Positions 1 through 64,000 of a stretch of DNA of 64,000 nucleotides are shown in pieces. The stretch lies in IMG/VR virus record IMGVR_UViG_3300037400_004417; one strand, given 5' to 3'. A model generated the notes under the pieces. The model made no database searches. It was not told the origin of the DNA and saw only the letters and a program-made list of their open reading frames with translations. This DNA is from a virus (lineage: Duplodnaviria; Heunggongvirae; Uroviricota; Caudoviricetes). Numbering within the stretch: position 1 is the first letter of the stretch; each line of letters opens with the position of its first letter. The translations under genes were made by a program, and so were the position numbers.

Positions 1-87
1 GAATCACCTCTTATGGATAAATTTTGTTGTAGCAAACTTATTTTACCACAATTAGTGACTCGTATGTTATTTTTATGTAAAATTTTA

Positions 88-1758
88 TTAATTTACAGGC
101 TCAACTAAAACCTGTAAACTGGTGTTATTATTAATACTTACAGAAGAAGATTCTAAAGCTTTTACATTATCAGTTAACTTTTTTGAATTACTTACTATAG
201 TATCTATAGTATCAGCAATTTTTTCGAATAGTCTAGATGATTCATTTACGATAACAGAACCAGATTCTACTCTCTTCGTATTCTCTTCCATTATCTTAAC
301 AGCTTTATCTGTATCTATTCTAACACTATTGACGATATCTGATATTTGCCCTGAAGCTTCTCTGCTTTGTTCCGCTAATTTACGAACTTCTTCTGCGACT
401 ACACTAAAGCCTCTGCCATGTTCGCCAGCTCTAGCTGCTTCAATCGCGGCATTTAACGCCAATAAATTAGTTTGTTCTGCAATATTAGAAATAACCTCAG
501 TAATTCCACTAATTTCTACAGATTTATCTTCTAAGACTTTAATTACCTTTGAAGAACTATCAACGGAATCTTTTATAATGTTCATCTGATTCATTGCTTC
601 ATTGGCCTTTTTCTTTCCAGAATTCGCCATTGAATGAGTCGAATTAATACTATCTATAGTAGTATCTAGTATATTATTGCAGTCATTCATTTTTGTCTGC
701 ATTTCGTTTGCACTAGCTGTAGATGATTCTACTGACTCAAATTGCTGTGTGCATGATCCAGCTACATTTACAGCTGAATCTGCTACTGTAGCAGAAACTA
801 TAGCAGATTGTTCTGATGATGCTAACAGTTGTTCAGAAGCAGCCGCAACTTGCTGTGCAGAATCAGCTATACTGGAAATTAACATTGCTACTTCTTCTTG
901 TAAGATTTCTAAAGATTTGTACATTACACCAATTTCACTTTCATTGGCATAATTGCTATATTCTATAGTTTGTTTAAAATCTCCAGAAGACATTGTAGAC
1001 ATTTTATTACAAATATCCAGTATAGGAGAGGCTATTGCCTTACTAATATTTACTGCTACTATATAAGAAATTATAGTAGTAAACATCATTACTACACAAA
1101 TAATTATAATTTCTTTATTGGTTTGAGCATCAGCTATTTCTGTTTGTTCTGCGACTTTTGCTTCTATAAAATCAATATAGATACCGGTGCCAAATACTAT
1201 TTCATATGGATCATAAGAAACACTATAATTCAATTTAGGATAAAATTCTGTGCTGTTATGTTTAGGAAAAGTCATATGAGTATAACCGCCACCTTCTTTG
1301 CGGCCATTGGAAATAACTTCCTTCATAAATTCTTTTCCTTCACTATCTTTAGCGTTAATCCTATTTTTACCTTCGACTTCTTTGTTGCCTAACAGAACTA
1401 AATTAGTACCGTCAAAAGTATCACAGAAATAATATCCATTACCGTTATCATATCTGGCATCTCTTAATAGATTTCTAACTTGCTCGATAGCTTGTTCTCT
1501 CGTAAATTCTCCGGCTAATTCTTTGTCATGGATTTTGTCAATACAACTCCATAACATTTCTGTTTTTTGCTTTAATTCTATCTTTACATCTTCTAATAAT
1601 TGATTCTCATATCTATTTATATATTCATTTTTATTTTGAAGATTATGAAAGATGAATATAGCTCCAATTAATAAAGTGGTTAGAAATGTAGCGACAACTA
1701 TAACTTTTATTAAAGTATTCTGTATCGTATCTTGAGTAGGTTTGAACGTTAATTTCAT
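88..1758 (-). CDS. methyl-accepting chemotaxis protein (TM + periplasmic sensor + HAMP + MCP signalling domain)
   Basis: 575-aa ORF 88..1815; conserved MCP signalling hairpin [34 protein letters not shown]; hydrophobic TM after MKLTF; likely true start at internal MKLTF (1758). Confidence 0.8.
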
Positions 1759-1792
1759 AACAACTCGTAATAAAACGCTCCTTTCTCTTTTT

Positions 1793-2074
1793 CTAAATAT
1801 TGTATGTATAGCCATCTATATTATTATTGATCTTTAAGATAAAATCTTCTAGATCGTCAATATAGATAGCACGATTAACAGGTCTTACTCTTGATTCTGC
1901 TAGAAAATGATCGTAACTCCAAAAATCTTCTTCTGGAATATCGATATCTAAATTTTCTGCGTCAATAAACATTTGTTTAGGATTGCCACAAATAACTATA
2001 CCGTACATAGCCGCAGCAGTCTTTAATAACTTTATTGTCTTTCCAGTACCGTTTGTTCCTACAATTTTAACCAT
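1793..2074 (-). CDS. small P-loop NTPase-like protein
   Basis: 93 aa, Walker A GTNGTGKT near N-terminus; too short for a full ATPase. Confidence 0.3.
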
Positions 2075-2119
2075 TATTTTACACTTCCTAACAAATATAA
2101 TTTTAGTCTCTCACATAAA

Positions 2120-2150
2120 GGATATAGGGCGCGCGAAGCGCCCTTATTAT
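2120..2150 (-). terminator. GC-rich hairpin GGGCGCGCGAAGCGCCC flanked by T/A-rich runs (possibly bidirectional)
   Basis: perfect 6-bp GC stem with GCGAA loop in an AT-rich genome, just downstream of the 2147..2770 stop; near-identical hairpin recurs at 51515. Confidence 0.4.
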
Positions 2151-2770
2151 TTCTTACTCTTTTTATCTTCTTTTCTCAACGCTTTTAATTCTTCTAGTTC
2201 TATCCATCTTTTGCCATATTTATCTGACCACTGAACACACATAAATTGGATATCAGGATATCTTGAACCAAATAATTTAGCTTTAATTTTAAATTCTGGA
2301 GTCTCGATACCTTTAACGTCTATAGCTGTTTGACTACCATCTGTTTCATCTATAACAAAATCGGCTAAATATTTTATTTCTCTAACCATTTTGCCTGTAA
2401 ATTTATTTTTATATTTGTCCATTAGAACAAAAGGTACTTGCATATCAAAATCTTTAATAAGCTTTTCTTTCTTTTGCTCTAATAAGAATATATAAAATTT
2501 CGCTTCCATAATGCTGTCAAACTCTATACCATTAACGACACATTTTTTGGCTCCAAATTTTTTATTCCTATAAATCTTCTCGTCCTCAACAGAAGGAAGT
2601 TTAAAACTTTTAATAAGTTTATTCTTCTTCCATTCGGAATGAAGCTCTACTAATTGTTTAGATTTATAATTTATTCCATCTATCGTGTATTTCGTAATTG
2701 TTCTAGTCTTTTTTTTAGTAGAAGAAGTGCCAGAAGCTTTTCTCTTTCTGATTAAAGCCATTAATATCAC
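2147..2770 (-). CDS. putative PD-(D/E)XK nuclease (DUF1064-like phage protein)
   Basis: 207 aa; motif ADFVIDETDGSQTAIDVKG resembles the D..E.K nuclease core; starts with GTG. Confidence 0.4.
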   Translation of the reverse strand: MILMALIRKRKASGTSSTKKKTRTITKYTIDGINYKSKQLVELHSEWKKNKLIKSFKLPSVEDEKIYRNKKFGAKKCVVNGIEFDSIMEAKFYIFLLEQKKEKLIKDFDMQVPFVLMDKYKNKFTGKMVREIKYLADFVIDETDGSQTAIDVKGIETPEFKIKAKLFGSRYPDIQFMCVQWSDKYGKRWIELEELKALRKEDKKSKK

Positions 2771-2779
2771 TCTTTTTTC

Positions 2780-3230
2780 TTAAGTATCCAAGAAAAATTA
2801 CGAATAATCATAAATCTTCTAAACTTGATTTTGTTCGATCTTTTAACTCTGCACGCTTAGCATTGTTCCAACGATCGACCGTGCCCGTTAAATCCTTATA
2901 TACCCCTACTTTCGTAGTACTTTAACGCTATTAATATAGCGGGAGTAGAGTACACCATCTTCCTATATATTGAAAGGAAGTCTGCATTATACTCGTTGAA
3001 CCTTCTTCTTAATACAATTAAGAAGTTTGGCTGCTGATTGTCCATTCAATTGGGTAGCAACTTTTAGCATCTATATCCTTAGGCAAAAATATAGACTTTT
3101 ATTTCAGCATGAGTCATCTCTCAACTTGTTTCTACTTTCGTTCCGTTATAGGCATGAGAGCTTTAGGAGTTTCCAGCATGTTAGCAGATTATTCGACTCT
3201 ACGTTACCGTAGAGAAGGGCCCAAAAATCA
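2780..3230 (-). ncRNA. group I intron-like element (family A), host gene unidentified
   Basis: contains an R-like element (plus-strand ctcgttgaacc at 2993) and ggctgctgattgtcc (3029), at the same 37-nt spacing as the recA, SNF2 and gyrB family-A introns; no ORF. Confidence 0.4.
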
Positions 3231-3503
3231 TCTTTGAGAGCCTGTGATTCGTCTTATACGATCAAATTTAACTGGATCTGTTTGAACGGCGATATCTAAA
3301 GTCTCAGGATCATCCATATCTGTTACCGTAATAGATACGATATCTTCAATAGAACTATTAGAAACTTTAATAGCCTGTTCAATATAATACTTTTCGTCTT
3401 CAGTACCAGACTCCAATATATTTTCTAATGGTACGCAAATTTTTCTCTGCCAATTAAATAAATGTTCTTCCATTTTTTCCTTTACTCCTTCTCTACTATG
3501 CAA
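3228..3503 (-). CDS. hypothetical protein (possible upstream exon of the gene split by the 2780-3230 intron)
   Basis: 91-aa ORF, no recognisable motif. Confidence 0.35.
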   Translation of the reverse strand: MHSREGVKEKMEEHLFNWQRKICVPLENILESGTEDEKYYIEQAIKVSNSSIEDIVSITVTDMDDPETLDIAVQTDPVKFDRIRRITGSQR

Positions 3504-3787
3504 CCTTCAGTATTGACATAACTAACTGTATATAAAGCATATTCTGAATTAGAATTAAATTCTACATCCAAAACACTTTCATTATGAATAGAGACTAATA
3601 AATCTATTAAAACATGGTTGCTTAATTCTTCATAAATATCAGATATCATATAACCAGACATAGGTAATAGCTCCATGCCTTTGTGTTCTATTAGCTTATT
3701 ATCGGCAGTCTCATATATTATTTCGGGTGCTGAATTTATTGTATTTTTTCTGACGAAAACTCTTTTAATAAATTGATTCTCTACCAT
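3482..3787 (-). CDS. hypothetical protein
   Basis: 101-aa ORF in the minus-strand operon. Confidence 0.4.
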   Translation of the reverse strand: MVENQFIKRVFVRKNTINSAPEIIYETADNKLIEHKGMELLPMSGYMISDIYEELSNHVLIDLLVSIHNESVLDVEFNSNSEYALYTVSYVNTEGCIVEKE

Positions 3788-3839
3788 TTTATCTTTTTCT
3801 CCTCTCTTTTTACAGCAAAAGGATACTCATTATATTACA

Positions 3840-4187
3840 TTACCTCGTATTGAAATAATTAACGATATCTTCTTTGCTTTTATTTTTAACGAAATCTTGC
3901 CAAACTCTATATTTTTCAGACATTTCATCTATATCAGGTATATCTATATGGCCAATTTTAAACCATAAAGCCATAGCTTCAGGAATATGAGTGCCACCAT
4001 AATAAGGCATACCCATATAATCATAAGGTATACCAGCGATATAATGACTATAAGAATCTTTTCCTAGATAACAGCCTAGATCCAAGAAATTTTTAGTCAC
4101 TAAGATATCGCCTGGTTTAAATTCAATAAATGGCGGCTTATAAAAAGTCTTTCTTATCCAATGTTTAATTTTAAACAAACTGATCAT
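3840..4187 (-). CDS. hypothetical protein
   Basis: 115-aa ORF. Confidence 0.4.
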   Translation of the reverse strand: MISLFKIKHWIRKTFYKPPFIEFKPGDILVTKNFLDLGCYLGKDSYSHYIAGIPYDYMGMPYYGGTHIPEAMALWFKIGHIDIPDIDEMSEKYRVWQDFVKNKSKEDIVNYFNTR

Positions 4188-4608
4188 AATGCCTCTTAAT
4201 GTACCAAATAGCCTTGTTACAATCCTCTATAGTTTTAGCAGGATTCTTCTTGCCGGCGCGAGATAAATACTTTATAGCGTTACCTAAATGAAAGCCCAAG
4301 CCATTCTGCTCTATAAAATCAATAACTTCATACTTGCCATCGGTATAATGATTAGGATGATTAACGACATCTTCATTAGATGTTTTCGTAAATTCATTTT
4401 CTTTTTCGCTATCATCATATTCATCTATAAAATGATTAATATTTGCAATCGCGAATTCAAGTAATTTTAATTGACTTCGATGATAATTTTCCTGTTCAAT
4501 AATTCCTTGAAAAGTCACGATATCAATAATGGCTTCACCTAAATACGGATTTATCTTTTTATCTATAATATAATCAATAGGCTTAATACAATCTTTAAAA
4601 TCAACCAT
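4171..4608 (-). CDS. DUF3310-like phage protein
   Basis: NHPNHYTDGKYEVIDFIE...GNAIKYLSRAGKKN resembles the NHPxHY..KYL signature of the DUF3310 family. Confidence 0.45.
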   Translation of the reverse strand: MVDFKDCIKPIDYIIDKKINPYLGEAIIDIVTFQGIIEQENYHRSQLKLLEFAIANINHFIDEYDDSEKENEFTKTSNEDVVNHPNHYTDGKYEVIDFIEQNGLGFHLGNAIKYLSRAGKKNPAKTIEDCNKAIWYIKRHYDQFV

Positions 4609-4617
4609 AAAATAAAA

Positions 4618-5016
4618 TCACTTCTTTCTTCTATCGGCGGCAACAAAAGCCTTCGCTAAAGTGTCGATAGTGCTATGCCATATAGTATATTCTAAAGAGT
4701 TTTCATCAGGAGGTTCTAATTCTGCCATAGTACAATGTAATAGCTCATGAACTAGAGTCTGTTCCATATCTTGAGGAAAATCGCTGTAATCCGGATAATC
4801 AAGTGGATCTAGAAGCATAATCAAAGACTGTTTACTGACTAATGTAATACGATTTTCTCCCTGTGCGTTCTGTAAATTAAAATACGCTGCACGACCGATT
4901 TGAGCTTTGATATCCCATTCCTGTAATCTAAGTATCTTCTTCCACTTCTTTAAAGCTTTGTTTAACTGTTTCTGATTCTTGTATATCATACAATATTCCT
5001 TTTCCTTTTCTAGCAT
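4618..5016 (-). CDS. putative HExxH zinc metallopeptidase-like protein
   Basis: 132 aa with VHELLH motif. Confidence 0.3.
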   Translation of the reverse strand: MLEKEKEYCMIYKNQKQLNKALKKWKKILRLQEWDIKAQIGRAAYFNLQNAQGENRITLVSKQSLIMLLDPLDYPDYSDFPQDMEQTLVHELLHCTMAELEPPDENSLEYTIWHSTIDTLAKAFVAADRRKK

Positions 5017-5288
5017 TCAGGATATATCAGTAGCATATCATTGGCAAAATCATACTTATATAGATGTCGTCTACCCTTTGAAATATAAATAACAGGATGA
5101 TTATTTTTTAGATATGCTTCTTTATCTATGATGTATTCAGGATCATCTATAATCACATCATCGATTTTAATAGCTTTCTTCTGAATTAATCGTCTAGCTT
5201 CACCGCCAGCAGCACATATTTTTGTCTTGCATAAAAATCTTCTTATATTCATATTTTTGTATCCTTTCCTTTCCAAATCATATTCCAC
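5010..5288 (-). CDS. hypothetical protein
   Basis: 92-aa ORF. Confidence 0.3.
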   Translation of the reverse strand: MEYDLERKGYKNMNIRRFLCKTKICAAGGEARRLIQKKAIKIDDVIIDDPEYIIDKEAYLKNNHPVIYISKGRRHLYKYDFANDMLLIYPEC

Positions 5289-5824
5289 GCCTTGTAATCT
5301 GTAGTTCCCATTATAATATTAGCTATACATTGTAAACCAATACAAAGTTCTAAGGGTATATCAATAAAATAAATAGCTAATGCGGCGCCAAAGAATTGCC
5401 CACCTAAATTCCAAGCGGATTCAAACGACTCCCATTTAGTTAGGTTATCCCCTTTTATAATATTGTTAACAGCATTACGCATTAATACATACCAAAGATT
5501 TGTACTGACCGCATTAAGTACAGCTAAACCTAGAAACCTTACAGTAATATACTCCGTAGATAAGAATGAGACAATACAAAAGCATAATAAATCTATAATA
5601 ACTATGCTATAGAAATGTTTTTTGTACCATCTCATAATCCTGTCTACAGCAACTGAGCTATTAACTAAAGCAGCTAATCCCGTAGAAAGCATATTGGCGG
5701 CGGCAAATATTTCAGTAGATACTCTGGACACAAAATATATCTGAATGATAGGACTCGTTAAAGCAAAGATAAATGATACTAAAACAGGACCTGACAATAG
5801 ATAGAACTTTAGTTTATTGCTCAT
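5249..5824 (-). CDS. multi-pass membrane protein
   Basis: 191 aa, several hydrophobic helices. Confidence 0.45.
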   Translation of the reverse strand: MSNKLKFYLLSGPVLVSFIFALTSPIIQIYFVSRVSTEIFAAANMLSTGLAALVNSSVAVDRIMRWYKKHFYSIVIIDLLCFCIVSFLSTEYITVRFLGLAVLNAVSTNLWYVLMRNAVNNIIKGDNLTKWESFESAWNLGGQFFGAALAIYFIDIPLELCIGLQCIANIIMGTTDYKAWNMIWKGKDTKI

Positions 5825-8118
5825 ATAATTTTTTCTGCCGGTAACAATCTATCTTCATAATACATCTTTTCTATATCTTTAATAGTAAGATTACGGAGAT
5901 AATCAGCGCCGAATTTATCCTTCAAGTCCCTTATGATATTATAAACTCTTACATCCTGTTCAGTAGCAAAGTTCTTTCTGACAGTCTTATTCTTAGAAAT
6001 AGATTCTAATAAGCCTCTCTTATATTTCCAGTACTTATAGAAAGGAGTCTTATATTTGAACATAAATCCATTAGAGTCTTCAAAGACATATCCTTCATAA
6101 AAAGGTTCATTGTTGTTTTCATGAAAACTTATAAAAGACTGCAAGTTATCCCAAGAAAAGAAAAGAGCTTTCGGCTTTTTAACTTCTATTTTAAAATCTT
6201 CAGCTATTTTCTTAACTTCTTCATAAGGTTTCTTATTAAACTCAAAGGTATTCTCTATAATATCTAAAAGATATAGATGATCTTTTTCATACCATATAGG
6301 GTGAGAGCTGTCTCTACTATCTACAACTTCAAAGACCATAGTTATGTTATTCTCTTTCAGATAGGTCTCAATTGCTTCTCTTGCATCTGCTGGTAACTTA
6401 CTGAACTGATACTTGAGCATGTCAGAGTATTCACCAGACAACAATGTCTTAGAACAGAACAATAACTTATCTTGTTCTCTGTCATAAGAGATAAGACCTA
6501 AGAAACCGTTCTCTTTCTTGTAGGCTGTCACAGGAAATACTAAAGTATTTTTTAAGGCTTCATCTGTAGTATTCTCTGTTTCAAGCCTGTTAAAAAATTT
6601 AGAATATCCTCTCGCTGCGATATCTCCTGTACTATTATAAACAAATAAGCCTCGAGCAGTACAGGTAAGGTTATTCCATTCTCTGCGCTTAAAAGCGCCC
6701 TTCGTAAAATTGTAAGAAGTTATATGCCCCTGAACAGTCTTTTTAATCAGCTTTGACTTCTCTAGCTGATCAATAATCTCAGTTTTATTATTATCAGAAA
6801 CTGTCACGTTTTCATTAGCAAATACTATAGGAATAATTCTTTCGTTGGGTATAGTATTCTTAATACGATGAACAGTTATCTCAGAAACTTCTAGATTTTC
6901 TTTTTTCTTGATCTGAAGAATTCTTAAATCGCCGCCGGTTTCTACCTTATCACAGAGATTATAAATCTTATTCTTAACTACTTCAGTCTCAACATCATAT
7001 ACATTACGATGAGCATGAATAAAGATACAGTCTGTATCAGACTCTAGAACTTCGTATAGCTTATCAGTATCTTCATACTTACCGACACCGTTAATAAGCT
7101 GATAAGTAGGAGTAAACCAGTCTGGAGGAGTAGGATAGCCACCATGACAGATAAAATAATCTTCTCCGGCAAAATAAAAATAAGCCATCTGAGCGAACTT
7201 GCGGCAGAACTGTCTTAAATCCTTCTTAGAAATATCCTTAATCTGAGGCATTGTATATTCCAAGAACTCCGCAGACCTAATCTTCTGGTGCAGTAAATTC
7301 TTAAGTTCCTTTTTGCTTAAAGTATTTCTCTGTTCATCAGTGACAGGAATTTCGGCGCCGTTGTCATCAGCATACATCCTTAACCATTTTTCATGATTGC
7401 CTTCTAAGAATAATACATTCTTATTCTGAGACAAGTTCATTAAGAATTCCAATGTCTCCTTATTCTGTAAGCCTCTATCTAAATAGTCTCCGGTAAATAC
7501 ATAACCGATCTCATTGTCAAAAGGATGTTCGTCAAACCATTTTTTTAAAGGTTCATAACAACCATGAATATCTCCGAATACCTGTACTTCCTTATAGTTA
7601 GAGTAATCATAGAACGGTTCTTCGTTACAGATAAAATTGCTAGCTTCATCGGGAGTCAAAGTATGAAATCTCTTAGATACTTCTTTATCTGCTTCGAATA
7701 CGGCATACATTTTACGGATAACTGCTTCAGGAACGAATTTGTAAGCATCTCTTTTCTTGTTTCTTTCTAAAGCAGTTTCCAAAGGAACCTGAGTAAAGTC
7801 AACGATAAAGTTTCTGTAGCGGTACTTAGATACTAAGTTTTTGTATCTATTAAGAAGTTCACTCTTATAATGGGTAGCGTCAATGATAATAAGCTCGCCG
7901 CGTTCCATTCTCTGTTCTAGCAGCTCCATTAATAGATCCCATACTTTTCCATCATTATTCTGGGAAATAGTATAATTGCCGTCAATATTCATAATAGGAC
8001 ACTGATACAGCAATCTGATATTGTCAGCAGATAAAGTATATCTTTCTAAATCGTTATCCTTAATCCAAGTAGATTTTCCGGCACCCGGAGCACCTCTTAA
8101 TAAAAATAACATTCGCAT
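5821..8118 (-). CDS. Pnkp-like polynucleotide kinase / metallophosphoesterase / ligase-like end-healing enzyme
   Basis: 765 aa; N-terminal P-loop kinase GAPGAGKST; central calcineurin-type phosphoesterase motifs GDIHG, GDYLDRG, GNHE; roughly 300-aa C-terminal domain in the position of the ligase/adenylyltransferase domain of bacterial Pnkp. Confidence 0.55.
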   Translation of the reverse strand: MRMLFLLRGAPGAGKSTWIKDNDLERYTLSADNIRLLYQCPIMNIDGNYTISQNNDGKVWDLLMELLEQRMERGELIIIDATHYKSELLNRYKNLVSKYRYRNFIVDFTQVPLETALERNKKRDAYKFVPEAVIRKMYAVFEADKEVSKRFHTLTPDEASNFICNEEPFYDYSNYKEVQVFGDIHGCYEPLKKWFDEHPFDNEIGYVFTGDYLDRGLQNKETLEFLMNLSQNKNVLFLEGNHEKWLRMYADDNGAEIPVTDEQRNTLSKKELKNLLHQKIRSAEFLEYTMPQIKDISKKDLRQFCRKFAQMAYFYFAGEDYFICHGGYPTPPDWFTPTYQLINGVGKYEDTDKLYEVLESDTDCIFIHAHRNVYDVETEVVKNKIYNLCDKVETGGDLRILQIKKKENLEVSEITVHRIKNTIPNERIIPIVFANENVTVSDNNKTEIIDQLEKSKLIKKTVQGHITSYNFTKGAFKRREWNNLTCTARGLFVYNSTGDIAARGYSKFFNRLETENTTDEALKNTLVFPVTAYKKENGFLGLISYDREQDKLLFCSKTLLSGEYSDMLKYQFSKLPADAREAIETYLKENNITMVFEVVDSRDSSHPIWYEKDHLYLLDIIENTFEFNKKPYEEVKKIAEDFKIEVKKPKALFFSWDNLQSFISFHENNNEPFYEGYVFEDSNGFMFKYKTPFYKYWKYKRGLLESISKNKTVRKNFATEQDVRVYNIIRDLKDKFGADYLRNLTIKDIEKMYYEDRLLPAEKII

Positions 8119-8133
8119 ATGGTTATCACCTCT

Positions 8134-8457
8134 TTATTTACATTTTTGCTGCAGGCGAAGATTTTCCCGAGCTTGAAAAATTTCTTTCAATTCAGTATCA
8201 AAATCAGCTGAAGGAAAAAGTTGATTCAAGTGGTTTTTTAAACATCTAAAATAATATCTAATTGCATTTATATCTTTTAAATAAGACGATACAGCCATAA
8301 ACATTCCTATTTTATCATGAGTAGCTATATCTTTTTCGTCAAATTCCATTAATTTATTAATCTCGGTTAATTCTATTCTAGCTTTACTTGTTCGTTCGCA
8401 AGATAATTCTTCACTAATTCTATATACATATTTAGCGAAATCAGATATATGTTCCAT
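8134..8457 (-). CDS. hypothetical protein
   Basis: 107-aa ORF. Confidence 0.4.
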   Translation of the reverse strand: MEHISDFAKYVYRISEELSCERTSKARIELTEINKLMEFDEKDIATHDKIGMFMAVSSYLKDINAIRYYFRCLKNHLNQLFPSADFDTELKEIFQARENLRLQQKCK

Positions 8458-8480
8458 GCAATTGACTCCTCTATGTTAAA

Positions 8481-9233
8481 TCACATATCTCCCTTAAGCA
8501 TAGGATCGACTTCTTTACAACTTACTTTCTCGTATGCTTTTAATAGCATATCTAAAGTTGGCGCCGCTCCACAACACTTGCTTCCTTCTGGGCAATATCC
8601 TAAAGATTTACAACTAGCTCCAGCTTTCTTGAATAGTACAGGAGAAATGTTTCTACACAATCTCAACATTTCAAAAGCCACTTCTCTCATTTCATCCATC
8701 GCTCTACGGCAACATCTAAGATTAAAGAAGTGAAGCAAAGTTCTAAGGTTCATTGTAAAAATAATTCTAGTAGCTGTGCCGTTAGGAAGAATATATCTAG
8801 CATCTTCTTTAGATACTCCCTGATCAAGTAACTCATTATATGCAGCTATGGATTCCTTCGCAATATCGTCAAATGTTTTTTTCGCCTTTTCGGTATATCT
8901 AGCTACACGTTTAAATTTATCGGGCTTAATAATCTCACAATTACTTTCGCTACAGTACCTCATCGAGCGTTGTGAATAGGACGCAAGCCGATGCCTTACA
9001 AGTTCATGTGTAAAGTTACGGCTTACTCCTTCTACTGCAAAGGTAAATGACACGTGTTCTAATGGGCTCTCATGGCCCATATCCATCAAGCCTTCGATAA
9101 ACTTTTCAGTATTTTCTGAAGTCAGATCGTCCATAATACTATCAATATCAACTTTATTAGAATAACAGAGCTTAGCCGCCGCCGCGATGATCTTTTTTGG
9201 TTCTGGTGTATGTGTTAATAGCTTTACTTTCAT
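8481..9233 (-). CDS. thyX: flavin-dependent thymidylate synthase ThyX with Cys-rich C-terminal extension
   Basis: HESPLEH and RHRLASYSQRSMRY signature motifs; C-terminal tail CKSLGYCPEGSKCCGAAP. Confidence 0.8.
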   Translation of the reverse strand: MKVKLLTHTPEPKKIIAAAAKLCYSNKVDIDSIMDDLTSENTEKFIEGLMDMGHESPLEHVSFTFAVEGVSRNFTHELVRHRLASYSQRSMRYCSESNCEIIKPDKFKRVARYTEKAKKTFDDIAKESIAAYNELLDQGVSKEDARYILPNGTATRIIFTMNLRTLLHFFNLRCCRRAMDEMREVAFEMLRLCRNISPVLFKKAGASCKSLGYCPEGSKCCGAAPTLDMLLKAYEKVSCKEVDPMLKGDM

Positions 9234-9505
9234 GACATTTGCTCCTTACTAGTTAAAGTTTGTAGTTTATCCTGCAATTCTGTTATAATCTTTAAAGCTG
9301 GAAGAAAATTAACAGCATCTTGAATATTGTAAAAACAATTTCCTAATTTTACAGCTTCAAGCAAAGCTTTCTTGTATTTAGTTTTTACAAGATAGTATCT
9401 TGACTCTCCAGTCTTATAGTTATAATCTTGATTCCAGACATATATAGACTCACCTTCGTCTGGGATTTGAATAGTATATTTAGATGTATCTATTTCTTTT
9501 TCCAT
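9230..9505 (-). CDS. hypothetical protein
   Basis: 91-aa ORF. Confidence 0.4.
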   Translation of the reverse strand: MEKEIDTSKYTIQIPDEGESIYVWNQDYNYKTGESRYYLVKTKYKKALLEAVKLGNCFYNIQDAVNFLPALKIITELQDKLQTLTSKEQMS

Positions 9506-9528
9506 GATATATATCCTTACTGATTTTA

Positions 9529-9777
9529 TTATCCTACAGATTCTTTGTATAATTCTTCGCTGTTTTTCAGCATATATGCTGCTATATTTTTATAAGCTTT
9601 ATCGCTAAGCCCTTCTGTAAAGCCTCTATAATCAGTTCTAGCCGGATACATTTTATTTTCTGTAGGATCGATAACTATACACCAGCCAAAAATATGCAAA
9701 AAAGAATTTACAAAATATAATAATCCAGTATTTCTAAATTCTTCTAATGTTTTTTCTGTTAAATGGTCTTTATTCAT
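9529..9777 (-). CDS. hypothetical protein
   Basis: 82-aa ORF. Confidence 0.4.
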   Translation of the reverse strand: MNKDHLTEKTLEEFRNTGLLYFVNSFLHIFGWCIVIDPTENKMYPARTDYRGFTEGLSDKAYKNIAAYMLKNSEELYKESVG

Positions 9778-10520
9778 TTTTCTCCTTTAATTAATTCTGT
9801 ATACACTTGAACTAGAAAATGATTTACGCCGGCAATATCTTTTTCTTTGATCTTGCTTTTCTTAAAAGACGTATCTAGCATCTCTTTATGAATCTCCTGG
9901 AGATGAAGAAATGCTTCATAAGATATTTTTCCATTACGAATATTTCTTAATATAGCGATATCGTTTTTTCTGTAAGTATTAACCTTACCAGTCATAAGAA
10001 TTTCAGAACCTATTCTCATTAGTCTAATATAATGATACATAGCTTTTCTTCTTTTCTCGTCATCAGTAAGTTTTTTGATTCTTCCTAGTTCAGATTTAGC
10101 AAAGCCGCCAAAAGTATAATAAACTTCTTTTGATACAAATAAGTCTATATTATCTCTTAATTGGCGGCCGATATCATCTATATAGATAATATCTTCTTCT
10201 CTAGTTCCTAGCATTTCTAGTATGTTAGGATTACAGTTAGAACATAATTTGACAAATTTCTTTAGTCCGTAAATAACAGTATCTGTCTCTCTATTCTCTA
10301 TCTGTTCAAAAGAAGATAATCCTAATAGTTCTTCAGGAGCATCTAAACAGATGCCCCTGATATCTAAATCTGAGGTAGGAGTAGCTACACCATATGCATA
10401 AGAGCCGCTAATAGTAAGATAAATAAGCCGGCGTTCTTCCATTAGCTTCTTAATAAAATTATATCTATTATCCTGTAACAATTTTTCTAAAGTCATAAAA
10501 TTTGCGTTATGGAAACTCAC
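9774..10520 (-). CDS. nucleotidyltransferase (minimal pol-beta-like NTase fold)
   Basis: GSYAYGVATPTSDLDIRGI matches the GS..G...SD.D nucleotidyltransferase motif; 248 aa. Confidence 0.5.
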   Translation of the reverse strand: MSFHNANFMTLEKLLQDNRYNFIKKLMEERRLIYLTISGSYAYGVATPTSDLDIRGICLDAPEELLGLSSFEQIENRETDTVIYGLKKFVKLCSNCNPNILEMLGTREEDIIYIDDIGRQLRDNIDLFVSKEVYYTFGGFAKSELGRIKKLTDDEKRRKAMYHYIRLMRIGSEILMTGKVNTYRKNDIAILRNIRNGKISYEAFLHLQEIHKEMLDTSFKKSKIKEKDIAGVNHFLVQVYTELIKGEK

Positions 10521-10648
10521 GGTTTTAATCGTGGGTTACTGAATACATTCTACCTTTGAACCTAAAAATAATCGATCCATCGCGTATCTATCTAATTCCA
10601 GCAAATAATTAAGATAATCAGTTATTTCTTCTTTTGTTATATATTCTT

Positions 10649-11371
10649 TCATGAAATTTCCTTTTCAAAAAAATCTTTCAGAATTAAAGAACAGGCTCTT
10701 AACATACCTATATGCTGATAATTAACGGCTACATTTTCTTTCATTAACGACTCTAATATGTTCTCTAAAGCTTGACTGGAAGTAAAACAATGATTCTGAT
10801 ATCCTTTGTTCTCTTCATAGATATCGAACAATTCAGACGCTAATCTATTAATATCTTTGCTATTTTTAATAGTATCCATATTATAGATATCATCTGTTAC
10901 TGGAATTCGGAAATAATGTTTCTTAGTGCGAGCATTATATTTAGCACGTAATTGTTCGCAAATCATGTCGATATGAATATCAGTTTTAATTTTCTTTAAT
11001 TCTACATTATAAAAGATACTCATAGCATTATCGCCATATTCGTTGACCCTTACGACAATAATGATATTACTTGACTCATTATAATCAAGAACATCTCGTT
11101 CAAACAATGTATAAGTTATATTGAGTGTTCCAGATAAATCAATATTCTTAAAGAGCTGATTAAAATTGCATTTTATCTCGAATATTTCGTCTGCGATATT
11201 TTCATTAATAGCAACTACAACATCGCTGCCAGGAAAACTATGATAAGTTTCAGTATAAGTCTTCCTATCATGAAGTTTTACGATAAAATTCTTATCTGTT
11301 TCTAATGGTGAAGGTGTAGTAGAGAAACTCTGTCCCTTATCTATAATGTATTTCTGTTGTTCTTCTGACAT
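10649..11371 (-). CDS. hypothetical protein
   Basis: 240-aa ORF. Confidence 0.4.
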   Translation of the reverse strand: MSEEQQKYIIDKGQSFSTTPSPLETDKNFIVKLHDRKTYTETYHSFPGSDVVVAINENIADEIFEIKCNFNQLFKNIDLSGTLNITYTLFERDVLDYNESSNIIIVVRVNEYGDNAMSIFYNVELKKIKTDIHIDMICEQLRAKYNARTKKHYFRIPVTDDIYNMDTIKNSKDINRLASELFDIYEENKGYQNHCFTSSQALENILESLMKENVAVNYQHIGMLRACSLILKDFFEKEIS

Positions 11372-11486
11372 TTACTTTCTCCTCTTTTCTATATTTATCT
11401 CACTCTAAAACTATATAAAATATGTTATCCTTTATATAAATCCATATACTTCCAAGTTTTTACGTTACTCATTTTTAAATAGTTTT

Positions 11487-12368
11487 TTATGGCTTAATCA
11501 TCATTGTGCTATCCATACCAGTATACTGTGGCAACTTGCCGTCCCACTTATCAATTTTCTTTAACTCAATAATGTTTCCGTTAAGAGAAGAGTTAATCAT
11601 AGCATTGCTATCAGCTTCTGCTTTAGCCTTGATAAGCATAGAATCAGCAACACCCTTTGCTTCAGCTACTTTCTTCTGAGCTTCTACTTCAGCCTTCTCC
11701 TTTTCTATCTTGGCCTGTTCTAAAGCATTCTGAGCATTAACTACATTCTGAATAGCTTCTTTTGTCTGCTCATCAGGCACAACGTCAGATAAATTAAATG
11801 TTTCAACGACAATACCGAATTCTTCAAGGCTATCTCTGAACTGCTGGAAAATCTTATTATTGATTTCCGGGCGCTTATCTCCTACAAGATCCATAAGAGA
11901 ATACTGAGAAGTTACTTCATTAATTGCCTGATACATTTCATTTTTCATATATCCAGCTTCAATTAAATCAGATTCCTGTCCACGAAATTTTTCAAATACC
12001 TTTGGCAAAGCATCTGCATCCATATGGTAAGCGTATGTTACACTAACATTTACCTGCTTACCGTCCTTGGTATTAACATTAATACTCTGATCTTTCTTCT
12101 TGTCTTTGTCGTTATCTCCATCTTCAGAAGACTTTGTGTAATACACAGTTTCTGTTGATACTGGATACTCTGTTACATGTTTCCATGGTGCAACCATATG
12201 AAAACCTTGGCCGAGAGTAGTATCTTCTATACCGCCATCCATATTGTAAACAACACCGGCGTAACCAGGATTAATCTTATAAGCACACATAGCACCGAGA
12301 ATGATTACAGTCGCACAGGTTACACCGACACCGGCAACACCTAACATTTTTATTATAGAATCTTTCAT
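11487..12368 (-). CDS. SPFH/band-7 (stomatin/prohibitin-like) membrane protein
   Basis: N-terminal TM, SPFH core, C-terminal coiled-coil rich in A/E/K. Confidence 0.7.
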   Translation of the reverse strand: MKDSIIKMLGVAGVGVTCATVIILGAMCAYKINPGYAGVVYNMDGGIEDTTLGQGFHMVAPWKHVTEYPVSTETVYYTKSSEDGDNDKDKKKDQSINVNTKDGKQVNVSVTYAYHMDADALPKVFEKFRGQESDLIEAGYMKNEMYQAINEVTSQYSLMDLVGDKRPEINNKIFQQFRDSLEEFGIVVETFNLSDVVPDEQTKEAIQNVVNAQNALEQAKIEKEKAEVEAQKKVAEAKGVADSMLIKAKAEADSNAMINSSLNGNIIELKKIDKWDGKLPQYTGMDSTMMIKP

Positions 12369-12576
12369 TTTTCTATTCTCTCTCCTCTTTAAATAATTTA
12401 TTCCATATGTCTTTTAAACTTATGCCAACTTCCTTGTTATGAGCAATAGCAAGTTTAACAAAAGCTATTAAACATAAAATACATAGTATAAACAGCATTG
12501 GTTTAACCATTTTCGTTTTCTCCTATTAATATAAGATATCGGCGCCGGCGTTTTACTTCCGACGCCTTTTTCTTAT

Positions 12577-12939
12577 TCATTCATGATAAGGTTCAAAATA
12601 TCTCCAGGCTTTTACATGTTCCATCTTTAGCATGCCGTTATTTCCATCTTTGACAAAGTTAGGATAAAAACAAGATGCTACTCTTTGTCCAATATAATAG
12701 CGACTACTTTTTCCTACATAGAAAACGGCTAATTTATATTCTTCAGGATAATCTTCTACAGACTGTATAGTTATCCAATCATTCATTTTTTTATTCATAT
12801 CCCCTTGCAAAAATTTTCTAAGCATTTGTCTCAACAGATATATTGTTTTTCCACATCGTCTTGGAATAATATACTTATACTTATTCCTTCTTACGCCTAA
12901 CTTCTTTAGAAGAAGAATATCTAACTTAATATCAATCAT
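12577..12939 (-). CDS. hypothetical protein
   Basis: 120-aa ORF. Confidence 0.4.
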   Translation of the reverse strand: MIDIKLDILLLKKLGVRRNKYKYIIPRRCGKTIYLLRQMLRKFLQGDMNKKMNDWITIQSVEDYPEEYKLAVFYVGKSSRYYIGQRVASCFYPNFVKDGNNGMLKMEHVKAWRYFEPYHE

Positions 12940-13858
12940 TGTTCTTGTATCTCTTTACTTTAGCCTTATAATTGCCATCTTCTCTTCTATGACAATGAGG
13001 ACATTCGTTAGCTATTATACCGGTATAACCACAGATAGGATCGTAATCTACAGGATGATTTATACTAATATAACCCATATCTGCTTCTACCATATTTTTA
13101 ATAAGCTTTTCAAACGCTGGTAAATTCTGCAATGGATCTCCAGGGAATTCAATATAAGCTATATTACCGGCATCCGTTTCACGATGATAAGGAGCTTCGA
13201 TTTCTATTTTATGTTTAGCGGAACATTCGTAATATGTTGGCACATGACTTCCATTCGTAAAATAATCTCTATCTGTTACTTTCTTTACGATTCCAAAATC
13301 TTTACGTGCAGCACGTAAGGATACTCCACAGAAATTTTCAGAAGGACTAGCAAAAGTACTCCAGTTCAAATGTGTTTCTTCAGTGAATTTTGTAGTCATA
13401 GCTCTTAAATGTTTTACGATTTTTAATCCTAATTTCTGAGCTTCCTCAGATTCTCCGTGATGTTTGCCTATCAAAGCTACTAAGCACTCTGCTAATCCTA
13501 CGAATCCAATACTTAAACTAGCATTTAGTAAAGCTGGTCTAATTTCATCCGTAAGTTTAAGTTTTTCGGAACCTTCATATAGACCTTGAGCAAATACAAA
13601 AGGATAATTATATACTTTTTTCTTAGCGATGATTTCAAAACGCCATTCTAAATATTTTTTACCCAAGTGAATATATTTGTTAAAAAGTTTAAAGAATTCA
13701 TCAATTAATTCCTTAGATTCAACAGTTTCATCTAAATCAATATTTAAATTTTTCTTAGCTTGTAAGGCTAAATACGGTAAATTAATAGTAGTAAACGCGA
13801 AATTGCCTCTAGATGCGGCATGTTCTGGCCCGTTTACGTTACTCATAACTCTTGTTCT
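12932..13858 (-). CDS. nrdD: anaerobic ribonucleoside-triphosphate reductase NrdD, exon 4 (C-terminal; glycyl-radical and Zn-ribbon)
   Basis: glycyl radical motif ICGYTG, C-terminal CPHCH Zn site; in-frame extension CRTRV upstream of the first Met; intron ends in G at 13859. Confidence 0.8.
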   Translation of the reverse strand, partial: RTRVMSNVNGPEHAASRGNFAFTTINLPYLALQAKKNLNIDLDETVESKELIDEFFKLFNKYIHLGKKYLEWRFEIIAKKKVYNYPFVFAQGLYEGSEKLKLTDEIRPALLNASLSIGFVGLAECLVALIGKHHGESEEAQKLGLKIVKHLRAMTTKFTEETHLNWSTFASPSENFCGVSLRAARKDFGIVKKVTDRDYFTNGSHVPTYYECSAKHKIEIEAPYHRETDAGNIAYIEFPGDPLQNLPAFEKLIKNMVEADMGYISINHPVDYDPICGYTGIIANECPHCHRREDGNYKAKVKRYKNND

Positions 13859-14092
13859 GCACTTTTATTAATAACTTGAATTTCTTCAAGGATCGGACTA
13901 TATCTTTATGCTATTAATAGCATATCTTCCATTTGGATATATAAATCTACGAGCGTAATAGCTCTAGTCTCTGAACCGAGTATTCTTTAAGAATACGATG
14001 GCTGCTGATTGTCGGCGTCGTCAAATTCTTTTATTGACAACACTACGATTTCCAGCAATTAGGAAGATTTTACATGAGCTGTAGAAAAGTTA
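13859..14092 (-). ncRNA. group I intron, nrdD intron 3 (family A, ORF-less)
   Basis: S-like cggactatatcttt (13905) and gctgctgattgtc (13998) on plus strand; exon 3 ends GGT (U), intron ends G; joins ...FAAAMG to CRTRV. Confidence 0.6.
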
Positions 14093-14378
14093 ACCCATGG
14101 CTGCTGCAAAGGTACGATAATCTCCTTCTTTATAGTAAGGAGCATTAAATGATGAAGACGTATTAAGAAAATTAGGGAATAAACGCTTCGCACTTACTTT
14201 GCAAGCATACTGGAATAAATCATAATTAGGATCTCCTTTTTCAAGATTTATTCCTTTATGGATTTGGAATACAGATATTGGGAAAATTGCAGGCTCTCCT
14301 TTTCCCAATCCATTCCATACTGCTTCTAATAAATACTTAGATACTAATCTACCTTCCGGAGAAGTATCCATTCCGAAA
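14093..14378 (-). CDS. nrdD: NrdD exon 3
   Basis: continues the NrdD reading frame; stop at 14090 lies just inside the intron. Confidence 0.6.
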
Positions 14379-15850
14379 TTAATAGAGCTAAATGGTCAGT
14401 AAGTTATTATCTCATGGTTTTTTATCCATGACTCTGGAAGTTTCCTTCATTTGAAGTTATCTCATTAACTAGTCAATTCTAGTTCAGCTTGGCGTACATT
14501 TTCATCCTATTATTAAATAGGAGTAAGACACTCTTGGTTATATTTTATTCTATAAAATAGTTTCAATAACTACGCTCTACGATGATATTGTTTTTTACGC
14601 AATATTTATCTCGGTATTGACATATCTGCTATTATATTCTTGTATAGCGGCCATAGCCTTTTCGTATTTTCTAAATAAATAAGTTGTAGAATCTGTATAT
14701 AAATAATTTATTAATGCAATAACATCTTTCTTAGATGACCATTTAACGGAGAATATTCCTTTTTCATAACTTGGTTTATTAAATGCGATGTTTAATTTGT
14801 TTGATAAATAATTTCTAATATCGTATATAATATTATCATGTCCACAAAATACAATGTGCCATGAAGGATTACGGTTAGTTAAAATTCGTCTATAAATACT
14901 TCCATCTCCATCGAAATATCCTCTTATAAAATGTTTATACATTTCTTCTTTTAATGTAGGAAAAAAACGATTAGGTTTATAATTAACCATTCCATGTCTT
15001 TCTAAATGTTCTACAAATTCATTATTTGTTACACTAATAGAAGATTCATTTTTTCTTTTGTCTATGACAATTTTTCTAGGTGCTTTTATTAAATCCTTTA
15101 TTTTCTTTATCATATAACTATCAGATTCTTGCAATTCAATTGTGAAAAGTTTACTATTATTTTTATATTTATTTATGAAAATACATCCATCGGCAATAAA
15201 TAACCCTAATAAATAAGCTTTTTCTTCACTATCTATTTTTTCAAAAAAGTTAGTTATTAAACTTCCTCTATTTAAATCTTGTCGATTATAAATGGAAATA
15301 TTATTTCTTTCTAAAACTTTTTTTGCCGTTAATTCACATATATGAAATTGTTTTGATAAGGCCTTTATTGACATAGGTTTTGTTAAATAAAAATTTATTA
15401 TCTTATTGTCGTCCAATATTTTTTTATTCATAATTATTTCACCTCCTTTTATCTAAAATAGCAGATTTAGTTTTTACCGACATTGTCTTATTTAAAAAAT
15501 ACATTACTGTATTCTCAGGCTACCATGTTAACCTGCGAACCGGCTCTACTATGACCTAACTACCCTCGGTTTCCCGATATTTATTAGGGGAGTAGACTAT
15601 CTTTTCATTTCTTGTGAAATGTCTCATCTTTTGAATAATAATATTATTCTACTTCCATATTGGAATAGTCGTTACACTTTGCTTTATTATCAAAAAACAA
15701 AGCACGGTATTTGCAGCTATCCTTTTTTATTAAAAGGACCTTAGCGTCTCTTACGGAGCTGATTCGAGCACAATGCCTTATTTAACTCCTACCGTTAGCC
15801 TTAATTATTTATTAAGACACCCTATATTTATAGGTTAATGAGATTTTCCG
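14379..15850 (-). mobile_element. group I intron, nrdD intron 2 (family D), carrying a LAGLIDADG HEG
   Basis: core 15690-15840 is near-identical to the core of the UvrD-helicase intron at 26790-26940; boundaries approximate. Confidence 0.55.
14595..15431 (-). CDS. double-motif LAGLIDADG homing endonuclease with N-terminal HTH
   Basis: YLLGLFIADGCIF and IRGYFDGDGSIY motifs; 278 aa. Confidence 0.8.
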   Translation of the reverse strand: MNKKILDDNKIINFYLTKPMSIKALSKQFHICELTAKKVLERNNISIYNRQDLNRGSLITNFFEKIDSEEKAYLLGLFIADGCIFINKYKNNSKLFTIELQESDSYMIKKIKDLIKAPRKIVIDKRKNESSISVTNNEFVEHLERHGMVNYKPNRFFPTLKEEMYKHFIRGYFDGDGSIYRRILTNRNPSWHIVFCGHDNIIYDIRNYLSNKLNIAFNKPSYEKGIFSVKWSSKKDVIALINYLYTDSTTYLFRKYEKAMAAIQEYNSRYVNTEINIA

Positions 15851-16440
15851 TCTTTATGCGGCCCCTACACAGTAAGGGAATTAAAATTGAAAACTAGTGC
15901 TTCCATTGCCTGTTTCGTTTCTTCTTCTACGTTTTGACAGGCAATATTATAAATAATTTCTCCATAACTTCGTTTATCAAAGTTATTCCTTGGAATTGTA
16001 AAATATGGTCCGATTCCGATAAGTCCTAAAATTTCGACCATATTTTTCCTGTCTTCCTCTTTATCTTTATATTTTATACGAGATAATATTTCTTCACCAT
16101 CTTCTTTATCTATATATAAACGACAGGAATGTTCTCCATTTGTTATTTTACATAAATTGATAAGCGCTTTTTTTAAATATTTCTGAAAACTTATATGAAC
16201 ATATTTTCCTAAAGCGAAATCAAATCCTACTAAACTTTGACCACCGAAGCAATCATTCTGTGCACTTTGTATTAAAATACATGCTAGAGATGCTGCTGCT
16301 CTGATAGACTTAGGAGGGCGTATAAAACCATGTCCAGTATTAAATCCATGTTTTAATGCCTTGCCTAAGTCAGAGTACAGGCAGTTAATCGTGATAAGAG
16401 AAAAATCCGCATCCGACCAATCGTCTTTTAGCAGACGATT
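15851..16440 (-). CDS. nrdD: NrdD exon 2 (no ATG, so absent from the ORF track)
   Basis: minus-strand translation reads ...DDWSDADFSLITINCLY...CFGGQSLVGFDFALGKY..., a NrdD core motif. Confidence 0.7.
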
Positions 16441-16694
16441 GGTCTGACTATATCATCATCTGTATGTTTGCTATTAAAATACAGATGCTAGGCACTTCAT
16501 ATATAGAATACTACTTGGTTATCACCAATAGTCGATTGACGGTCTATATTGTAAATAATAGTTTCGCACAGGATAACGTCGTAATAACGCTTCCCCTGTT
16601 AGCCTATCTTCTAATCATCATTTTCTATGATTCCTAAACGTAAGACAGACACCCCAGATTTCTGGGTTCACCTAGTTTTTCCATCGTAACTCAC
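16441..16694 (-). ncRNA. group I intron, nrdD intron 1 (family C, ORF-less)
   Basis: S ctgactatatca (16442) and R tagtcgattgac (16535) on plus strand; almost identical to the 5-prime gyrA intron. Confidence 0.55.
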
Positions 16695-17233
16695 GCTACG
16701 AGGCCACAATGCAACTTATGGATATGCTGGATATGTTTCTTATGCATTTCGCGGAATTCTTCAGGAAGAACATAATTATTAAGATACATCTTCGCATTTT
16801 CTGTTCCAAGCTTTAGCATGATTCCCATCGGAGCATCAGTGTTAATATTGGCATTGTCTCTTTTGAGGTCCATCTCCTCTGAATCAGCGAATAATAAATC
16901 ATGATTAAGCTTCATAAGATTTTCGGCAGCGTCTCTCTGCATCCTATGTCTTTCACGATATAAGATATACTTTTTAGCTGTTACGGGGAACATCTTACTT
17001 AGAGTACGTTCTACGATATCCTGGATTTCTTCTACGTTAATAGAATACTGCACTTCTTCATCGATGCTTAAAATTTCTTCTGAAATCTTACTGCTTATGT
17101 ATTCTATATCTTTCTCGTTCATTTCAGGAGACTCATCATATTCCAGATCATTATTAGCTTTAGTAATAGCTATCTTAATTCTTTCTGGATCGAAGTTTAT
17201 AATGTCTCCATTACGTTTTTCAACAGCAATCAA
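16695..17233 (-). CDS. nrdD: NrdD exon 1 (ATP-cone N-terminus)
   Basis: MIAVEKRNGDIINFDPERIKIAI is ATP-cone-like. Confidence 0.7.
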
Positions 17234-17240
17234 TTTAACT

Positions 17241-17519
17241 TCATCCTTTCTTATGATGTTTATCGAATTTTAAATAAATATCGGCAGTTTTTGGATAATC
17301 ATATTCTTTTAACTTTTGAGCGACGATTGTTTTTAAAGTTTTAGTTGTGACTTTATGTACATCCTTTATATAAATATCTATAGCTAATAATATTTCATTC
17401 ATGCCGTTGGTTGATATTTCTTTTGTAGTCTTATTTGCTTTTAACACAGAATGATAAATCTTAGGAGGTTCATAAGGAACTTCCATCCCTGAATTTTTTA
17501 TGATAATTCTTGGAGCCAT
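17241..17519 (-). CDS. hypothetical protein
   Basis: 92-aa ORF. Confidence 0.4.
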   Translation of the reverse strand: MAPRIIIKNSGMEVPYEPPKIYHSVLKANKTTKEISTNGMNEILLAIDIYIKDVHKVTTKTLKTIVAQKLKEYDYPKTADIYLKFDKHHKKG

Positions 17520-18229
17520 TTTAACATCACTACTTTCTCTAAAAAACTAAATCCATTATTCATGAAGATATAATCTAAAATATGTTTAGACCAAGATTCA
17601 AAATAACCATACTTAGCGATTAAATTGTTATAATCCATCCAAGAACCAGTTAGATTATCTTTTTCTTTAACGAATACTTCATTAGCTAACACGATAAATA
17701 CTATACCAGTATGATCATTAGTAGAACTACTTAAATCTCTTACATAACCGAATACATTTAATTTATTATTTACGAAATTTATATTTAATTCTTCATTCAT
17801 TTCACGTTTAGCGCAATTTAAGATAACATTTCCATAATCAGATGGATTAATATGACCACCGCAACCTAAAGAAAAACTACCTTGTAATCTTTCTTCACCA
17901 CTAATTCTCTGAGTAACGTAAAGATGTTTTAACTCTTTATCCGCTATCAAGATATAAGGAATAAGCTGTTGAAAAGCCGAGTTATATTCAGCATCATATC
18001 TCATGATAAATTTACCTAGAGTAGTCCAATCATCGATATTTCTATTAACTTTTTTAGCAGGAGTAAATTTATCTGGAATTATTGTAGTTTCATTGTATGG
18101 AACTACGAATACTTGTTCAGTTGGATACTTAAGTTTTAAGTTTCTTTTAACATCTAAAGTATTCACGATATAAAAAATCACCTCAAAGTTAAGATAAAAA
18201 TAGCAGCTATTTTCCTTGAATCTTTTCAA
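17498..18229 (-). CDS. possible Nudix-family hydrolase
   Basis: GGHINPSDYGNVILNCAKREMNEELNI loosely matches the Nudix box GX5EX7REUXEEXGU. Confidence 0.3.
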   Translation of the reverse strand: MKRFKENSCYFYLNFEVIFYIVNTLDVKRNLKLKYPTEQVFVVPYNETTIIPDKFTPAKKVNRNIDDWTTLGKFIMRYDAEYNSAFQQLIPYILIADKELKHLYVTQRISGEERLQGSFSLGCGGHINPSDYGNVILNCAKREMNEELNINFVNNKLNVFGYVRDLSSSTNDHTGIVFIVLANEVFVKEKDNLTGSWMDYNNLIAKYGYFESWSKHILDYIFMNNGFSFLEKVVMLKWLQELS

Positions 18230-18273
18230 ATTTATAAGAAAATAGCTGCATATCTTTTACTTACGAAAAGAAA

Positions 18274-18549
18274 TTACTTCGCAACAGAATCTTTAAAATA
18301 CTTGCCTGCCTTAAATGCAGGAACCTTTGTCGCTGGAATTTCTACACGTTCCTTCTTCTGAATATTGTAACCAGTACGAGCTGCACGGTTACGTACTTCA
18401 AAAGTACCGAAGCCTGTAATCTGTACGTTATCGCCATTAGCGAGAGCATTGATAATTTCATCAAAAACAATGGTTACATAGTTCTGTGCCTTCGTCTTAG
18501 GAATTTCTGCTTTCTTTGCTACTGCTGCTACTAAATCTGCCTTTGTCAT
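18274..18549 (-). CDS. hup: HU/IHF-family DNA-binding protein
   Basis: 91 aa; GFGTFEVRNRAARTGYN and VPAFKAGK are classic HU arm motifs. Confidence 0.85.
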   Translation of the reverse strand: MTKADLVAAVAKKAEIPKTKAQNYVTIVFDEIINALANGDNVQITGFGTFEVRNRAARTGYNIQKKERVEIPATKVPAFKAGKYFKDSVAK

Positions 18550-18573
18550 GTTTTGTTTTCTCCTTTTTAAGTG

Positions 18574-18915
18574 TTAAATTTTTCTTTTAATGTAATTATT
18601 TTTCTCTAAGCTTATGCAACTTAGATGGCACCAACGACATTCCATACCAGATGAGTTCTTTATGCCATATATTTGCTTTACTTTTTCACAAGCAGCATAA
18701 TGATTTGTTTTAGGAATAAAGATATCTGACTTATCTTCTGGAGGATTATAGTATGCGTTAATGCATTTTATTATTTTTTTATTGCTAAGAAACATAGTCC
18801 TATTATTTAACTGCCTAACCGTTATATTAGGGTGTGTCCTTTCTAATACCTGTTTAAACTCTTCAGGTTCCATGTTTCCAATAAACCTTTTAAAATAAAA
18901 GTCAAAGAATTTCAT
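18574..18915 (-). CDS. hypothetical protein
   Basis: 113-aa ORF. Confidence 0.4.
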   Translation of the reverse strand: MKFFDFYFKRFIGNMEPEEFKQVLERTHPNITVRQLNNRTMFLSNKKIIKCINAYYNPPEDKSDIFIPKTNHYAACEKVKQIYGIKNSSGMECRWCHLSCISLEKNNYIKRKI

Positions 18916-18941
18916 TTTTTTACCACATAAATATTGTCGTA

Positions 18942-19319
18942 TTATTCAGAATAACACGAGGAACAATATGATTTATTATCAGAGAGTTCAAATGTTTCAC
19001 ATGCTTCACAAATAGTCTTTCCACATTTCGCACAAGTCGTTAATTCAACGTTATTAGTTGAACAATTAGGACAAGTACCTTTATTTTTAGCCGTCAAAGT
19101 TTTAATTTTGTCAGAGATTTCATTGATTTTGTTTAATCCTCGATGGCTACTTTGTAGAAATGTATTATTTGTCGTAGAAGCGTGATTCTCTGAATCATTT
19201 GTCTTATTTATATTAAAATAAGGACATTTCTTCACTTCTACTTCGATATTCTTCTGAATAAATAAGTTATTAACTATACAAATCTGTTGATTATTACAAA
19301 TTTCACATGAAATATTCAT
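18942..19319 (-). CDS. zinc-ribbon protein
   Basis: multiple CxxC pairs (CEICNN, CPNCS, CAKCGKTICEAC, CSSC). Confidence 0.4.
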   Translation of the reverse strand: MNISCEICNNQQICIVNNLFIQKNIEVEVKKCPYFNINKTNDSENHASTTNNTFLQSSHRGLNKINEISDKIKTLTAKNKGTCPNCSTNNVELTTCAKCGKTICEACETFELSDNKSYCSSCYSE

Positions 19320-19342
19320 AAAAAATGAGAAACCTTTCTGCT

Positions 19343-19933
19343 TTAGCTAATAGAAAACTTATCTTCTAAAGTTACTTTTTCTATGCCGGGAACAACTTGA
19401 CCATCCAACATAAGCTTGCCGTCCTTAAACTTTCCTGCGGCCTTTAATTTTACTTTGTCAATCTTAGGAGGAGGGGTAGTTAAGAACTGAGAATAATGTG
19501 GATTGCTCTGCAAATACTTTCTCAGAATATCTTCTTCGTAATTAGTTTCTTCACTTTTACGGAAACTCATTTTGCCTTCTGGCAAAGTTAGAGTTTTAGT
19601 TTTAGCATTAATTAACTGTTCTTTAGCATAAGCTTTTAGCCTGGAAGCCAACCATTCCATAGTCCATGAACGCTTCCTTGCTTCTTCTTCTTTCCAGGCT
19701 TCAACTTTTGCTTTATGTTTTTCTATAATAGATTTAGCCGTTTCATTTACTTCATTTAATTCGGCTTGTAATTTATTATACTGCTTAATTAAATAATTAG
19801 CCTGTTCTCTATCCTTGATCGTAAAATTATCTTCGGTAGAGATATTTAACTCTTCAATTTCCTGTTCATCGATAAAATCTAAGAGTTCTTCGGTTAAAGA
19901 CTTTGTTTCTTGAATTTCATTGGTATCTTCCAT
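19343..19933 (-). CDS. Gam-like host-nuclease inhibitor / DNA-end-binding protein
   Basis: N-terminal coiled coil; AWKEE..SWTMEWL and C-terminal GIEKVTLEDKFSIS resemble Mu Gam (GW..ANRDELTNGGK..., GIEDFSIIP). Confidence 0.45.
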   Translation of the reverse strand: MEDTNEIQETKSLTEELLDFIDEQEIEELNISTEDNFTIKDREQANYLIKQYNKLQAELNEVNETAKSIIEKHKAKVEAWKEEEARKRSWTMEWLASRLKAYAKEQLINAKTKTLTLPEGKMSFRKSEETNYEEDILRKYLQSNPHYSQFLTTPPPKIDKVKLKAAGKFKDGKLMLDGQVVPGIEKVTLEDKFSIS

Positions 19934-20036
19934 AAAAAATCAGTCATCCTTTCTTTAACGATTTATATTATATATTCTTTAACGAGTTATGTCAAGTACT
20001 TTAACAAAAAATATCAAAAAAATATTCTAGTTAAAG

Positions 20037-20285
20037 TTAATCTGAAGTTAGGATATTAATTAAGTTTTCCATTTCAGCATCAGTCAAGGTAATTCCTTTA
20101 CTCATTTTAGTATGATCTTCTGACCACTCTCGGATATCATATTTAGGAGAAGCACCATTCCAAGATATTCGATTTAGTTCTTTACTCCAACCTTTTTCAG
20201 ACGTAGATATAACACCACATTTTTCTACGATATTAAATTTGATTTCTTTTGTAGCCATTATAAAAACACCTCGTCTAATTTGCAA
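20037..20285 (-). CDS. PC4/YdbC-like ssDNA-binding protein
   Basis: EKGWSKELNRISWNGASPKYDIREWSEDHTKMSKGITL matches the bacterial PC4-like (YdbC) signature. Confidence 0.55.
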   Translation of the reverse strand: MQIRRGVFIMATKEIKFNIVEKCGVISTSEKGWSKELNRISWNGASPKYDIREWSEDHTKMSKGITLTDAEMENLINILTSD

Positions 20286-20304
20286 GATTAATAGAAGAAG
20301 ACCG

Positions 20305-21373
20305 CTATTCGCAGTCTTCTAAACCTTCTCCTCTTACAATCTGATTATCATATTTTTCTTTTTTATTGATAATTTTCATAGCTATTTCATCATAAGATCC
20401 ATTAGCTATTAGCTGATATACATGAGCAGTATCACTTACGCTATCTGCTCGCTGTATTCTTCCATGTCTTTGAGTCTGTATAGCATAGCTGTTAGCTAAG
20501 TCCATTTCGATAAGATAGGAACACCAACCAAGAGAAATACCTTCAGCGCCGGCGTCTGATAATAGCAATATCTTACATTCAGGATTATCTCTAAATTTTA
20601 TAACATTGGCATATCTTTCATCACCGCTAAGAGAGCCATTTACAAAAGCCAATTCCATATTGAACAAGCTATTTCTTTTGGCTTCTTTGATTATACGCTT
20701 TTCTATTATGTCTTGCATTTTCTTATACCGACTAAATATACAAACTTTTTCTTCGGAATCAATAATTTCTTCTAATAATTCTATTAATAAATCCATTTTT
20801 GGATCTGAAGGAGAATTAGTCATATATTTTTGAGCATGTTCAGAATCACTAAATATTAAAAGTTCTTCAGAATCTGCTAACTCTTGGGCGAATGTTTGCC
20901 TCATCATTATTCCTGCTTCTATCTGTAATAATTCTGGAGGTTTTTCTTTGAGTTGTTTGCCACCTGTTAATGCTTTTTCTTTTTCATGGAGTTCATCTAA
21001 TTCTGCCATAATCCGGTCGTTCATTTTTAGTTGTTTAGGATGTAAATCACAATATCTTTGAGTAACGACTAGTTTCGGTAATTGAGATGAAACTTCTTCC
21101 TTCGTTTTTATTATAGTATATGGACTTATCTTTTCATTGAGTTTCTTTTCATTCCTAGAACCAATTACCCTACCATAACCGCCCCACTTTAAGTATGTAT
21201 TATCAAACTGGGATTTCTTAGGAAAGATTTCAGGATTTATAAACTTAAAGATTCCAAACAAATCTCTAGGATCACGTTGCAATGGAGTAGCAGTAGCACC
21301 CACAGTCATTTTAACATCGTTAAATTCATATAATGATTTAGATCTTTTAGCTGAATCAGATTTTATGTATTGG
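20305..21373 (-). CDS. SNF2-family helicase, exon 2 (motifs III-VI)
   Basis: TVGATATPLQ (motif III), QTQRHGRIQR (motif VI); frame open upstream of the listed Met to about 21373. Confidence 0.65.
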
Positions 21374-21816
21374 CATTAATGTTATTTAATTTCATTTATT
21401 TTATAAAAAAATAAAATTAAATTTCCTATATTTAGGACTCTGATTTTCATCAGAAGTTCAGACTATATCTTCATCCTTATAAAAAAGGAGTCGAGCATTT
21501 CGATTTAAAGGACTTTCACCTACCTGATACCAGGCCCTACTCCTATTGGCATTTCAGCCCACAATGGGATAGTCGTTGAACCTTCTCCTTACTCCACAAG
21601 TGAAGGAGCTTGGCTGCTGATCGTCGATTTTTATTTGAATTTTAGGACTATATTTTTTTATAGCTTTTATTTCACCATGATTCATTTTATTGTTTCTTTC
21701 AGTCTTTCGACAACATTCGCACTTATTATTTCTAATTATGCTGTAGTACAATAAACTTTACGATGTCCCAGCAATTAACTCGATTTTTTCCTACACATTA
21801 CTGTATAGGGAGACCC
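21374..21816 (-). ncRNA. group I intron (family A, ORF-less) in the SNF2 helicase gene
   Basis: S cagactatatctt (21460), R gatagtcgttgaacc (21573), gctgctgat (21612) on plus strand; proposed junction DEIN|IQYIKSD with exon end U and intron end G. Confidence 0.55.
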
Positions 21817-22553
21817 ATATTAATCTCATCCGCTCCAATAAAATCTAATTTCATTTTATGTAATTTAGCTCTTACTTTATCATCATTAAGAGTTTCATAA
21901 TTACATATCATTAAATCTACATTTTCGAATTGTTTATTGAATGCTTCTTCATTTCTGCATTTAGAATAAGTATCTAATATCTTAGAACGATAATCTGTAA
22001 ATTTTGATACTTCTGCATTCCATTGAGCTTTTAAAGATGCTTTAACAACTATTAATCCAGGAGGGGTTATCTTTCCTAAATTAACGGAATCAGAGAATAT
22101 ACCTAGTAAGCAGGCTGTTTTGCCAGCTCCACAACCTGCGACGATAAGACATTTTTCATTATCTGTCGCGAATTTGATTATATCCTGTTGATATTTATAA
22201 GGTTTAAGTTTTAAACTTAATCCTGCAGATTCAGAATCAATTATTTTTTGGCTAGATCCAAAAATCTTATTGACTCTATTGTTATGAGCAGTAATTCTTT
22301 TTTCTGTTCTATCCTTTTTAGCAGGAAATACTTCGTCGTTTAATTTGATTAGCTTATTTAATGCATATTCAGATATAAGCCAATCTCCTGATTCTATGTC
22401 CATACAAGATTCAGATTTTCTATCTCCAATGATATACATAAATTTATCGAAGTATTTCATAGCTTTAGATGAACTAGAAATATTTACAGCGAATTTATTA
22501 TCTTTATTCTGAAGTTTACGATAATAAAACAATTCTTTCTTGATGACCTTCAT
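21817..22553 (-). CDS. SNF2-family helicase, exon 1 (Walker A and DExx)
   Basis: AGCGAGKTA Walker A, GADEIN motif II. Confidence 0.65.
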
Positions 22554-22989
22554 TATCTATCCTTCTTTCTTTTACTAAAAAATAGTCATACGAGAAATTA
22601 GAACGTTCTTTTACGATATTTGCTTCAGTTAAAATTAATCTTAAAATATGAAGATCTGTTAAAGATATAGAAAAAGATTCGATTATTCTTGAATCTTTTT
22701 TGCATAGATATATATACTCAATTAAACTTTTATCAAGTCGCATAAAACAATTATTTTTTACGTATTCGCGTAAAAATATGGTAAATCTATTAGCTAAACA
22801 AATTATCTTATAGATATCTTCCTCATCTTCAATTACATTTAACAAATAATCTAGATATATGTATTTGTCATCGTGATTTAAAATCATAAGAAAATCTTTT
22901 AAACCATTCAAGAATATTGTTTTTTCTTCATCACTGTATTCAGTCAGCAATATAGGATTAAAGAAAATATTCGCAGAATTTTCTAGCAT
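22516..22989 (-). CDS. hypothetical protein
   Basis: 157-aa ORF. Confidence 0.4.
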   Translation of the reverse strand: MLENSANIFFNPILLTEYSDEEKTIFLNGLKDFLMILNHDDKYIYLDYLLNVIEDEEDIYKIICLANRFTIFLREYVKNNCFMRLDKSLIEYIYLCKKDSRIIESFSISLTDLHILRLILTEANIVKERSNFSYDYFLVKERRIDNEGHQERIVLLS

Positions 22990-23169
22990 TATAATTATCC
23001 TTTCTCTTTTGTGGATAGTTAATTATTTTTGAGGTGATTATATATCTATTTTTTCCTTTTGTCAAGCATTATTTCATCATAATCATATAAAATAAATATT
23101 CGCCATATTGATACTATTTTGTTGGATGTTTCTATTGCGAAGACATCCAACAAAATATATCTTAATGAT

Positions 23170-24561
23170 TTATTTATACAATTTATCAGGATAATCAGAT
23201 TCTACTTTAAAAGAGTTAATATCGTCAAGTAATTTAGTAATTGGTTCTGTAACAATACATTGCATAGCCAATGCCTGTTCTTCTTCATCAACTCTGACAT
23301 GAGCAGGTGCTGTCATATATTTACTTAACGCAATCATACTGTTTCTCATCAATACTTGAACTTTTCTGCATACAAACTCCCTTAACTTTTCTTCATGTCT
23401 TTTATAAGCGTCATTACAACGGCGTAAAGATTTGAGTTGTTCGCATAACTTCTCATTTTCTTCTTTTAGTTTATTATTTTCTTTTTGATAATCATCTTTA
23501 TTGTTTTGCAAAGTATCTATAACAAATTTGCTTTTCTCAACATCTTCAGAAATACGTTTATTATCTTCAGATAAAGCTGCAATTTTTTCAGCGTATTTAT
23601 TTGTTTCATTTAAATTATATGATTCCATAGAATCAATAATACTTCTTAAATTATCAAATAAATTATTCATAGATTCAGAAGAAGATACTTTTACATTTGA
23701 ATCATCATTATGTAATTTTGATATAACTGGATCATCTTCTATTACTTTATTATCTTGTGCTTTTATCCTACTAGAAATATCTATAATCTTTTTTAGATTT
23801 TTTTCTCGATTACTTTTATGTTCTTTTGCTTTCGATTCTATAATTTCCTGAAAGATTACGGATACATTTTCTGTATTAATTTCTTCTGATGCTTTTTCGT
23901 ATTCTTCTTCAGTCAAAGTTAATTTAGCTATATAATAATTAGCGATACTAGTTTTAGAAGGAACTGCGTGTTTAAACACCTTTAAAACTTTATGATCTTG
24001 TAGTAAATTTAACACATCGAAAGTAAAATCAATTGGTTGTAAGCATCTCGCAGCTATTTCCATAGCTTCTAATTTTATCCATTTTTTGTCAGCTTCTTGA
24101 GAAAATAAAACTCCTAGAACATTAAGAATATCTACTGCATCCATCGTAGTTATGTCAATTAATGATGAAATCAAATTTTTATCTTCATCGGATAAGTCTT
24201 TAGTAGCTACAGCTTTTAATCCTAATTCTTTCTTTTCACTCTCATTAACCCATTTAAATGCAAAAGGTCTCATTTTAACGGCTAAAGGATGTTTGCCACT
24301 AGGATCAGTCATCATTAATTTAGATATAATATTAGGATGTTTATGCAGTTTATAAACAACATGTTGCATTTCTCTGACTTTTAACGTATTCTTTTCTTTA
24401 CTATAAATTAGAGTAAACCAATCATCTGATTCTTTTATTCTTCTTATTAAATCTTCATAAATAGGTTTCGTAATTTCTTCAACTATCTGTTCTTTCTTTC
24501 TCTTATTTTGAACAATAGCTGGTAAAGCATATACTGTTATTTTGTCTAAATGCCTGTCCAT
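23170..24561 (-). CDS. hypothetical protein with C-terminal coiled coil
   Basis: 463-aa ORF. Confidence 0.4.
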   Translation of the reverse strand: MDRHLDKITVYALPAIVQNKRKKEQIVEEITKPIYEDLIRRIKESDDWFTLIYSKEKNTLKVREMQHVVYKLHKHPNIISKLMMTDPSGKHPLAVKMRPFAFKWVNESEKKELGLKAVATKDLSDEDKNLISSLIDITTMDAVDILNVLGVLFSQEADKKWIKLEAMEIAARCLQPIDFTFDVLNLLQDHKVLKVFKHAVPSKTSIANYYIAKLTLTEEEYEKASEEINTENVSVIFQEIIESKAKEHKSNREKNLKKIIDISSRIKAQDNKVIEDDPVISKLHNDDSNVKVSSSESMNNLFDNLRSIIDSMESYNLNETNKYAEKIAALSEDNKRISEDVEKSKFVIDTLQNNKDDYQKENNKLKEENEKLCEQLKSLRRCNDAYKRHEEKLREFVCRKVQVLMRNSMIALSKYMTAPAHVRVDEEEQALAMQCIVTEPITKLLDDINSFKVESDYPDKLYK

Positions 24562-24611
24562 ATTCTAAACGCCCTTTCCAATTAAACTTAATTATATATC
24601 TCTTTAAAAAA

Positions 24612-25760
24612 TTAAGTTTTTACTACGTATTGGGAATTTATCTCCTTGATAAATCGTGAAGGTTTGTTAGGGAACACGCCTCTTTTAGTAAGTACAGTGG
24701 TTGGATAGGTTATAAAAAGATACTTTTCGGCTCTCGTCATTCCGACATAGAATAACCTTCTTTCCTCTGAAATATCTCCAGCCTGTATTGCTTTTATATG
24801 AGGAACAACTTCTTCATTTGCTCCAACTATAATTACAGCTGGAAATTCCAAACCTTTAGATGCATGCATAGTCATTAGATTAACATAATCATCTTCATCT
24901 TGTTCTTCTGTCATCTGGGTATTCATTATAACATTATTAGAAAAGTCAGCTAAATCTACATAATTACATGCTACTTCTCTTAACTCTACTAAATTAGCTA
25001 ACTTTTCAGGAACTAATTCTTCTTCTGCTGTTTCACTAATATAGTCCTCATAATGAACCATATTAATGATCTCTTTAACTATGTCTTCAGGACTATTTGC
25101 TAAGCAATATTCGGTTAAAGTTTCAATTACAGCGATAAATCTGTTCAAATTTTCTCTTGTTGTCTTTGTTACCTTCACATTTTTACAAGCGGATAATAAT
25201 CCCCCGTTGTCTATTGTACCATGTTCATCAGCATATGTAAAGACCTTTTCTAAAGTTTTATCTCCAATTCCTCTCTTTGGAACGTTGATAATACGTCTTA
25301 ATGCTTCTGAATCATTAGGGTTTAATAGAAATCTGACATATGCCATAATATCTTTGATTTCTTGTCTCGCATAGAAAGCTAAACCGCCGGTGATTTTATA
25401 AGGAATTCTATTCTTTAACATAGCCTTTTCTATACGCCTAGACAAAAATTGCATTCTGTAAAGTATCGCCATATCTTTATATGCCATACCTTTTTTCTTT
25501 AAAGCTTTAACAATACGTACTACATGGTTTGCTTCATCAGTACTATTAGTCAACGCAGATAACATAATGCTGTTTCCTACTTCATTTTCAGTAAAAACAG
25601 TTTTCTTAATAGGTTCGTCATTGTTCTTAATCATACTGCGAGAAGCATTTACGATAGTTTTTGTGGATCTATAATTTTGTTCTAACATAAATTGTTTAAA
25701 ATTATATGTCTTCATAAAATCATATACGGATCCCATATTTGCGCCTCTGAAACTATATAT
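24612..25760 (-). CDS. UvrD/PcrA-like helicase, exon 3 (motifs IV-VI)
   Basis: IYSFRGA...LEQNYRSTKTI...VGMTRA; in-frame extension upstream of the Met to 25760. Confidence 0.75.
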   Translation of the reverse strand: MYSFRGANMGSVYDFMKTYNFKQFMLEQNYRSTKTIVNASRSMIKNNDEPIKKTVFTENEVGNSIMLSALTNSTDEANHVVRIVKALKKKGMAYKDMAILYRMQFLSRRIEKAMLKNRIPYKITGGLAFYARQEIKDIMAYVRFLLNPNDSEALRRIINVPKRGIGDKTLEKVFTYADEHGTIDNGGLLSACKNVKVTKTTRENLNRFIAVIETLTEYCLANSPEDIVKEIINMVHYEDYISETAEEELVPEKLANLVELREVACNYVDLADFSNNVIMNTQMTEEQDEDDYVNLMTMHASKGLEFPAVIIVGANEEVVPHIKAIQAGDISEERRLFYVGMTRAEKYLFITYPTTVLTKRGVFPNKPSRFIKEINSQYVVKT

Positions 25761-27000
25761 CTTTTTTATTTATTATATATACATTGATAAAAATACATGA
25801 ACATCATAGGTAATACATTTAATAATAAAAAACATCTCAAAGGAGTGTATACCTATGACAGAAAAACAGATATGTAAACAACAACAAATGATTGCGGCAG
25901 CAAATGAGTTTATCAAAGGAGCTAAACCGCAAGAAGTAATGAAAAAATACAATATATGTTATGCTTCCATTTGGAACACAATCAAAAGATATAATCTTCC
26001 TTACAAAAAGACATGGGGAAGAGAAATATTTTTTGATATTGATTTCTTTGAAAAAATTGATACAGAAGCAAAAGCTTATTGGTTAGGATTTATTTTTGCA
26101 GATGGTTCTGTAGTCAAAACAGACAAAAACTTACAAGAATATAATCGAGTATGTGTATCAATATCAGCAAAAGACATTGCCCACCTTCAAAAACTAGAAT
26201 CAATTCTTAATTTTTCTAAACCTAATAGAATCAAAATTTATAAAAAAACTCCAAATGCTTCATTTAAAAGTGAATATGACACTTGTTATCTTCATCTAAA
26301 TTCGATAAAATTATGTTCTGATATCATAAATCATGGTTGCGTTCCACAGAAAACATATGATACTACTCATAATCCACAAAATATCCCAGATCACTTAATA
26401 TGTCATTTTATAAGAGGATATTTCGATGGAGATGGAAGTATTTCTGGAAAACTAAAATCCCCAATGTTCAGTATTACGACATCAAAAAACCATAATGAAT
26501 GGATACAGTCTTATTTAATGCGTTTTTGCAATCTAAACAAGACTAAACTAACTTTTTGTCGCAATGCTTATCAATTAGATTATGGAGGAATAAATCAAAT
26601 TGTTCGTATTTTTCATTATTTATATGATGATGCTACTATTTATCTTGAACGTAAATATAATAAATTTTACTCTTATGTTTCTAATAGAGAACAGACTATC
26701 TCTTCATCCTTATCTGAAAAAGATAAGGAGCTCGGCACTTCGGCATAGGATTTTCACCACAGCCTACGAGAATCACTTCTCTAGTCGTTACACTCTTATA
26801 ATATTGTATATTATACTAGCACGGTATTTCCAGCTATCCTTTGTTTTGCAAAGGACCTTAGGTTCTCTTACGGAGCGTATTCAATATATTAACTCCTACC
26901 GTTAGCCCTCATTTTTAATAAATAAAACAAGGACACCCTATATTATATAGGTTCACCGAGGATTAATTATTCATTGCTGAATAAAAGAGCAATATAGTTT
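25761..27000 (-). mobile_element. group I intron (family D) in the UvrD-like helicase, with an antisense LAGLIDADG HEG
   Basis: exon 2 ends ...DADQS (AGT, U) at 27001; intron ends in G at 25761; exon 3 resumes IYSFRGA; core 26790-26940 is homologous to nrdD intron 2. Confidence 0.65.
25855..26748 (+). CDS. double-motif LAGLIDADG homing endonuclease, on the strand opposite to its host intron
   Basis: YWLGFIFADGSV and FIRGYFDGDGSIS; own RBS aaaggagtg. Confidence 0.8.
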   Translation: MTEKQICKQQQMIAAANEFIKGAKPQEVMKKYNICYASIWNTIKRYNLPYKKTWGREIFFDIDFFEKIDTEAKAYWLGFIFADGSVVKTDKNLQEYNRVCVSISAKDIAHLQKLESILNFSKPNRIKIYKKTPNASFKSEYDTCYLHLNSIKLCSDIINHGCVPQKTYDTTHNPQNIPDHLICHFIRGYFDGDGSISGKLKSPMFSITTSKNHNEWIQSYLMRFCNLNKTKLTFCRNAYQLDYGGINQIVRIFHYLYDDATIYLERKYNKFYSYVSNREQTISSSLSEKDKELGTSA

Positions 27001-27645
27001 ACTCTGATCAGCGTCAAGTATCAAACATACATTCATAGACTTACCGCCTAACAATTCAATTAAATGTAAATCTTCAGGGCTGCTATCATGTGCTTCATCA
27101 CAAGTTATATAAGTATATTTATCATTAATAGCTTCTTTTACTTCTGGATAGTTATCTAATAATTCAATAGTATAATAAATCAAGCCATCAAAATCAAAAG
27201 CATTATTTGCTTTCATTCTCTGTGAATACTGTTGATAAATTCTTGCGAGTGATTCAAAATATCTTCCAGAAGCTCCTAATAAAGCCTCTGAAGGACTAAC
27301 TAGATTCATTCTCCAATGAGAAATCATCTGCGAAGCATTTTGTGGTTCTACTGCAGGAATAGTCTTCTTGCATAATTCTTTTAAAAGTTTCTTTTTATCA
27401 TCTTCATCATAAATAGAATAATTTCTTGTCCAACCGATTTTATCCGCATATAATCGAAGAAGCTTTGAGCAGAAACTATGATAAGTACCGACAGTAATGC
27501 CTTTTGATTTAGGTCCAATCTTTTTGTATACTCTTTCCTTTATCTCATTTGCAGCTTTCTTTGTAAAGGTAAACAGTAAAATATTCTTAGGAGAAATTCC
27601 ATCTTCAATCATTAAAGTAGTTCTAGCAATTAGAGTTGCAGTTTT
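27001..27645 (-). CDS. UvrD/PcrA-like helicase, exon 2 (motifs Ia-III)
   Basis: KTATLIARTTLMIEDGISPKNILLFTFTKKAANE...GTYHSFCSKLLR...DADQS. Confidence 0.75.
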
Positions 27646-27977
27646 CCAATTGTTATTAACCTACGGCTTTTTATCCGTAGCTCTGGAGGTTATCCTCATT
27701 TTCATCGGTTAGTCTTTTCTAACCCAGTGTAGCGTACCTTTTGCATATAGCTTCTATATTTAATATAGAAGTAAAACTGTAAATATGGACCGGCCTCTTG
27801 GGAACATTATATCTTTTCAGTTCCTACGCGTTGCTCCTCATCTTACTTTGCAAGATGTTCGGTTCTGATTAGGTTTATAACCCTTCCAGCTTAATTCCGG
27901 CCTAATAATTCAGAAACTTCATACAGTCTTTGTTTCTGAACGGCAATATTTAATGTAATTCATTACATTACACAATT
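27646..27977 (-). ncRNA. group I intron (family B, ORF-less) inside the Walker A codons of the UvrD-like helicase
   Basis: exon 1 ends GPGSG (GGT) and exon 2 starts AAA ACT (KT); intron ends G at 27646; family-B core motifs at 27670-27700, 27775-27830, 27860-27900. Confidence 0.65.
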
Positions 27978-28105
27978 ACCACTACCTGGTCCCGCGTTTA
28001 CTGCACAAGGACCGTAATACTCTAATGCTGCTTGCTTTTGCTGGTTATTTAATGGAGCCAGCACCTTCTCCTTTATATTTTTAAATTCTACATTTGTTTC
28101 TGCCA
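27978..28105 (-). CDS. UvrD/PcrA-like helicase, exon 1
   Basis: MAETNVEFKNIKEKVLAPLNNQQKQAALEYYGPCAVNAGPGSG. Confidence 0.6.
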
Positions 28106-28144
28106 TAATAAAACATTAACCTTCTTCCTATGGTTACGATACCA

Positions 28145-28342
28145 TTAAATATTTAGATACTGTAAAGGATTATCGTCAGAAGCGTTGCGACTTTCTTCAT
28201 CTTCCATTTCTCCATTGATAACCTGAGCCAATGCTTCGGTAGTTGTTCTACATCCATATTGATCATAACCAGTTGCTTCAAATTCAAAAGTTCCATCGTT
28301 ATCGATAACAATCTTTATTCTTTTCTGTGCCATTTTTATCAC
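28145..28342 (-). CDS. hypothetical protein
   Basis: 65-aa ORF. Confidence 0.3.
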   Translation of the reverse strand: MIKMAQKRIKIVIDNDGTFEFEATGYDQYGCRTTTEALAQVINGEMEDEESRNASDDNPLQYLNI

Positions 28343-28408
28343 TCCTATATCTATTAATGAGAATAAGAAGGGGTGAACAAATAAGTCACCCCCTATATCT
28401 TTACTATT

Positions 28409-28807
28409 TTAACCGGCGTATGCTTCTATAATAATCTGTCCATTGTCATTCTTCTGACAAGACTCAATAGTCATACCTAATCCAAACTCTAACTGGTAAG
28501 TCAAACTATGCTTAGCATATTCTTGACTAAGAGTACCGATAAAAGTCCTTTCATCTAACCCAGTCTTCCAGAAATCTCCTTCAACGGTAAGAGAACCGTC
28601 TTTATCGCGAAACTTAAAGCCTAAAGTTAATGGCTCACCATCTTTAACGAGACCGGCATCTACAGTAATTGCGCGGTTCTCCCAAGCAGAACTTACATAC
28701 TTAATGGACTCATCAAAATCAAATTCCATATCCTGACAAGCCTTATGTAACATGTCGATATCTACGTTTTTAAGCACATTAGCGGTGTATTTTCTCCAAC
28801 AACTCAT
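28409..28807 (-). CDS. hypothetical protein
   Basis: 132-aa ORF. Confidence 0.4.
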   Translation of the reverse strand: MSCWRKYTANVLKNVDIDMLHKACQDMEFDFDESIKYVSSAWENRAITVDAGLVKDGEPLTLGFKFRDKDGSLTVEGDFWKTGLDERTFIGTLSQEYAKHSLTYQLEFGLGMTIESCQKNDNGQIIIEAYAG

Positions 28808-28850
28808 TTAAATCAATTCCTTTCTTTTCATATGTAATTTACATTCTATA

Positions 28851-29432
28851 TTATAAAGAGAATATATTTCCGAATCCTTTTTCTACATTTGTCTTAAATG
28901 ATTCTTTAGAAATATCATTCTTTTTATCTGGAATAATATCCGTATTTCTTGCTCTACCTATACTCCAATTCTGCAAAGCAATAATCTTTTCCTTAGAGGA
29001 TATAGATATAGGAATAACTTCACTGATGGCTTCAGACATTATAGCTTCCGAAAAAACATCTGATTTTATCTTTGTATCTTTATATCTAAGAAAATCTTTA
29101 CGTAAGCAAGTATATATAACTTCTTTAATCTCAGCACCAGTATATCCATCTGTCTTAGATACAATATAATCTAACGTTGCCTTGTCAGAAGATTTGTTAA
29201 TCTTCTTTAGATATATAGAAGCTATTTCTCTTCTTTCTTCTTTCTTTGGAAGATCAAAGAACCATTGAGCATCTATACGACCAGATCTCGTAAATTCAGG
29301 AGGTAACATAGTTATATCATTAGAAGTCATTATAACAAATACTCCATTATCATTATCTTGCATGAACTTTAAGAAGCTGGCCATTATTCTATTTCCAACA
29401 CCTCCATCGGTTCGAGCTGAGGCAGCAGTATT
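28851..29432 (-). CDS. classical AAA ATPase, exon 2 (second-region-of-homology and lid)
   Basis: ...TDGGVGNRIMASFLKFMQDNDNGVFVIMTSNDITMLPPEFTRSGRIDAQWFFDLP; frame open upstream of the Met. Confidence 0.6.
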   Translation of the reverse strand, partial: NTAASARTDGGVGNRIMASFLKFMQDNDNGVFVIMTSNDITMLPPEFTRSGRIDAQWFFDLPKKEERREIASIYLKKINKSSDKATLDYIVSKTDGYTGAEIKEVIYTCLRKDFLRYKDTKIKSDVFSEAIMSEAISEVIPISISSKEKIIALQNWSIGRARNTDIIPDKKNDISKESFKTNVEKGFGNIFSL

Positions 29433-29724
29433 CTAGATATTTTTATCCTATAGTTTTTTATCTATAGCTCTGGAGGTCGCCCTCATTTTCATCGGATGAT
29501 CAATACATCCCAGCATAGCATATCTTTTTATGTAGTTCTATATTGATTATAGAAATAGTACTGTAAACATAGAACGGTCTCTTGGTGAGATTATATCTTT
29601 TCACTCACTATGCGTTGCCCCTGACTTATCTTAAATAAGCCTTCGGTTCTGATTAGGTTTATAACCCTCCCAGCTTAATACCATTCTAATCATCGAGATT
29701 CTTCATACAGTCATTGAATCTCGA
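29433..29724 (-). ncRNA. group I intron (family B, ORF-less) in the AAA ATPase gene
   Basis: family-B motifs tctatagctctggaggtcgccctcattttcatcgg (29460), ggtctcttggtgagattatatcttttca (29575), cttcggttctgattaggtttataaccc (29640); boundaries approximate. Confidence 0.55.
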
Positions 29725-30808
29725 CGGCAAAAAATTCACCATTAATTGCTTTCTCTATCTCATCTACTAACAAGACACATGGAGCACATTTTCTTACGAT
29801 ATTTAAAGCTTGTTCTATTTTCTGTTCTGATTCTCCGACTAACTTAGACATAATCTTTGCAGGATTAAAAGATATAAACGGCATATTCATCATACCTGCA
29901 AATGCTTCTGCAATAGCTGTCTTAGCACATCCAGCTACACCCGTAAATACTGCACCTTTTGGGGCGGGTATATTAAACTCTCTAGCTTCTTCGCTAAAGA
30001 ATTCTTTTTCTTCGTATAACCATTTCTTAATGGCTCTATTCCCGCCAATGTCTTCCAAGGTCGTTTCAGGAATCTTATAATCTAATAAGCCACTCTTCTT
30101 GATAATTTGAATCTTGCTGTTAAGAAGGTGTTTAGGAGATATAGTATTTTCTTTAGTGAAAGATTCAGCAAGCGCCATACTAGCCTCTCGATAAGTGATA
30201 CCGCTAAGGGCTTTAACAGCTTCATCAATAATTTCTTCAGTAACGGATACATAATTGTTATTTCCTTTTTCTATATAGTATTTTAGCTTATCGTTGACCG
30301 CGCAAACTAATTTTCTAATATCTTCTTCTTCTGGATAGCCATAATCTACTACTCTAAAGAATCTGGAAATAGATTCTGGTATGTTTACGGTACCTGACGT
30401 ACAAATTACGATATTTGTTCCTTCACATCTATTTCCTTCATTTATTTCCTTGAAATATGAAGGAATCTTATCCATAGTCAAAAAATCATTAAAGTCTTTT
30501 AGTATAAATATATTGTTTGATGGCTCCTGATTACCTCGAAGTCCAATAATATCACTAATATGTTCTAAGATTGCCATAGGTTCTCTTAGTTTTAAATTAG
30601 GAGCTTCTTTATTGGATTCATCAAAGAAAGTTTCTACTCTTAATAATCCTCCTGAATTGCTCCAAGAATATAAATTAAATTCGCGACATTTATCAGAAAC
30701 CAACTCTGTCATGTCTTCAATAAATTCTTTTGATTCGAAAGTCGTTACCCAAATACAAGGCAAGCCTATATTTATTAAATTTTCAATTTCATTTAAACTT
30801 TGTCTCAT
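29725..30808 (-). CDS. classical AAA ATPase, exon 1 (N-domain, Walker A/B)
   Basis: GVAGCAKTAIAEA Walker A, LLVDEIEKA Walker B. Confidence 0.65.
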
Positions 30809-30824
30809 TTTATAAAAAACTCCT

Positions 30825-31709
30825 CTAGAATCGTAATCCAGAAAACAAGTCTGTTTTCTTTTCTTTTTTTTTATGTGTAATAAGACTATTTACATTTTCA
30901 TAATAATCTTTAAGATCTTTATATTCATCTTTAAATTTGTATTTAGAGAAAGTTTCTAGTAAGTTGGCCGCTTCTAAATTTTTTATTAAAACAATATGTG
31001 ACGTTAAAATATTAATAGAATAATCTTTGTCTTTTTGTCCTTTTATTGTTTTTATTGTGGTTCTTCGCGGACTAAAGCTAAAACTAAGTTGATAAATATC
31101 ATCACTATCTTTATCTTGAATAAAGATATATACACCTTTAAATGTTTTATCTTGAATGCTTATTGCAAGATCTGCACAATAAGTTGTAATCATAGGAATA
31201 TTATCATAATCATTCATCTTAACATAATAAAAAGTAAGATTTTCAAAGAAATTATCTATAATATATTCACCATTATCATCTATGTAGGCGATAATACCTT
31301 TTAGCTTATAAACTTTATCTCTAAGAGCTTTGCTATTTTGCAATAGATTTTTATATGCATATATGTCAAGAATTCTCTGTTTAGCTTCTTTCACAAATGG
31401 AAAATCAGTTACATTTAAACTATTGTTATTGATGGCATCAGCTATCATCGACATTCCAAAATGATGTTCATCGAATTGAATATTAGCTGTGACATACATA
31501 TTGTATACATTGTTTAAATATCCGCGAATTTCTACTTCTTTTGATTCTTCGACAGGAATAACTGAATAATTTATTTCTACTGATTTAATTCTTGGATCTT
31601 TTAAGTCAATAAATTCTGCATAATCATTTTGAATTTTAATCTTCTCCAATTCATTTCTATGAAATTCTATATCAGGATTTTTGTGTTTAGCTAAAATATC
31701 ATCTATCAT
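30825..31709 (-). CDS. hypothetical protein
   Basis: 294-aa ORF, start overlaps the radical-SAM gene by 11 nt. Confidence 0.4.
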   Translation of the reverse strand: MIDDILAKHKNPDIEFHRNELEKIKIQNDYAEFIDLKDPRIKSVEINYSVIPVEESKEVEIRGYLNNVYNMYVTANIQFDEHHFGMSMIADAINNNSLNVTDFPFVKEAKQRILDIYAYKNLLQNSKALRDKVYKLKGIIAYIDDNGEYIIDNFFENLTFYYVKMNDYDNIPMITTYCADLAISIQDKTFKGVYIFIQDKDSDDIYQLSFSFSPRRTTIKTIKGQKDKDYSINILTSHIVLIKNLEAANLLETFSKYKFKDEYKDLKDYYENVNSLITHKKKEKKTDLFSGLRF

Positions 31710-32364
31710 TCAAAATCCACTCCACCCTACTTTCTTTTTCTGTATCTTTAACGATATAAATTAGTTCATTATCGTAATTGACGGCTATTCCTTCTAAATC
31801 TCTGGCACTATATCCATGATTATTATGCATATTCCAAATAACTTGGTTGCCAGATCCTACTGCATTATGAAAACCATCATTATATTCTTCTTCATTATAG
31901 ATATGTTCTTCTTTAACGTATTCTCCGTCTATTAAAATATCTATATTGTTAAGTATACTAGCTAAATCATAATTTAAATTAAAATCCTTAATAGAACCTA
32001 TCCACTTTAAAATTTCATATTTAGTATAATGAGTAAATAATATAATATGAAAACTTTTAGACTTTAGGCCTCTACACAATTCAGCTAAAGCTTCTGGCTG
32101 ATCAAAAGGTTCGCCGCCAACTATTGTCACATATTTAATTTTAGATACTTCGTTAATATGGTCTACAACTTCAGATACTTCAATTTCTTTAGCATATTCA
32201 TCAGAATGCCATAACCCGGGGTTAAAACAACCACTACAAGGATTACCTGTAGCTGCTTTTTTACATCCACGCATAAATATTTCTACTCTTTGATTCCCCT
32301 CGAGGGGAGAAGGACCAGCAGTAGTACTGGTCCATTTAACATCATAAATCTTAATCTTAGACAT
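31699..32364 (-). CDS. radical-SAM activase-like protein (NrdG/QueE-type) with atypical Cx8Cx2C cluster motif
   Basis: FMRGCKKAATGNPCSGCFNP and VTIVGGEPFDQPEALAEL. Confidence 0.5.
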   Translation of the reverse strand: MSKIKIYDVKWTSTTAGPSPLEGNQRVEIFMRGCKKAATGNPCSGCFNPGLWHSDEYAKEIEVSEVVDHINEVSKIKYVTIVGGEPFDQPEALAELCRGLKSKSFHIILFTHYTKYEILKWIGSIKDFNLNYDLASILNNIDILIDGEYVKEEHIYNEEEYNDGFHNAVGSGNQVIWNMHNNHGYSARDLEGIAVNYDNELIYIVKDTEKESRVEWILNDR

Positions 32365-32396
32365 ATAATGTTCCCTTTCTTGATTGTTTGTTTAAA

Positions 32397-33110
32397 TTAT
32401 TCGGATACAGTTGATTCGTTGACTTCTAATTGTTCCTTTAAATAATTTACGAAATCTGTTAATTCTTTCGGCAATAAATCGTTTACGTCAGTATATGTGT
32501 CAGAAGACCATTCGGATACTATTTCGCTTAATTCTTTTCTAGAAACTGTATTATCAGTAATCAGCTTCTTAATATAATCAAATTCATGCTGGTGTTCATT
32601 TAGAATTTCATCAGTCCATGGATCTTCATAACATAGATTTTCGAAATATTCCTGTTCATCTTCATCTCGATATAACTGAGCGCCAATACCTAACAAAGAA
32701 GCAGCTTTCTTTAATGCATCGGTAGAAGCAGATTTAAATATATCTTTCTGCTCATTTTGTCCGCCAATAACTGGTTTTGCTCCAGCAGCTTGCTTTTTAA
32801 TAGATATTATATTATCATTTTCGTCTTTCATATATATGGTAAGTGTACCGATAACATGAGCAACTGGTCCCTGTGGTTTAGGTTCTTTGTCATACTTAGG
32901 ATTAAACTTATCTTCAGAAGTCTCTTTCCAACAATGATCAATAGTCCAATCCCAATTATAGTTAGTAAGCTTATTTAAGATATCGATAACCATACATCCT
33001 GAAATATACTTTAAATCTCCCTGTCCTGGTTTCTGTTTGATTAAGTTAGCGGGAATTTCTGCACTTATTAAATCAGTAAACTCTTTCTGGATTTCAATTT
33101 TCTTTAACAT
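32397..33110 (-). CDS. Rad52/Sak-like single-strand annealing protein
   Basis: KPGQGDLKYISGCMVIDILNKLTNYNWDW and ASTDALKKAASLLGIGAQLY match Rad52-family signatures. Confidence 0.5.
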   Translation of the reverse strand: MLKKIEIQKEFTDLISAEIPANLIKQKPGQGDLKYISGCMVIDILNKLTNYNWDWTIDHCWKETSEDKFNPKYDKEPKPQGPVAHVIGTLTIYMKDENDNIISIKKQAAGAKPVIGGQNEQKDIFKSASTDALKKAASLLGIGAQLYRDEDEQEYFENLCYEDPWTDEILNEHQHEFDYIKKLITDNTVSRKELSEIVSEWSSDTYTDVNDLLPKELTDFVNYLKEQLEVNESTVSE

Positions 33111-33377
33111 AAAATAAACAAACTCCTCTCTAAAAGTCGTGATATATAATAAAACTATAATGATAAACTAATTATTGCTATTACTATCTTCTAAGAAATC
33201 TAAGATTTCTTTATCGGACATAACGTTTCTTTTCAACTCCATAGTAAAACAAACATTGGATACTGGACATTCGGTATTACATTCTTTTCCATTACAAATA
33301 ATCATAAAAATTTTACCTCAAAAGATAATATTAAGAGATAGCCATATTGACCATCTCTTAATATATTAAATTATAAA

Positions 33378-33650
33378 CTAATCATTAAGTTCAGATGGCA
33401 ACCTCCATCTTACAGCATTGCCATGTTGAAGCCAATTTCTAAAATACATTCTGAGATTCTTTTCATTAATAGAAGAATATGGAGGAACAGGTGTTTCGTA
33501 AGCTTTTTCATTTAGCTGATTAATAACGAAAAAAGTGCTTGATCCTCTTTCTTTCTTGATGGTCGCTTTAAAAGTTCCTTCCGTTAATAAGAATCCGGCT
33601 GTAATATGCCATTTATCTCGTTCTAAAAGCATAATGTTAAGCTTAGACAT
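33378..33650 (-). CDS. hypothetical protein
   Basis: 90-aa ORF. Confidence 0.4.
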   Translation of the reverse strand: MSKLNIMLLERDKWHITAGFLLTEGTFKATIKKERGSSTFFVINQLNEKAYETPVPPYSSINEKNLRMYFRNWLQHGNAVRWRLPSELND

Positions 33651-33654
33651 AATG

Positions 33655-34767
33655 TTACACCGCCCCGTAATTAAGTTTTTCTTCTAACTTCATACTGCTA
33701 GACATAGTAATACAAAGATCAGACATAAACTTAATACGTGCACGAATATCGACTAAGAATTCATAACGACAACGAGTTGCGGCAACAAGATAAGAAAGAT
33801 TAAACTTTTCACCCATATAAGTTGCGTTAGTTAAAGCTCTCTGGGCATTAGTCTTTCTTTCTGCGTCATTCTTACCAATACTTGAGGTCTTACGAATAGT
33901 AGAGCATAAACCATCTTCCTTATCAGTTAAAGCTTCAAGCAAACCACGCATATTAGCTAATGGCACTGCAATCATACCATATAAATCATTTAACTGAGTC
34001 AAGAGAATCTTCATCATGCCTGGATTCATATCCGGAGCAATCTTAATTTCACGAAGCTGATCAGTTACTTCCTGCTTAAACTTCTTCCAATCATCATCTT
34101 CCAAGGAAGAAAGAATCTTGGCGGCGTGTTCATTATAATTTACGCCGACGCCCATTAACTCATCAACATTAACTGGTTCGTTATTAACAGGAGTGATAAC
34201 TTCCTCATTTTTTTCTGTATTAGAATCTTCGCCATCATTATTAACAGGAACAGTGTCACTTTCAGTTGAAGGAATTTCTACAGTTTCGGTCTTCTTAGCT
34301 GCTTCTTCGGCGGCACGAGCGGCTTCCATTTCTGCACGAGTACGACGCTTACGCTTAGCAGGCTTAGGCTTTTCTTCATCTTCTTCCTTCTGCGCTTCAA
34401 TTTCATTAGCGACTTCTGCCTTAGCTTCGTTCACTAAATCTTCTACACTCTGTTCAGAAGTATCTTCTACTGCTTCCTTTTTATCTTCAACGACTGATTC
34501 AGCTTTAATATTTTCTGTTGAAGTATTATTTACTTCTGCATCTTTATTCTCCTCAATCTTTTCTTCAATATCTGTAATTTCTTCGGCAACTGGAACAGAC
34601 TGTTCTGCTCCCTTCTTCTTCCTTGCCAATAAAGACTTAAAACTTGGCTTAGGGGCAGCGGTTTCCTTCGCCTCTGGTTCTGATGTTTTATTTTCAACGT
34701 TAACTTCATTCTTTTTAGCAGCTTCATCAGCAGCACGACGTGCCTTAATCTTATCTAAAAAACTCAT
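33655..34767 (-). CDS. acidic low-complexity protein
   Basis: 370 aa rich in E/K/A/V/N. Confidence 0.4.
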   Translation of the reverse strand: MSFLDKIKARRAADEAAKKNEVNVENKTSEPEAKETAAPKPSFKSLLARKKKGAEQSVPVAEEITDIEEKIEENKDAEVNNTSTENIKAESVVEDKKEAVEDTSEQSVEDLVNEAKAEVANEIEAQKEEDEEKPKPAKRKRRTRAEMEAARAAEEAAKKTETVEIPSTESDTVPVNNDGEDSNTEKNEEVITPVNNEPVNVDELMGVGVNYNEHAAKILSSLEDDDWKKFKQEVTDQLREIKIAPDMNPGMMKILLTQLNDLYGMIAVPLANMRGLLEALTDKEDGLCSTIRKTSSIGKNDAERKTNAQRALTNATYMGEKFNLSYLVAATRCRYEFLVDIRARIKFMSDLCITMSSSMKLEEKLNYGAV

Positions 34768-34812
34768 AATTTATTTTCTCCTTTTTACTTATCTACTTAC
34801 TTACTTTTTTTA

Positions 34813-35526
34813 CTATAAAATGACATCACTATCTGGATAATCTTCTTTTGCTTTTATAAACACAGAAGCAATATCTTTAAAGAAATCCTCTTTATAATCG
34901 CCGGCAAAATCATCTTGAATACTTTCTAACTGTTTTATAGTACTAGGAGCATAAGTGGCCATTGCCTGAATATTATCTCTAATATAGAACCATTTGCCAT
35001 GCTCTTTATCTATAGTTGTGTTTTTCTTAAATACATTCAAGGCAATATTTCCAATAACTATAATATAGAGAGGTTTAAAAGCATCTATAGCATAATCTAT
35101 ATAACATTTGCAGTTATTGATTTCAGAACTACTAGGTGCTCTTCTTAATGTTTCTTTGCCTATCTTTTTGTGAGTAAAACAATTGACGACATTCATCCAT
35201 ATGATTTGTTCTTTGTTAGCATTGCATTTATCTAAAGCTTCATTAATTAAATTGCCTTCTTCTGTATTCTCATAAGGATATACATAATCTTTATCTGACT
35301 GAGATTCGATTACGTGTTCTCCTATAATCATAATGGCCCCATGAGGATTACCAGAAACTAAACTTTTAGTACCTTCAGAGCATTCTTCGCAATAGTCACA
35401 CGTTCGTATAAAGTTATTTAATGTATCTTTAGCTAGTTCTTCAACAGCATAGTCAACATAATGTATAGGATCTGGAGGTCCTACATTTTTAACGAGTTCG
35501 ACTATCTGCTTCTGAACATCATCCAT
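34813..35526 (-). CDS. uracil-DNA glycosylase, family 4-like
   Basis: N-terminal Cys cluster CDYCEEC, GNPHGAIMIIGEHV, VVNCF, ATYAPS match family-4 UDG motifs. Confidence 0.5.
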   Translation of the reverse strand: MDDVQKQIVELVKNVGPPDPIHYVDYAVEELAKDTLNNFIRTCDYCEECSEGTKSLVSGNPHGAIMIIGEHVIESQSDKDYVYPYENTEEGNLINEALDKCNANKEQIIWMNVVNCFTHKKIGKETLRRAPSSSEINNCKCYIDYAIDAFKPLYIIVIGNIALNVFKKNTTIDKEHGKWFYIRDNIQAMATYAPSTIKQLESIQDDFAGDYKEDFFKDIASVFIKAKEDYPDSDVIL

Positions 35527-35652
35527 ACAATCACCTACTTTCCTTATCTTTTATTATTATAAAACAAACAACAGAATACTATAGCTACAGCAAAATATTC
35601 TAGAACAGTTGCTAAATTGTCACCGATTTCAATCATGAGGCAACACCCTCTC

Positions 35653-35991
35653 TTAATTAAGTAAGCCTTGCTTATGAATAATTGGCAACATCTTTGCAGC
35701 TTTTACATCATTCATATCATGTGTCCACTTCTTCCATTCTTCCATAATAAGTTCTTTATTCTTTTTTCCAATATGTCCAATAAAATGATACCATTCAGGA
35801 TGCTCAGTATTTACGTTAATAATAAAATTCTTTCTAGATTCTAATGGTTTTAATGTCTTTATAAAACCTGTATCTTTATCTATCTCATATACTAAAGCTA
35901 CTTGAAAATTAATTGGAGAAATGTATAATACTATATCTCCGATTCTATAATTAAATTCTTTAACTTTCTTATTTTTACTCATTGAATTCAC
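35653..35991 (-). CDS. hypothetical protein
   Basis: 112-aa ORF. Confidence 0.4.
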   Translation of the reverse strand: MNSMSKNKKVKEFNYRIGDIVLYISPINFQVALVYEIDKDTGFIKTLKPLESRKNFIINVNTEHPEWYHFIGHIGKKNKELIMEEWKKWTHDMNDVKAAKMLPIIHKQGLLN

Positions 35992-36660
35992 CTATAAGGT
36001 ATGTTGGAAAATATCTTTTCCACATTTTTCTTCTAGTATTTTCTTTTCTGCTTTTAACAGTTCATTTTCGGCTTTTAATTTTATTAAATTTGCTTCTACT
36101 AATTCTCTTCTTTTTATTTCTAAATTAATTCTGTTATTTGCTGATTTAGCTATTCTCCTATCTTCTATCATGGTTTTAACCATAGACATAATAACATCTT
36201 GATCTACGACAATAAATACTTCATCGTCTGTTTCCTGAAAACTAAATTTTAAATACCAGAATTCCATTTCTTCTCTAGGAGCTTCTCTAGCCAATTTGTC
36301 TAGCCATTCTTTTTTTATCGTAAAAGTCTTTTTACCTGGGGCTTGTTCTTTTACCTTTGTTTTAAGTTCTTCCATTATTCGAATAATGCCGACAATCTGT
36401 TCATCACCTTTTTGTTTATTTGTTGCTCCACTATTAAGAGTCATAGAAGTTTGAACAGTATCATTCATGGCTGCTACATTGGCTTTATGATTTTTATATT
36501 CGAAATTACTTCCCTGTCTTTTATCTGCTTTTTGTGCTACTTTAGCCAGTCCAAACTTTTTTTGTTGAACTGGCTTATAGCACTGAGTAGAGTTAAAACA
36601 GAGATCACATTTTATACCTTCAAATTTGCAATCGGTATAACCCCATTCACAACTACTCAC
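35992..36660 (-). CDS. hypothetical protein (Cys-rich N-terminus, coiled-coil C-terminus)
   Basis: 222-aa ORF. Confidence 0.4.
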   Translation of the reverse strand: MSSCEWGYTDCKFEGIKCDLCFNSTQCYKPVQQKKFGLAKVAQKADKRQGSNFEYKNHKANVAAMNDTVQTSMTLNSGATNKQKGDEQIVGIIRIMEELKTKVKEQAPGKKTFTIKKEWLDKLAREAPREEMEFWYLKFSFQETDDEVFIVVDQDVIMSMVKTMIEDRRIAKSANNRINLEIKRRELVEANLIKLKAENELLKAEKKILEEKCGKDIFQHTL

Positions 36661-36691
36661 AATAGGTCTTCCTTATATTTTGATTATGTGA

Positions 36692-37747
36692 TTAATTATC
36701 ATCTGCAGAAATAACATCTTCTGCTGCAATAGCTGCGGCCAAATCTTCTGCTTCTGATACTTCTTCCACCGGCGTAACTTCTCTAATAGAGGAATGAGAT
36801 TTCTTGCTGGACCGCTTAGTTTTCTTTTCAGCCTGTTCAATAAGTTCATCTAATGCCTCCTCTTCTGCTTTTATTTCCTCAATTTCTTCAGAAGATAATT
36901 CGCTACCACCATAGACAAGATTGGTCAAAGCTTCAAACTTATCAGGATTATTCCTCATATCTTCTCTGAATGCAACTTTACCATTCCATTTATCTACTTC
37001 TTCGCCGTCACTATTGTACTGGCGAATCCATGCACCTTTCATTTCAAGTATGCCTTTTTCTATGCCAGAATTAAGAGCAGAGAAAATAGTCTCTACGCCT
37101 TCTCCAAATAAAGCATAGTATTCAAGTTTTGTATAGGCAAACTTTTCAGGACGAACATGGTTCTTCTTAATAGTTACGCCTATCTTTACGCCTTCTTCTT
37201 TTGTAATTGGTTCTCCGGGGCCAATACTTTTCTTTCTCAAATCTAAAGTAAGATGAGACCAGTGCTTGATTGCTTGACCGCCTTTAAGGACTAATGGATC
37301 TTTAGACATGGTTCCTATATTGGTGGATAAATGACCAATTAAAATAAAGGCTGTCTCGAATTCAGCAATTAAGGCATTAAACTTGCGGTAAATGCGACTA
37401 TTTAACCGGGCCTGAACTGCTACTGTCGCTCCTTCGAAAGATGCTTCTGCCTCCTGACTAGGTAAAATCGCAGATAAAGAATTAATACATACTAAATCAA
37501 TAGCACCTTCTGAACCTTTCATTACTTCATAAAGAGTATCTAAGATTTTTTCAGCTGGCATACTAGAATCAATTGGTATATAATAAAATCTATCTGGATC
37601 TATATGGAATGTATCACAAACATATTCTTTCGTTAAAGAATTTTCAGCCTCTACCCAAGTCGCAATAAAAGACTCTCCTCCTGGAGCATTCATCGCTTTT
37701 CCGATAGATTCTAATACAAGTGAAGTTTTCTTTTGTACCCTTGTTTT
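36692..37747 (-). CDS. recA: RecA recombinase, exon 2
   Basis: KTRVQKKTSLVLESIGKAM...IDLVCINSLSAILP...GATVAVQARLNSRIYRKFNALIAEFETAFILIGHLSTNIGTMSKDPLVLKGGQAIKHWSHLTLDLRK. Confidence 0.8.
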   Translation of the reverse strand, partial: KTRVQKKTSLVLESIGKAMNAPGGESFIATWVEAENSLTKEYVCDTFHIDPDRFYYIPIDSSMPAEKILDTLYEVMKGSEGAIDLVCINSLSAILPSQEAEASFEGATVAVQARLNSRIYRKFNALIAEFETAFILIGHLSTNIGTMSKDPLVLKGGQAIKHWSHLTLDLRKKSIGPGEPITKEEGVKIGVTIKKNHVRPEKFAYTKLEYYALFGEGVETIFSALNSGIEKGILEMKGAWIRQYNSDGEEVDKWNGKVAFREDMRNNPDKFEALTNLVYGGSELSSEEIEEIKAEEEALDELIEQAEKKTKRSSKKSHSSIREVTPVEEVSEAEDLAAAIAAEDVISADDN

Positions 37748-38113
37748 CACAATATTTATATTAGGGAATAGACTATATCTTTACCATATCTTATAGTTAA
37801 TATAAGACTTAGGCACTCTGCACTTCCATTTAAGGGATTCTCACCCATCCTGTAAACGCAGGACCGTACTCTTGTAGCTGATTTTCACAGCCCCTCGCGG
37901 GAGATAGTCGTTGAACCCTTTTTATGTATCCATAAAATTAGGAAGCTGATTGTCTTATGATAATGCATATATCACTTAGATTTTCCAGCATTTCACAGAG
38001 TTTCTTACCTTATTATTTCTAACAAGGATGGCTTCTATTTAAATAATAAAATTTTTTTCTTTTTTTAATAAATTGTTTGTTCTAAATTTTTATGCAATAT
38101 TTAAATAGATTTT
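37748..38113 (-). ncRNA. group I intron (family A, ORF-less) inside the recA Walker A codons
   Basis: exon 1 ends IEDSG (GGT, U), intron ends G at 37748, exon 2 starts AAA ACA (KT); S aatagactatatcttt (37775), R gagatagtcgttgaaccc (37900). Confidence 0.7.
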
Positions 38114-38374
38114 ACCACTATCTTCAATACCTGTAATAATAGAACATCTTCTTCTTGGAAAGCCTCCGCTTACTTTACCGCTAATAGCCTTATTTAAATC
38201 TGGGCAAGCGGTAGGAATATACTTAATAGAAAGTTTTTCTTCAATTTCAGGGTTCTTACCGATTCGCCCCATTATAGTCTTACCGAATTTCTTATTGACC
38301 TTGTCAGTGATTTTATCTAATAACAACATCTTTTCAGCCAAAGTCTTTTGTTTAATAGGTTCTAAACTTGCCAT
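38114..38374 (-). CDS. recA: RecA recombinase, exon 1
   Basis: KKFGKTIMGRIGKNPEIEEKLSIKYIPTACPDLNKAISGKVSGGFPRRRCSIITGIEDSG. Confidence 0.75.
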
Positions 38375-38380
38375 AAATAT

Positions 38381-38587
38381 TTACTCCTCTTTGTATTCTT
38401 TGAACTCTCCATTATTAATATCATCTAAGGCATTAGCCAACTGAGAATGCAAATTCCAAATAGAATTATATTTCATAAAATCTTGACTTTTAGCTTTTGA
38501 CGCAATTAATAAAGTGAAATCATTTATTATGTTAACCAATTCATCTCTAGTAAACTGAAGTTCTATATTATAAAATTCTTCTTTCAC
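38381..38587 (-). CDS. hypothetical protein
   Basis: 68-aa ORF. Confidence 0.35.
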   Translation of the reverse strand: MKEEFYNIELQFTRDELVNIINDFTLLIASKAKSQDFMKYNSIWNLHSQLANALDDINNGEFKEYKEE

Positions 38588-38604
38588 GATAATCAGGACC
38601 TTTA

Positions 38605-38952
38605 CTACTGATTAGAATTTTCGATTAAGTCATTTAAGATTTTTATAATATTTTCATATTTACCAGTAGCATCTTTTATAGTATCTGCTGGTAATCCTTG
38701 GAGATATATAATTTTCTTTATAGACTTTAATCTTTCTTCTAATATAAATTTACTGGCTCTTAATACAGGTTTGGCTACAAATATATCTAAAGAATTTGTC
38801 TCAGAATCTTGTGCTAATTTTAAAGCTTCTTCTACGAGAGTAGCAGCGACTAGTTGTCTAGCCGCCTTTCCCTCGTATTCACTTGATTGAATCATAGAAC
38901 CAATATACTGTACTAAGCCCTGCTTTATCATTTCAGGAGTTGCCTTACCCAT
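38605..38952 (-). CDS. hypothetical protein
   Basis: 115-aa ORF. Confidence 0.4.
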   Translation of the reverse strand: MGKATPEMIKQGLVQYIGSMIQSSEYEGKAARQLVAATLVEEALKLAQDSETNSLDIFVAKPVLRASKFILEERLKSIKKIIYLQGLPADTIKDATGKYENIIKILNDLIENSNQ

Positions 38953-38961
38953 ATTATGATT

Positions 38962-41106
38962 CTATACCTCCGCTTTTTCTTCTTCAATCTCGTCTTCCTG
39001 CATAGGAGCAGAACTTACACTAGCAATAATATCATCTTTTTGAAGATTAACTATTTTAGAACCAGTTGCTGTTCTACTCATTACTTTTATACTAGATGCT
39101 GGAATTCTTATAGTCATACCTAACTGTGTGACAACAAATATAGTTTTGTCGTCTTCAGCAATCAGTATAATATTAATGGCGCCAGTATTTTTAGTAGGCT
39201 TATAGTAAGAGACACCTTTGCTTCCTCGATTAGTAATTCTTATATCTTCAGCATTCATTCTCTTAGCTATACCTTTGTCAGTAACGATAAGAAGCTGATC
39301 TTTGTTATTAGCTTTTAATACAGATACTACATAATCAGAATCATCTTTAAACTTAATTCCTGTTACTCCAGCTGCCGCACGCCCCATTAATCTTATATTA
39401 GATACAGGAGTTCTCACGGCAAAACCATTATTTGTAGCCAATAATACGATATCATTATCTTCTACTAAAGTACAGCCAATAATACTATCATCATCTTTAA
39501 TATTTATGACTTTAGCTCCAGATTTTGTAGAAGGCAAATCTTTAACAGAAAGTCTCTTACATAAACCTTTCTTTGAAGCGAAGAATAAAGTAACATTATC
39601 ATCATTTTCCTTAATCGGAACAATATTAATGATTTTTTCACTTTCTTCTAAAGAAACATAGTTTTGAACATATTTGCCAACAGATTTCTTTGATACAATA
39701 GGTATCTGATATGCCGGCAAAATATAAGCCTTACCTATATTAGTAATAAAGACCAAATTATCATGATTAGTTAAAGATATAATATTCTCAACAAAATCAT
39801 CATCTACTAACTTAGAAGATACTCCCTTGCCATTTTTCTTCTGAGCATTATATTCATTAGTTTTAACAGCTTTAATGATCCCTTTATGAGTAATCATTAT
39901 CATGATATCTTCTTTGGCAATATAATCTTTATCTGTTAAGGAATTTGTAGTCTCGCAAGATATCTCAGTAAGTCGTTCTTCCTTTTCGAATTTTACGGCA
40001 ACTTCATTTAATCTCAACTTTGTTTCATTAAGAAGCTCGAAATCATCATTAAGAATATTCGTTAAGTGTTGTATTTCTTTTGTAAGATTATTTATTTCTT
40101 CATTATATTCATCTATACTAATTTTCTTTAATGTTCTAATTTGTCTAGATAATATCGCAGAAGTTTGTTCTTCGTCTAAAGAATATAAGTCGTTAAATTT
40201 AGACACTATTTCTTCATCGCTATTTGCTTCTTTTATAATGTCTATAACTTCATTAATATTTGGAGTGATTATAGCAAAACCTTCCAAAATATGTAATCTC
40301 TTCTGTTTTCGCGGCAAATCATATTTTATTTTATTCCTTATAATTTCAATAGAATGCTCTAAGAATATTTCTAATAATTCTTTTAAAGTTAAATGTTCTC
40401 TAATTTTACCTTTAACCAAAGCTTGATGATTCATAGAAACAGTTGTCGCCATTTCTGTATCTTTTAATAATTTATTAATGGTAAGTTCAGTATTCACATT
40501 TTTCTTTAAATCTATAACTACCCTTATTCCATCTCGATCAGATTCGTCTCTTACTTCTTTTATGTCTGGAATAATATTATCTTTTCTAAGTTCATCTATT
40601 TTAGATACTAATCTAGATTTTATAACGCCAAAAGGAATTTCTGTAATAATAATACTTTCATTTCCCTTTTTGTCTATTTCTGTATGATACTTAGAACGAA
40701 TCTTTACAGATCCTTTTCCTTCTTTATATCCTTGATGAATCTCTTTTAATGATGTTATAATACCACCAGTAGGAAAATCTGGAGCTTTTATTATATCGAT
40801 TAATTCATCGTCTGTATATTCTTCTCCCTCTAATGTCTTATCTATTATATGATTAACAGCTTTGTAAACATCTTTAGCCATATGAGGAACAAAAGACGTC
40901 CCCATACCTACTGCTATACCACTTACGTAAGAACATAAGAGATTAGGGAATAATCCACTAAGGACAACAGTTTCTTTTTCTGATTCATCATAATTAGGTA
41001 CGAAATCTACAGTACCTTTATCTAAATCCGTCAGCATTAAATCGCCATATACTGATAATCTTCCTTCCGTATATCGCATCGCCGCCGGAGGGTCACCATC
41101 TAAATT
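38962..41106 (-). CDS. gyrA: DNA gyrase/topoisomerase IV subunit A, exon 3
   Basis: NLDGDPPAAMRYTEGRLS, VDFVPNYDESE, GIAVGMGTSF, C-terminal beta-pinwheel repeats (GRAAAGVTGIKF). Confidence 0.8.
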   Translation of the reverse strand, partial: NLDGDPPAAMRYTEGRLSVYGDLMLTDLDKGTVDFVPNYDESEKETVVLSGLFPNLLCSYVSGIAVGMGTSFVPHMAKDVYKAVNHIIDKTLEGEEYTDDELIDIIKAPDFPTGGIITSLKEIHQGYKEGKGSVKIRSKYHTEIDKKGNESIIITEIPFGVIKSRLVSKIDELRKDNIIPDIKEVRDESDRDGIRVVIDLKKNVNTELTINKLLKDTEMATTVSMNHQALVKGKIREHLTLKELLEIFLEHSIEIIRNKIKYDLPRKQKRLHILEGFAIITPNINEVIDIIKEANSDEEIVSKFNDLYSLDEEQTSAILSRQIRTLKKISIDEYNEEINNLTKEIQHLTNILNDDFELLNETKLRLNEVAVKFEKEERLTEISCETTNSLTDKDYIAKEDIMIMITHKGIIKAVKTNEYNAQKKNGKGVSSKLVDDDFVENIISLTNHDNLVFITNIGKAYILPAYQIPIVSKKSVGKYVQNYVSLEESEKIINIVPIKENDDNVTLFFASKKGLCKRLSVKDLPSTKSGAKVINIKDDDSIIGCTLVEDNDIVLLATNNGFAVRTPVSNIRLMGRAAAGVTGIKFKDDSDYVVSVLKANNKDQLLIVTDKGIAKRMNAEDIRITNRGSKGVSYYKPTKNTGAINIILIAEDDKTIFVVTQLGMTIRIPASSIKVMSRTATGSKIVNLQKDDIIASVSSAPMQEDEIEEEKAEV

Positions 41107-42237
41107 CATTTTGTTAATCGTTAAGTTTTTTATCTTAACTCTATATCTTGCGATACAGATCAGCATATATTTTTACGTATTTTTATCATTACTTCAAACG
41201 TAATCCGGTCTCTTGGTAGAATTATATCTTTTCATCTACTATGCGTTGCCCCTGAATATACTTAGTATATCCTTCGGTTCGCGTTTTCCTTGTTCAGGAT
41301 TTTCACGTTTAATACCAGATTAATAATCTAATTTCTTCATGAAGTTTTTGAAACTAGACGGCAAAAATTTAAATATCTATTGTATTTTCTGTCTAAATAA
41401 ATAGTAGCATCAGAATACATAAAATTTAATGCTTTTAAGATTTCTTGTTTTGCTGATATTCTGTATATGTATACATTTTTTCTAAATTTTACTTTGTAAG
41501 TAGTTTTTACACCAGCTAAACGTTCAAAGATATCTTTTATGTATTCCAATATATCTTTCCCCATGCCAAAACCTATTTCTCTATAATTATAGCCATAAGT
41601 TATCCATCCATCTCCATCAAAAATACCCCTTATATAATGATGAATAAGGTGTTCTGGAATTTGTTTTGCTGGCCTTTCGTTTAAAGTTTTAACACTGGAA
41701 AATCCTAAATTTATCAGGGCTTGATGTAAATGTTTATTAGTAATAGTTAATGTACTAACTAAAGCGGTATCACTATATCCACCACTTTTTCTGATTTCAA
41801 TCGGATGTTCAGATTCAATCGATTTTTTAAACTTTTCAACATGATTATGATCTGAATGCATAAGACTTAATCTAATTCCATTGCTCGATTTAAAAATACA
41901 ACCATCTGCGGTTAATAAACCAAGCCAATATGCTTTTTCTTCAGTGTCTATTACATCAAAGTAATTTTCATTTACATCATATATTCCCCGGATTTCATAT
42001 CTATTGTATTCTTTTAAATATTTGGCTAAAGTATCTCTTGATACTCCTAAATCTTTAGCACATTGGGTAATGCTTAGATCTTTATGTTGAGAAAAGTAAT
42101 TTACTGCATCTTCCCAAAATTTTTCGAGCATTTTTTGTTTGTTTAACATTTAAGAACACTTCTTTCTGTGGAAATAGTATACTTAAATTATTACCAAACA
42201 GCTTTAATGCTTTATACATAGATGTTTAAATTTGTTT
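41107..42237 (-). mobile_element. group I intron, gyrA intron 2 (family B-like core), carrying a LAGLIDADG HEG
   Basis: micro-exon ends ...QGNHG (GGT, U) at 42238; intron ends G at 41107; family-B motifs ccggtctcttggtagaattatatcttttca (41205) and ccttcggttcgcg (41270). Confidence 0.6.
41337..42149 (-). CDS. double-motif LAGLIDADG homing endonuclease with N-terminal HTH
   Basis: YWLGLLTADGCIF and YIRGIFDGDGWI. Confidence 0.8.
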   Translation of the reverse strand: MLNKQKMLEKFWEDAVNYFSQHKDLSITQCAKDLGVSRDTLAKYLKEYNRYEIRGIYDVNENYFDVIDTEEKAYWLGLLTADGCIFKSSNGIRLSLMHSDHNHVEKFKKSIESEHPIEIRKSGGYSDTALVSTLTITNKHLHQALINLGFSSVKTLNERPAKQIPEHLIHHYIRGIFDGDGWITYGYNYREIGFGMGKDILEYIKDIFERLAGVKTTYKVKFRKNVYIYRISAKQEILKALNFMYSDATIYLDRKYNRYLNFCRLVSKTS

Positions 42238-42333
42238 ACCATGGTTTCCCTGCATATCTACTAATGGATATCTTTGTTTAAAATCCTGAGACATATTTAC
42301 CATTGCTTCATATACTGATTGATCTCCATGAGG
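42238..42333 (-). CDS. gyrA: gyrA micro-exon (32 codons: [32 protein letters not shown])
   Basis: supplies the conserved PHGDSAVYD..RY.LVDGQGNFG block missing between the flanking exons; absent from the ORF track. Confidence 0.65.
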
Positions 42334-42635
42334 CAATTATATTACAAATATAATCTGACTATATCATCATCTTTGTTTTATACCAAAGAGCTAGGCGCTT
42401 CATGACAAGGAAATTCACCTTATTCATTACACTCTTATTTGAGTTAGTCGATTGACCTACTATTATATATAATAGATTGGCACAGGATAAAGCTAATTCA
42501 ACTGTCCCCTGTTAGCACTATCATTATATGTCATTTCCTACATACACAATTAATCGTTGATAGCACACCTTACATAATTATAAGTTCACCTAGTTTTCAT
42601 TATGATTCTCATCATAATGCCACCCGATTTCACAA
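42334..42635 (-). ncRNA. group I intron, gyrA intron 1 (family C, ORF-less)
   Basis: exon 1 ends ...GRYH (CAT, U) at 42636; intron ends G at 42334; S ctgactatatca (42357), R tagtcgattgac (42440); about 85% similar to nrdD intron 1. Confidence 0.65.
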
Positions 42636-42866
42636 ATGGTATCGCCCGAGGCATTCACCTACTGTTCTTGCACTCTTTTTATATGAAGTATTAGCATGTA
42701 GTCCTAATCCATTTAAAGACTGAAGTATTCTTCTCTGCACTGGTTTTAAACCATCTTCTGCAGCTGGAATGGCTCTTCCTTCAATTACGTCTTTTGCATA
42801 CAATAAATAATTCGTATACATATGTTCCGCAAAAGAAACTTCTTCTATATTTTTAACTTCGTTCAT
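42636..42866 (-). CDS. gyrA: DNA gyrase subunit A, exon 1
   Basis: [11 protein letters not shown]...[15 protein letters not shown]. Confidence 0.75.
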
Positions 42867-42884
42867 GGTCGTATTTCCTCTCTA

Positions 42885-43556
42885 TTATTCTGAAATATTA
42901 TTTTCTGCGTTAATAACTTCAATAGAGTTAGCAGAAATTTCCTGTACAGAATATTCTAAAATATGGCCATTTTCTTCTTTACTGTAAGTTCTTGTCTGGA
43001 AACGTCCAATAGCTTTAATTTCGTCTCCAATTTTTAGATTCTTGGCTTCTTTTGCGACATTCCCCCAGCAAATTACGGGAATATAAAAACTCTTATTTCT
43101 CTTTAAATTGCACGCTACTGTTAAGTCTGTAATATATCTGCCAGTCTTAGATGTTTTACGGTATCTTGGTTCTTTAGAAATATAGCCTGTTAATTCAATA
43201 ATGTTTTGAGTTTTTCTTTCTGGTACTCTTTCATCGGAAAGAATATTATATTCTCTAACATATCCATAAACAAATCTATAACTACGCTCATTGAAAGTTC
43301 TATATTTAACTCTAACATCTCCTTTGACTTCAATAAAATCTCCTACTTTAATAGGAGTGGCCTTGATTAAGTCATTAGAAATTGTTAAAGGTAAAACATC
43401 AGTAGTACTGCTTAAACGATCAACTTCAAGCTTAATATTTGTATAACTATTTTCGTTGTTTTTACTAATATTATCTTCAATTTCTAAAACAACACCGTAA
43501 AGATACATCTTATTTTCATTAATATTTACTTGACTCATAAAAAACGTACACTCCAA
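42885..43556 (-). CDS. SSB-like protein with two OB-fold regions
   Basis: C-terminal half NIIELTGYISKEPRYRKTSKTGRYITDLTVACN...VICWGNVAKEAKNLKIGDEIKAIGRFQTRTY is a canonical SSB OB fold. Confidence 0.45.
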   Translation of the reverse strand: MECTFFMSQVNINENKMYLYGVVLEIEDNISKNNENSYTNIKLEVDRLSSTTDVLPLTISNDLIKATPIKVGDFIEVKGDVRVKYRTFNERSYRFVYGYVREYNILSDERVPERKTQNIIELTGYISKEPRYRKTSKTGRYITDLTVACNLKRNKSFYIPVICWGNVAKEAKNLKIGDEIKAIGRFQTRTYSKEENGHILEYSVQEISANSIEVINAENNISE

Positions 43557-43632
43557 TCTGTATTAAATTATATTATATATACAGATTGTATATCCATAAC
43601 TTAATACAGATATACAATCTGTTTGTCGTATA

Positions 43633-43797
43633 TCATAAATTTTGAAGAATATATTCTCTTCTTGCTTCTACATTATTACTCATACAAATTTCTAAAGCAT
43701 TTGCGGCGCTTTCACAATCATCTATCGTGATTCTCTTTAATCTGGCAATTTCAGGATTCATGGTTGTCTCCCAAAGCTGTTCAGGATTCATTTCTCC
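43633..43797 (-). CDS. gyrB: DNA gyrase subunit B, exon 4 (C-terminus)
   Basis: minus-strand translation (L)GEMNPEQLWETTMNPEIARLKRITIDD...; no ATG, so absent from the ORF track. Confidence 0.7.
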   Translation of the reverse strand, partial: GEMNPEQLWETTMNPEIARLKRITIDDCESAANALEICMSNNVEARREYILQNL

Positions 43798-44058
43798 TAC
43801 ATGTTTTTTCTTATGTTACCATAAGCACTGACTATTTCTTCGTTGAATATTTCAACGTTATCTTTTTCCCAATGCGTATCAATAGCATCAGTACTTCCCG
43901 ACAAAGGGAATAGTCGATACAGGATTAAGTATTTTTTACTTTTTCCCACGAGACATTCCTAAAAATATTTAGGACGGCCCTCGTTAGCTATATTAATGGT
44001 AATTATTAATATAACCCCGCTGATAAACGGAAAAGATAATAAGGGCTCGGATTCTCTA
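43798..44058 (-). ncRNA. group I intron, gyrB intron 3 (short, ORF-less)
   Basis: exon 3 ends KG + T (U), intron ends G at 43798; together these restore RYKGLGEMNPEQLW; R/S-like ggaatagtcgatac and cactgactatttc. Confidence 0.55.
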
Positions 44059-44275
44059 ACCCTTTATAGCGACTTACGCTATAACCATTCGTATCAAAAG
44101 CGTCCAATTCTTCTTTTGTATATAAATAATGTACTTCTTCTTTGTTTTTACTTATCTTCCTTGATACTTTAAATAGTGGTGGACAAGCCGCATATAAATA
44201 TCCAGCTTCTATAATAGGTCTCATATAATGATAAAAGAACGACATATGTAAGCAAGCAATATGCCCGCCATCAAC
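44059..44275 (-). CDS. gyrB: DNA gyrase subunit B, exon 3
   Basis: VDGGHIACLHMSFFYHYMRPIIEAGYLYAACPPLFKV...RYKG. Confidence 0.75.
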
Positions 44276-45446
44276 CGATTATACCCTTGCTTTTGCAATA
44301 TTTAAAAATTCATCATATATTTCTTTTTTTCTATCTAAATAAATGGTTGCATCTAAATACATAATGTTTAAAATTTTATATAATTGAATATTTCCTCCAA
44401 TATGTAATTCAAATGCATTATTATGAGGTACGATTTTTAAATTGTTTTTATTGAAATAACTAGATATACCTTTTAACATATCTTTAGTTCCAGTAAAACC
44501 CAAACAATATTTTTTTTGGTTATTGTAATTGTAATATGATAAAGATCCATCACCATCAAAATATCCTCGAATAAAATGATGTATTAAATCTTTCGGAACA
44601 ATATTGTCTGTTGGAAAATTTAATAAATATGTTTTGTGTTCGGCAACACCTTTATCTTTTAAATCATTTACAGTTTTGCTACTTGTTAACAGTATTTTTG
44701 CGAACATATTTTCTTTTGCAAATCCACTACCTTTATATATTTTAATAGGATTTGTAGCTTCAATATCTTTTTTAAATTTATATAAATGATTTATCTCTGA
44801 ATGTTTTAAAGTTATACCTATTTTTTGATTTGAATTTTCTCTTTTTGATTCAATAAAACCATCAGCATATAAAAATCCTAACCAATAAGCTTTATGCTCT
44901 GTATTTATTGTTTCAAAAAAAGATTCATTATGAAAATATTTTCTAGAATTTATAGAATTATTTCTAATTGTGATATTATGTTCTTTTAAAATATTCGATA
45001 GAGTTTTTCTATCATGATTGTATTTCTTTTCTAAAGAACGTAAAGATATGTTATTTTCATAATCAACAATTAAATTTTGCAATTCATTTATTGATAGATT
45101 TAATTTTTTTGCCATAAATACCATTCCTTTGTTATATATTTATATATTTATTACTACAAAGTAAATGATATTTATACAAATGGCGTAAATATATTTAATG
45201 TATAGGGTCTAGATCATATCTTCACCATATTTTTATATTGTCATAAAAACTTAGGTTGCTCCACTTCCTTCTTAAAATATATTATTTAGAAGTAAGTCCG
45301 AATGGACTGATCGTTGAACCTTCTTTATTTATTATAAAGATTGGCTGCGAATTGTCCATTTAATTTAAATAATAAAAAATGGATATCCTCGCAATTCAGA
45401 GCTCTTTAAATTATATCTTTCGATATAATACGACTGTTAAAATTCA
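44276..45446 (-). mobile_element. group I intron, gyrB intron 2 (family A), with a LAGLIDADG HEG whose stop lies 3 nt from the 3-prime splice site
   Basis: exon 2 ends ...MNDAD (GAT, U) at 45447; intron ends G at 44276; S ctagatcatatcttca (45215), R gactgatcgttgaacc (45307), ggctgcgaattgtcc (45343). Confidence 0.7.
44279..45124 (-). CDS. double-motif LAGLIDADG homing endonuclease with N-terminal HTH
   Basis: YWLGFLYADGFI and FIRGYFDGDGSLS. Confidence 0.8.
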   Translation of the reverse strand: MVFMAKKLNLSINELQNLIVDYENNISLRSLEKKYNHDRKTLSNILKEHNITIRNNSINSRKYFHNESFFETINTEHKAYWLGFLYADGFIESKRENSNQKIGITLKHSEINHLYKFKKDIEATNPIKIYKGSGFAKENMFAKILLTSSKTVNDLKDKGVAEHKTYLLNFPTDNIVPKDLIHHFIRGYFDGDGSLSYYNYNNQKKYCLGFTGTKDMLKGISSYFNKNNLKIVPHNNAFELHIGGNIQLYKILNIMYLDATIYLDRKKEIYDEFLNIAKARV

Positions 45447-46646
45447 ATCTGCATCGTTCATTAATATTATCTTATGATATCTTAATTTATCTAAATTAAA
45501 TTCTTCGCCTATCCCACACTTTAAAGCCTTTACTAAATCCATAATTTTTGGGCTTTTTAAAATTTTATCTAAGGTAGTTTTAGTAGAGTTTAAACCTTTA
45601 CCAAAAAATGGCAAGATTGCTTGAGTTCTTCTATCTCTTCCACCTTTAGCACTACCTCCTGCAGAATCGCCCTCTACTATAAATAGCATACATTCTTCGG
45701 GATTTTTAGAGCTACAGTCTGCTAATCCTTCTACGTGTCCACTATCTATAGCTTTAACACCTCTAGCGGTATCACGTGCTTTTCTAGCTGCTTCTCTAGC
45801 TTTTGCAGCCTTTAAAACTTTTTCAATAATTAAAGTACTTCTATTTTTATCTTGAGATAAGAAATCATATATATATTCTTCTATAGCCTCTTTTACGGAA
45901 GAATATATGTTTTTCATTCTAAGACGGCCTTTTCCCTGTCCTTCAAAAACAGGGTCCTTTAATTTAACAGAGACTATAGCTGTTAAACCTTCCTGACAAT
46001 CATCACTCGTGATTTGGCTAGCTTCTTTGATATGATTATATTCTAAAGCATATTTTCTAATTGCGTTAAATAATCCTGCTTTAAACCCTGTCTCATGATC
46101 GCCACCATAAATAGTGATTACATCATTAACGAAAGATTTAATATTAGGAGAAAATGTTTCAATATAAGACATAGCTATATCTATATCGACATTTCTCTCT
46201 ATATTCTCATTATTAAACTTTATAGTATACTGAGACGTCTTAGAGAAACTAATAGGTTCCAGTATCGGTGTTTTATTTGCGATAGATTCTTTTACATATC
46301 CAATTAATCCCTCCGGATAACAATAAGATTCATCTATCTTTACCGGCTTATTATCCTTATCTACAGAATCTACATAATAATTTAAAGTTAACCCTGGATT
46401 TAAATAGGCTAATCTTTTTATATGTTTATTTAATTCGATAAAATCGAACCATTCATCTTGCCATATATCTGAATCAGGGATAAAATGTATTTCTGTTCCC
46501 GTTACATCTTTCTCTATCTGTTCTCCTGTTTCATATAAAGGCTTCGTTAATAATCCTTTAGAATATTCAATAGCATATTCTTTTCCATTAGTTCTAACTA
46601 CTGCTTTAAAGAAATCAGATGTAGCATTTACACAACTTATACCTAC
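45447..46646 (-). CDS. gyrB: DNA gyrase subunit B, exon 2 (transducer and Toprim)
   Basis: VGISCVNATS..., EGDSAGGSAKGGRDRRTQAILP, KLRYHKIILMNDAD. Confidence 0.8.
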
Positions 46647-46902
46647 CATTTATGTTCGATTAAGGTCGCTAATCTTAATCCGTTCTCCTACGAACTGCTT
46701 TATGTTTCCATAAAGATCAGACTATATCTTTTTCGATTTTTCTTGAAAGTTTCTGTTTCCATTCGCTTGAATGTACGGCTTATTGCCTAGTCGTTGAACT
46801 CTATTATATAATATCAGCTGCTGATTGTCCTTATATTATAATATAAGGGGATTCCAGCATTTAAGAAACTTTTACAACGGCATATTTTTTTTATGCGGTT
46901 TT
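46647..46902 (-). ncRNA. group I intron, gyrB intron 1 (family A, ORF-less)
   Basis: exon 1 ends ...SGLNG (GGT, U) at 46903; intron ends G at 46647; exon 2 starts VGISCVNA, restoring GLNGVGISCVNA; S cagactatatcttt (46715), R gcctagtcgttgaac (46790), gctgctgattgtcc (46817). Confidence 0.7.
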
Positions 46903-47238
46903 ACCGTTTAAACCTGAAGTATTTGTTGTGTATCCATCTTGTGATGAAAACTTGCCACCTGCATGTAAAGAGCCTATTGCAAGCTCAATTTGACGTTTAT
47001 CTTCATATCCTGGAGTTTTAGAATATCCAATAGGGATACCGCCGCCATTATCTTCTACGATAACTTCTTTATCTATGATAGCGGTGGTTATGATAGAACA
47101 TCTCCCGGCGCTCGCTTCATCTCTAGAATTATCTAAAGCCTCATTAATACAATGATCAATAGAAGGGAGATACATTCCTCTTCTCATTCTAACATTGTCT
47201 GGAAAATCTAATACGCTTATTTGTGCTTGTTCCGCCAT
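46903..47238 (-). CDS. gyrB: DNA gyrase subunit B, exon 1 (GHKL ATPase N-terminus)
   Basis: VRMRRGMYLPS...EALDNSRDEA...VEDNGGGIP...LHAGGKF. Confidence 0.8.
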
Positions 47239-47433
47239 AATTAAGAATCACCATCTTTATTTTTTTGTTCACGAAAGTTCTTTCTATAATCTTCTAATGC
47301 CTGAGAATATATCTTATACATAAATTCACTATCAGCATCTTCTAATATATTTTCAGAATCTTCGTCTAATGTTTCAAGCAATTTAGCCATGTCGTTGATG
47401 TCGATAATAAAGCATCACCCTTATAGCATATTT

Positions 47434-47841
47434 TTAGTCGTCTTCTAATTCTGTTGCTTCAGGAATAGCTCCAGAAATATATCTTAATAAAGCTTCGGCT
47501 ATAGCTTTTAAATTTGCTTTATAGCCTAAACTATTATTAACTTCTGCAGTAATGGTTCTTGGAATATAATGCTTATCAGACTGTTTGGCTAATTCATACA
47601 TTTCCTCACAAATTGCTACTGCATAAATAAATTCTTTAAAATTACTACTAATTTTCTTTATAGCTTTAATAGTATAATGATATCCTTGGAATTCTATTTT
47701 TGAGCATTGATCTGGTCGAAGTAATATATCTGTCGATATTTGTTCAGCTATTGCTTCTATTTCTTCTTCCAGAGCGAGAGGAGCATCAATATACTGATGC
47801 TCCAATTCCTGCTGTATAGAATTTAACTCTTGTAAGTCCAT
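47434..47841 (-). CDS. hypothetical protein
   Basis: 135-aa ORF. Confidence 0.4.
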   Translation of the reverse strand: MDLQELNSIQQELEHQYIDAPLALEEEIEAIAEQISTDILLRPDQCSKIEFQGYHYTIKAIKKISSNFKEFIYAVAICEEMYELAKQSDKHYIPRTITAEVNNSLGYKANLKAIAEALLRYISGAIPEATELEDD

Positions 47842-47883
47842 AAACTCTACTACAACTCCCTGAAATTAAAGAGAATATTAAAA

Positions 47884-48333
47884 TTAAATTCTCTTATTCT
47901 TTAAACGATTAGAAAGAGCGGCTCTACTAGCCTTCTTATCTTCAGCACTTGATTCAGCCTTTGTGTCTTCTTCTGTATTGCTCTTTGGACCAACCTGACG
48001 AACATTATCTACATTAAGGAATAATTCTCCGTAATGCATATTTCCATCTTCATCCTCCCAGTTGTTATCCTTGCGAATTTCACCGACAATTGCGACATAA
48101 TCACCACGATTAATGTAATTATGCATAAAAGTAGCATTATGCCCCCACGCCTTGAATGGAATCAGATCCTCTGGATAATACTCATCATCCTTACCCTTAA
48201 GACTTCTTCTAATAGAAACACTACCCTGCATAAAATTCTTTGTTGGATCGGAAGCATTCTCCTTAAAATTATAACGAATCTTATCAGTGTTAGGGATACG
48301 GCCAATGCAATTAAAAGTGTTAAATGGATTCAT
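47884..48333 (-). CDS. ssb: single-stranded DNA-binding protein SSB
   Basis: MNPFNTFNCIGRI...DLIPFKAWGHNATFMHNYINRGDYVAIVGEIRKDNNWEDEDGNMHYGELFL plus acidic tail; start taken at the internal Met. Confidence 0.6.
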   Translation of the reverse strand: MNPFNTFNCIGRIPNTDKIRYNFKENASDPTKNFMQGSVSIRRSLKGKDDEYYPEDLIPFKAWGHNATFMHNYINRGDYVAIVGEIRKDNNWEDEDGNMHYGELFLNVDNVRQVGPKSNTEEDTKAESSAEDKKASRAALSNRLKNKRI

Positions 48334-48399
48334 AGTTATTTTCTCCTTGTGTTTTAAATAAAAATAATAATACAATAAGCTTATTTAAAAAGACAAACA

Positions 48400-49029
48400 T
48401 CAATCTTCTTCAGTTTCGAGACCCTGCAGATAAAGCAAGAAACCACGAATATTAAGAGGATTTAATTCGTCTGCACTAGTATACTTTCCTTCAGAAAATG
48501 CAGATACGATATTATTTACTTCATCTTCTCCATACATTTCAATCTTTTCAGACAAAATAGTTAATTCAGAATCAAAATAAGCGAAAGCCTCGTCAGTCCA
48601 CTCTTCTGTCCATTCTGGTTCCTGTTCGGTCGTTGAAGTTGGCTTCTTATCTTCATTCTTACTATCTTCTGTTACCTTATCTGGCTTTGGAGTTAAAGTC
48701 TCCTTGGCATCAAGCTTCTCTACCTTATCTTCCTTGGTTTCTTTAGCTGTCTTTGTAGAAGTAGTAGATTTCTTCTTAGTATTACTGTTTCTAGTCTCAG
48801 AAGTCTTAGCCTTGTCTTCGCTGCCCATATTAGTGATTTCTTCTACAGTATCTACGGAAACAGCAGATTCCATATTGCTTGGGACAAAAGACTGTCCATT
48901 AATAGCGTGTGCTAAAGCATTTGCGATATTTGCTAAAGCATTTGCCTTCTGACAAGGATCTGAAATACCTCCAGCTGCCTTATATGCTTCATTAATTACT
49001 TCACTAAACATATCATGAATCTTACTCAT
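48400..49029 (-). CDS. acidic hypothetical protein
   Basis: 209-aa ORF, K/E/T-rich centre. Confidence 0.4.
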   Translation of the reverse strand: MSKIHDMFSEVINEAYKAAGGISDPCQKANALANIANALAHAINGQSFVPSNMESAVSVDTVEEITNMGSEDKAKTSETRNSNTKKKSTTSTKTAKETKEDKVEKLDAKETLTPKPDKVTEDSKNEDKKPTSTTEQEPEWTEEWTDEAFAYFDSELTILSEKIEMYGEDEVNNIVSAFSEGKYTSADELNPLNIRGFLLYLQGLETEED

Positions 49030-49068
49030 ATTTTCTATTCTCCTATTTACTTAATTAGTTATTTTTCT

Positions 49069-49874
49069 TTATCCAACAGCTAATTCGTCAAAGTTATCTT
49101 TAACGATTATTTCATTAGTGTTTGGATCTACATCTACTATAATCTCTTTACTGCCTTTAAAATCTGGCATTTTATACATCGTATCCATTAAGATATTTTC
49201 AACGATACCTCTAAGAGATCTTGCTCCTGTCTTCATCTCAATGGCTTTATTGGCAATTTTTCTTAAAGCTTCATCAGTAAAAGTTAAAGTAGCAGCATTA
49301 GCTCTAAAAATATTCTTATACTGCTTTACCAATGAGTTCTTTGGTTCAGTTAAAATCTTAGTTAAAGCTTCTTCAGATAGAGTTTGTAAGGAACATATTA
49401 CAGGGAATCTACCTAATAACTCCGGCAACATACCATATTTACGTAGGTCTTCGGCTTTAATATCCAAAATTAAATCGTTAAAAGCCTTTTCTTCGTCTAA
49501 CTGTATTGTCGTACCAAAACCCAAGGTAGAACCAGATGTTTTCTTCTGTCTCTTAGCGATAATCTTCTCAATACCTTCAAATGCTCCGCCTACAATAAAT
49601 AATACATTTTCAGTATTGAACTTAAAGGTTTCTGCATTCGGATGATGTCTTTGTCCTTTTGCGGCTACTTCTACTACTGTTCCCTCTACGAACTTCAATA
49701 ATCCCTGCTGTAAATCTTCATGACTAGGATCTGCAGAAGTAGAAGCGCTCTCTCCTTTTCTAGAACACTTATCTATTTCGTCAATGTAAACAATACCACG
49801 TTCTGCCTTAGAAATGTCTCCATTAGCAGCATTCACTAGGTCTTTTAAAATTGACTCGAGGTCTCGACCTACAA
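49069..49874 (-). CDS. clpX: ClpX ATP-dependent protease ATPase subunit, exon 2
   Basis: VGRDLESILKDLVNAANGDISKAERGIVYIDEIDK...GLLKFVEGT...; listed start is GTG within the exon. Confidence 0.8.
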
Positions 49875-50262
49875 CTAATTATTTTTATCTTGCGATTTTT
49901 TATTCGCAACTCTGGAGATTGCTCTCATTTTCATCGATTAGTTATTTCCAATCCAGTATAGCATACCTTTTTATATAGTCTTTAATAAAATCATTAAAGA
50001 TTCAACTACAAATATAAAGCGGCCTCTTGGGAGTATTATATCTTTTCAACTCCTATGCGTTGCCCCTGGTTAAACGAATTATTATTTTACGTTTATCATT
50101 AATTTCCGGCATTATCCTTTATATAATTTAGCTACTTAAATTTGTAGCACCTTCGGTTCTGATTAGGTTGTATTTAACCCTTCCAGCTTAATTCCGCTTT
50201 TATAATCTATGGCTTTCTTGTAGTCTTTAACCATAGACGGCTATTTGTTTTTCAAATAAATA
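49875..50262 (-). ncRNA. group I intron (family B, ORF-less) in clpX
   Basis: exon 1 ends ...SSTG + TT (U) at 50263; intron ends G at 49875; the join restores TGFVGRD (ClpX AGYVGED); family-B motifs at 49895, 50010, 50150. Confidence 0.7.
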
Positions 50263-50755
50263 ACCCAGTCGAACTAAAACTCGTTATGTCCTCTATTACG
50301 AATGGTAAACCCAATGCTTGTGCTAATCTTTTTATTAATAAAGTTTTACCAGAGCCAGTTGAACCAACCATTAAGATATTGCTCTTTTCAATATCGTCGC
50401 TTCCTTCGATACCCATTTTCTTCATTCTTAATCTTAAGAAATGGTTATATATAGCGACAGCAATTGTCTTCTTTGCATTTTCCTGTCCGATTACGTAATT
50501 ATCAAGATATTCTTTTAACCCTGCAGGAGTTTGCTTTATCTCGTTAGTGCCTGCTGAAATGGTTTCATTCTCCTTCTTTGTTTCTTCTACGACTGCGATA
50601 TGTTTAAAACCAGAATATACATTTGTCGCACAATTAAAACATAAGCAGTTTCCAGTTAACCCTTGTACTAAAAAATTAGAGGTATTTTCTTCTGCGGAAA
50701 TAGGTTTACCGCAAAACAAACATTTAGTATCGTTTGTAATAATATTTTTATTCAT
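50263..50755 (-). CDS. clpX: ClpX, exon 1 (zinc-binding N-domain, Walker A)
   Basis: CLFCGKP...CFNC zinc finger; LKEYLDNYVIGQENAKKTIAVAIYNHF; ILMVGSTGSGKTLL. Confidence 0.8.
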
Positions 50756-50809
50756 ATTTTTTATTTTTGTCCTCGTGTATGTGCATAAATAATTGGTTCC
50801 GTGAAAAAA

Positions 50810-51442
50810 TCAATTTGTCCCGTCGTGTCTAGTAACGATTTTGTCAATTAAGCCATATTCTAATGCCTCCTCTGCTGTCATATAACAATCTCGATCCATA
50901 TCTTCTAAAAGATCTTCATATTTCTGTCCTGTATGTTTTACATATAACTTAGTCAGGACTTCCTTTGTATGTTTCATGTGTTCCCAGACAATTTCCATAT
51001 CCGAAGCCATACCCTGAGAACCACCACTAGGCTGATGAATCATGATATTAGAATGAGGTAATGCCATTCTCTTACCTTTAGTTCCACCCATTAAAAGCAA
51101 AGAACCCATAGATGCCGCCAAACCTACACATACAGTTCTTACATCGCAAGTAATATATTGCATTGTATCGTAAATACCTAAACCAGTATCTACTTGGCCG
51201 CCAGGACTATCAATATACATAGTAATATCTGCTTTTGGATCTTCATGTTCCAATAAAATTAACTGAGCCTTAATAGCATTAGCCAAATTAGGTTCAATTG
51301 GTCCAGTTACATAAATAATTCTTTCTTGCAAGAGTCTTGAATAAATATCCATCGCTCTTTCGGATCTACCATCTCTCTGGATTACCATAGGCGCATAGTA
51401 ATCATTAATAATAGTATTGTTGTGCATAGTTAAAATCTCCAA
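50810..51442 (-). CDS. clpP: ClpP protease proteolytic subunit
   Basis: IDSPGGQV, GLAASMGS (catalytic Ser), MIHQP (catalytic His). Confidence 0.85.
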   Translation of the reverse strand: MEILTMHNNTIINDYYAPMVIQRDGRSERAMDIYSRLLQERIIYVTGPIEPNLANAIKAQLILLEHEDPKADITMYIDSPGGQVDTGLGIYDTMQYITCDVRTVCVGLAASMGSLLLMGGTKGKRMALPHSNIMIHQPSGGSQGMASDMEIVWEHMKHTKEVLTKLYVKHTGQKYEDLLEDMDRDCYMTAEEALEYGLIDKIVTRHDGTN

Positions 51443-51507
51443 TAAAAAACTTAAGTATTAGGCATAAAGGGATAGAACTTTTCGTTCACCCCCTATCCAC
51501 ATGTAAA

Positions 51508-51540
51508 AGATATAGGGCGCGCGGAGCGCCTTTGATATTT
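51508..51540 (-). terminator. GC-rich hairpin GGGCGCGCGGAGCGCC with flanking T-runs
   Basis: near-copy of the hairpin at 2127; lies between the 51854..52555 stop and the clpP start. Confidence 0.4.
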
Positions 51541-51604
51541 TGTTTTAGTATTATAACATATCGTTAAAGAAAAAACAAGTACTTTTACTAAGCATTAAAG
51601 TTAT

Positions 51605-51640
51605 AAAAATAAAAAACCCCAAGAAAACATCTTGGGGCGG
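51605..51640 (-). terminator. rho-independent terminator (CCCCAAGA..TCTTGGGG followed by U6 on the minus strand)
   Basis: 7-bp GC stem; plus-strand A-run 51608-51616 gives UUUUUUAUUUUUA on the minus transcript. Confidence 0.55.
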
Positions 51641-51853
51641 TAGAAAATACATAATTATTTTTCGTCGTTATTTTTATGCATCTGGTTCCATTTATGCTGC
51701 CACCAAATACCGACAGTAATTAAACCAACGACACAAGTTGAAATAAATGCAGCAAGTATACTTAATTCTATTAAAATAAGATCACCAGCTTCCTATGTTG
51801 TAATATACTATATTTAAATATTACGTAAAATAAGAAACTATATCGTATTAGAA

Positions 51854-52555
51854 TTAAGATATCTTTCTGCAACGCCATATTAATTCTGCATTCTTTTTTA
51901 ATTTCTTAAATTTATCTCTAATATTATCATTCATAGAATGACCTTTTGTTGAAATAACAGCGTCAAAATAACTTATTAAATCCTCAATGGATTTAGCCTT
52001 CGTTAATTTTCCTCTTAAAGCCTTAATTTTCTGTGGAGTAAATTTAACTCCAATTTTCTTTAAGATTTCCTCCAAGACAAGTTGATCTTCATCTTTATTA
52101 GGGATAATCGGGTATATTAACTCTAACATCTTTTTGTTGACGATTTCAATTTCTTCGTCAATCTTAGATTTGTTAGCATTTAATTCTAGAATCTTTGAAT
52201 GAAGAATAACTTGTTCTATATTAGCCAGAACTTTAACGGAATTAACTCCTAACAAAGAAGCAGCTTCTAAAACTTTTAAATATCCTCTATCACGACTAAT
52301 AATATAGATAAGGACATCTGGTTCATATTCTTTAAATACCCGACCTAGTATTTTAATATCCATAGAATTAGGATATCCATTATGTGCCGTGTCCATATAA
52401 ATAGGAATATCTATATTTGGAATATCTTTTTCTAGTAAAATGCATTTTTCTGATTCAAAAATGATTATCTTGTCTTCTTCTGGATTAAGCTTTTCGGCTC
52501 CGATGAGTCCACCTCCATGAACATTTTCTAGGTCCACTATTATTACTCTTTTCAA
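51854..52555 (-). CDS. hypothetical protein (possible NYN/PIN-like N-terminus)
   Basis: VIIVDLENVHGGG start resembles NYN/LabA-like domains; weak. Confidence 0.3.
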   Translation of the reverse strand: MKRVIIVDLENVHGGGLIGAEKLNPEEDKIIIFESEKCILLEKDIPNIDIPIYMDTAHNGYPNSMDIKILGRVFKEYEPDVLIYIISRDRGYLKVLEAASLLGVNSVKVLANIEQVILHSKILELNANKSKIDEEIEIVNKKMLELIYPIIPNKDEDQLVLEEILKKIGVKFTPQKIKALRGKLTKAKSIEDLISYFDAVISTKGHSMNDNIRDKFKKLKKNAELIWRCRKIS

Positions 52556-52749
52556 CGTGGACTCACTTCCTTTCTCGTTATATTAATAAATAATAAATAA
52601 TACTGGAAAAAGACATAATAAGAAATAAAATTGAAAAAACTAGAAAATATATTAATATTTCTTTTACGTATTCAATGGCTTCTTCTTTTTCTTTTACGCT
52701 CTTTATCCATCTATTAGGTCTGTTTTTTCCTGGATACATTAAAAAACCT

Positions 52750-52947
52750 TCAACCTTCTTCTGTGTTAATATAGTTATGAACAGAAAAGGAATTGCTCTT
52801 TTCTATTGCGGTTTTAATAAGTTCATTCCCTTCTGAAGCAATAATAAAACTTAAATAAAATAATCCTATTAGTAATATAACACATACGACGACATAATAT
52901 CTAATCTTTAAAAGATTGTCTAATTCGTCTAAAAAATCTTTGTACAT
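52750..52947 (-). CDS. small membrane protein
   Basis: 65 aa with one hydrophobic helix. Confidence 0.35.
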   Translation of the reverse strand: MYKDFLDELDNLLKIRYYVVVCVILLIGLFYLSFIIASEGNELIKTAIEKSNSFSVHNYINTEEG

Positions 52948-52953
52948 AGTATT

Positions 52954-53478
52954 TTAGTCTCTCTCTTCTATCTTTTTAATAACAGGTTCTAAATACTTTT
53001 GTATAGTTTCTTTATCGATAAGTCTCTGATTGGAACTTCCTCTAAAGTTTAAACTTAAATCTCTTTGTTCTAAGATAAAAGGACCGTCTACTAGCATATC
53101 TATATTTTCTAGAATGTTAAGAATATCCCAGTCATGATACTTTTCTATCTCTTCTATCATTTGTTCAATAGTATATCCAGTGTATAACCATATAGTCATA
53201 TCTGGATATCTTTCTTTGAACGCTAGAATAAAACATGCTGTATCATAAGGCTGATAAAGAGGATCGCCGCCGGATAAAGTTATTCCGTCTAATAAATCCT
53301 TATTCTTTTCAAAGTCTTTTAAGAATTCGTCAATAGAAATTTCTTTGCCGCCATTAAAATCCCAAGTCTGTGGATTATGACAGCCTTTACAATGATGAGT
53401 ACAGCCTTGAGTAAATATTACGTATCTAATGCCTTCGCCGTCTACGAAGCTTTCTCGTTCTATTCCTGCAATACGCAT
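52954..53478 (-). CDS. nrdG: anaerobic ribonucleotide reductase activating protein NrdG (radical SAM)
   Basis: GCTHHCKGCHNP (CxxxCxxC) and TLSGGDPL. Confidence 0.8.
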   Translation of the reverse strand: MRIAGIERESFVDGEGIRYVIFTQGCTHHCKGCHNPQTWDFNGGKEISIDEFLKDFEKNKDLLDGITLSGGDPLYQPYDTACFILAFKERYPDMTIWLYTGYTIEQMIEEIEKYHDWDILNILENIDMLVDGPFILEQRDLSLNFRGSSNQRLIDKETIQKYLEPVIKKIEERD

Positions 53479-53762
53479 TATAAATTCGCCGCCTTAGCCT
53501 TACGTTCTGCTTCCTTCTTAGCCTTGATAGCAGTCTTGTGTTCTGCACGTTCCTTTAATTTTCTTGGTCGTGCAGAATTCTTTTCAATATCTCTTAAATA
53601 CTTAGCTAACTTAATTACGGCATTACGATTATCATGAACCATATTATAAAAATCTTCAGCTGTCTTAGCATTCTTAGCACTTACACTTAACGCAGCTACA
53701 GCATCAATGTTATCTCTAATATACTGGCTTAAAGAATTATCCGGCATCATAAATAAAATCAA
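53478..53762 (-). CDS. hypothetical basic protein
   Basis: 94-aa ORF. Confidence 0.4.
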   Translation of the reverse strand: MILFMMPDNSLSQYIRDNIDAVAALSVSAKNAKTAEDFYNMVHDNRNAVIKLAKYLRDIEKNSARPRKLKERAEHKTAIKAKKEAERKAKAANL

Positions 53763-53789
53763 TCCTCTCTTTTATTATTTATGTAAAAT

Positions 53790-53927
53790 TTATTTATTGC
53801 ATCCACATGGACACATATTAGTAGTACAAGAAGGTCCTCCACAATTTGTGCAAGAACCAGTATTAAATGTCATATATGCTCCGGTAATAGCTGCTAAAAT
53901 TAAAAATGTAGAAATAATCTTTTTCAT
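53790..53927 (-). CDS. 45-aa secreted/hydrophobic-leader peptide with six Cys in the C-terminal 22 residues
   Basis: MKKIISTFLILAAITGAYMTFNTGSCTNCGGPSCTTNMCPCGCNK; RBS aaagg upstream; below the ORF-track size cutoff. Confidence 0.4.
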   Translation of the reverse strand: MKKIISTFLILAAITGAYMTFNTGSCTNCGGPSCTTNMCPCGCNK

Positions 53928-54181
53928 ATAATTCTATTTTCCTTTCTTTATTCCCTATTTATATTTTTATGTCATTAGGTGGTCCACCTGGCTCTGCTGG
54001 TTGAAGCCCTGCATCCAATGGTTCGTCAGCTAAGATAAGTTTATCTATAAACACTCCTAAATCTGTATCGATATAATCATCTGTATCTATCCACAAATCT
54101 CCAACTTCGGCGGCTTAGCGTACCTATTCCTTGAAAATAATAGGCACGCTAAATATTAACCACTAAAAATTAAATAATATA

Positions 54182-54661
54182 TTACTCTGGAACGTGTACA
54201 CCGAGATCAGTCTGCATTAATAACTGAAAATCAGCTTTGCGCTCCCTCTTATATGCTAATAACTTATTCTTTACGTTATCCAAAGTATCAATATAATCCT
54301 GGATGTTCTGCATTGCGGCATTATGTCTCTTGCGAATGGCCTGCTTAAATGCGATAGTACAGCCTACTTCTGCATCAAACTTATCTCTTGGATCACAAGT
54401 TGCTACACCTGTATATTCAACAATCTTAGAATAACCGTTTGTCTCAATAATATCTTTTGGATGACTAACTGCGATATCTAACTTAGAAGTATCAAAGCCA
54501 GCAAAAATGGCGTCGATATCACTTAAAGTCTCCAAATCAAAAGGTGTATATTCTGTAATAGTACAGGATATAGTCTTATTATTCTTATTTACCATAAACT
54601 TAGCGGCATAACACTCATTAAAATTAGTATCTACGAATACGTTTACATTCTTCTTTGCCAT
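54182..54661 (-). CDS. hypothetical protein
   Basis: 159-aa ORF. Confidence 0.4.
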   Translation of the reverse strand: MAKKNVNVFVDTNFNECYAAKFMVNKNNKTISCTITEYTPFDLETLSDIDAIFAGFDTSKLDIAVSHPKDIIETNGYSKIVEYTGVATCDPRDKFDAEVGCTIAFKQAIRKRHNAAMQNIQDYIDTLDNVKNKLLAYKRERKADFQLLMQTDLGVHVPE

Positions 54662-54766
54662 AAATACATCTCTTCTTTCTTAATCTAATTAAATTAACAT
54701 TTTCTTATTAACTTTCTTTGCCAAATTAATATGATTATTAGGCATTAATATATATCTTCATTCCTT

Positions 54767-55120
54767 CTAAACCTTAACGATCTTGAAAATATAAACATTT
54801 TCTCCATTCTGATACAGTATTGCATCATAAGCATCTATATATGAATCTGCTTTGCTATCCTCACTTAACCCTTCTTTTGGGATATAAGAATTATATTTTA
54901 AAACCATTTTGTTATAAGCATCCTCATATCTGTAAAATACCATAGTATCGATATCATAGCCATCAGTTTCGATAAGGATATATTTACTTTCTTTTTCTAG
55001 AATAATATCATACATTTTCTGCAGAGTATCATTGCTTTTCTGATTCTGCTCAAGACTTTTCTTAAAGTACTCTATAGCATAATATAGAAATTCCTTTTCT
55101 GCTCTAGTTTCAAATAACAT
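54767..55120 (-). CDS. hypothetical protein
   Basis: 117-aa ORF. Confidence 0.4.
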   Translation of the reverse strand: MLFETRAEKEFLYYAIEYFKKSLEQNQKSNDTLQKMYDIILEKESKYILIETDGYDIDTMVFYRYEDAYNKMVLKYNSYIPKEGLSEDSKADSYIDAYDAILYQNGENVYIFKIVKV

Positions 55121-55346
55121 CAGTCCACTTCCCTTATACTATCTTTGTCAGCTTCCGCTACGATAAATTTGTAAAAATATTACTACTTCTATAAATTTAT
55201 ACTTTAATACTTCTCACGAAGTATTTTCCTCGTTCATCGAATCCGATTTCGCCGAAGCTATTCTCGTTTGATATAATTCTCCGGAGGCTTAAATTCCCTA
55301 GTAGCGATAGGTACACGTTTAAGTGTTCTTCGAAAATTGAACGTTC

Positions 55347-56564
55347 TTAAACTTCATAATTCGCGAGATTTATAGCTGCGTTTAAGTCTCGATCAATAAT
55401 TAAACCGCAGTTGTCACATCTATATATTCTATCCTTTAATTTTAAGTCAACTTTCTTATGTCCACAACAAGAACAGTTTTTGCTAGATGGATAATATCTA
55501 TCGGCTTTTACCAAAGTAATTCCATATTTCTCTGTCTTGTATTCAAGTTGACGTCTAAATTCATAGAATTTTTGATTAACGATTGCTTTAGCTAAATGTT
55601 TATTTTTCATCATTCCTAAAACGTTTAAATCTTCAATTACAATTCTAGCTGGCTTGGTTTTCACCAGTTCTGCCGTAATTTGATGTATATGATTATTTCT
55701 TATATCAGTTAATCTTTTGTAAATCAACTTGATTTTTCTATTTTGACGTGTAATATTTTTGCATTCTCTTAGAGGTTTTTTATAAACAGGTTTATATCCG
55801 CCAGACTTTTTATCTTCTTTTTGGATATATTCATAATGATCTGTATTTTTTAGGCGTTTACGATTCAATTTACGTTGTTCTCTTTTAAGTTTCTTTTCTA
55901 AACGCTTAACCTCTTTAGACTTATTAATATTCTTATAAAATTTTTGGGTTTTAGAATATTTAGAATACGTTACAGCTAATTCTTTCAAACCTAAATCTAT
56001 TCCTATAGATTCTTCAGTAAGCTCAACTGGTTCGAGTTCTTGGTCGATACAAAAACTTAAATACCAATGTTTCCCATCATAAGAAATCCTGGGATTAGAA
56101 TAATGTTGGTTTTCTCCTAATCTCGGAAGCACCTTCGCTGTTTTTACATAGCCTATTTTTTCTCCATGAAATCCATTCGGTTTCCAAGAAAGATATTCAT
56201 AATTTACGTAAAAACTAGGTTTCGCTTTTCTTTTTGATTTAAATTTTGGTTCATTTCTCTTCCCCTTAAAAAATGCTTTAAATGCTTTGTCAGCATCTCG
56301 AATAGCTTCTTTCGGAATATTGGAACCAACATTTTTTAACCAACTATACTCTTCTGTTTTCTTTAATTGAGTAATCTGTTTTCTAACATCTCCTGAAGAA
56401 ATGTTTTTAAGACCTGTTTTATTATTATCTAAATATTCTTTATATACACGTTTTCTTTCTCCCAAGAAATAATTCCACGCCCATCTTGCTGTTCCCGCAC
56501 TTTGCCAGAAAAGTTTTTCCTGTTCAGGTGTTGGAAGCAGTCTTATCTTCTTTCCTAGAAGCAT
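55347..56564 (-). CDS. tnpB: IS605/IS607-family TnpB (RuvC-like, Zn-finger; RNA-guided nuclease ancestor)
   Basis: GIDLGLKELAV (RuvC-I), ...IVIEDLNV..., C-terminal CSCCGHKK...CDNCG Zn finger. Confidence 0.85.
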   Translation of the reverse strand: MLLGKKIRLLPTPEQEKLFWQSAGTARWAWNYFLGERKRVYKEYLDNNKTGLKNISSGDVRKQITQLKKTEEYSWLKNVGSNIPKEAIRDADKAFKAFFKGKRNEPKFKSKRKAKPSFYVNYEYLSWKPNGFHGEKIGYVKTAKVLPRLGENQHYSNPRISYDGKHWYLSFCIDQELEPVELTEESIGIDLGLKELAVTYSKYSKTQKFYKNINKSKEVKRLEKKLKREQRKLNRKRLKNTDHYEYIQKEDKKSGGYKPVYKKPLRECKNITRQNRKIKLIYKRLTDIRNNHIHQITAELVKTKPARIVIEDLNVLGMMKNKHLAKAIVNQKFYEFRRQLEYKTEKYGITLVKADRYYPSSKNCSCCGHKKVDLKLKDRIYRCDNCGLIIDRDLNAAINLANYEV

Positions 56565-57165
56565 TAGTCTTCACCTCATCGATTAATCTCTTGGTTTTTC
56601 TTGATCTCTGTCCATACAGACGATTAGCGAATACAGTAATTATCTGAATTAAATCATCGGTTAATTCCTGTTCTTTACTTTGTTCCGTATTGTCGATAAT
56701 TTCAATTTCGACGTCATTTAATTCACAGAGATATTTAATTAAGTCAAAACCGAATCTGATTAGTCTGTCCTCATAAAGAATAACGATTTTAGAAATTTCT
56801 TTATCGTTTATTTTCTTTATAAGTTCTTGAAGGCCTTTCTTGTTGTAATTGATTCCAGAACCTATGTCAGTAATAATTTTGAACTTATATCCTTTAGCGT
56901 ACATATAAGTTTTAAGATTATTAACTTGAGTTTCTAGATCATCTTTTTGAGATGGCGTAGATACACGGCAGTAGCCTATAACTATTTTTTCTACGTTTTC
57001 AGTTTCTTTTGAAATAAACTTTTTTAACTGATCTTCGGAATAATATCTCGTACCGCCAGCTGATATATGACAAGGAATTAATTCTCCTGTCTTATGTAGT
57101 CTTCTAACAGTAGTAGGAGTTACTCCTAAAATCTTCGCGAATTTACCTATGCTAATTAATTTCAT
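56524..57165 (-). CDS. tnpA: IS607-family TnpA serine recombinase with N-terminal MerR-like HTH
   Basis: IGKFAKILGVTPTTVRRL HTH; catalytic YCRVSTPSQ; RBS aaaggtga precedes the MKLISIG start at 57165. Confidence 0.8.
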   Translation of the reverse strand: MKLISIGKFAKILGVTPTTVRRLHKTGELIPCHISAGGTRYYSEDQLKKFISKETENVEKIVIGYCRVSTPSQKDDLETQVNNLKTYMYAKGYKFKIITDIGSGINYNKKGLQELIKKINDKEISKIVILYEDRLIRFGFDLIKYLCELNDVEIEIIDNTEQSKEQELTDDLIQIITVFANRLYGQRSRKTKRLIDEVKTNASRKEDKTASNT

Positions 57166-57299
57166 AGTGTCGTCACCTTTCTGCGTTTTATTTTTATATA
57201 TTATATATATTACGCAAAAAGATGACATATTTATATAGAAAGTAAAATATTTTTATAAATTTATCTCGTTCACCTAGAAACGCAACTTTCTAGACAGTC

Positions 57300-57560
57300 T
57301 TACTGTCACCAGCAGACCTCCTTGTCTTTCGACAAGGCGCAGACTATATCTTCATCCTTCGCGATAAATCGCGGAGGAGCAGTATTTTTCTTCCGCCCTT
57401 AGCTTCCGGTTTTACTCTCCCTCAAGGAGATAGTCGTTGGAGGTCCCGCGTATCTTGATTTTTTAATCAAGACTTAGCGGTTTCCCTGCTAAACACCCAT
57501 TGTTTACGATACTTAGGACTGACGTTTCTAGACGGTCACTATTTATATTTCATCTAGTAC
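57300..57560 (-). ncRNA. orphan group I intron-like core (family-A R/S elements) with no recognisable host exons
   Basis: S gcagactatatcttcatcc (57340) and R ggagatagtcgttggagg (57430) at family-A spacing; unusually GC-rich; lies between the IS607 and a small upstream gene. Confidence 0.3.
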
Positions 57561-57943
57561 TGATCAGCTTTTGTTTCACCTTATATCATCTACACTGTTT
57601 TTTCTGCTTTCGCGCAATTTACGTCTACTGTTTCCAGTTCCGCTTTAGCCGTGTAGCTTTAGGGGTTAAAAGCAATTAACTCTGAGTTCGCACCGATTAC
57701 TCGATACGAAGGGTCTTCTGTTTCAGTTATAATATTTATATATTAATTTAAAAAACTATAAATATTTGTTAACTGTTTCTTTCCCAGCTATTCACGACAT
57801 AATCCTGATCATATACATCATCGGTGATATAAATGCCATCATCATCCTGTGCTATCTTTAACGCTTCTTCTTTAGAATTAGCTTCTATATCTAAGTAACC
57901 ATATATAGAAAACTGTACGCCCACTTTGTATGTAGCCACGATC

Positions 57944-58186
57944 TTATGCCTTCCCCTCTTTCATGTCGTTGTATAGCTTAAGAATTTCCATATCTTCTTC
58001 TATTTCGTAAGATCCATCTATATATTCTGGGTCATCTCCCAAAGGGAGTACATCAATATGCTCCTTGCAATATGCCAATGCTTCTTCTAAGCTATTGGCT
58101 TGTACAAGCAAACGGTCATATACTTGCCAAGTAATAGGAATCTTGTATTCCTTATTAGCATTTTCGTTAGCTGTTATGCATCTCAT
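57944..58186 (-). CDS. hypothetical protein
   Basis: 80-aa ORF. Confidence 0.35.
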   Translation of the reverse strand: MRCITANENANKEYKIPITWQVYDRLLVQANSLEEALAYCKEHIDVLPLGDDPEYIDGSYEIEEDMEILKLYNDMKEGKA

Positions 58187-58391
58187 CGCTTATAATCCCC
58201 CATGCTTTCATTAAATCTTTTAACTGATCTTGCAAGATACCATAATCAGAACCGTAAATAATGGCTGCCTCATCGTCCTCTTCCTTTTCTGGATTATCGA
58301 TATTAATACCTTTTTCTTCTAAAAAATCTTCGAAGATATCAATGATTCTACCTAAGAATTCTGATGTGTCTTCGTTGCTTATTACTGCCAT
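58167..58391 (-). CDS. hypothetical acidic protein
   Basis: 74-aa ORF. Confidence 0.35.
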   Translation of the reverse strand: MAVISNEDTSEFLGRIIDIFEDFLEEKGINIDNPEKEEDDEAAIIYGSDYGILQDQLKDLMKAWGIISDEMHNS

Positions 58392-58397
58392 ATTATA

Positions 58398-58727
58398 TCA
58401 TCCTTTCTGTTCTTTAACGATTGTGTTCCATATATCTTCAAGAAACTCCCAAGTAATGCCTACATTAGCGTCAAAATATTTATCAGCTCTATACGCAAGG
58501 ATTTTTACGGCGGCATCAATTCCTCCTAATTGATTGATTATTTCGATTCTGTTATTTTTATCTTCGTTTGTCCAATTATAAATGAGTGTATAACAATCAA
58601 CGTCTGTCCAAAATCCTAATAAATTATTATATACAGCTACATCTGTGAAATCTGTTTCTGTCTTAATTTTTTCTTCAAGGTCTTTCAAACTTGCTTTGTC
58701 ATCAGACATAATTATAAGTGCGGCCAT
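58398..58727 (-). CDS. hypothetical protein
   Basis: 109-aa ORF. Confidence 0.4.
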   Translation of the reverse strand: MAALIIMSDDKASLKDLEEKIKTETDFTDVAVYNNLLGFWTDVDCYTLIYNWTNEDKNNRIEIINQLGGIDAAVKILAYRADKYFDANVGITWEFLEDIWNTIVKEQKG

Positions 58728-58739
58728 AATTACTCCTCC

Positions 58740-59267
58740 TTAAAAATGATAATCATAAGAAGCTATCACATATAACTCTAATGGATCCTTTTCCGTAATT
58801 AAATTTTCAAGGAATTTGTCATAAGTGGAAATCGTATTGTAATCATCTAAGTCTACGATATACCAGCCGTATCTATCATGTAAAATTTCTAAAGCTTGAT
58901 AGATAGAAGTTTTCATCGCGATAATGTCGTCATTGGCATTAGCCTGATTAAGATTAACTGTATTATTCCTGTCTTTTTCTTTAGTAAGAAAATCAACTGC
59001 AATATTAATTTTATTCTTTAGCACTGTTCTTATAGATTCTTTAATATTTTCAATACGAATCTTATTTCCTTCAGAAGTAGCTCCTGGAATTGAACGAGCA
59101 ATGCCGGCGGCGATTTCTGCCATCACCTCATAACTTTTTACATAACTATATTCAAATCTAACGTAATCAGCCACTCCATGCATGTCTTCAAATACTTCAT
59201 CTTCTGTTGGTAAATTAAAAACATCATAATTCTTATCTGTACTCAACGCAAAAATATTACTATGCAC
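58740..59267 (-). CDS. hypothetical protein
   Basis: 175-aa ORF. Confidence 0.4.
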   Translation of the reverse strand: MHSNIFALSTDKNYDVFNLPTEDEVFEDMHGVADYVRFEYSYVKSYEVMAEIAAGIARSIPGATSEGNKIRIENIKESIRTVLKNKINIAVDFLTKEKDRNNTVNLNQANANDDIIAMKTSIYQALEILHDRYGWYIVDLDDYNTISTYDKFLENLITEKDPLELYVIASYDYHF

Positions 59268-59499
59268 TTAAATCGCCTTCTTTCTTTGCTTCTTCTATAA
59301 ATAAGTCGCTAATAGATATACCGTATAAATCTACTAACCATGCTAATGTCTCGGCGTATATCCTGCTTCTTCTATTTTCCCAATGATATAACATCATGGG
59401 GCAATATCCTATAGCTGCAGCTACTTCTTTAACAGTAAGCCCGCTATTCTTCCTTGCTGCCTTTAACAGCTCTGGCTTAAATACTAACATATTTTTCAC
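59260..59499 (-). CDS. XRE-family helix-turn-helix transcriptional regulator
   Basis: LTVKEVAAAIGYCPMMLYHWENRRSRIYAETLAWLVDLYGISISDL. Confidence 0.6.
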   Translation of the reverse strand: MKNMLVFKPELLKAARKNSGLTVKEVAAAIGYCPMMLYHWENRRSRIYAETLAWLVDLYGISISDLFIEEAKKEGDLSA

Positions 59500-59504
59500 C
59501 TCTA

Positions 59505-59959
59505 ATCAGATGACGAACAGTCACAAGAACTACTACTATCGCTCCAAGAATCAGAACAGCCGCCGCCCCCGGACGAACCACCTCCATAGTTATGAGAAGA
59601 ACTTGTACTATCATCATGATTATGAGATTGACCTACATAATAGTTATTATCATAAGAAGTACTGGACGAATAAAGATAATTGTTGCATCCAGAGTTTTGA
59701 TTTTTTTGATCATAGTATCTTTGTCAACTTGCTTATTTCTATCAGTCTTATTTCTTCTATCGTTAATCGACGTGTTGGTCTTGTTGACGATATCGCGCAT
59801 TTTAGAATATTCAGCGTCACAATTATATTCGAGGCAATCAAAATCTCGTCTAAGTACTCTTATTTTCTCTTTCAGCTTATTAATACGACTAGAAAGATTA
59901 GAAAATATTGCTAGTAAAAAAACAAAAAATACTACTAAAAGAATGATTGTATTAATCAA
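59505..59959 (-). CDS. membrane/coiled-coil protein, possibly continued into a Ser/Gly/Cys-rich tail after a frameshift at an A7 tract
   Basis: ORF 59633..59959 has an N-terminal TM; after the A7 run at 59703-59709 the +1 frame reads DQKNQNSGCNNYLYSSSTSYDNNYYVGQSHNHDDSTSSSHNYGGGSSGGGGCSDSWSDSSSSCDCSSSD. Confidence 0.3.
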
Positions 59960-60150
59960 GACTTTTCCTCCGTTTTCTTAAAAACTTCTGCCACAGTACC
60001 TAAATAACACTTTCTTAAGGCTCCTAAATCCTTTTCTAATTTTCTCTTCTATCAATCGTAATCTAGCATCGTATCTTCTATCTGCAGCAGAAATACAACA
60101 AGATATAAACAGAAGAAGACCAAAAAGAATAATTGTTACGCACTGTTCCA

Positions 60151-60579
60151 TCAATATTCAGCCTTCGCAGGTAATACGCCTGTCTTTTCTAATGCCCACT
60201 CTCTCGCCATCTTCTGAGCATTAAAAATCTTAATCTCATTCTTTGTAATAGCTACGACATCAGTGACTAAATACCTTAGCTTCTCGCTGCCTGTACAAAC
60301 ATGAATAAATGTTTCTCCTTCTAAGAGAATTTCTTTAAGCTGCTTATAGAAAGAATCCATATTGTATTCATATTCTTCATCGTCTTCATTTTCTGGACCA
60401 AATTCTATACAGCCGTATGCACCGAAACCATGAAGGATATTGCCATTATTGTCTATTTTCGTAAAATCGAATATCTCGTCACCAGTATCTACACATAATC
60501 GCTTAAATAAAGCGTTATACTTTTCTTCGTCAGTAACCTTAAAATAATTAGTTCTTTCAATACCATAAAAATTAGCCAT
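60151..60579 (-). CDS. hypothetical protein
   Basis: 142-aa ORF. Confidence 0.4.
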   Translation of the reverse strand: MANFYGIERTNYFKVTDEEKYNALFKRLCVDTGDEIFDFTKIDNNGNILHGFGAYGCIEFGPENEDDEEYEYNMDSFYKQLKEILLEGETFIHVCTGSEKLRYLVTDVVAITKNEIKIFNAQKMAREWALEKTGVLPAKAEY

Positions 60580-60603
60580 TAGCCTGCCCCCCCTTAACGT
60601 TTT

Positions 60604-60900
60604 TTAGTCTTTAGCAATCCATTCAGTTACGGTAACGATCTTTTCCTTCTTAGCAACTTCGTACGGCTGTTCGCCAAACCAGTTATCCTGACATTCGGTC
60701 AATCCTCTCTGCCAATCGACAGAGAAGAATCTATTACCCGCTTTTACTATCGTGCTCACGGGAACATCCCAGCGGCTACGTTCTCCCTCTACTTCGTCCA
60801 CATATTCAAGTTCGGATTCTTCGTATGCTATATTCTCTAATTCTTCTTCTGTAAACTTTTCGTTGTTGTTAATCTTGTTTAAAAATTCTGCTTCAGTCAT
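60604..60900 (-). CDS. hypothetical acidic protein
   Basis: 98-aa ORF. Confidence 0.4.
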   Translation of the reverse strand: MTEAEFLNKINNNEKFTEEELENIAYEESELEYVDEVEGERSRWDVPVSTIVKAGNRFFSVDWQRGLTECQDNWFGEQPYEVAKKEKIVTVTEWIAKD

Positions 60901-60903
60901 TTA

Positions 60904-61563
60904 TTATTCTCCTTTGCTGTATTGTCCTAACCATTCTTTCGCACAAGCTATACTATAATGAAGATCAAAATCTCGATGGATTCTAATATAATCTTCTATT
61001 TTTTCCATATCATACTGTCTGATATAATCAGCCATTTCTTTAAGTGACTTAAACTGCTGATGATCCCATAATTTGACGAATTTGGCATCTGGCTTAATTT
61101 CTTTCTTAAAGTTTAAGAAATCATTAATGTCATCTTGCTCCGAATGAGGGAATATTGCCAGGAAATCTTCTGCAGTATTTTCTAAGTAAGTTTCTACGTC
61201 AAAATAATCGAAGAAGTCTGTATTACAGGAAAACACAGTCGCCGCCAGTTCTTCATCCGTATAATTCTTTGGATCTTTTATATTACATTTTACGAGATAG
61301 CCCTTTTCAGGATCATATTCTTCAAAGTATATGTCAGCTTCACAATCATCACAGTAAATTTCGCCACGGCCATTAATGATTTCTTCCTTGATAAAATTCA
61401 TAATATCAGAAGTGTCTGTAGTAACATCGGCACGAAAAGTTTCGTTAATATCATGCAACACTGTTATCCTAGCAGATACATTTGCTTGTAGATTTATAGG
61501 ACTACCGCAATAAGGACATTTATTCCAAGCGAATTTTTCCATTTGAAATTTTCTCCTCGTCAA
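60904..61563 (-). CDS. hypothetical protein with N-terminal zinc ribbon
   Basis: CPYCGSP...CDDCEAD. Confidence 0.4.
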   Translation of the reverse strand: MTRRKFQMEKFAWNKCPYCGSPINLQANVSARITVLHDINETFRADVTTDTSDIMNFIKEEIINGRGEIYCDDCEADIYFEEYDPEKGYLVKCNIKDPKNYTDEELAATVFSCNTDFFDYFDVETYLENTAEDFLAIFPHSEQDDINDFLNFKKEIKPDAKFVKLWDHQQFKSLKEMADYIRQYDMEKIEDYIRIHRDFDLHYSIACAKEWLGQYSKGE

Positions 61564-61885
61564 ATTCAGTCAGCCAAACAGTTTCACCAGTATGAAGCAT
61601 ATGCTCTTCGTTTATGATCCATAATACATCATGACTCCCGTCTTCCAAATTTTCAATCTTAGGACCTACGATAGAATATAAATAATTAACTAAGATATTC
61701 TTCTTAATGCGACATGCAATATCGCCGCAATCATCATCGCCAGCTACTTCGTAATAATACTTTCCTTCTTGTATACTATAAGGATCTAATCTTATTTCAA
61801 ATACCTCGTAGGTTTCTACTTTGCCGTCAATTAAAATACCTATTTCAAAATCTGCGGCAGTTTCTTCGTACTTATACCTAGCCAT
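61520..61885 (-). CDS. hypothetical protein
   Basis: 121-aa ORF. Confidence 0.4.
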   Translation of the reverse strand: MARYKYEETAADFEIGILIDGKVETYEVFEIRLDPYSIQEGKYYYEVAGDDDCGDIACRIKKNILVNYLYSIVGPKIENLEDGSHDVLWIINEEHMLHTGETVWLTEFDEEKISNGKIRLE

Positions 61886-62057
61886 TAAAATATCACCTTC
61901 CTAATACTCCAAGCCATATAAATGCAACACCCGTTATAAATCCAGACATAAAAGACAACTGTAAACAAGCGAATTTATCGTCTTCATCATATTTGCTGTA
62001 AGACATAGCCAAGAATAAAATTGATAACAGTAAAGTTATTATTTCGATATACATTTT

Positions 62058-62342
62058 TTAGTTATCTTCTATAATTTCAAAGACGTTAAAAGTTCTACAA
62101 TAAAGTTTTGAATCGATGTCTTCTTTTGACGTTACGGCAACTGTTCCATTAATTTCTAAAGTTACAGAATAGCCGCCGTTTTTATCTTCATAATCCTTTA
62201 TTATTTCGATATCTACGTTAGTCATTTCAGAACAGTCATCCTTTCTGACATTCTCGATATCTTCTTGAAGATACTTATTGTAATCCTGAATACAGCTATA
62301 CCATAACTTTTTAGTAGCTCTTATATCATACTCATATATCAT
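62058..62342 (-). CDS. hypothetical protein
   Basis: 94-aa ORF. Confidence 0.4.
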   Translation of the reverse strand: MIYEYDIRATKKLWYSCIQDYNKYLQEDIENVRKDDCSEMTNVDIEIIKDYEDKNGGYSVTLEINGTVAVTSKEDIDSKLYCRTFNVFEIIEDN

Positions 62343-62788
62343 AACCTGTCTCCTCGAATCTTATATAATCTCAAAATAAATTCTTTTTCTGTTAATACAG
62401 TCCTTCTAATGTCATTTTTGCCAATGCTATGAATAAGTTTATTTTTGCCAGTATCGAATAAAGCCTGCTTGAAATCATTGTTCAAGCTCAAAGCTTTAAA
62501 AGCTTTATCTAGCAGGAGTTGATATTCGGTGCTATCTCTTTTAATCTCTTTCCCTTGCCAGTGTAATACTTGATTTCTATACCATCTCTTTTTCTTGCCT
62601 TTAAATTTAGCATCTTTACCATACAACTGACATATTTCTATCTGTCGATATATGTCTTTAAATTTTAAAGATTGCAAAAATCCTTCCATTGAAGCGCATT
62701 TTACGCCGTCTATGACAAAATGATGCTCTGCAAAATTTGACAATGTCTTAGATAGAAAAGACTCATCCTTGCCTATATCGATTAGCAT
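62339..62788 (-). CDS. NADAR (YbiA/DUF1768-like) domain protein
   Basis: LSNFAEHHFVIDGVKCASMEGFLQSLKF aligns to YbiA FSNFAAWPIKVDGKTWPTSEHYFQAQKF; ALFDTGKNKLIHSIG aligns to LLLATAPAKLVEHTEND. Confidence 0.55.
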   Translation of the reverse strand: MLIDIGKDESFLSKTLSNFAEHHFVIDGVKCASMEGFLQSLKFKDIYRQIEICQLYGKDAKFKGKKKRWYRNQVLHWQGKEIKRDSTEYQLLLDKAFKALSLNNDFKQALFDTGKNKLIHSIGKNDIRRTVLTEKEFILRLYKIRGDRL

Positions 62789-62848
62789 TAGTCTATATCC
62801 TCAAGATCTAGTTTTTCGATTATGAAACCCATTTCGCTGACAATGTCT

Positions 62849-63322
62849 CTAATTTTTGATTTTATACCATAGACTTTTTTCTGTAATAATTGCCTCCATT
62901 TGATCAATCTTATTTTCTAAGTCATCATTTTTGCATTCTAAATCGTAAATTTTATCTTCGAAACCTTTTATATCACATTGTAAAGCTTCTATTTCCTCGT
63001 CACGATCTTCTACTTGAGATTCTAATTCATTTTTTTCACTTTCTAAGTCATCTATATCTGATTCAAGATGATCTATATCTCTTTGTAAATCTTCGACTTC
63101 ATACTGTAAATACTCTTCTCTTTCTGAGACCTGATTATTAATAGCTGTTACATAATCGGCGGCGTCATTTCCTAACTTATTTCTGATTAAATCAATAAAA
63201 TCGTCGGCATTAGAGATAAAATAATTTTCGCCGCCAATCTGTAAGACATTGATAGAATCTAAATCGAGCATGCCTTTTTCTCCACTTGAATCTCGCAAGG
63301 AAACCAACTGCCATAAGCCCAA
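62849..63322 (-). CDS. coiled-coil protein
   Basis: 157 aa with heptad-like acidic repeats (DIDHLESDIDDLESEKNELESQVEDRDEEIEALQ). Confidence 0.4.
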   Translation of the reverse strand: MGLWQLVSLRDSSGEKGMLDLDSINVLQIGGENYFISNADDFIDLIRNKLGNDAADYVTAINNQVSEREEYLQYEVEDLQRDIDHLESDIDDLESEKNELESQVEDRDEEIEALQCDIKGFEDKIYDLECKNDDLENKIDQMEAIITEKSLWYKIKN

Positions 63323-63498
63323 ATGCCAATTTTAGTTTCGCATTTCTTGCATTTCACGGTATATTCTACTGTTCCTTGGTCGTCGTTGATATAATCAGTA
63401 TCTTCTGTGTCAGTAGAACCACAGATGGGACATCGATATTCACTCATCACAAAACACCTCAACAAAAACATTAAAATTCTTATCATCAGGAATAGCAA
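63259..63498 (-). CDS. small zinc-ribbon protein
   Basis: CPICGS...CKKCETK. Confidence 0.4.
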   Translation of the reverse strand: MLFLMIRILMFLLRCFVMSEYRCPICGSTDTEDTDYINDDQGTVEYTVKCKKCETKIGIWAYGSWFPCEIQVEKKACSI

Positions 63499-64000
63499 AG
63501 AAAATATTCATATGCCTATTCAGTTTTTCAATTTCTTCATTAAATATTGTAGCTACTTCTATCGGATCCTGCTTAAATACTCCGCAACCCCAAGCTCCTA
63601 AAATTAAAATGTCTACATAATTTTGTGCTGCGATATTCAAAACAAACTTTATACGATTTCTTAAAACTTTACTGTTCTCTTCTTCAGCAAAGTTACCATA
63701 TTTATACAGAAGACTTTTGTTCGGAGCGGCACAAGTAATTACATCACATGATACTACGCTTTTTTCGTTACGAAAATAAACGCCAGGAGTGTATAATGCC
63801 CTATCCTTGTACAGACCTCTATTTTTATTATGCCTGTTATCTTTGTAGTAAGTATCATTAAACTCTTTTAATACATTAAACAAGAAAGATGAATGGCATA
63901 AGGATTCTTCCTGTGCCGTAGAACCATCTAAGAATCTGCCGCCAGGATTATTATAAGAAGCAAAGTTAAGAACAGCTGTTTTTGAGAATGCATTCTGCTC
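63440..64000 (-). CDS. microbial PARG-like macrodomain protein (partial; N-terminus beyond window)
   Basis: frame open to the window edge; NFASYNNPGGRFLDGSTAQEESLCHSS matches the PARG GGx-x6-8-QEE signature; VDILILGAWGCGVFKQDP matches the TIGR02452/DUF2263 macro fold. Confidence 0.55.
   Translation of the reverse strand, partial: EQNAFSKTAVLNFASYNNPGGRFLDGSTAQEESLCHSSFLFNVLKEFNDTYYKDNRHNKNRGLYKDRALYTPGVYFRNEKSVVSCDVITCAAPNKSLLYKYGNFAEEENSKVLRNRIKFVLNIAAQNYVDILILGAWGCGVFKQDPIEVATIFNEEIEKLNRHMNIFFAIPDDKNFNVFVEVFCDE

Follow-up and report, generated by a model that had tools for sequence, protein, structure and literature searches.

Four lineages of one HTH-LAGLIDADG endonuclease family in the group I introns of a phage: evidence for separable endonuclease and ribozyme modules

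The window analysed here, the whole 64,000-nt stretch of phage DNA, is intron-rich (at least 15 introns) and has a Herelleviridae-like gene content; no close nucleotide relative was found among 50,697 phage records. Four open reading frames (ORFs) for HTH-LAGLIDADG homing endonuclease genes (HEGs) were found, at positions that an earlier note on this DNA had also given: H1 (14595..15431, minus strand, 278 aa), H2 (25855..26748, plus strand, 297 aa), H3 (41337..42149, minus strand, 270 aa) and H4 (44279..45124, minus strand, 281 aa). The host introns interrupt nrdD, a UvrD-like helicase gene, gyrA and gyrB, respectively, all on the minus strand. Each HEG occupies a peripheral, non-catalytic part of its intron, and each intron splits a conserved motif encoded by a gene of DNA metabolism (nrdD, ..SQV^PFSS; helicase motif III, DQS^IYSF; gyrA, GNHG^N; gyrB, DAD^VDG). 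Computation established the homology and fold of the proteins, the boundaries, RNA covariation and layouts of the introns, and the incongruence between HEG clades and ribozyme cores.

The four proteins are homologous in all pairs (blastp, 27–38% identity, E 2e-22 to 8e-45), and a tblastn search of the 64-kb window revealed no fifth copy. The motifs KAYWLGxxxADG and (F/Y)IRG(Y/I)FDGDG are invariant across H1–H4, in agreement with the shared YWLG..ADG.. and IRG.FDGDG noticed earlier, and the acidic residue of both LAGLIDADG motifs is kept. Matches to Pfam LAGLIDADG_3 score 24.5–39.6 bits against a cut-off of 22.5 bits (H1, 37 bits, with 28 bits for LAGLIDADG_1; H3, 39.6 bits), and all four proteins match the large phage family PHROG 4645 (E 1e-47 to 1e-57; H1, 2e-47; H3, 5e-50; H4, 1.5e-57). 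The AlphaFold2 model of H4 (pLDDT 89.8) comprises an N-terminal three-helix HTH (helices 12–23, 28–35 and 39–48) followed by two alpha-beta-beta-alpha-beta-beta-alpha halves, and its best Foldseek matches are the bI3 maturase, I-AniI, I-Tsp061I and I-OnuI (E 1e-10 to 1e-8). Pfam HTH matches in H1–H4 themselves are all under the Pfam cut-offs; HTH_58, HTH_7, HTH_38, HTH_23 and HTH_28 each match 5–9 of 38 family members, and these matches, together with the H4 model, support the N-terminal HTH that had been proposed. Homologues number more than 2,496, a search of IMG/VR viral contigs gave 397, and the family also occurs free-standing, on either strand, in contigs L036, L045, L056, L058 and L075.

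H1 lies in nrdD intron 3, a group I intron of 1134 nt (14397..15530, minus strand) delimited by its predicted splice. By eye, its pairings are P1 CAGGU|UAAC..GCCUG, P2 AAUACA/UGUAUU and P3 UAAGACA/UGUCUUA, and H1, with a Shine-Dalgarno sequence of its own (AAAGGAGGTG, 8 nt, ATG), is placed between P3/P4-5' and P4'/P7, i.e. in the P4–P6 domain. The family-X assignment covers only the 3' half of the intron (P7, P7.1, P3', P8, P7' and P9; family-X HMM, E 1e-8), and this HMM matches none of the window's other intron families; in the first 99 nt at the 5' end, similarity to family X is not detectable. Covariation with L009 and L017 is seen in P3 and P7.1. Upstream lies a 24-nt mini-exon (15531..15554, minus strand; tcatagtagagccggttcgcaggt) that encodes the conserved HSRAGSQV, whose counterpart in an Eggerthella phage NrdD is NLNTMHSRAGAQVPFSS. 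The predicted splice yields NSLT-VHSRAGSQV-PFSSINFG, and intron 3 ends in G and is preceded by U (position -1). The mini-exon is preceded by nrdD intron 2 (15555..15868, minus strand, 314 nt), an ORF-less group I intron assigned to family Y by its 76% identity, over 146 nt, with the core of the helicase intron. In its alignment with L089, L091, L092, L004 and L006, 83 columns are invariant, and its 3' end (15608–15547) is 94–98% identical to sequences in many Herelleviridae. The earlier note had named a 'D' intron, probably nrdD intron 2, as the host of H1; this is wrong, as the mini-exon separates the two, and the family was misassigned because the neighbouring nrdD introns had been merged.

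The host of H2, helicase intron 2 (25761..27000, minus strand, 1240 nt), is a family-Y group I intron that consists of a full P1–P9 core (27000–~26671), the antisense H2 and a 94-nt tail with a terminal G. Rfam RF00028 matches it with model positions 1–253 at 27010–26671 (27.9 bits, E 1e-4, under the gathering score), and the predicted splice yields LDADQS-IYSFRGAN. P1 (AGAGU|AA/UUGCUCU) includes a U.G pair, and covariation across three phages (this one and those of L089 and L091) is seen in both P1 and P10. H2 runs on the strand opposite to both the helicase gene and the intron, has its own Shine-Dalgarno sequence (AAAGGAG, 8 nt, ATG), and shares its last ~26 codons, on the opposite strand, with P7'/P9. 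What had been described as an inverted 'D' intron is not inverted; only H2 is. Homologues of H2 with 54–66% identity occupy the same antisense position in L089/L090, L091 and L092/L093; in all, four related contigs besides the window have this layout conserved, with three HEG sequence types. Helicase intron 1 (27646..27977, minus strand, 332 nt) is an ORF-less reference member of family X, and its splice yields AGPGSG-KTATL.

H3 is located in the P1 loop of gyrA intron 2, a family-X group I intron of 1131 nt (41107..42237, minus strand; HMM E 7.5e-59), 88 nt past the 5' splice site, and in its final ~12 codons it overlaps both P2 and the internal guide sequence (UUGCCG). A 96-nt mini-exon (42238..42333, minus strand), detected by a frame scan and joined to exon 1 in the L006 gyrA gene, which has neither intron, separates it from gyrA intron 1 (42334..42635, minus strand, 302 nt); the single gyrA host intron assumed previously is thus two. 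Intron 1, delimited by its junctions, belongs to family Z, has no ORF and, over 83 nt, is 78% identical to its relative nrdD intron 1. The predicted splice gives a single GyrA of 823 aa. The H3 layout is also present in L004 and L035, and L004 carries an HEG-bearing family-X intron at a third gyrA site, HPHG^D.

H4 resides in gyrB intron 2, a group I intron of 1171 nt (44276..45446, minus strand), downstream of a family-W core (45446–~45200), with a stop codon that precedes the 3' splice site (..TAATCG|GTTGAT) by 3 nt. Translation probably starts at the fourth codon (45115), giving 278 aa as in the identical database protein P0001. RF00028 matches with model positions 1–253 at 45456–45199 (38 bits, E 2.5e-6), under the gathering score, which none of the four host introns reaches; the predicted splice yields IILMNDAD-VDGGHIACLHMSFFY. 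The core resembles gap2780 and recA_i and matches the W HMM, a family that is based on short similarities of 59–132 nt and whose HMM contains the window's own sequence. H4 orthologues (55–62% identity) occupy the same gyrB site. This HEG clade (bootstrap 100%) is found with either of two cores at one identical position: L004, L006 and L095 have the Y core (nhmmer E 1e-44 to 1e-64), and the window, L096 and L097 the W core (E 3e-9 to 3e-11 for the two independent loci). Between the window and L004/L006, the core is 18–44% identical and the HEG and tail 50–88%. Among phages, the gyrB-site introns are homologous in the HEG, the 3' tail and the P1/guide end but differ in the whole catalytic core (P2 to P7').

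All predicted splices rebuild conserved motifs in the correct frame, and U at -1 and the terminal G are present throughout. The host introns belong to families X (H1 and H3), Y (H2) and W (H4). The count of three families given earlier is right only by accident, as the assignments were not: the H1 and H3 introns, previously put in different families, are related to each other and not to 'D'. ORF-less members of X, Y and W are present in the same window, including further family-X introns at ~29440–29722 (AAA ATPase gene) and ~49880–50262 (clpX-like gene). RF00028 has no match at all to family X. In the family-X alignment (A4), 97.9% of the cells are paired and compensatory changes occur in 30 of 44 pairs, the P3/P7 pseudoknot included; none of 500 shuffles was as good, and slid controls reached 34–44%. 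In family X, HEGs occupy one or the other of two loops; in family Y, the HEG is sense, antisense or absent.

In the HEG trees, all of them neighbour-joining, the clades sort by target site and not by ribozyme. H1, H2 and H4 group with HEGs of the nrdD, helicase and gyrB sites, respectively, with bootstrap values of 98–100% (98% for H1 with those of L009, L013 and L017). The deep nodes have bootstrap values of 8–60%, so that the order and number of HEG–ribozyme unions are not countable. The P1-loop HEGs of family-X introns cluster weakly, which indicates that HEG and intron also move as a unit, and within one target site HEG and intron layout are mostly inherited jointly. Because the HEG clades track the site rather than the ribozyme, and the gyrB clade occurs with a W or a Y core, HEG and ribozyme have combined independently. 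At least three ribozyme families have acquired HEGs of this family, at four different positions, namely the P1 loop, the P4–P6 domain, the sense 3' tail and the antisense 3' tail. The comparison with related phages thus supports the view that the HEG and the ribozyme part of the intron are separable modules. We estimate at roughly 0.8 the probability that H1–H4 represent four deep lineages of one phage HEG family, with an HTH and a single-chain double-LAGLIDADG architecture, in group I introns, the HEG lineage being tied to the site and the ribozyme exchangeable. The four 'paralogues' of the earlier note are then indeed related, but as deep site-tied lineages rather than as recent copies made in this genome. 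Its conclusion that HEGs move independently of the ribozymes is supported, mostly by other evidence than its own partly mistaken reasoning. The congruence check that it proposed gave a mixed picture (joint inheritance within sites, as opposed to two cores at the gyrB site, two loops in X and the three states of Y), and the HEG flanks contain no duplicated target sequence above chance.

A strict co-divergence, in which one ancestral intron-plus-HEG unit reached the four sites and the families reflect divergence only, would require no independent HEG movement. The joint conservation of HEG lineage and intron layout at the nrdD and helicase sites, the clustering of the P1-loop HEGs and the subgroup IA appearance of all the ribozymes are consistent with it. 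The ORF, however, lies in four places and both orientations relative to the ribozyme, every family has ORF-less members, and the gyrB clade spans cores that do not align although HEG and tail do; this core swap already contradicts co-divergence, which we regard as very unlikely. A still smaller chance, close to negligible, is given to free-standing endonuclease genes that lie, with no splicing, between pieces of permanently split genes, as in T4 genes 39/60 and split nrd genes. The free-standing relatives and the Rfam scores under the gathering score would suit such an arrangement, but the mini-exons, with 8 and 32 codons, cannot be proteins in their own right, and no start codons are present at the junctions for the downstream fragments. 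The uniform junctions, which rebuild invariant motifs in frame, and the strong covariation of P2–P8, the P3/P7 pseudoknot and P1/P10 likewise argue for splicing.

H1–H4 could also be mainly maturases or decaying immobile remnants, the pattern recording old invasions only. In favour of this, the top structural matches are a maturase, bI3, and I-AniI, which is bifunctional. In the H2 and H4 introns, 0.9–1.2 kb separate the core from the 3' splice site, and a protein cofactor might assist there. The lineages are also old, with HEGs at one nrdD site sharing 29–32% mutual identity. Against this, both catalytic acidic residues are retained in H1–H4 and in 38 relatives, the ORFs are full-length in every lineage examined, and introns are present or absent among close relatives, implying ongoing gain and loss. 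This explanation is therefore considered improbable, if less so than the other two.

In the proposed mechanism, each enzyme would, during mixed infection, cut the allele of its host gene that lacks the intron, at the insertion site or close to it. Repair of the double-strand break would then copy HEG and intron into the cut allele (homing), and self-splicing would restore the host mRNA. H2 would be transcribed off the opposite strand and translated from its own ribosome-binding site. Over evolution, each HEG lineage keeps to its target site, and the carrier ribozyme can be exchanged. Such modularity is textbook knowledge in principle, and the window is an unusually clear example of it.

Like H1–H4, the organelle group I HEGs and maturases (I-AniI, bI3, I-OnuI, I-SmaMI, I-LtrI) and the archaeal I-Tsp061I carry two motifs per chain. 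These enzymes also share with H1–H4 the twofold alpha-beta-beta-alpha-beta-beta-alpha fold, the acidic residue that closes each motif and the location in group I introns, but only 10–20% sequence identity. H1–H4 have in addition the N-terminal three-helix HTH and a linker of ~25 residues, and their hosts are phage protein-coding genes, with one copy antisense to its intron. The T4 td, nrdB and nrdD/sunY introns (I-TevI, I-TevII, I-TevIII) are likewise of subgroup IA type and interrupt nucleotide- and DNA-metabolism genes including nrdD, with the ORF looped from a peripheral element or, in sunY, inserted after the core and before a distant 3' splice site. For the T4 introns, mobility was shown to depend on the endonuclease rather than on the core. 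T4 has three introns, as opposed to at least 15 in the window, and its intron enzymes are GIY-YIG or HNH rather than LAGLIDADG. The usual phage intron endonucleases listed in PMC3984707 are GIY-YIG, HNH, PD-(D/E)xK and EDxHD, and LAGLIDADG is not among them. In Bastillevirinae/Herelleviridae, multiple group I introns also interrupt core genes and hold HEGs in their loops, mostly HNH, with only one LAGLIDADG HEG reported (PMC11878797).

WhiA similarly combines a LAGLIDADG fold with an HTH DNA-binding domain, but it is a domesticated transcription factor with a C-terminal HTH and an inactive nuclease (PMC3984707), whereas the HTH of H1–H4 is N-terminal and the catalytic residues are kept. The antisense position of H2 has a counterpart in nuclear rDNA group I introns, which contain sense and antisense His-Cys box HEGs, the latter stably inherited on the strand opposite to ribozyme and host gene and expressed via spliceosomal introns and polyadenylation (PMC9548176). 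H2 differs in being a LAGLIDADG HEG with a bacterial-type ribosome-binding site in a phage mRNA gene. In the accepted model of Bonocora and Shub (2009), as outlined in PMC3984707, endonuclease genes invaded ORF-less introns repeatedly and free-standing HEGs target insertion sites. The window resembles this outline in having one HEG family both free-standing and inside several ribozyme families, HEGs at the extreme 5' or 3' intron periphery, and ORF-less relatives in the same genome. Beyond that model, the comparison also reveals an exchange in the opposite sense, in which the catalytic core is replaced around a retained HEG, 3' tail and target-specific ends.

The four endonuclease genes described in the earlier note correspond exactly to ORFs of the window at 14595-15431 (H1), 41337-42149 (H3) and 44279-45124 (H4) on the minus strand, and at 25855-26748 (H2) on the plus strand. 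They were claimed to be homologous, and similarity is indeed significant in each of the 6 pairs (27-38% identity; E values 2e-22 to 8e-45); the motifs KAYWLGxxxADG and (F/Y)IRG(Y/I)FDGDG, of the two types named in that note, are invariant in H1-H4. No fifth copy was found by tblastn in the 64-kb window. The shorter signatures (L/F)xxADG and FDGDG, each with its terminal acidic residue, show no variation among H1-H4 or 38 family members. The Pfam profile LAGLIDADG_3 (cut-off 22.5 bits) scores 37.1, 36.4, 39.6 and 24.5 bits with H1 through H4 and matches 38 of 38 aligned relatives, and the four proteins match PHROG 4645 'endonuclease' with E values of 1e-47 to 1e-57. An AlphaFold2 model of H4, the only one of the four modelled, was obtained from a 38-sequence alignment (pLDDT 89.8, pTM 0.77), and displays a three-helix N-terminal bundle (residues 12-48; helices 12-23, 28-35 and 39-48), a linker, and two alpha-beta-beta-alpha-beta-beta-alpha halves. 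A Foldseek search of the PDB with this model retrieved bI3 maturase, I-AniI, I-Tsp061I and the I-OnuI group (E 1e-10 to 1e-8, probability 1.00). Motifs, profile scores and the fold of the H4 model point to LAGLIDADG homing endonucleases of the single-chain, two-motif type, with a putative cleavage activity.

The predicted N-terminal helix-turn-helix (HTH) is supported in the relatives, of which 9/38 match HTH_58, 8/38 HTH_7, 6/38 HTH_38, 5/38 HTH_23 and 5/38 HTH_28, and only weakly in H1-H4 themselves, where the matches are under the Pfam cut-offs or absent. Translation of H4 probably starts at its fourth codon (45115), where P0001, an identical protein in the databases, also begins. Homologues of H4 number more than 2,496, with 397 in IMG/VR viral contigs, and the little-characterised PHROG 4645 family can be equated with this HTH-LAGLIDADG family. 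LAGLIDADG enzymes are not normally counted among phage intron endonucleases; the usual enzymes are of the GIY-YIG, HNH, PD-(D/E)xK and EDxHD types (PMC3984707), and a 2025 survey of Bastillevirinae found one LAGLIDADG homing endonuclease gene (HEG), the rest being mostly HNH (PMC11878797).

The window is AT-rich (G+C about 31%) with nearly every gene on the minus strand, and its phage-like genes include nrdD, SNF2 and UvrD-like helicases, recA-like, gyrA, gyrB, SSB and clpX/clpP-like genes. Related metagenomic contigs keep its gene order. Because no close nucleotide relative was found among 50,697 phage records (megablast, 20 kb), which yielded blocks of about 50 nt only, the exons were mapped by distant homologues and frame scans, using GyrB from the PDB, NrdD of an Eggerthella phage and a scan of all frames. 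At least 15 group I introns lie within about 36 kb of the minus strand (13862-50262): four in nrdD, one in the SNF2 helicase gene (about 21376-21800), two in the UvrD-like helicase gene, one in an AAA ATPase gene (about 29440-29722), one in the recA-like gene (about 37750-38090), two in gyrA, three in gyrB and one in the clpX-like gene (about 49880-50262). An additional intron-like sequence at 2780-3230 is similar to the family-W core described below and has no assigned host gene.

The intron assignment of the earlier note had to be revised, as two mini-exons had been overlooked, one in nrdD and one in gyrA. In nrdD, a mini-exon of 24 nt (15554-15531, encoding ..VHSRAGSQV) separates the ORF-less intron 2 (15868-15555) from the host intron of H1 (15530-14397); in gyrA, a mini-exon of 96 nt (42333-42238, encoding PHGD...GNHG) separates the ORF-less intron 1 (42635-42334) from the host intron of H3 (42237-41107). 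The host introns of H2, in the helicase gene (27000-25761), and of H4, in gyrB (45446-44276), are also on the minus strand. That the whole HEG-bearing gap from exon to exon is one intron was ruled out by the mini-exon peptides HSRAGSQV and PHGD...GNHG. Since exons of 24 and 96 nt are easily overlooked, automatic gene calling and first-pass reading will tend to mis-annotate such regions. The Bastillevirinae survey also saw a small exon with an intron on either side (PMC11878797). The twin-intron arrangement of nrdD recurs in the related contig locus L017 (about 3570-3960): only a few codons, a mini-exon of about 30 nt, lie between the end of a further group I-like intron, which has the GAAGATATAGTC motif, and the start of the intron with the HEG downstream of it.

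In the four host introns, the first helicase intron, nrdD intron 2 and gyrA intron 1, every junction has a U at the end of the 5' exon and a G at the end of the intron, and joining of the exons restores the reading frame. The U is paired to G in P1, in pairings taken from the sequence. The joined exons read NSLTVHSRAGSQVPFSS, LDADQSIYSFRGAN, GRYHPHGD...GNHGNLDGDPPAAMRYTE and IILMNDADVDGGHIA, the third of which gives GyrA as one protein of 823 aa. The 3' junction of the H2 host intron, ..AAAAAAG^ATATATAGT (carets mark splice junctions or insertion sites), is canonical, with the terminal G present.

The introns were grouped within the window by blastn and MAFFT into families X, Y, Z and W. Family X comprises the first helicase intron, the introns of the AAA-ATPase and clpX-like genes and the host intron of H3, together with the 3' half of that of H1; family Y, nrdD intron 2 and the core of the H2 intron; family Z, nrdD intron 1 and gyrA intron 1; and family W, for which support is thin, the core of the H4 intron and the SNF2, recA-like and 2780-3230 sequences. 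Equating labels A, B and D of the earlier note with X, Y and W is a guess. None of the four host introns reaches the gathering score of Rfam RF00028 (50 bits); the H4 and H2 cores score 38 and 27.9 bits in full-length alignments, and only two ORF-less neighbouring introns pass, with 85 and 62 bits. The model gives no match for family X at E<10 and none at E<1 for the gyrB core of L004, a related contig locus; it has little sensitivity for cores as divergent and AT-rich as these, or for cores that an ORF interrupts.

Because Rfam misses family X, it was examined directly by covariation and family HMMs. Sequences of the window and of five further contigs, twelve in all, align to a consensus of P2, P3, P4, P5, P6, P7.1 and P8 that amounts to 44 pairs with the P7 pseudoknot. 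Pairing is found in 97.9% of cells and compensatory changes in 30/44 pairs, and P7 is 100% paired; 0/500 shuffles were as good, and slid controls were 34-44% paired. This covariation argues for a conserved P3-P8 core with a P3/P7 pseudoknot, as expected of introns predicted to self-splice. A hairpin between P7 and P3' resembles P7.1 of subgroup IA. Besides the 3' half of the H1 intron (E 1e-8), the family-X HMM detects the counterparts of this half in L009, L013 and L017; it matches no other intron family. No similarity to family X was detected in the first 99 nt of the H1 intron, by this HMM included, and when the short 5' parts of this intron and of the H3 intron were aligned locally to family X, nothing significant emerged. 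In family Y, 83 columns are invariant in 7 aligned sequences.

The four HEGs occupy different positions in their ribozymes. H3 is located in the P1 loop, with the 5' splice site CAUGGU^AAAC 88 nt upstream of the ORF, and its last 12 or so codons overlap the guide sequence UUGCCG and the entire P2; the same layout is found in L004 and L035. A location in the P2 loop was ruled out by the guide sequence and complete P2 at the 3' end of the ORF. H1 is placed between P3/P4-5' and P4'/P7, which is within the P4-P6 domain, and P3 and P7.1 of its intron covary with L009 and L017. H4 follows the complete core, and 3 nt separate its stop codon from the 3' splice site. H2 is likewise downstream of the complete core, on the opposite strand; its poorly conserved C-terminal tail is overlapped by P7'/P9 of the intron, followed by a 94-nt tail and the terminal G. 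Inspection of the HEG flanks for duplicated target sequence, proposed in the earlier note, revealed direct repeats of 7-8 nt only, as in shuffled controls.

A neighbour-joining tree of 16 HEGs of known context resolves a nrdD-site clade (H1 with L009, L013 and L017; bootstrap 98%), a helicase-site clade (H2 with L089, L091 and L092; 100%) and a gyrB-site clade (H4 with L004 and L006; 100%). Because each of these strong clades matches one target site, H1-H4 are old, site-bound lineages and not the products of recent duplication. Support for the deeper nodes is weak in this tree, as it is in a neighbour-joining tree of 28 HEGs, whose deep nodes have bootstrap values of 8-55%, too low to order the four lineages.

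The decisive incongruence in these sequence comparisons is at the gyrB site. Orthologous HEGs occupy one and the same gyrB site in the window, L004 and L006 (GAT^TG..AACAGTCGT.. and ..GGGTnTAATCG^GT), and identity between the window and L004/L006 is 50-88% from J8/7-P7' through the HEG into exon 3. From about 45424 to 45255, identity of the window to L004/L006 is 18-44% in a gap-rich alignment, whereas L004 and L006 are 74-98% identical to each other. The L004 and L006 gyrB cores align with family Y over the 83 invariant columns. The comparison was extended by three gyrB-site loci, L095, L096 and L097. By family HMMs, the cores of L004, L006 and L095 belong to Y, with E values of 1e-44 to 1e-64, and those of the window, L096 and L097 to W, where the two independent loci have E values of 3e-9 to 3e-11. 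One HEG lineage at one site is therefore associated with two ribozyme cores. Beyond this site, family Y occurs with a HEG in sense (gyrB in L004) or in antisense orientation (helicase), or without one (nrdD intron 2), and family X with a HEG in two different loops or none. The family-Y gyrB cores of L004 (3584-3935) and L006 (2179-2515) are 88-98% identical, while their flanking HEGs and exons are only 45-78% identical, which suggests either strong constraint on the core or its recent transfer between both phages.

The incongruence of HEG and intron phylogenies at gyrB bears on strict co-divergence of HEG and intron, by which both would share one history; the P1-loop HEGs of family-X introns do group, weakly, and the same gyrB HEG clade is found with a Y or a W core, so that co-divergence is disfavoured. 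The interrupted genes could also be split genes that remain unspliced. Joining of their exons restores the reading frame, and the family-X cores covary; this explanation is disfavoured too. The introns are moreover polymorphic among related genomes, as homing predicts for mobile introns: gyrA has two in the window and none in L006 or L095-L097, L004 has a family-X intron with a HEG at a third gyrA site, HPHG^D, and the first gyrB intron is absent from L004. A pure maturase role of the proteins, with bI3 maturase among the structural matches of the H4 model, is disfavoured alongside this pattern.

The best-supported reading is that the HEG lineages are bound to target sites in conserved motifs of DNA-metabolism genes, with the ribozymes as interchangeable carriers. 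In the standard homing presumed here, the endonuclease would cut an intron-less allele during mixed infection, the cut allele would be repaired from the intron-bearing copy, and self-splicing would keep the host gene functional. The earlier note was thus right to conclude that HEGs move independently, for reasons that were partly wrong, the mini-exons having been overlooked. The concept itself is unchanged, because separate histories of HEGs and group I ribozymes are already accepted, the consensus being that endonucleases invaded ORF-less introns many independent times (PMC3984707). What is new is the occurrence of the HTH-LAGLIDADG family in four layouts within one phage, the conserved antisense arrangement in a phage mRNA intron, and the replacement of one catalytic core by another while the HEG lineage stays the same.

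The antisense arrangement is conserved across phages and not an accident: in L089/L090, L091 and L092/L093, the helicase halves are likewise separated by a HEG in the same antisense position, with 66%, 55% and 54% identity to H2, respectively. In the window, P1 is formed by AGAGU^AA and UUGCUCU, and P10 by CUAUAU and AUAUAG; L089 has the same P1 and a P10 of CCAUAU and AUAUGG, and L091 a P1 of GAGU^AG and CUGCUC and a P10 of GCCAUA and UAUGGC. The covariation of P1 and P10 between the helicase introns supports the use of 3' splice sites as far as 0.9-1.2 kb from the core. A sigma-70 scan around H2 was uninformative, with 14 promoter-like sites against 9.6 expected, and a terminator scan of the same region found none. 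HEGs in antisense orientation are also known from introns of nuclear rDNA (PMC9548176).

A more elaborate proposal combines an intron of three cassettes, core swapping at shared blocks, and a persistent antisense HEG coupled to splicing; taken jointly, it remains tentative, at perhaps one chance in three. The mobile intron of this phage group may consist of exchangeable cassettes, namely target-specific ends, endonuclease gene and catalytic core, where the ends may comprise the P1 guide sequence and the 3' tail, and the core may extend from P2 to P7'. Under the cassette proposal, the core may be swapped by recombination at short blocks common to many introns of an intron-dense genome, and the HEG may be long-lived on the antisense strand of the intron 3' tail. 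Convergent transcription and antisense RNA there could link expression of the HEG with the splicing of its host mRNA, that of the helicase. A literature search found no description of core swapping or a long-lived antisense HEG for phage introns. With at least 15 introns in one phage lineage, and one HEG family in four different positions and three ribozyme families, the material constitutes a compact natural data set, on which the assembly of composite mobile introns, their recombination breakpoints and the selection of 3' splice sites some 1 kb away from the core are testable with public metagenome sequences.

The 3' end of nrdD intron 2 (15547-15608), containing J8/7, P7', P9, the terminal G and the mini-exon's first bases, recurs at 94-98% identity over about 47-60 nt in some 200 Staphylococcus, Listeria, Enterococcus, Bacillus and Lactobacillus phages, many of them Herelleviridae, and some of the matches are annotated within terminase large-subunit genes. 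It also occurs in the IMG/VR loci L031, L038, L043, L054, L078 and L087. Many introns may share it as a module, and recombination could take place there.

Five other IMG/VR phage contigs (L036, L045, L056, L058 and L075) have members of the HEG family of H1-H4 on the strand opposite to all neighbours; these HEGs appear free-standing between intact genes and not intron-borne, and among other phages free-standing members occur on either strand. L036 has two copies (2599-3441 and 3902-4726) in opposite orientations, about 460 nt apart. Rfam n00280 ('Clostridioides difficile sRNA included into helicase gene') matches the minus strand below threshold at 24700-24797, in helicase exon 3, and at 26639-26723, in the intron/HEG overlap (37 and 20 bits; gathering score 65), probably through coding-sequence or chance similarity. 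An IS607-like element lies within the phage at 55226-57228 (minus strand), with an ORF at 56524-57228 encoding a MerR-type HTH and a serine resolvase domain (Pfam), a possibly TnpB-like ORF of 405 aa at 55347-56564, and, directly 3' of the latter, a RAGATH-18 RNA motif (55226-55287) whose 66 bits exceed the gathering score.

Follow-up and report, generated by a model that had tools for sequence, protein, structure and literature searches.

The window, a 64,000-nucleotide stretch of phage DNA, carries on its minus strand a UvrD-type helicase gene whose N-terminal and C-terminal domains are separated by a segment encoding a LAGLIDADG protein on the opposite strand. This arrangement raises the question of whether the separating segment is a mobile group I intron that carries its homing endonuclease gene (HEG) antisense to its own ribozyme, and how the two would share the same DNA. 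Our analysis indicates that it is very probably a mobile group I intron in which the HEG forms an autonomous opposite-strand cassette lodged in a P9.1-like terminal loop.

A group I intron in motif III of the helicase gene

The helicase gene is divided around the intron as follows.

27001-27612, minus strand: helicase exon 2, UvrD/REP N-terminal domain (Pfam PF00580, 2.4e-48), ending ...LILDADQS with AGU as its last codon
25761-27000, minus strand: group I intron 2 of the UvrD-type helicase gene, 1240 nt, last base G (omega-G, the complement of 25761)
24612-25760, minus strand: helicase exon 3, UvrD_C (Pfam PF13361, 5.3e-67), beginning IYSFRGA
Minus strand, predicted ligated exon junction: ...GAUCAGAGU|AUAUAUAGUUUC..., in a wider form ...GATCAGAGT|ATATATAGTTTC...

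The minus-strand frame reads CTT GAC GCT GAT CAG AGT (LDADQS) up to 27001 and ATA TAT AGT TTC AGA GGC GCA (IYSFRGA) from 25760. Because the helicase frame stops at 27001 and restarts at 25760, the interruption is 25761-27000. The insertion point is exactly motif III of the helicase (DADQS|IYSFRGA), where removal of the intron restores continuous coding, and intron-less related helicases (n = 27) are uninterrupted exactly at the DQS|IY codon. One of these 27, L023, is ~99% identical in both flanks to L048, a related locus with intron and HEG; apart from the intron, which measures 1277 nt, the two differ solely in the last codon of the exon, GCU in L048 and UGC in L023, and L023 represents a natural empty site for the helicase intron. 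The frames, the intron-less homologues and this pair all match the junction given in the initial annotation, and comparison of the sequences confirmed that 25761-27000 is a group I intron within a phage UvrD-type helicase gene. The junctions enclose the ORF at 25855-26748, which thus lies inside the intron, as had been claimed.

The ribozyme was assigned on the minus strand with the following elements.

26670-27000, minus strand: ribozyme core, the first ~331 nt of the intron, assigned by hand and with RNAalifold covariation, a helix table and Rfam alignments of the homologues L050 and L006
27000-26992, minus strand: P10 guide AAACUAUAU
26990-26986, minus strand: P1 guide GCUCU
26984-26967, minus strand: P2, containing the exon-frame stop UGA (26973-26971)
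26960-26956 with 26735-26731, minus strand: P3
26902-26897 with 26826-26821, minus strand: P4
26786-26782 with 26698-26694, minus strand: P7
About 26780-26745, minus strand: P7.1/P7.2
26728-26721 with 26715-26708, minus strand: P8
26689-26670, minus strand: P9

P1 is formed by AGAGU/GCUCU with a U.G wobble at the 5' splice site, the splice following the U, and in L048 the wobble U comes from the GCU codon. P10 (AAACUAUAU/AUAUAGUUU) comprises 9 bp between the first nine intron nucleotides and exon 3 bases +3 to +11. When eight lineages were compared, both P1 and P10 covaried with the exon sequences, the exon-tracking variants being AGAGU/GCUCU, GGCU/GGCC and GUGGGU/GCCCAC, together with AAACUAUAAAU/AUUUAUAGUUU in L051. 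RNAalifold supported P1, P3, P6 and P9 on the helicase strand, with double changes in five of the six P3 pairs, and both arms of P4 vary (ACGGUA/UACCGU against ACGGGG/UCCCGU, the latter with a G.U wobble as its sixth pair). R/S-like elements are present in the window core (compare the group I ..ACGACUA.. / ..AGAUAGUC..), and the consensus segments of the ribozyme family read GGUGAACC...GGGUGUC...GCUAACGG...GUGUAACGACUA...AGAUAGUC.

The Rfam model RF00028 matched four homologous cores over their full length on the helicase strand, all below the gathering score (L050, 41.1 bits and E 4e-7; L048, L006 and L046, E 1.5e-4 to 9e-3). A search of 25400-28300 at E<=10 returned only noise and no group I match to the window's own intron, and whole-window Rfam searches recovered other introns but not the helicase-intron family. 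Since Rfam is silent on the window copy, the intron assignment rests on comparative analysis and on the RF00028 matches to homologues. RNAalifold further indicated two extra hairpins between P3 and P4 that could not be matched to canonical elements, and P8 is missing from one lineage (L010/L014). These features and the unmatched window copy count against the core assignment, and the catalytic competence of the ribozyme is a presumption. Another RNAalifold proposal, a pairing of the conserved CGAAGUG with GCUUCG, was rejected, as L050 keeps CGAAG without the partner. Covariation in P1, P3, P9 and P10 and the RF00028 matches to four homologues support a ribozyme encoded on the helicase strand.

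A related intron lies in nrdD in the same window.

14595-15836, minus strand: nrdD intron used for comparison (spanning 15865 to about 14400), with its core at 15836-15701 and its HEG at 15431-14595 in sense orientation

Nucleotides 58-193 of the helicase intron are 76% identical to the nrdD core (146 nt aligned, E 4e-24), and the LAGLIDADG gene of the nrdD intron is paralogous to the helicase-intron HEG (27% identity, E 2e-22), which bears out the earlier observation of a homologous nrdD core with a sense HEG. The two introns share the ribozyme family, a PHROG 4645 HEG located downstream of P9, and GTAAT(G/A) upstream of that HEG; they differ in that the nrdD HEG lies on the ribozyme strand and does not overlap the core.

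The antisense endonuclease gene and the DNA it shares with the ribozyme

The gene, its putative expression signals and the RNA elements that surround it are listed below.

25784-25815, plus strand: putative promoter-like element of the HEG, TTGATA (25784-25789), a 20-nt gap and GTAATA (25810-25815)
25840-25845, plus strand: AAGGAG, the Shine-Dalgarno sequence of the HEG, with 9 nt to the ATG, read from the sequence
25855-26748, plus strand: LAGLIDADG homing endonuclease gene, 297 aa, ATG start, the intron's only long ORF
26651-26665, minus strand: 5' arm of the closing helix (long-range, P9.1-like), identified by inverted-repeat search, duplex energies against controls and compensatory changes in eight lineages
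25768-25782, minus strand: 3' arm of the closing helix, located 7 nt before the 3' splice site, identified by inverted-repeat search, energies and compensatory changes
26651-26748, both strands: 98-bp dual-use zone, comprising the final 33 codons of the HEG (residues 266-297 and the stop)

The encoded protein matched Pfam LAGLIDADG_3 (PF14528) with 36.4 bits against a cut-off of 22.5 and the 'endonuclease' family PHROG 4645 at 5.7e-53, and it had 2,922 database homologues at E<=1e-5, the best non-self one at 66% identity. It consists of an N-terminal three-helix (HTH-like) domain, a core with two LAGLIDADG motifs, GFIFADGS (D83) and GYFDGDGS (D193), and a C-terminal tail for which disorder is predicted; both Asp residues are present without exception in an alignment of 19 family members. 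The AlphaFold model (mean pLDDT 85.4) has two helix/beta-sheet halves, with pLDDT <50 for tail residues 280-297. Foldseek returned I-AniI as its best structural match (9e-9), followed among others by bI3 maturase and I-HjeMI, and a PDB profile search also retrieved I-HjeMI (3.4e-5). The product thus fits a monomeric double-motif LAGLIDADG homing endonuclease, with activity predicted from sequence and model. A dN/dS of 0.13-0.14 was obtained for the gene, and AT skew changes sign across the ORF, as expected of an opposite-strand gene. Pfam, PHROG and the homologues agree with the plus-strand 297-aa LAGLIDADG ORF described earlier, and the ribosome-binding site attributed to it is the AAGGAG at 25840-25845; SD-like purine tracts also precede the HEG start in other lineages. 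The possibility of a decayed pseudogene, raised at the outset, is contradicted at the sequence level by the invariant catalytic Asp residues, the low dN/dS and the confident AlphaFold model, and these data confirmed the ORF to be a genuine, intact gene under purifying selection.

A search for a plus-strand promoter upstream of the HEG had been proposed in the initial annotation. A canonical sigma-70 promoter did not emerge: the scan gave 17 promoter-like sites compared with 11.4 +/- 3.6 in shuffled sequences, which is no enrichment, none of them compelling upstream of the HEG, and the upstream element is a poor sigma-70 match whose -10-like hexamer has no usual A at position 2. What did emerge is a conserved GTAAT(A/G) element, found 28-72 nt upstream of 10 of the 12 HEGs of the family and, in the window, placed between the closing-helix arm and the ribosome-binding site. 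As this element precedes sense and antisense HEGs alike, it suggests that the HEG is a self-contained cassette of putative promoter plus ORF. A terminator scan of the intron region found no plus-strand terminator, including none before exon 2.

The 3' end of the HEG overlaps the ribozyme. The dual-use zone is antisense to the closing-helix arm, P9, P7', J8/7, P8, P3' and part of P7.2; the plus-strand reading of the 5' arm encodes K267-Y-N-K-F271 of the HEG, and the tail peptide ..EQTISS.. is what GAGAUAGUCUG encodes when read as its reverse complement, with QTISS antisense to J8/7-P7. The closing helix was found in all eight lineages, with dG values of -12.7 to -18.3 kcal/mol, and in a random-window control only 5-71 of 1000 windows reached its energy. 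The coding arm keeps the codons K-Y-x-K-F, where the x codon varies (N/K/D/T/Q) and the non-coding arm changes to match it, and in three lineages G.U pairs make the intron-sense helix far more stable than the HEG-sense helix. We rejected an interpretation of the flanking inverted repeat as the relic of a DNA-level inversion, because one arm is constrained by coding while the other tracks it and the G.U pairs in these three lineages favour the intron-sense RNA. The same DNA is constrained as protein on one strand and as ribozyme structure on the other, with compensatory evolution visible between the two.

Distribution, proposed mechanism and competing explanations

A single-sequence query found no related helicase loci, and an alignment query was needed to recover them. 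An antisense HEG was found between UvrD halves in all 10 of the closest HEG homologue clusters examined (38-66% identity), which are on phage-like metagenome contigs. The antisense layout therefore occurs in 11 of 11 contexts when the window is included, and these contexts are spread over three insertion points within UvrD helicases. Besides the main site, related introns with a HEG of this family occupy a position 15 nt upstream in L050 and a third position of the gene in L051, which fits continuing endonuclease-driven movement. The helicase and HEG trees are incongruent: the helicases of the window and L006 are 36% identical while their HEGs are 68% identical, and the nearest helicase relatives of the window (55%) are intron-less. 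Exon identity has fallen to ~37%, yet the ribozyme core remains conserved. Given this patchy distribution and its incongruence with the helicase phylogeny, the intron is best explained, on sequence comparison, as a mobile element. Synonymous sites are saturated between most lineages, which suggests that most of the spread of intron and HEG is ancient, the L048/L023 pair being the one sign of a recent gain or loss.

Searches of 50,697 deposited phage records by blastn and tblastn yielded no close relative, the hits being limited to short stretches of intron core and to HEGs of <=35% identity. The HEGs checked among these records, in 0305phi8-36 and the crAss-like cr116_1, share the strand of their hosts, the helicases of the Bacillus jumbo phages KLEB27-3 and Edson are intact, and a cultured-phage example of an antisense HEG intron was not found among the relatives checked. 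IMG/VR and GTDB genomes gave distant HEG relatives alone, with at most 41% and 36% identity. In a crude flank-strand survey of 80 viral and 80 genomic loci, both neighbours were on the opposite strand in 9 and 1, respectively; at least one of these loci, L138, additionally borders an antisense group I S/R element. A strict S-element regular expression applied near genomic HEGs gave 12 sense and 5 antisense matches, some of which probably arose by chance.

We propose that the helicase pre-mRNA, transcribed from the minus strand, folds the ribozyme core from the 5' part of the intron, that P1 and P10 align the exons, and that splicing restores motif III, while ribosomes arriving from exon 2 would halt at the UGA within P2. 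The closing helix (26665-26651/25782-25768) would loop out ~870 nt of antisense-HEG sequence and thereby bring the 3' splice site to the core. With the HEG antisense, the intron part of the pre-mRNA carries neither its ribosome-binding site nor its ORF, so that translation could not disturb ribozyme folding. The HEG itself would be transcribed from the opposite strand via TTGATA-N20-GTAATA and translated from AAGGAG. Its enzyme would then cleave, in co-infecting relatives whose helicase allele has no intron, the sequence coding for motif III, and repair of the cut allele would copy in both intron and HEG. Self-splicing, the activity and target of the endonuclease, promoter function and timing are what we infer from these sequences.

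Three other explanations were weighed against this mechanism. One dispenses with splicing: a free-standing HEG would separate two helicase halves that are translated separately and assemble, the RNA-like flanks being relics. Gene callers do give two helicase ORFs in every relative, the intron end AAUG creates an in-frame AUG opening exon 3 in six of the eight lineages, and the window has AGAGG 7 nt before an internal AUG at 25736. However, the break would fall in the middle of the conserved motif III, L006, L010 and L046 have no Shine-Dalgarno sequence before the junction AUG, and in the L048/L023 pair the allele with the intron has its final exon codon altered so as to put U at -1. Rather than standing free of a ribozyme, the HEG is surrounded by a covarying core whose P1 and P10 guides track the exons, and that core is conserved despite the divergence of the exons; we therefore regard a split gene as highly improbable. 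A domesticated or inactive HEG, retained as a maturase (splicing cofactor) or otherwise in an intron that is no longer mobilised, is also quite improbable. The folds it most resembles are those of I-AniI, a bifunctional endonuclease/maturase, and bI3 maturase, the saturated synonymous divergence indicates that most copies are old, and the extra hairpins and the P8-less L010/L014 might require a protein cofactor; but both catalytic Asp residues have been kept throughout the 19 aligned members, and the incongruent, patchy distribution, the 99%-identical plus/minus pair and the related introns at the L050 and L051 sites speak for mobility.

The remaining explanation takes up the suggestion in the initial annotation that antisense transcription could modulate splicing or HEG expression. 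Plus-strand transcription of the HEG would actively control the splicing or abundance of the helicase, or expression of the HEG itself, whether by forming duplexes, by RNase III cleavage or by transcriptional collision, and the element would be a timing switch and no mere selfish insert. The complementarity would cover ~1 kb of intron including 98 nt of the core, the HEG mRNA is necessarily complementary to P9, P7', P8 and P3', read-through antisense to exon 2 is possible with no plus-strand terminator before it, and the orientation is strictly conserved in all contexts. Common descent of one composite element, however, accounts for the conserved orientation equally well, and we found no conserved antisense-specific feature beyond the ribozyme and protein constraints. 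Furthermore, sense paralogues in the same genome share the upstream element, so the antisense orientation is not needed for HEG expression. Active control of this kind is accordingly considered unlikely, and its specific form, in which the HEG transcript, complementary to P3'-P9 and possibly exon 2, acts as a timed antisense switch on helicase splicing or expression, or the reverse, is slightly more doubtful still. If such a switch did operate, a widespread intron/HEG composite would be a phage gene-regulatory device and the strict antisense orientation in the clade would reflect selection for switch function.

The helicase-intron clade comprises old, widespread phage introns that carry the antisense arrangement. 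It supports the view of HEGs as promoter-plus-ORF cassettes that invade introns in either orientation, and it offers a natural test bed for HEG expression insulated from ribozyme folding under coupled transcription and translation. RF00028 misses such introns and gene callers label them "two helicase fragments plus an endonuclease"; surveys of introns and HEGs in phage metagenomes that are limited to same-strand ORFs will undercount them.

Comparison with known intron systems

IStrons combine a 5' group I ribozyme with IS200/IS605 genes as 3' cargo. Like the helicase intron, they have a complete 5' core, long cargo and a short 3' segment with the splice site; the cargo of the helicase intron, however, is a homing endonuclease with no transposase/TnpB, the element has no transposon ends, and it would spread to the homologous site. 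In the T4 introns, the HEG is expressed from promoters of its own and sits in a loop outside the core, the sunY ORF lies 3' of the core, and an exon-frame stop follows soon after the 5' splice site, as in the helicase intron. The T4 td, nrdD (sunY) and nrdB group IA introns with I-TevI/II/III also have P7.1/P7.2-type extensions and reside in genes of DNA and nucleotide metabolism (PMC2988022). The T4 HEGs are sense-oriented and of the GIY-YIG or HNH type, whereas the helicase intron carries an antisense LAGLIDADG gene; HEG translation from the early T4 pre-mRNA must be repressed, a problem that does not arise for an antisense ORF. In cyanophage S-PM2, a psbA intron is accompanied by the adjacent free-standing F-CphI and the antisense RNA CfrI (cited in PMC3428280). 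As would hold for the helicase intron, a phage intron, a homing endonuclease gene and antisense transcription are physically linked there, but the HEG reportedly lies outside the intron on the same strand and the antisense RNA is non-coding.

As far as we found, group I introns with antisense HEGs have been reported from the nuclear rDNA of protists, red algae and fungi only. Our literature search turned up no bacterial or phage group I intron said to carry its HEG antisense, an absence that is no proof of novelty, and neither a review on group I introns of bacteria (PMC3984707) nor a 2025 intron/HEG database paper (PMC11835236) mentions the arrangement. The documented cases include Dir.S956-2/I-DirII of Didymium iridis and Dsq.L2066/I-DsqI of Didymium squamulosum, nuclear rDNA introns with antisense His-Cys box HEGs (PMC9548176, PMC3073962). 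They resemble the helicase intron in that a HEG with its own promoter (putative in the helicase intron) lies opposite the ribozyme and the host gene in a mobile intron. The comparison with other opposite-strand intron HEGs proposed at the outset therefore held for an opposite-strand HEG in a peripheral helix, but not for the His-Cys box, nuclear rDNA or Pol II-type expression. The helicase-intron HEG is a LAGLIDADG gene in a protein-coding gene of a phage and not in eukaryotic rDNA, and its signals are bacterial (SD), the spliceosomal intron and poly(A) signal of the I-DirII/I-DsqI type being absent. Expression of the rDNA antisense HEGs is explained by separate polymerases and compartments, and the nucleolus/nucleoplasm separation that has been proposed as a guard against antisense interference there is inapplicable to a phage intron. 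In addition, unlike in I-DirII and I-DsqI, the 3' end of the helicase-intron HEG overlaps the catalytic core and its codons form an arm of a structural helix. Taking these comparisons together, the helicase intron works like the I-DirII/I-DsqI introns but is no member of that group.

Intron in the helicase gene

The locus lies in an AT-rich region (G+C about 26-40% across the 5 kb profiled), and nearly all long ORFs of the window are on the minus strand. Pfam searches revealed one UvrD/PcrA-type helicase spread over three minus-strand ORFs, interrupted within motif III, which is restored when exons 2 and 3 are joined. Exon 2 ends at 27001 with ...GAC GCT GAT CAG AGT (DADQS) and exon 3 starts at 25760 with ATA TAT AGT TTC AGA GGC GCA (IYSFRGA). 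The intervening 1240 nt contain no notable sense ORF. The core elements were assigned by inspection of the 5' ~331 nt of this sequence.

Features of the helicase gene and its second intron
28106-27963, minus: helicase piece 1, Walker A start (PF00580 positions 1-25)
27612-27001, minus: helicase exon 2 (PF00580, 2.4e-48)
27000-25761, minus: intron
26990-26986, minus: guide GCUCU, pairing with the exon end AGAGU, U.G at the splice site
26973-26971, minus: stop UGA in the exon 2 frame, within the P2 hairpin (GCAA loop)
minus: R-like element GUGUAACGACUA and S-like element GAAGAGAUAGUCUG, together forming P7
minus: P7.1/P7.2-type hairpins between P7 and P3'
minus: P8 hairpin and P9 hairpin, P9 ending at G26670
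25760-24612, minus: helicase exon 3 (UvrD_C, 5.3e-67)

Hairpins of the P7.1/P7.2 type are a feature of subgroup IA. The last intron base is G, and an inverted-repeat search found P10, in which the first nine intron bases AAACUAUAU pair with exon 3 bases +3 to +11. The Rfam model RF00028 gave the window intron no score, while in four relatives the homologous intron gave full-length matches, on the helicase strand and below the gathering score (L050, 41.1 bits, E 4e-7; L048, L006 and L046, E 1.5e-4 to 9e-3). RNAalifold, applied to eight "mini-introns" with the endonuclease gene deleted, recovered P1, P3, P6 and P9, with bases changed in a compensatory way (five of the six P3 pairs show double changes), and proposed two extra hairpins between P3 and P4, outside the assigned elements. 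A helix table further showed that P1 follows exon changes (AGAGU/GCUCU; GGCU/GGCC where the exon encodes DQA; GUGGGU/GCCCAC in L050), as does P10 (AAGCCAUA/UAUGGCUU; AAACUAUAAAU/AUUUAUAGUUU in L051), and P4 is altered on both sides (ACGGUA/UACCGU versus ACGGGG/UCCCGU, the sixth pair being a G.U wobble). The interruption is a helicase-strand group I intron, presumably self-splicing. The introns of L010 (4904-6096) and L014 (2991-4183), both on the minus strand, have no P8, P3' UUAAUU being followed directly by AAAAAGAGAUAGUC; this lineage is the most often sampled (16 and 9 contigs), and its intron may depend on a protein cofactor or an alternative fold.

In six of eight lineages (L006, L010, L014, L046, L048 and L051), the intron ends in ...AAUG, placing an in-frame AUG directly before exon 3. 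Gene callers begin the C-terminal helicase ORF there; the AUG has no Shine-Dalgarno (SD) sequence in front of it. Sub-threshold Rfam matches to RF03531 (n00280, "C. difficile sRNA included into helicase gene") fall within helicase exon 3 (window 24700-24797, minus; L048 2806-2903; L051 2846-2946; L006 3815-3913) and most likely reflect conserved coding sequence rather than an RNA gene. The N-terminal helicase ORF of L053 (4561-6336, minus, 591 aa) also matches Hom_end/LAGLIDADG_3, suggesting that the gene hosting the antisense-endonuclease intron also has an intein in this relative.

Antisense endonuclease gene and its overlap with the ribozyme

The initial annotation had placed the junction at DADQS|IYSFRGA and a LAGLIDADG homing endonuclease gene (HEG) with its own RBS on the opposite strand of the intron, and each of these proved right to the base: the plus-strand ORF 25855-26748 has 297 codons, AAGGAG lies 9 nt upstream of its start, and the AT skew changes sign over exactly this ORF. 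The product matches LAGLIDADG_3 (36.4 bits, cut-off 22.5), a weak N-terminal HTH_23, and PHROG 4645 "endonuclease" (5.7e-53), and has 2,922 homologues at E<=1e-5 in a large protein database. Across 19 aligned family members, neither LAGLIDADG motif nor its catalytic Asp (D83 in GFIFADGS, D193 in GYFDGDGS) varies, and dN/dS was 0.14 for L010/L014, a pair that is not saturated, and 0.13 for the window and L006. In the AlphaFold model (mean pLDDT 85.4), three helices make up an N-terminal domain, followed by a LAGLIDADG core of two lobes and a helix at the C-terminus; the closest folds are the monomeric intron enzymes I-AniI (9e-9), bI3 maturase and I-HjeMI, in agreement with a sequence-profile search of the PDB. 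Judged by these coding signatures, the ORF is real and intact, and it encodes a LAGLIDADG homing endonuclease that would cleave a presumed target site.

The intron also contains an inverted repeat that pairs 26665-26651, just past P9, with 25782-25768, 7 nt before the 3' splice site. An equivalent helix was found in all eight lineages, with duplex energies of -12.7 to -18.3 kcal/mol; of 1000 random windows taken at the same loci, only 5-71 did as well, and the helix table showed compensatory changes in every lineage. Because this closing helix is conserved and covaries, the ~870 nt carrying the HEG form the terminal loop of a P9.1-like peripheral helix, which is the usual sort of home for an intron ORF, here inverted. 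In three lineages, the helix is far weaker in HEG-sense RNA than in intron-sense RNA, owing to G.U pairs.

On the plus strand, the bases of the closing helix's 5' arm encode K267-Y-N-K-F271 of the HEG, within the C-terminal motif RKYxKF, which is nearly invariant; the x codon varies (N, K, D, T or Q), and the non-coding 3' arm varies to match. Past F271, the ORF crosses P9, P7', J8/7, P8 and P3' and enters P7.2 before its stop, so that its overlap with the helix arm and the ribozyme core totals 98 bp. The tail peptide ..EQTISS.. is encoded by CAG ACT ATC TC, the complement of GAGAUAGUCUG, and the same "QTIS" imprint occurs in homologue clusters P0002-4, P0006-7, P0009-10 and P0034, while other homologues have "DYIS" or "SLLFS" tails, imprints of AUAUAGUC or of P9. 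Since the tail is predicted to be disordered (residues 280-297, pLDDT <50), it looks like tolerated read-through.

Distribution and mobility

The identical HEG protein occurs on three more metagenome contigs with the layout unchanged. All ten of the closest homologue clusters with fetched context (P0002, P0003, P0005, P0006, P0009, P0014, P0017, P0021, P0022 and P0037; 38-66% identity), on contigs of up to 256 kb from gut and other metagenomes, likewise carry the HEG antisense between N- and C-terminal helicase ORFs. The insertion site is shared by six of seven relatives with mapped junctions (L006, L010, L014, L046, L048 and L051); in the seventh, L050, a related intron with an antisense HEG sits 15 nt upstream (VVG|DDYQAIYGFRG). 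L051 carries a second antisense LAGLIDADG HEG (5360-6388, plus, 342 aa) further upstream in the same helicase gene, and its C-terminus (..EYWTIPSSQ) overlaps a canonical group I core (6421-6300, minus; GUUCAGAGACUA ... GGUAUAGUCC). In the wider HEG family, the layout is a minority one: HEGs with both neighbours on the opposite strand account for 9 of 80 viral loci and 1 of 80 genomic loci. At least one such relative, on a 236-kb IMG/VR phage contig (L138; HEG 2501-3283, plus, 36% identity), has opposite-strand genes on both sides and, on the opposite strand at ~3297-3363, group I S and R elements 14 and 80 nt past the HEG stop; it seems to be a further intron with an antisense HEG, outside the UvrD clade.

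Among 28 IMG/VR helicase relatives, 27 are continuous exactly at DQS|IY. The window helicase is nearest to that of the intron-less L018 (55%), and it shares only 36% identity with that of L006, yet the window and L006 HEGs are 68% identical; on these identities, the distribution of intron and HEG is incongruent with the helicase tree. The intron-less IMG/VR contig L023 is a natural empty site: it is ~99% identical to L048, which has the intron and HEG, over flanks of 3.9 and 3.5 kb, and differs by the 1277-nt intron and the last exon codon, which is GCU in L048 and UGC in L023. The GCU codon supplies the -1 U and P1 pairing, and its change looks like flanking co-conversion.

The window holds three minus-strand introns of one ribozyme family (16690-16410, 15865-~14400 and 27000-25761), with the signature GGUGAACC-hairpin-GGGUGUC ... 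GCUAAC(G/A)GG ... GUAACGACUA / CAAUCGACUA ... AUAGUC; RF00028 misses all three. The nrdD copy 16690-16410 has no HEG and stops right after P9, which suggests that the 3' extension and HEG of the other two are an add-on. The window is very intron-rich, with four further Rfam-detected group I introns in nrdD, the SNF2 helicase and gyrB. By reading-frame logic, a first helicase intron lies at GSG|KTATLIA (~27977-27646), and the AAA ATPase gene 28851-30808 is also split (~29710-29385).

Other introns and endonuclease genes of the window
13874-14148, 21438-21832, 45199-45456, 46698-46920, all minus: group I introns (Rfam)
15431-14595, 42149-41337, 45124-44279: LAGLIDADG HEGs, all sense-oriented

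Contig L004 shares HEG, helicase exons and gene order with the window (tblastn 100%). Its SNF2-helicase intron region contains an extra sense 200-aa LAGLIDADG ORF (681-1283) that is absent from window ~20300-21800, indicating HEG presence/absence polymorphism between close relatives. In L011 and L012, an IS605 OrfB/TnpB (Cas12f-like) gene (613-1857, minus) adjoins the SNF2 helicase at the position where the near-identical contigs L010 (405-1430, minus) and L013 have a LAGLIDADG HEG, which may represent IStron-like replacement of intron cargo. A RAGATH-18 RNA motif was also detected at 55226-55287 (minus; 66.4 bits, E 4.9e-11, above the gathering score).

Expression and comparison with known systems

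A sigma-70 promoter scan of the HEG region was uninformative. GTAAT(A/G) occurs 28-72 nt upstream of the start codon in 10 of 12 HEGs of the family, including the three sense-oriented ones in the window (starts 15431, 42149 and 45124) and antisense ones in relatives, and TTGnnn usually lies 17-19 nt upstream of the -10-like hexamer nGTAAT. For the antisense HEG, the putative element falls inside the loop, between the closing-helix arm and the RBS.

Putative promoter-like element of the antisense HEG
25784-25789, plus: TTGATA
25810-25815, plus: GTAATA

We infer that the HEG moves as a promoter-RBS-ORF cassette, expressed independently of the host-gene transcript through this putative promoter; such autonomy would explain function in either orientation. 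The best-supported model is an ordinary, mobile group I intron carrying an HEG cassette that happens to face backwards; splicing, endonuclease activity, target site, promoter function and timing are presumed. As read from the sequence, the pre-mRNA offers ribosomes neither an RBS nor an ORF within the intron, and those translating exon 2 terminate in P2; therefore, translation cannot unfold the ribozyme. The orientation would carry costs, in that the loop and 98 nt of the core would have a complement in the HEG mRNA, and transcription would be convergent in a genome otherwise transcribed one way. Regulatory use of this arrangement, as suggested in the initial annotation, is conceivable but less likely. 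Strong SD sequences and nearest helicase relatives in Bacillus jumbo phages point to a host in Bacillota.

A full-text literature search found no antisense HEG in a bacterial or phage group I intron, and neither a review of bacterial group I introns (PMC3984707) nor a 2025 intron/HEG database paper (PMC11835236) mentions one. The observation of an antisense HEG is well supported, and its mechanism is ordinary in most respects; two points stand out: an old and widespread clade has kept the antisense layout, and the same DNA codes for both protein and ribozyme, with visible compensatory changes. Antisense HEGs are known in nuclear rDNA group I introns, namely, the His-Cys box enzymes I-DirII and I-DsqI, the latter likewise being in a P9-region helix with its own promoter (PMC9548176, PMC3073962). 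The introns of phage T4 share the phage context and autonomous HEG promoters, but their HEGs are sense-oriented (PMC2988022).

Follow-up and report, generated by a model that had tools for sequence, protein, structure and literature searches.

In two non-orthologous phage genes, one encoding RecA and the other a UvrD-like helicase, the Walker A motif (P-loop) is split at the same position by group I introns of clearly different lineages. Both introns separate the Gly codon (GGT) from the Lys codon (AAA), and GGU|AAR of the P-loop is a new insertion site for elements that are themselves of a known kind. The window analysed here comprises 64,000 nucleotides of a Caudoviricetes genome (IMG/VR record IMGVR_UViG_3300037400_004417) that is AT-rich and intron-dense, and all genes studied lie on its minus strand. 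As the initial annotation had proposed, both insertions are in phase 0 at GGT|AAA, and with a corrected recA 3′ splice site the two genes have 13 contiguous identical bases at the junction, TAGTGGT|AAAACT. The same annotation described the introns as unrelated. They do represent different lineages, here called A (recA) and B (the helicase copy being B1), with no blastn similarity and with distinct P7 strands (ACGACUA/UAGUC in A, GCGUA/UACGC in B), but unrelated is too strong a word for two group I introns.

Intron B1 (27646..27977, 332 nt) contains no ORF and has exactly the boundaries first assigned to it, with the 5′ exon ending in GGTAGTGGT and the 3′ exon starting with AAAACTGCA. Helicase exon 1 (27978..28106) ends GGA CCA GGT AGT GGT (GPGSG) and is supported by the ORF list, tblastn and a Pfam UvrD-helicase match to the spliced product, while exon 2 (27001..27645), identified by tblastn of residues 46-258 of the L008 helicase, starts AAA ACT GCA ACT (KTAT). 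Splicing in silico produces NAGPGSG|KTATLIART, which is gaplessly colinear with the uninterrupted homologues of L001, L008 and L013. A second intervening sequence of 1240 nt (25761..27000) is located at DQS|IYSFRGA and carries a LAGLIDADG ORF (25855-26748) on the plus strand, opposite to the helicase. It is followed by exon 3 (24612..25760, tblastn), and the product of all three exons is 640 aa long, as compared to 641-643 aa for the homologues.

B1 does not match the Rfam group I intron model RF00028 at E<=10, even when searched as an isolated 356 nt. A structure evaluated on five family members nevertheless has 96.8% of cells paired, against 32-45% when slid, with the observed level reached by 0 of 500 shuffles, although the structure was drawn by eye from one member and is therefore somewhat favoured in this test. 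Over nine helices, 33 of 53 pairs are compensatory, including two in P7 and three in P3, and the topology is that of a P3/P7 pseudoknot with a P4-P6 domain. In B1, P3 is formed by 27897-27902 with 27788-27793 and P7 by 27825-27829 with 27732-27736, accompanied by P7.1 (27801-27824), P8 (27751-27771), a P9 domain (27661-27727) and a terminal G at 27646; the MFE z-score is -4.4. In P1, AGUGGU at the exon end pairs with the internal guide sequence (IGS) GCCGUU (27939-27944), placing U at -1 opposite an IGS G, as it is in L011, L124, L116 and others. With at least 120 IMG/VR loci, intron B is a widespread phage intron family that is missed by Rfam's model.

In recA, exon 1 (38114..38374, 87 codons) ends ATT GAA GAT AGT GGT (IEDSG) in Walker A, on the basis of the ORF list, tblastn with residues 1-87 of the intron-less L006 RecA and a Pfam RecA match to the spliced product. 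The break follows GATAGTGGT at 38114/38113, in agreement with the 5′ intron end originally given. The 3′ end, however, had been placed at 37748, giving the junction IEDSG|KTRVQ, and has to be moved 18 nt downstream to 37730, so that intron A (37730..38113) is 384 nt long, the junction reads IEDSG|KTSLV and exon 2 (36692..37729) starts AAA ACT TCA CTT GTA. This placement rests on several observations. Twelve aligned homologues that are uninterrupted across the site read DSGKTS(L/I/F)(V/I/A/L)LE without a KTRVQK insert (a thirteenth, P0012, is an exon-2 fragment of a gene likewise split by an intron and is not counted among them), and the tblastn alignment of the L006 RecA picks up again at 37729. 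A terminal stem, CCCU/AGGG, straddles the 3′ site first proposed and is conserved in the orthologous intron of L012, in which an upstream site of that type would produce DSGKG, not a P-loop. Decisively, the near-identical relative L255 has CAATAG where the window has CAAAAG, which would be an in-frame stop if the 18 nt were exon. The terminal G of the intron at 37730 is kept in both L255 and L012.

Intron A is IA2-like and encodes no ORF. Searched in isolation, it scores 64.1 bits against RF00028 (E = 3.6e-16; gathering score 50), a match that speed filters missed in 64-kb and 12-kb scans, and it has 15 compensatory pairs relative to its L012 orthologue. The IGS in the centroid fold, 5′-GCCAU-3′ (38028..38032), pairs with the exon end GUGGU to leave a U.G at the splice site; in L012, an IGS of GCCC(C) faces the exon sequence CGGGU, a compensatory change from U-A to G-C at position -4. 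Between the 5′ splice site and the IGS is an AT-rich hairpin of ~80 nt (38034-38109), in place of which the L012 orthologue carries a LAGLIDADG gene.

Removal of A and B1 in silico leaves 5′ exons ending in U and introns ending in G, and restores the P-loop GxxxxGK[TS]. Homology and structure thus predict that both introns are spliced at these junctions, and the restored frames, colinear with intron-less homologues, suggest GTP-dependent self-splicing. An intein reading is rejected by in-frame stops 7 codons (recA) and 4 codons (helicase) past the junction. Group II introns have a domain V/VI structure and usually measure ~0.6-2.5 kb, including an ORF for a reverse transcriptase. In the window, none of the Rfam group II models passed its gathering threshold, and the two introns are 332 and 384 nt long without an ORF.

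Paralogues of B1 lie elsewhere in the window. B2 (29433..29737; 77% blastn identity to B1) is found immediately past Walker B in the gene of an AAA+ ATPase (AAT GGT|AAT ACT), B3 (49875..50262) in the pore-loop motif G|FVG of clpX, in phase 1 (CTGGGT|TTGTAGG), and B4 (41107..42237) in gyrA (CAT GGT|AAT TTA; GNHG|NLDGD), where the P1 loop holds a LAGLIDADG ORF (41337-42149). The Walker A motif of clpX (50339..50356), GGCTCTGGTAAAACTTTA (GGC TCT GGT AAA ACT TTA), carries the same GGTAAAACT and provides a negative control, being uninterrupted in the window (UCUGGU|AAAACU).

The 5′ exon ends in GGT in seven of 10 mapped introns, relative to a background of 3.6% (binomial P = 8e-9), and the IGS includes GCC in all seven. 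Complementarity of the guides to the GGT AAA context accordingly holds on the GGU side (GCCAU/GUGGU in A, GCCGUU/AGUGGU in B), but there is no convincing P10 with the AAA side. Under uniform insertion, the coincident position in recA and the helicase would be expected at ~1 in 10^3. Given the restriction to GGT, of which there are 15 in the helicase (three TGGT and one GTGGT) and 19 in recA, a coincidence inside this one genome is only modestly improbable, and it is the recurrence in other genes and phages that argues for more than chance.

Precisely the same Walker A position, GGT|AAA, is occupied by B-like introns in a second, independent helicase of the UvrD-like type (L124), in DnaB-like helicases (L021 and L116/L118, with L074 a further probable case judged by its 3′ exon only), in a terminase-like gene (L114) and in an AAA+ ATPase (L126) orthologous to the AAA gene of the window. 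A Pfam match spans each of these in-silico G|K junctions, the terminase match falling below threshold (E = 0.0028), so that the assignment of L114 is weak. The G|K junction is present in at least six gene families, namely RecA, UvrD, DnaB-like, AAA+, terminase-like and probably that of L026, bearing out the proposal that mobile introns have repeatedly targeted the DNA encoding the P-loop. The nearest relatives of the P-loop introns are not one another, and they are not monophyletic. Most B-like introns are at other sites, among them tape-measure, terminase and capsid-like genes, and P-loops account for approximately 10-15% of ~35-40 site classes in a semi-manual census in which no 3′ motif could be recognised in 29 of 130 hits and 5′ splice sites called automatically were not reliable. 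No other single motif recurred across non-orthologous genes in this survey. Among 120 IA2-type loci retrieved with a pattern derived from A, 75 had a readable 3′ exon and none of these was at a P-loop other than that of recA, indicating that this preference is not a general property of group I introns.

Both introns occur at the same sites in L005, L011 and L012, a sister phage lineage. Both sites are empty in the near-identical genome L013, although its RecA falls into the same cluster at 90% identity, and the syntenic genomes L006 and L008-L010 contain no introns either. The presence of both introns is polymorphic among close relatives. The recA genes of L012 and L013 are ~99% identical over 1.2 kb apart from 10 synonymous differences clustered at -4 to +21 of the insertion site, including GGT versus GGC. 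This cluster resembles the co-conversion expected from homing, although selection acting on P1 pairing, or mutations that made the empty allele resistant to the endonuclease, could also have produced it. In the same comparison, the helicase 5′ exon is strongly diverged. The recA intron orthologues of L012 and L003 encode a 307-aa double-motif LAGLIDADG protein (LLFADG, YFDGDG), and paralogous genes occupy the P1 loops of the recA (L012), DnaB (L021), AAA+ (L126) and gyrA (window) introns. The ORF list contains no ORF or endonuclease gene in the window copies of A and B1, and the helicase intron was found in no version that carries an endonuclease gene. Of the two routes offered by the initial annotation, homing is the one backed by evidence, namely by LAGLIDADG genes, by empty and occupied alleles in near-identical genomes and by the recA cluster; reverse splicing is conceivable as well.

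We consider it probable that two independently acquired mobile group I introns converged on one Walker A position that suits both ribozyme and homing endonuclease. The third base of the invariant Gly codon may be U, which would supply the obligatory U.G wobble beside two G-C pairs and hence a P1 that is strong for an AT-rich genome. The GG and AA on either side, together with the first two bases of the Thr/Ser codon, would be fixed by protein function, so that an endonuclease target is always present and mutational escape by the host is hard. Within the invariant Gly-Lys, GGU|AAR would be the sole suitable position because Lys codons are unable to give U at -1. Codons of critical residues are known endonuclease targets (PMC3984707), and inteins of non-orthologous ATPases have a hotspot in the P-loop (PMC4760082). 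Spread would have occurred at the DNA level, the endonuclease cutting the empty allele and repair copying the occupied one, and the window copies would since have lost the endonuclease gene to become splice-only introns. A broader interpretation, possible but appreciably less likely, is that GGU|AAR of Walker A is a landing pad for the whole superfamily, with introns or LAGLIDADG genes hopping ectopically between non-orthologous ATPases (RecA, SF1 and SF4 helicases, AAA+ and terminase) and not confined to allelic homing, as ~8 of 9 bases would be fixed in every P-loop NTPase and the ribozyme would need only GGU. If so, P-loops would be for RNA introns what they already are for inteins, a hotspot, and would provide a route for intron proliferation within one genome.

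Ectopic transposition at the RNA level, in which introns with a GCC(R)U guide reverse-splice into (R)UGGU transcripts and are then reverse-transcribed and recombined from one P-loop gene to another, seems improbable. The family B guide is nearly invariant, GCCGU(C/U), in five window genes whose 5′ exons all end (U/G)GGU, the two Walker A sites share their 13 bases, the spliced helicase offers few TGGT and GTGGT sites, and four to six complementary bases suffice for reverse splicing (PMC3984707). However, the recA and helicase introns are different ribozymes, neither of them a copy of the other, the P-loop introns are not monophyletic and the AAA side is without P10 pairing. Moreover, exon flanks are altered at occupied sites, as predicted by DNA-level homing and not by reverse splicing, the clpX Walker A is empty, and the region studied showed no evident reverse transcriptase. 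That a single LAGLIDADG lineage specialised in GxGK[TS]-coding DNA cross-cleaves non-orthologous genes and seeds introns at the same position is a scenario we find quite doubtful. The P-loop introns of recA, DnaB-like and AAA+ genes do carry, in their P1 loops, LAGLIDADG genes of one paralogous family, the targets have GGT AAA AC/GC in common, and many homing endonucleases tolerate target substitutions (PMC3984707); yet the three P-loop enzymes are 28-36% identical, no closer to each other than to paralogues in gyrA, gyrB, helicase motif III or terminase, the targets differ beyond ~8 bases, clpX is uncut and two ribozyme lineages are involved. Plain coincidence, given at least 15 introns within 64 kb that all favour GGT of conserved motifs, and with the metagenomic cases as a sampling effect, is similarly hard to credit. 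Under the GGT rule the probability is ~1/15 to 1/19 per gene within this genome, at least 10 introns allow many possible comparisons and B-like introns are mostly at other sites, but the identical junction in unrelated contigs and different intron sublineages, across at least six gene families (the sixth, L026, probable), and the lack of any other such motif in the survey stand against it.

The closest known systems include the recA introns of the Bacillus cereus/anthracis group and of Bacillus phage 0305phi8-36 (gp241), likewise group I introns in a recA/UvsX-type gene of a Firmicute or jumbo-phage lineage, with an endonuclease gene that has often decayed or disappeared (PMC2504315). The window RecA is homologous to gp241, but the insertion site is not shared. 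Exon 1 of gp241 runs to NQLRTDVNSRFGD (...SRFGD) and exon 2 resumes with TTGGRALAFYAS, ~150 codons downstream of a Walker A (SSGKTSLCLE) that is uninterrupted, whereas the window intron splits GGT|AAA. P-loop inteins (DnaB site b, MCM site a, RFC-S site a and others) are comparable as selfish splicing elements with a homing endonuclease that recur in Walker A of non-orthologous ATPases (PMC4760082). They differ in splicing at the protein level and in requiring Ser/Thr/Cys at +1, hence entering after GK and before T/S, while the window introns, as RNA elements that require U at -1, are inserted a codon earlier, between G and K. In TMP-IVS3a/3b and term-IVS1 of Bacillus cereus-group prophages, one homing site harbours different cores whose P1/IGS are near-identical, and changes in P1 have fitted homologous cores to new sites (PMC2504315); many B-like loci are also in tape-measure and terminase genes, but those prophage introns share one orthologous gene as opposed to a superfamily-wide motif in non-orthologous genes. 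Intron A resembles T4 td/nrdB/nrdD-type IA2 introns (RF00028) in its core, GUUCAACGACUA...AAGAUAUAGUC, which passes the Rfam threshold, and is unlike them in its long P1 extension replacing the endonuclease ORF, its host gene and an extra terminal stem past the end of the Rfam model. The 3′ (P9) domain of B, ~95 nt, is 78-82% identical by blastn to intron-like sequences in Bacillus phages AR9/PBS1 (in the DNA gyrase subunit A gene, gyrA), Yersinia phage phiR1-37 and a Clostridium phage terminase. In AR9/PBS1 and phiR1-37 the match is limited to this domain, in other host genes and sites, with no P-loop site annotated. AR9/PBS1 and phiR1-37 are intron-rich jumbo phages too.

The window has a G+C content of 32% and carries nearly all of its genes on the minus strand. 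A megablast search of the region against deposited phage genomes gave no match and hence no near relative, and a RecA-seeded protein locus search in IMG/VR also returned no match. Syntenic metagenomic contigs, several of 200-240 kb, share with the window the gene order ClpP, ClpX, SSB, GyrB, SSB, GyrA, RecA, UDG, Rad52-like, radical-SAM activase, AAA+ ATPase and UvrD-like helicase; in the relatives the last two flank ThyX, which has a different location in the window. Every gene of this order is uninterrupted in contigs L006 and L008-L010. In the window, the UvrD-like helicase gene is broken within its Walker A motif: exon 1 (27978-28106, minus strand) ends GGA CCA GGT AGT GGT, and exon 2 begins AAA ACT GCA ACT at 27645 (minus strand), after 332 nt. 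Splicing in silico gives NAGPGSG↓KTATLIARTT (arrows mark splice junctions), with the predicted ligated junction ...GGUAGUGGU-AAAACUGCA. This product is colinear with an uninterrupted homologue (L001, AGPGSGKTKTVISR), the L008 helicase aligns to the window by tblastn as residues 12-45 and 46-258, and a Pfam UvrD-helicase match crosses the junction, in agreement with the initial annotation of an intron (here B1) at 27646-27977 between the Walker A Gly and Lys codons.

The recA gene is interrupted at the same point by intron A, although its 3' boundary required correction. Exon 1 (38114-38374, minus strand) ends ATT GAA GAT AGT GGT, and the initial annotation had ended the intron after GTG at 37748 (IEDSG↓KTRVQKKTSLV; GUG↓AAAACAAGG), which is 18 nt off. 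Twelve aligned RecA homologues that cross the site uninterrupted read DSGKTS(L/I/F)(V/I/A/L)LE without the resulting six-residue insert (a thirteenth, P0012, is the exon-2 fragment of a gene itself split by an intron), and tblastn of the L006 RecA picks up again at 37729. A terminal stem, CCCU/AGGG, covers the earlier splice site and is kept in the orthologous intron of contig L012, where the equivalent upstream site would yield DSGKG. A near-identical contig, L255, has CAATAG where the window has CAAAAG, which would be an in-frame stop if exonic, and keeps the terminal G. Intron A therefore spans 37730-38113 (384 nt, minus strand), and the corrected junction is GAT AGT GGT↓AAA ACT TCA (IEDSG↓KTSLV; predicted ligated form ...GAUAGUGGU-AAAACUUCA). 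In both genes the insertion point still separates the Gly codon from the Lys codon in phase 0, and once the exon is corrected 13 contiguous bases are common to the two sites (TAGTGGT↓AAAACT). The last 18 nt of the intron (37730-37747; counterpart at ~10016-10033 of L012) are in frame with exon 2 and have the same initial AAAAC (G↓AAAACAAGGGTACAAAAG↓AAAACT), suggesting a decoy 3' splice site; gene callers place the protein start at GTG 37750. A further likeness is that of the intron end, GGGUA(C)AAAAG, to the ligated junction GGU-AAAAC. Because the introns split the ATP-binding site, gene callers give truncated or duplicated fragments, and RecA of the window is called as a 352-aa protein starting with intron-encoded residues.

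Intron A matches the Rfam group I model RF00028 at 64.1 bits when the isolated region is searched, and was missed in scans of the whole window and of a 12-kb region because of speed filters. Its core is of IA2 type (GUUCAACGACUA...AAGAUAUAGUC), and 15 predicted pairs have changed on both sides relative to the L012 orthologue yet are still paired. Intron B1 has no Rfam match whatever, even as an isolated sequence. Together with its paralogues in the window (family B) and the orthologue in contig L011, it fits a group I topology comprising P2, P3 around P4-P5(-P6), P7 pseudoknotted with P3, P7.1, P8 and a three-way P9 domain. Pairing holds in 96.8% of cells across these five sequences, compared with 32-45% when partners were slid by 1-3 columns, and compensatory change affects 33 of 53 pairs, the structure having been derived from one member before counting; P7 covaries as GCGUA/UACGC, GCAUA/UAUGC and GAGUA/UACUC. 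Both introns are preceded by U, have a terminal G and run into in-frame stops 4-7 codons past the 5' splice site. Intein readings of both insertions were rejected on account of these stops, and group II readings because no group II family reached the Rfam gathering threshold in the window. The two had been described as unrelated, which holds insofar as they are of different lineages and show no mutual similarity by blastn, but not at the level of ribozyme class: they are two lineages of group I. A 21-base family B signature (UGAAAAGAUAUAAU-N3-5-CCAMGAG) occurs at at least 120 IMG/VR loci, many in tape-measure and terminase genes, and the family B 3' domain has matches in gyrA of Bacillus phages AR9 and PBS1, in Yersinia phiR1-37 and in a Clostridium phage terminase. 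Family B is thus a sizeable blind spot of Rfam-based intron annotation.

The suggested check of the internal guide sequence (IGS) against the GGT AAA context gave pairing on the GGU side. At intron A, GUGGU of the exon end pairs with GCCAU (38028-38032), past an AT-rich hairpin of ~80 nt whose position is held by a LAGLIDADG gene in L012; there the exon reads CGGGU and the guide GCCC(C), a compensatory change at -4. In intron B1, AGUGGU pairs with GCCGUU (27939-27944). No convincing P10 pairing with the AAA side was found in either intron, which would limit RNA-level recognition to the GGU side. The upstream AUAUUGCAU of intron A, considered for its likeness to the family B IGS context, was rejected, as only 2 exon bases pair and in L012 the endonuclease gene stands between it and the core.

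Alignment of the intron-less L006 and L008 proteins mapped ten introns over ~26 kb of the window (24612-50809), all in highly conserved motifs and all absent from both contigs. They comprise one in clpX (pore loop G↓FVG), three in gyrB (GLNG↓VG, DAD↓VDG, and YKGLG with the splice within the last Gly codon), two in gyrA (H↓PHGD and GNHG↓NLDGD), one in recA (Walker A G↓K), one in the AAA+ gene directly after Walker B, and two in the helicase (Walker A G↓K and motif III DQS↓IY). The 5' exon ends in GGT in seven of the ten (binomial P = 8e-9, given that GG precedes 3.6% of T positions in these genes), and the guide starts GCC in all seven; at the four mapped family B sites (helicase, AAA+, clpX, gyrA) it is constantly GCCGU(C/U). 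The spliced helicase offers 15 GGT, 3 TGGT and 1 GTGGT candidate sites and recA 19 GGT, so under this rule the coincidence within the genome is only mildly improbable. The Walker A of clpX in the window (GGC TCT GGT AAA ACT, 50339-50356) is uninterrupted.

The proposal that P-loop coding sequence is a recurrent target gained support from other genes. We searched 130 listed B-like matches for Walker A motifs interrupted at G↓K, and retained a case when its intron length was plausible, its 3' end was of B type and a Pfam match crossed the junction. Automatic splice-site calls based on IGS complementarity and ORF continuity were discarded, having given distant spurious 5' sites and mis-called the window's own intron, and were replaced by a Walker-A-specific scan, manual and Pfam checks and a listing of 3' exon peptides; many of the matches to a loose Walker A expression were false, among them uninterrupted GGGKTS and tape-measure proteins. 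The retained independent cases are a UvrD-like helicase (L124, AGAGSG↓KTSTIV, 344 nt), DnaB-like helicases (L021, SAGTGTG↓KTRQS, 1126 nt with a LAGLIDADG gene; L116 and L118, SAATGVG↓KSRTG, 231 nt with a perfect 6-bp P1 of GUCGGU with GCCGAC), a terminase-like gene with a weak Pfam match (L114, ATRGIG↓KTYLVA, 319 nt) and an AAA+ ATPase orthologous to the window's AAA gene (L126, SVPGTG↓KSLICKAIAKEF, 1094 nt with a LAGLIDADG gene), with L026 and L074 as probable further cases. GGT and AAA flank the junction in every case. In a partial, partly manual census the other B-like matches fall into ~35-40 site classes, chiefly in tape-measure, terminase and capsid-like genes. Among IA2-type pattern loci with a readable 3' exon (75 of 120, the other 45 being without the P7 motif used), intron A is the sole P-loop case. 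Insertion of group I introns at the Walker A Gly-Lys junction has thus recurred across at least five or six ATPase families, in parallel with the well-known intein hotspot.

Both introns occupy the same two sites in a sister lineage whose RecA is 61% identical to the window's (L003/L005 from JGI 3300045988, L011 from ERZ1314445 and L012 from SRR23947417). The recA junction there is GATTCGGGT↓AAAACCAGT, with a 307-aa LAGLIDADG ORF in the intron, and the helicase junction is GGTGCTGGT↓AAAACCGCA; a LAGLIDADG gene is present in the L012 recA intron and absent from the window's introns A and B1. In contig L013, whose RecA falls in the same 90%-identity cluster, both sites are empty (GATTCCGGCAAGACTTCA and GGATCAGGAAAAACGGCC; empty recA site CCAGATTCCGGCAAGACTTCAATCGTA). 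The recA genes of L012 and L013 are ~99% identical over 1.2 kb except for 10 synonymous differences at -4 to +21 of the site, including the GGT/GGC change that supplies the splice-site U, and the helicase 5' exon is likewise strongly diverged between L011 and L013. Such occupied and empty alleles fit endonuclease-driven homing that leaves short co-conversion tracts, although the recA cluster may instead stem from selection on P1 pairing or from mutations that make the empty allele resistant.

Introns A and B1 belong to a known kind of mobile element, as new representatives in new sites, and on sequence comparisons we consider it fairly probable that they reached the P-loop by convergence and not by direct copying. 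The ribozymes would require U at -1 and prefer GGU, which would give a strong P1 in an AT-rich genome, while homing endonucleases would prefer sequences that hosts cannot alter; in GxxxxGK[TS] both demands would be met only at the third base of the invariant Gly codon, between GG and AAR. Convergence is consistent with reports that codons of critical residues are endonuclease targets (PMC3984707) and that different introns can adapt to one homing site (PMC2504315). It also accords with the position of the known recA introns: the suggested comparison placed those of B. anthracis and phage 0305phi8-36 at another recA site and not at Walker A G↓K, making the present one an added site. Classic P-loop inteins differ in lying one codon downstream, and their site requires Ser/Thr/Cys at +1 (PMC4760082). 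It appears unlikely that introns hopped directly from one P-loop gene to another, whether through reverse splicing or endonuclease cross-cleavage. P-loop introns are not mutual nearest relatives in a core alignment, which is weak evidence on phylogeny as 58 of 130 cores were retained and all identities are 70-80%; their LAGLIDADG proteins are 28-36% identical, no nearer to each other than to paralogues targeting gyrA, gyrB, helicase motif III and terminase. The system offers a way to ask whether introns pass between non-orthologous genes, and a concrete case in which the sites of selfish introns would be set jointly by the needs of the ribozyme (U at -1, GC-rich P1) and the target choice of the endonuclease.

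The LAGLIDADG ORF at 44279-45139 (minus strand), in the second gyrB intron (Toprim DAD↓VDG), is 60% identical to that at the same gene position in L012 (2728-3567), and those of the recA, gyrA, helicase and terminase introns are only 28-42% identical, which looks like one endonuclease family radiated across many target sites. In L013, gyrB is interrupted at 3798-4451 by an insert whose 217-aa product gives weak HNH_3 and faint AP2 hits in Pfam, an endonuclease type different from the LAGLIDADG genes at other sites. In L255 (13791-16863) the AAA+ gene is split at the window's position by a gap with a 357-aa ORF (14938-16011) that is absent from the window's 305-nt intron, and gyrA has one interruption where the window has two, indicating that intron and ORF content varies even among very close relatives.

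An Rfam gathering scan of the whole window detected two introns only (13874-14148 and 46698-46920). Eight non-coding gaps between minus-strand ORFs (2780-3227, 15453-15864, 21376-21797, 42150-42884, 43563-44005, 51458-51853, 53772-54181 and 57253-58397) carry group I core motifs (GATATAGTC, TTCAAC, CAACGAC) and are probably further introns. The second helicase intervening sequence (25761-27000) holds a 297-aa LAGLIDADG ORF (25855-26748, plus strand) opposite to the helicase, which leaves any ribozyme ~250 nt on the 5' side and ~94 nt on the 3' side; no P7 3' strand was recognised within the latter segment. Two apparent introns lie near each other in an anaerobic ribonucleotide reductase-like gene, the Rfam-detected 13874-14148 and 14396-14640 (both minus strand); the second, a short variant (~230 nt), has the family B P7 (GCGUA/UACGC), CCAAGAG and P9 hairpins and seems to be without a P4-P6 domain. 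A RAGATH-18 RNA motif (66.4 bits; gathering score 44.9) lies at 55226-55287 (minus strand) inside a 208-nt inter-ORF gap.
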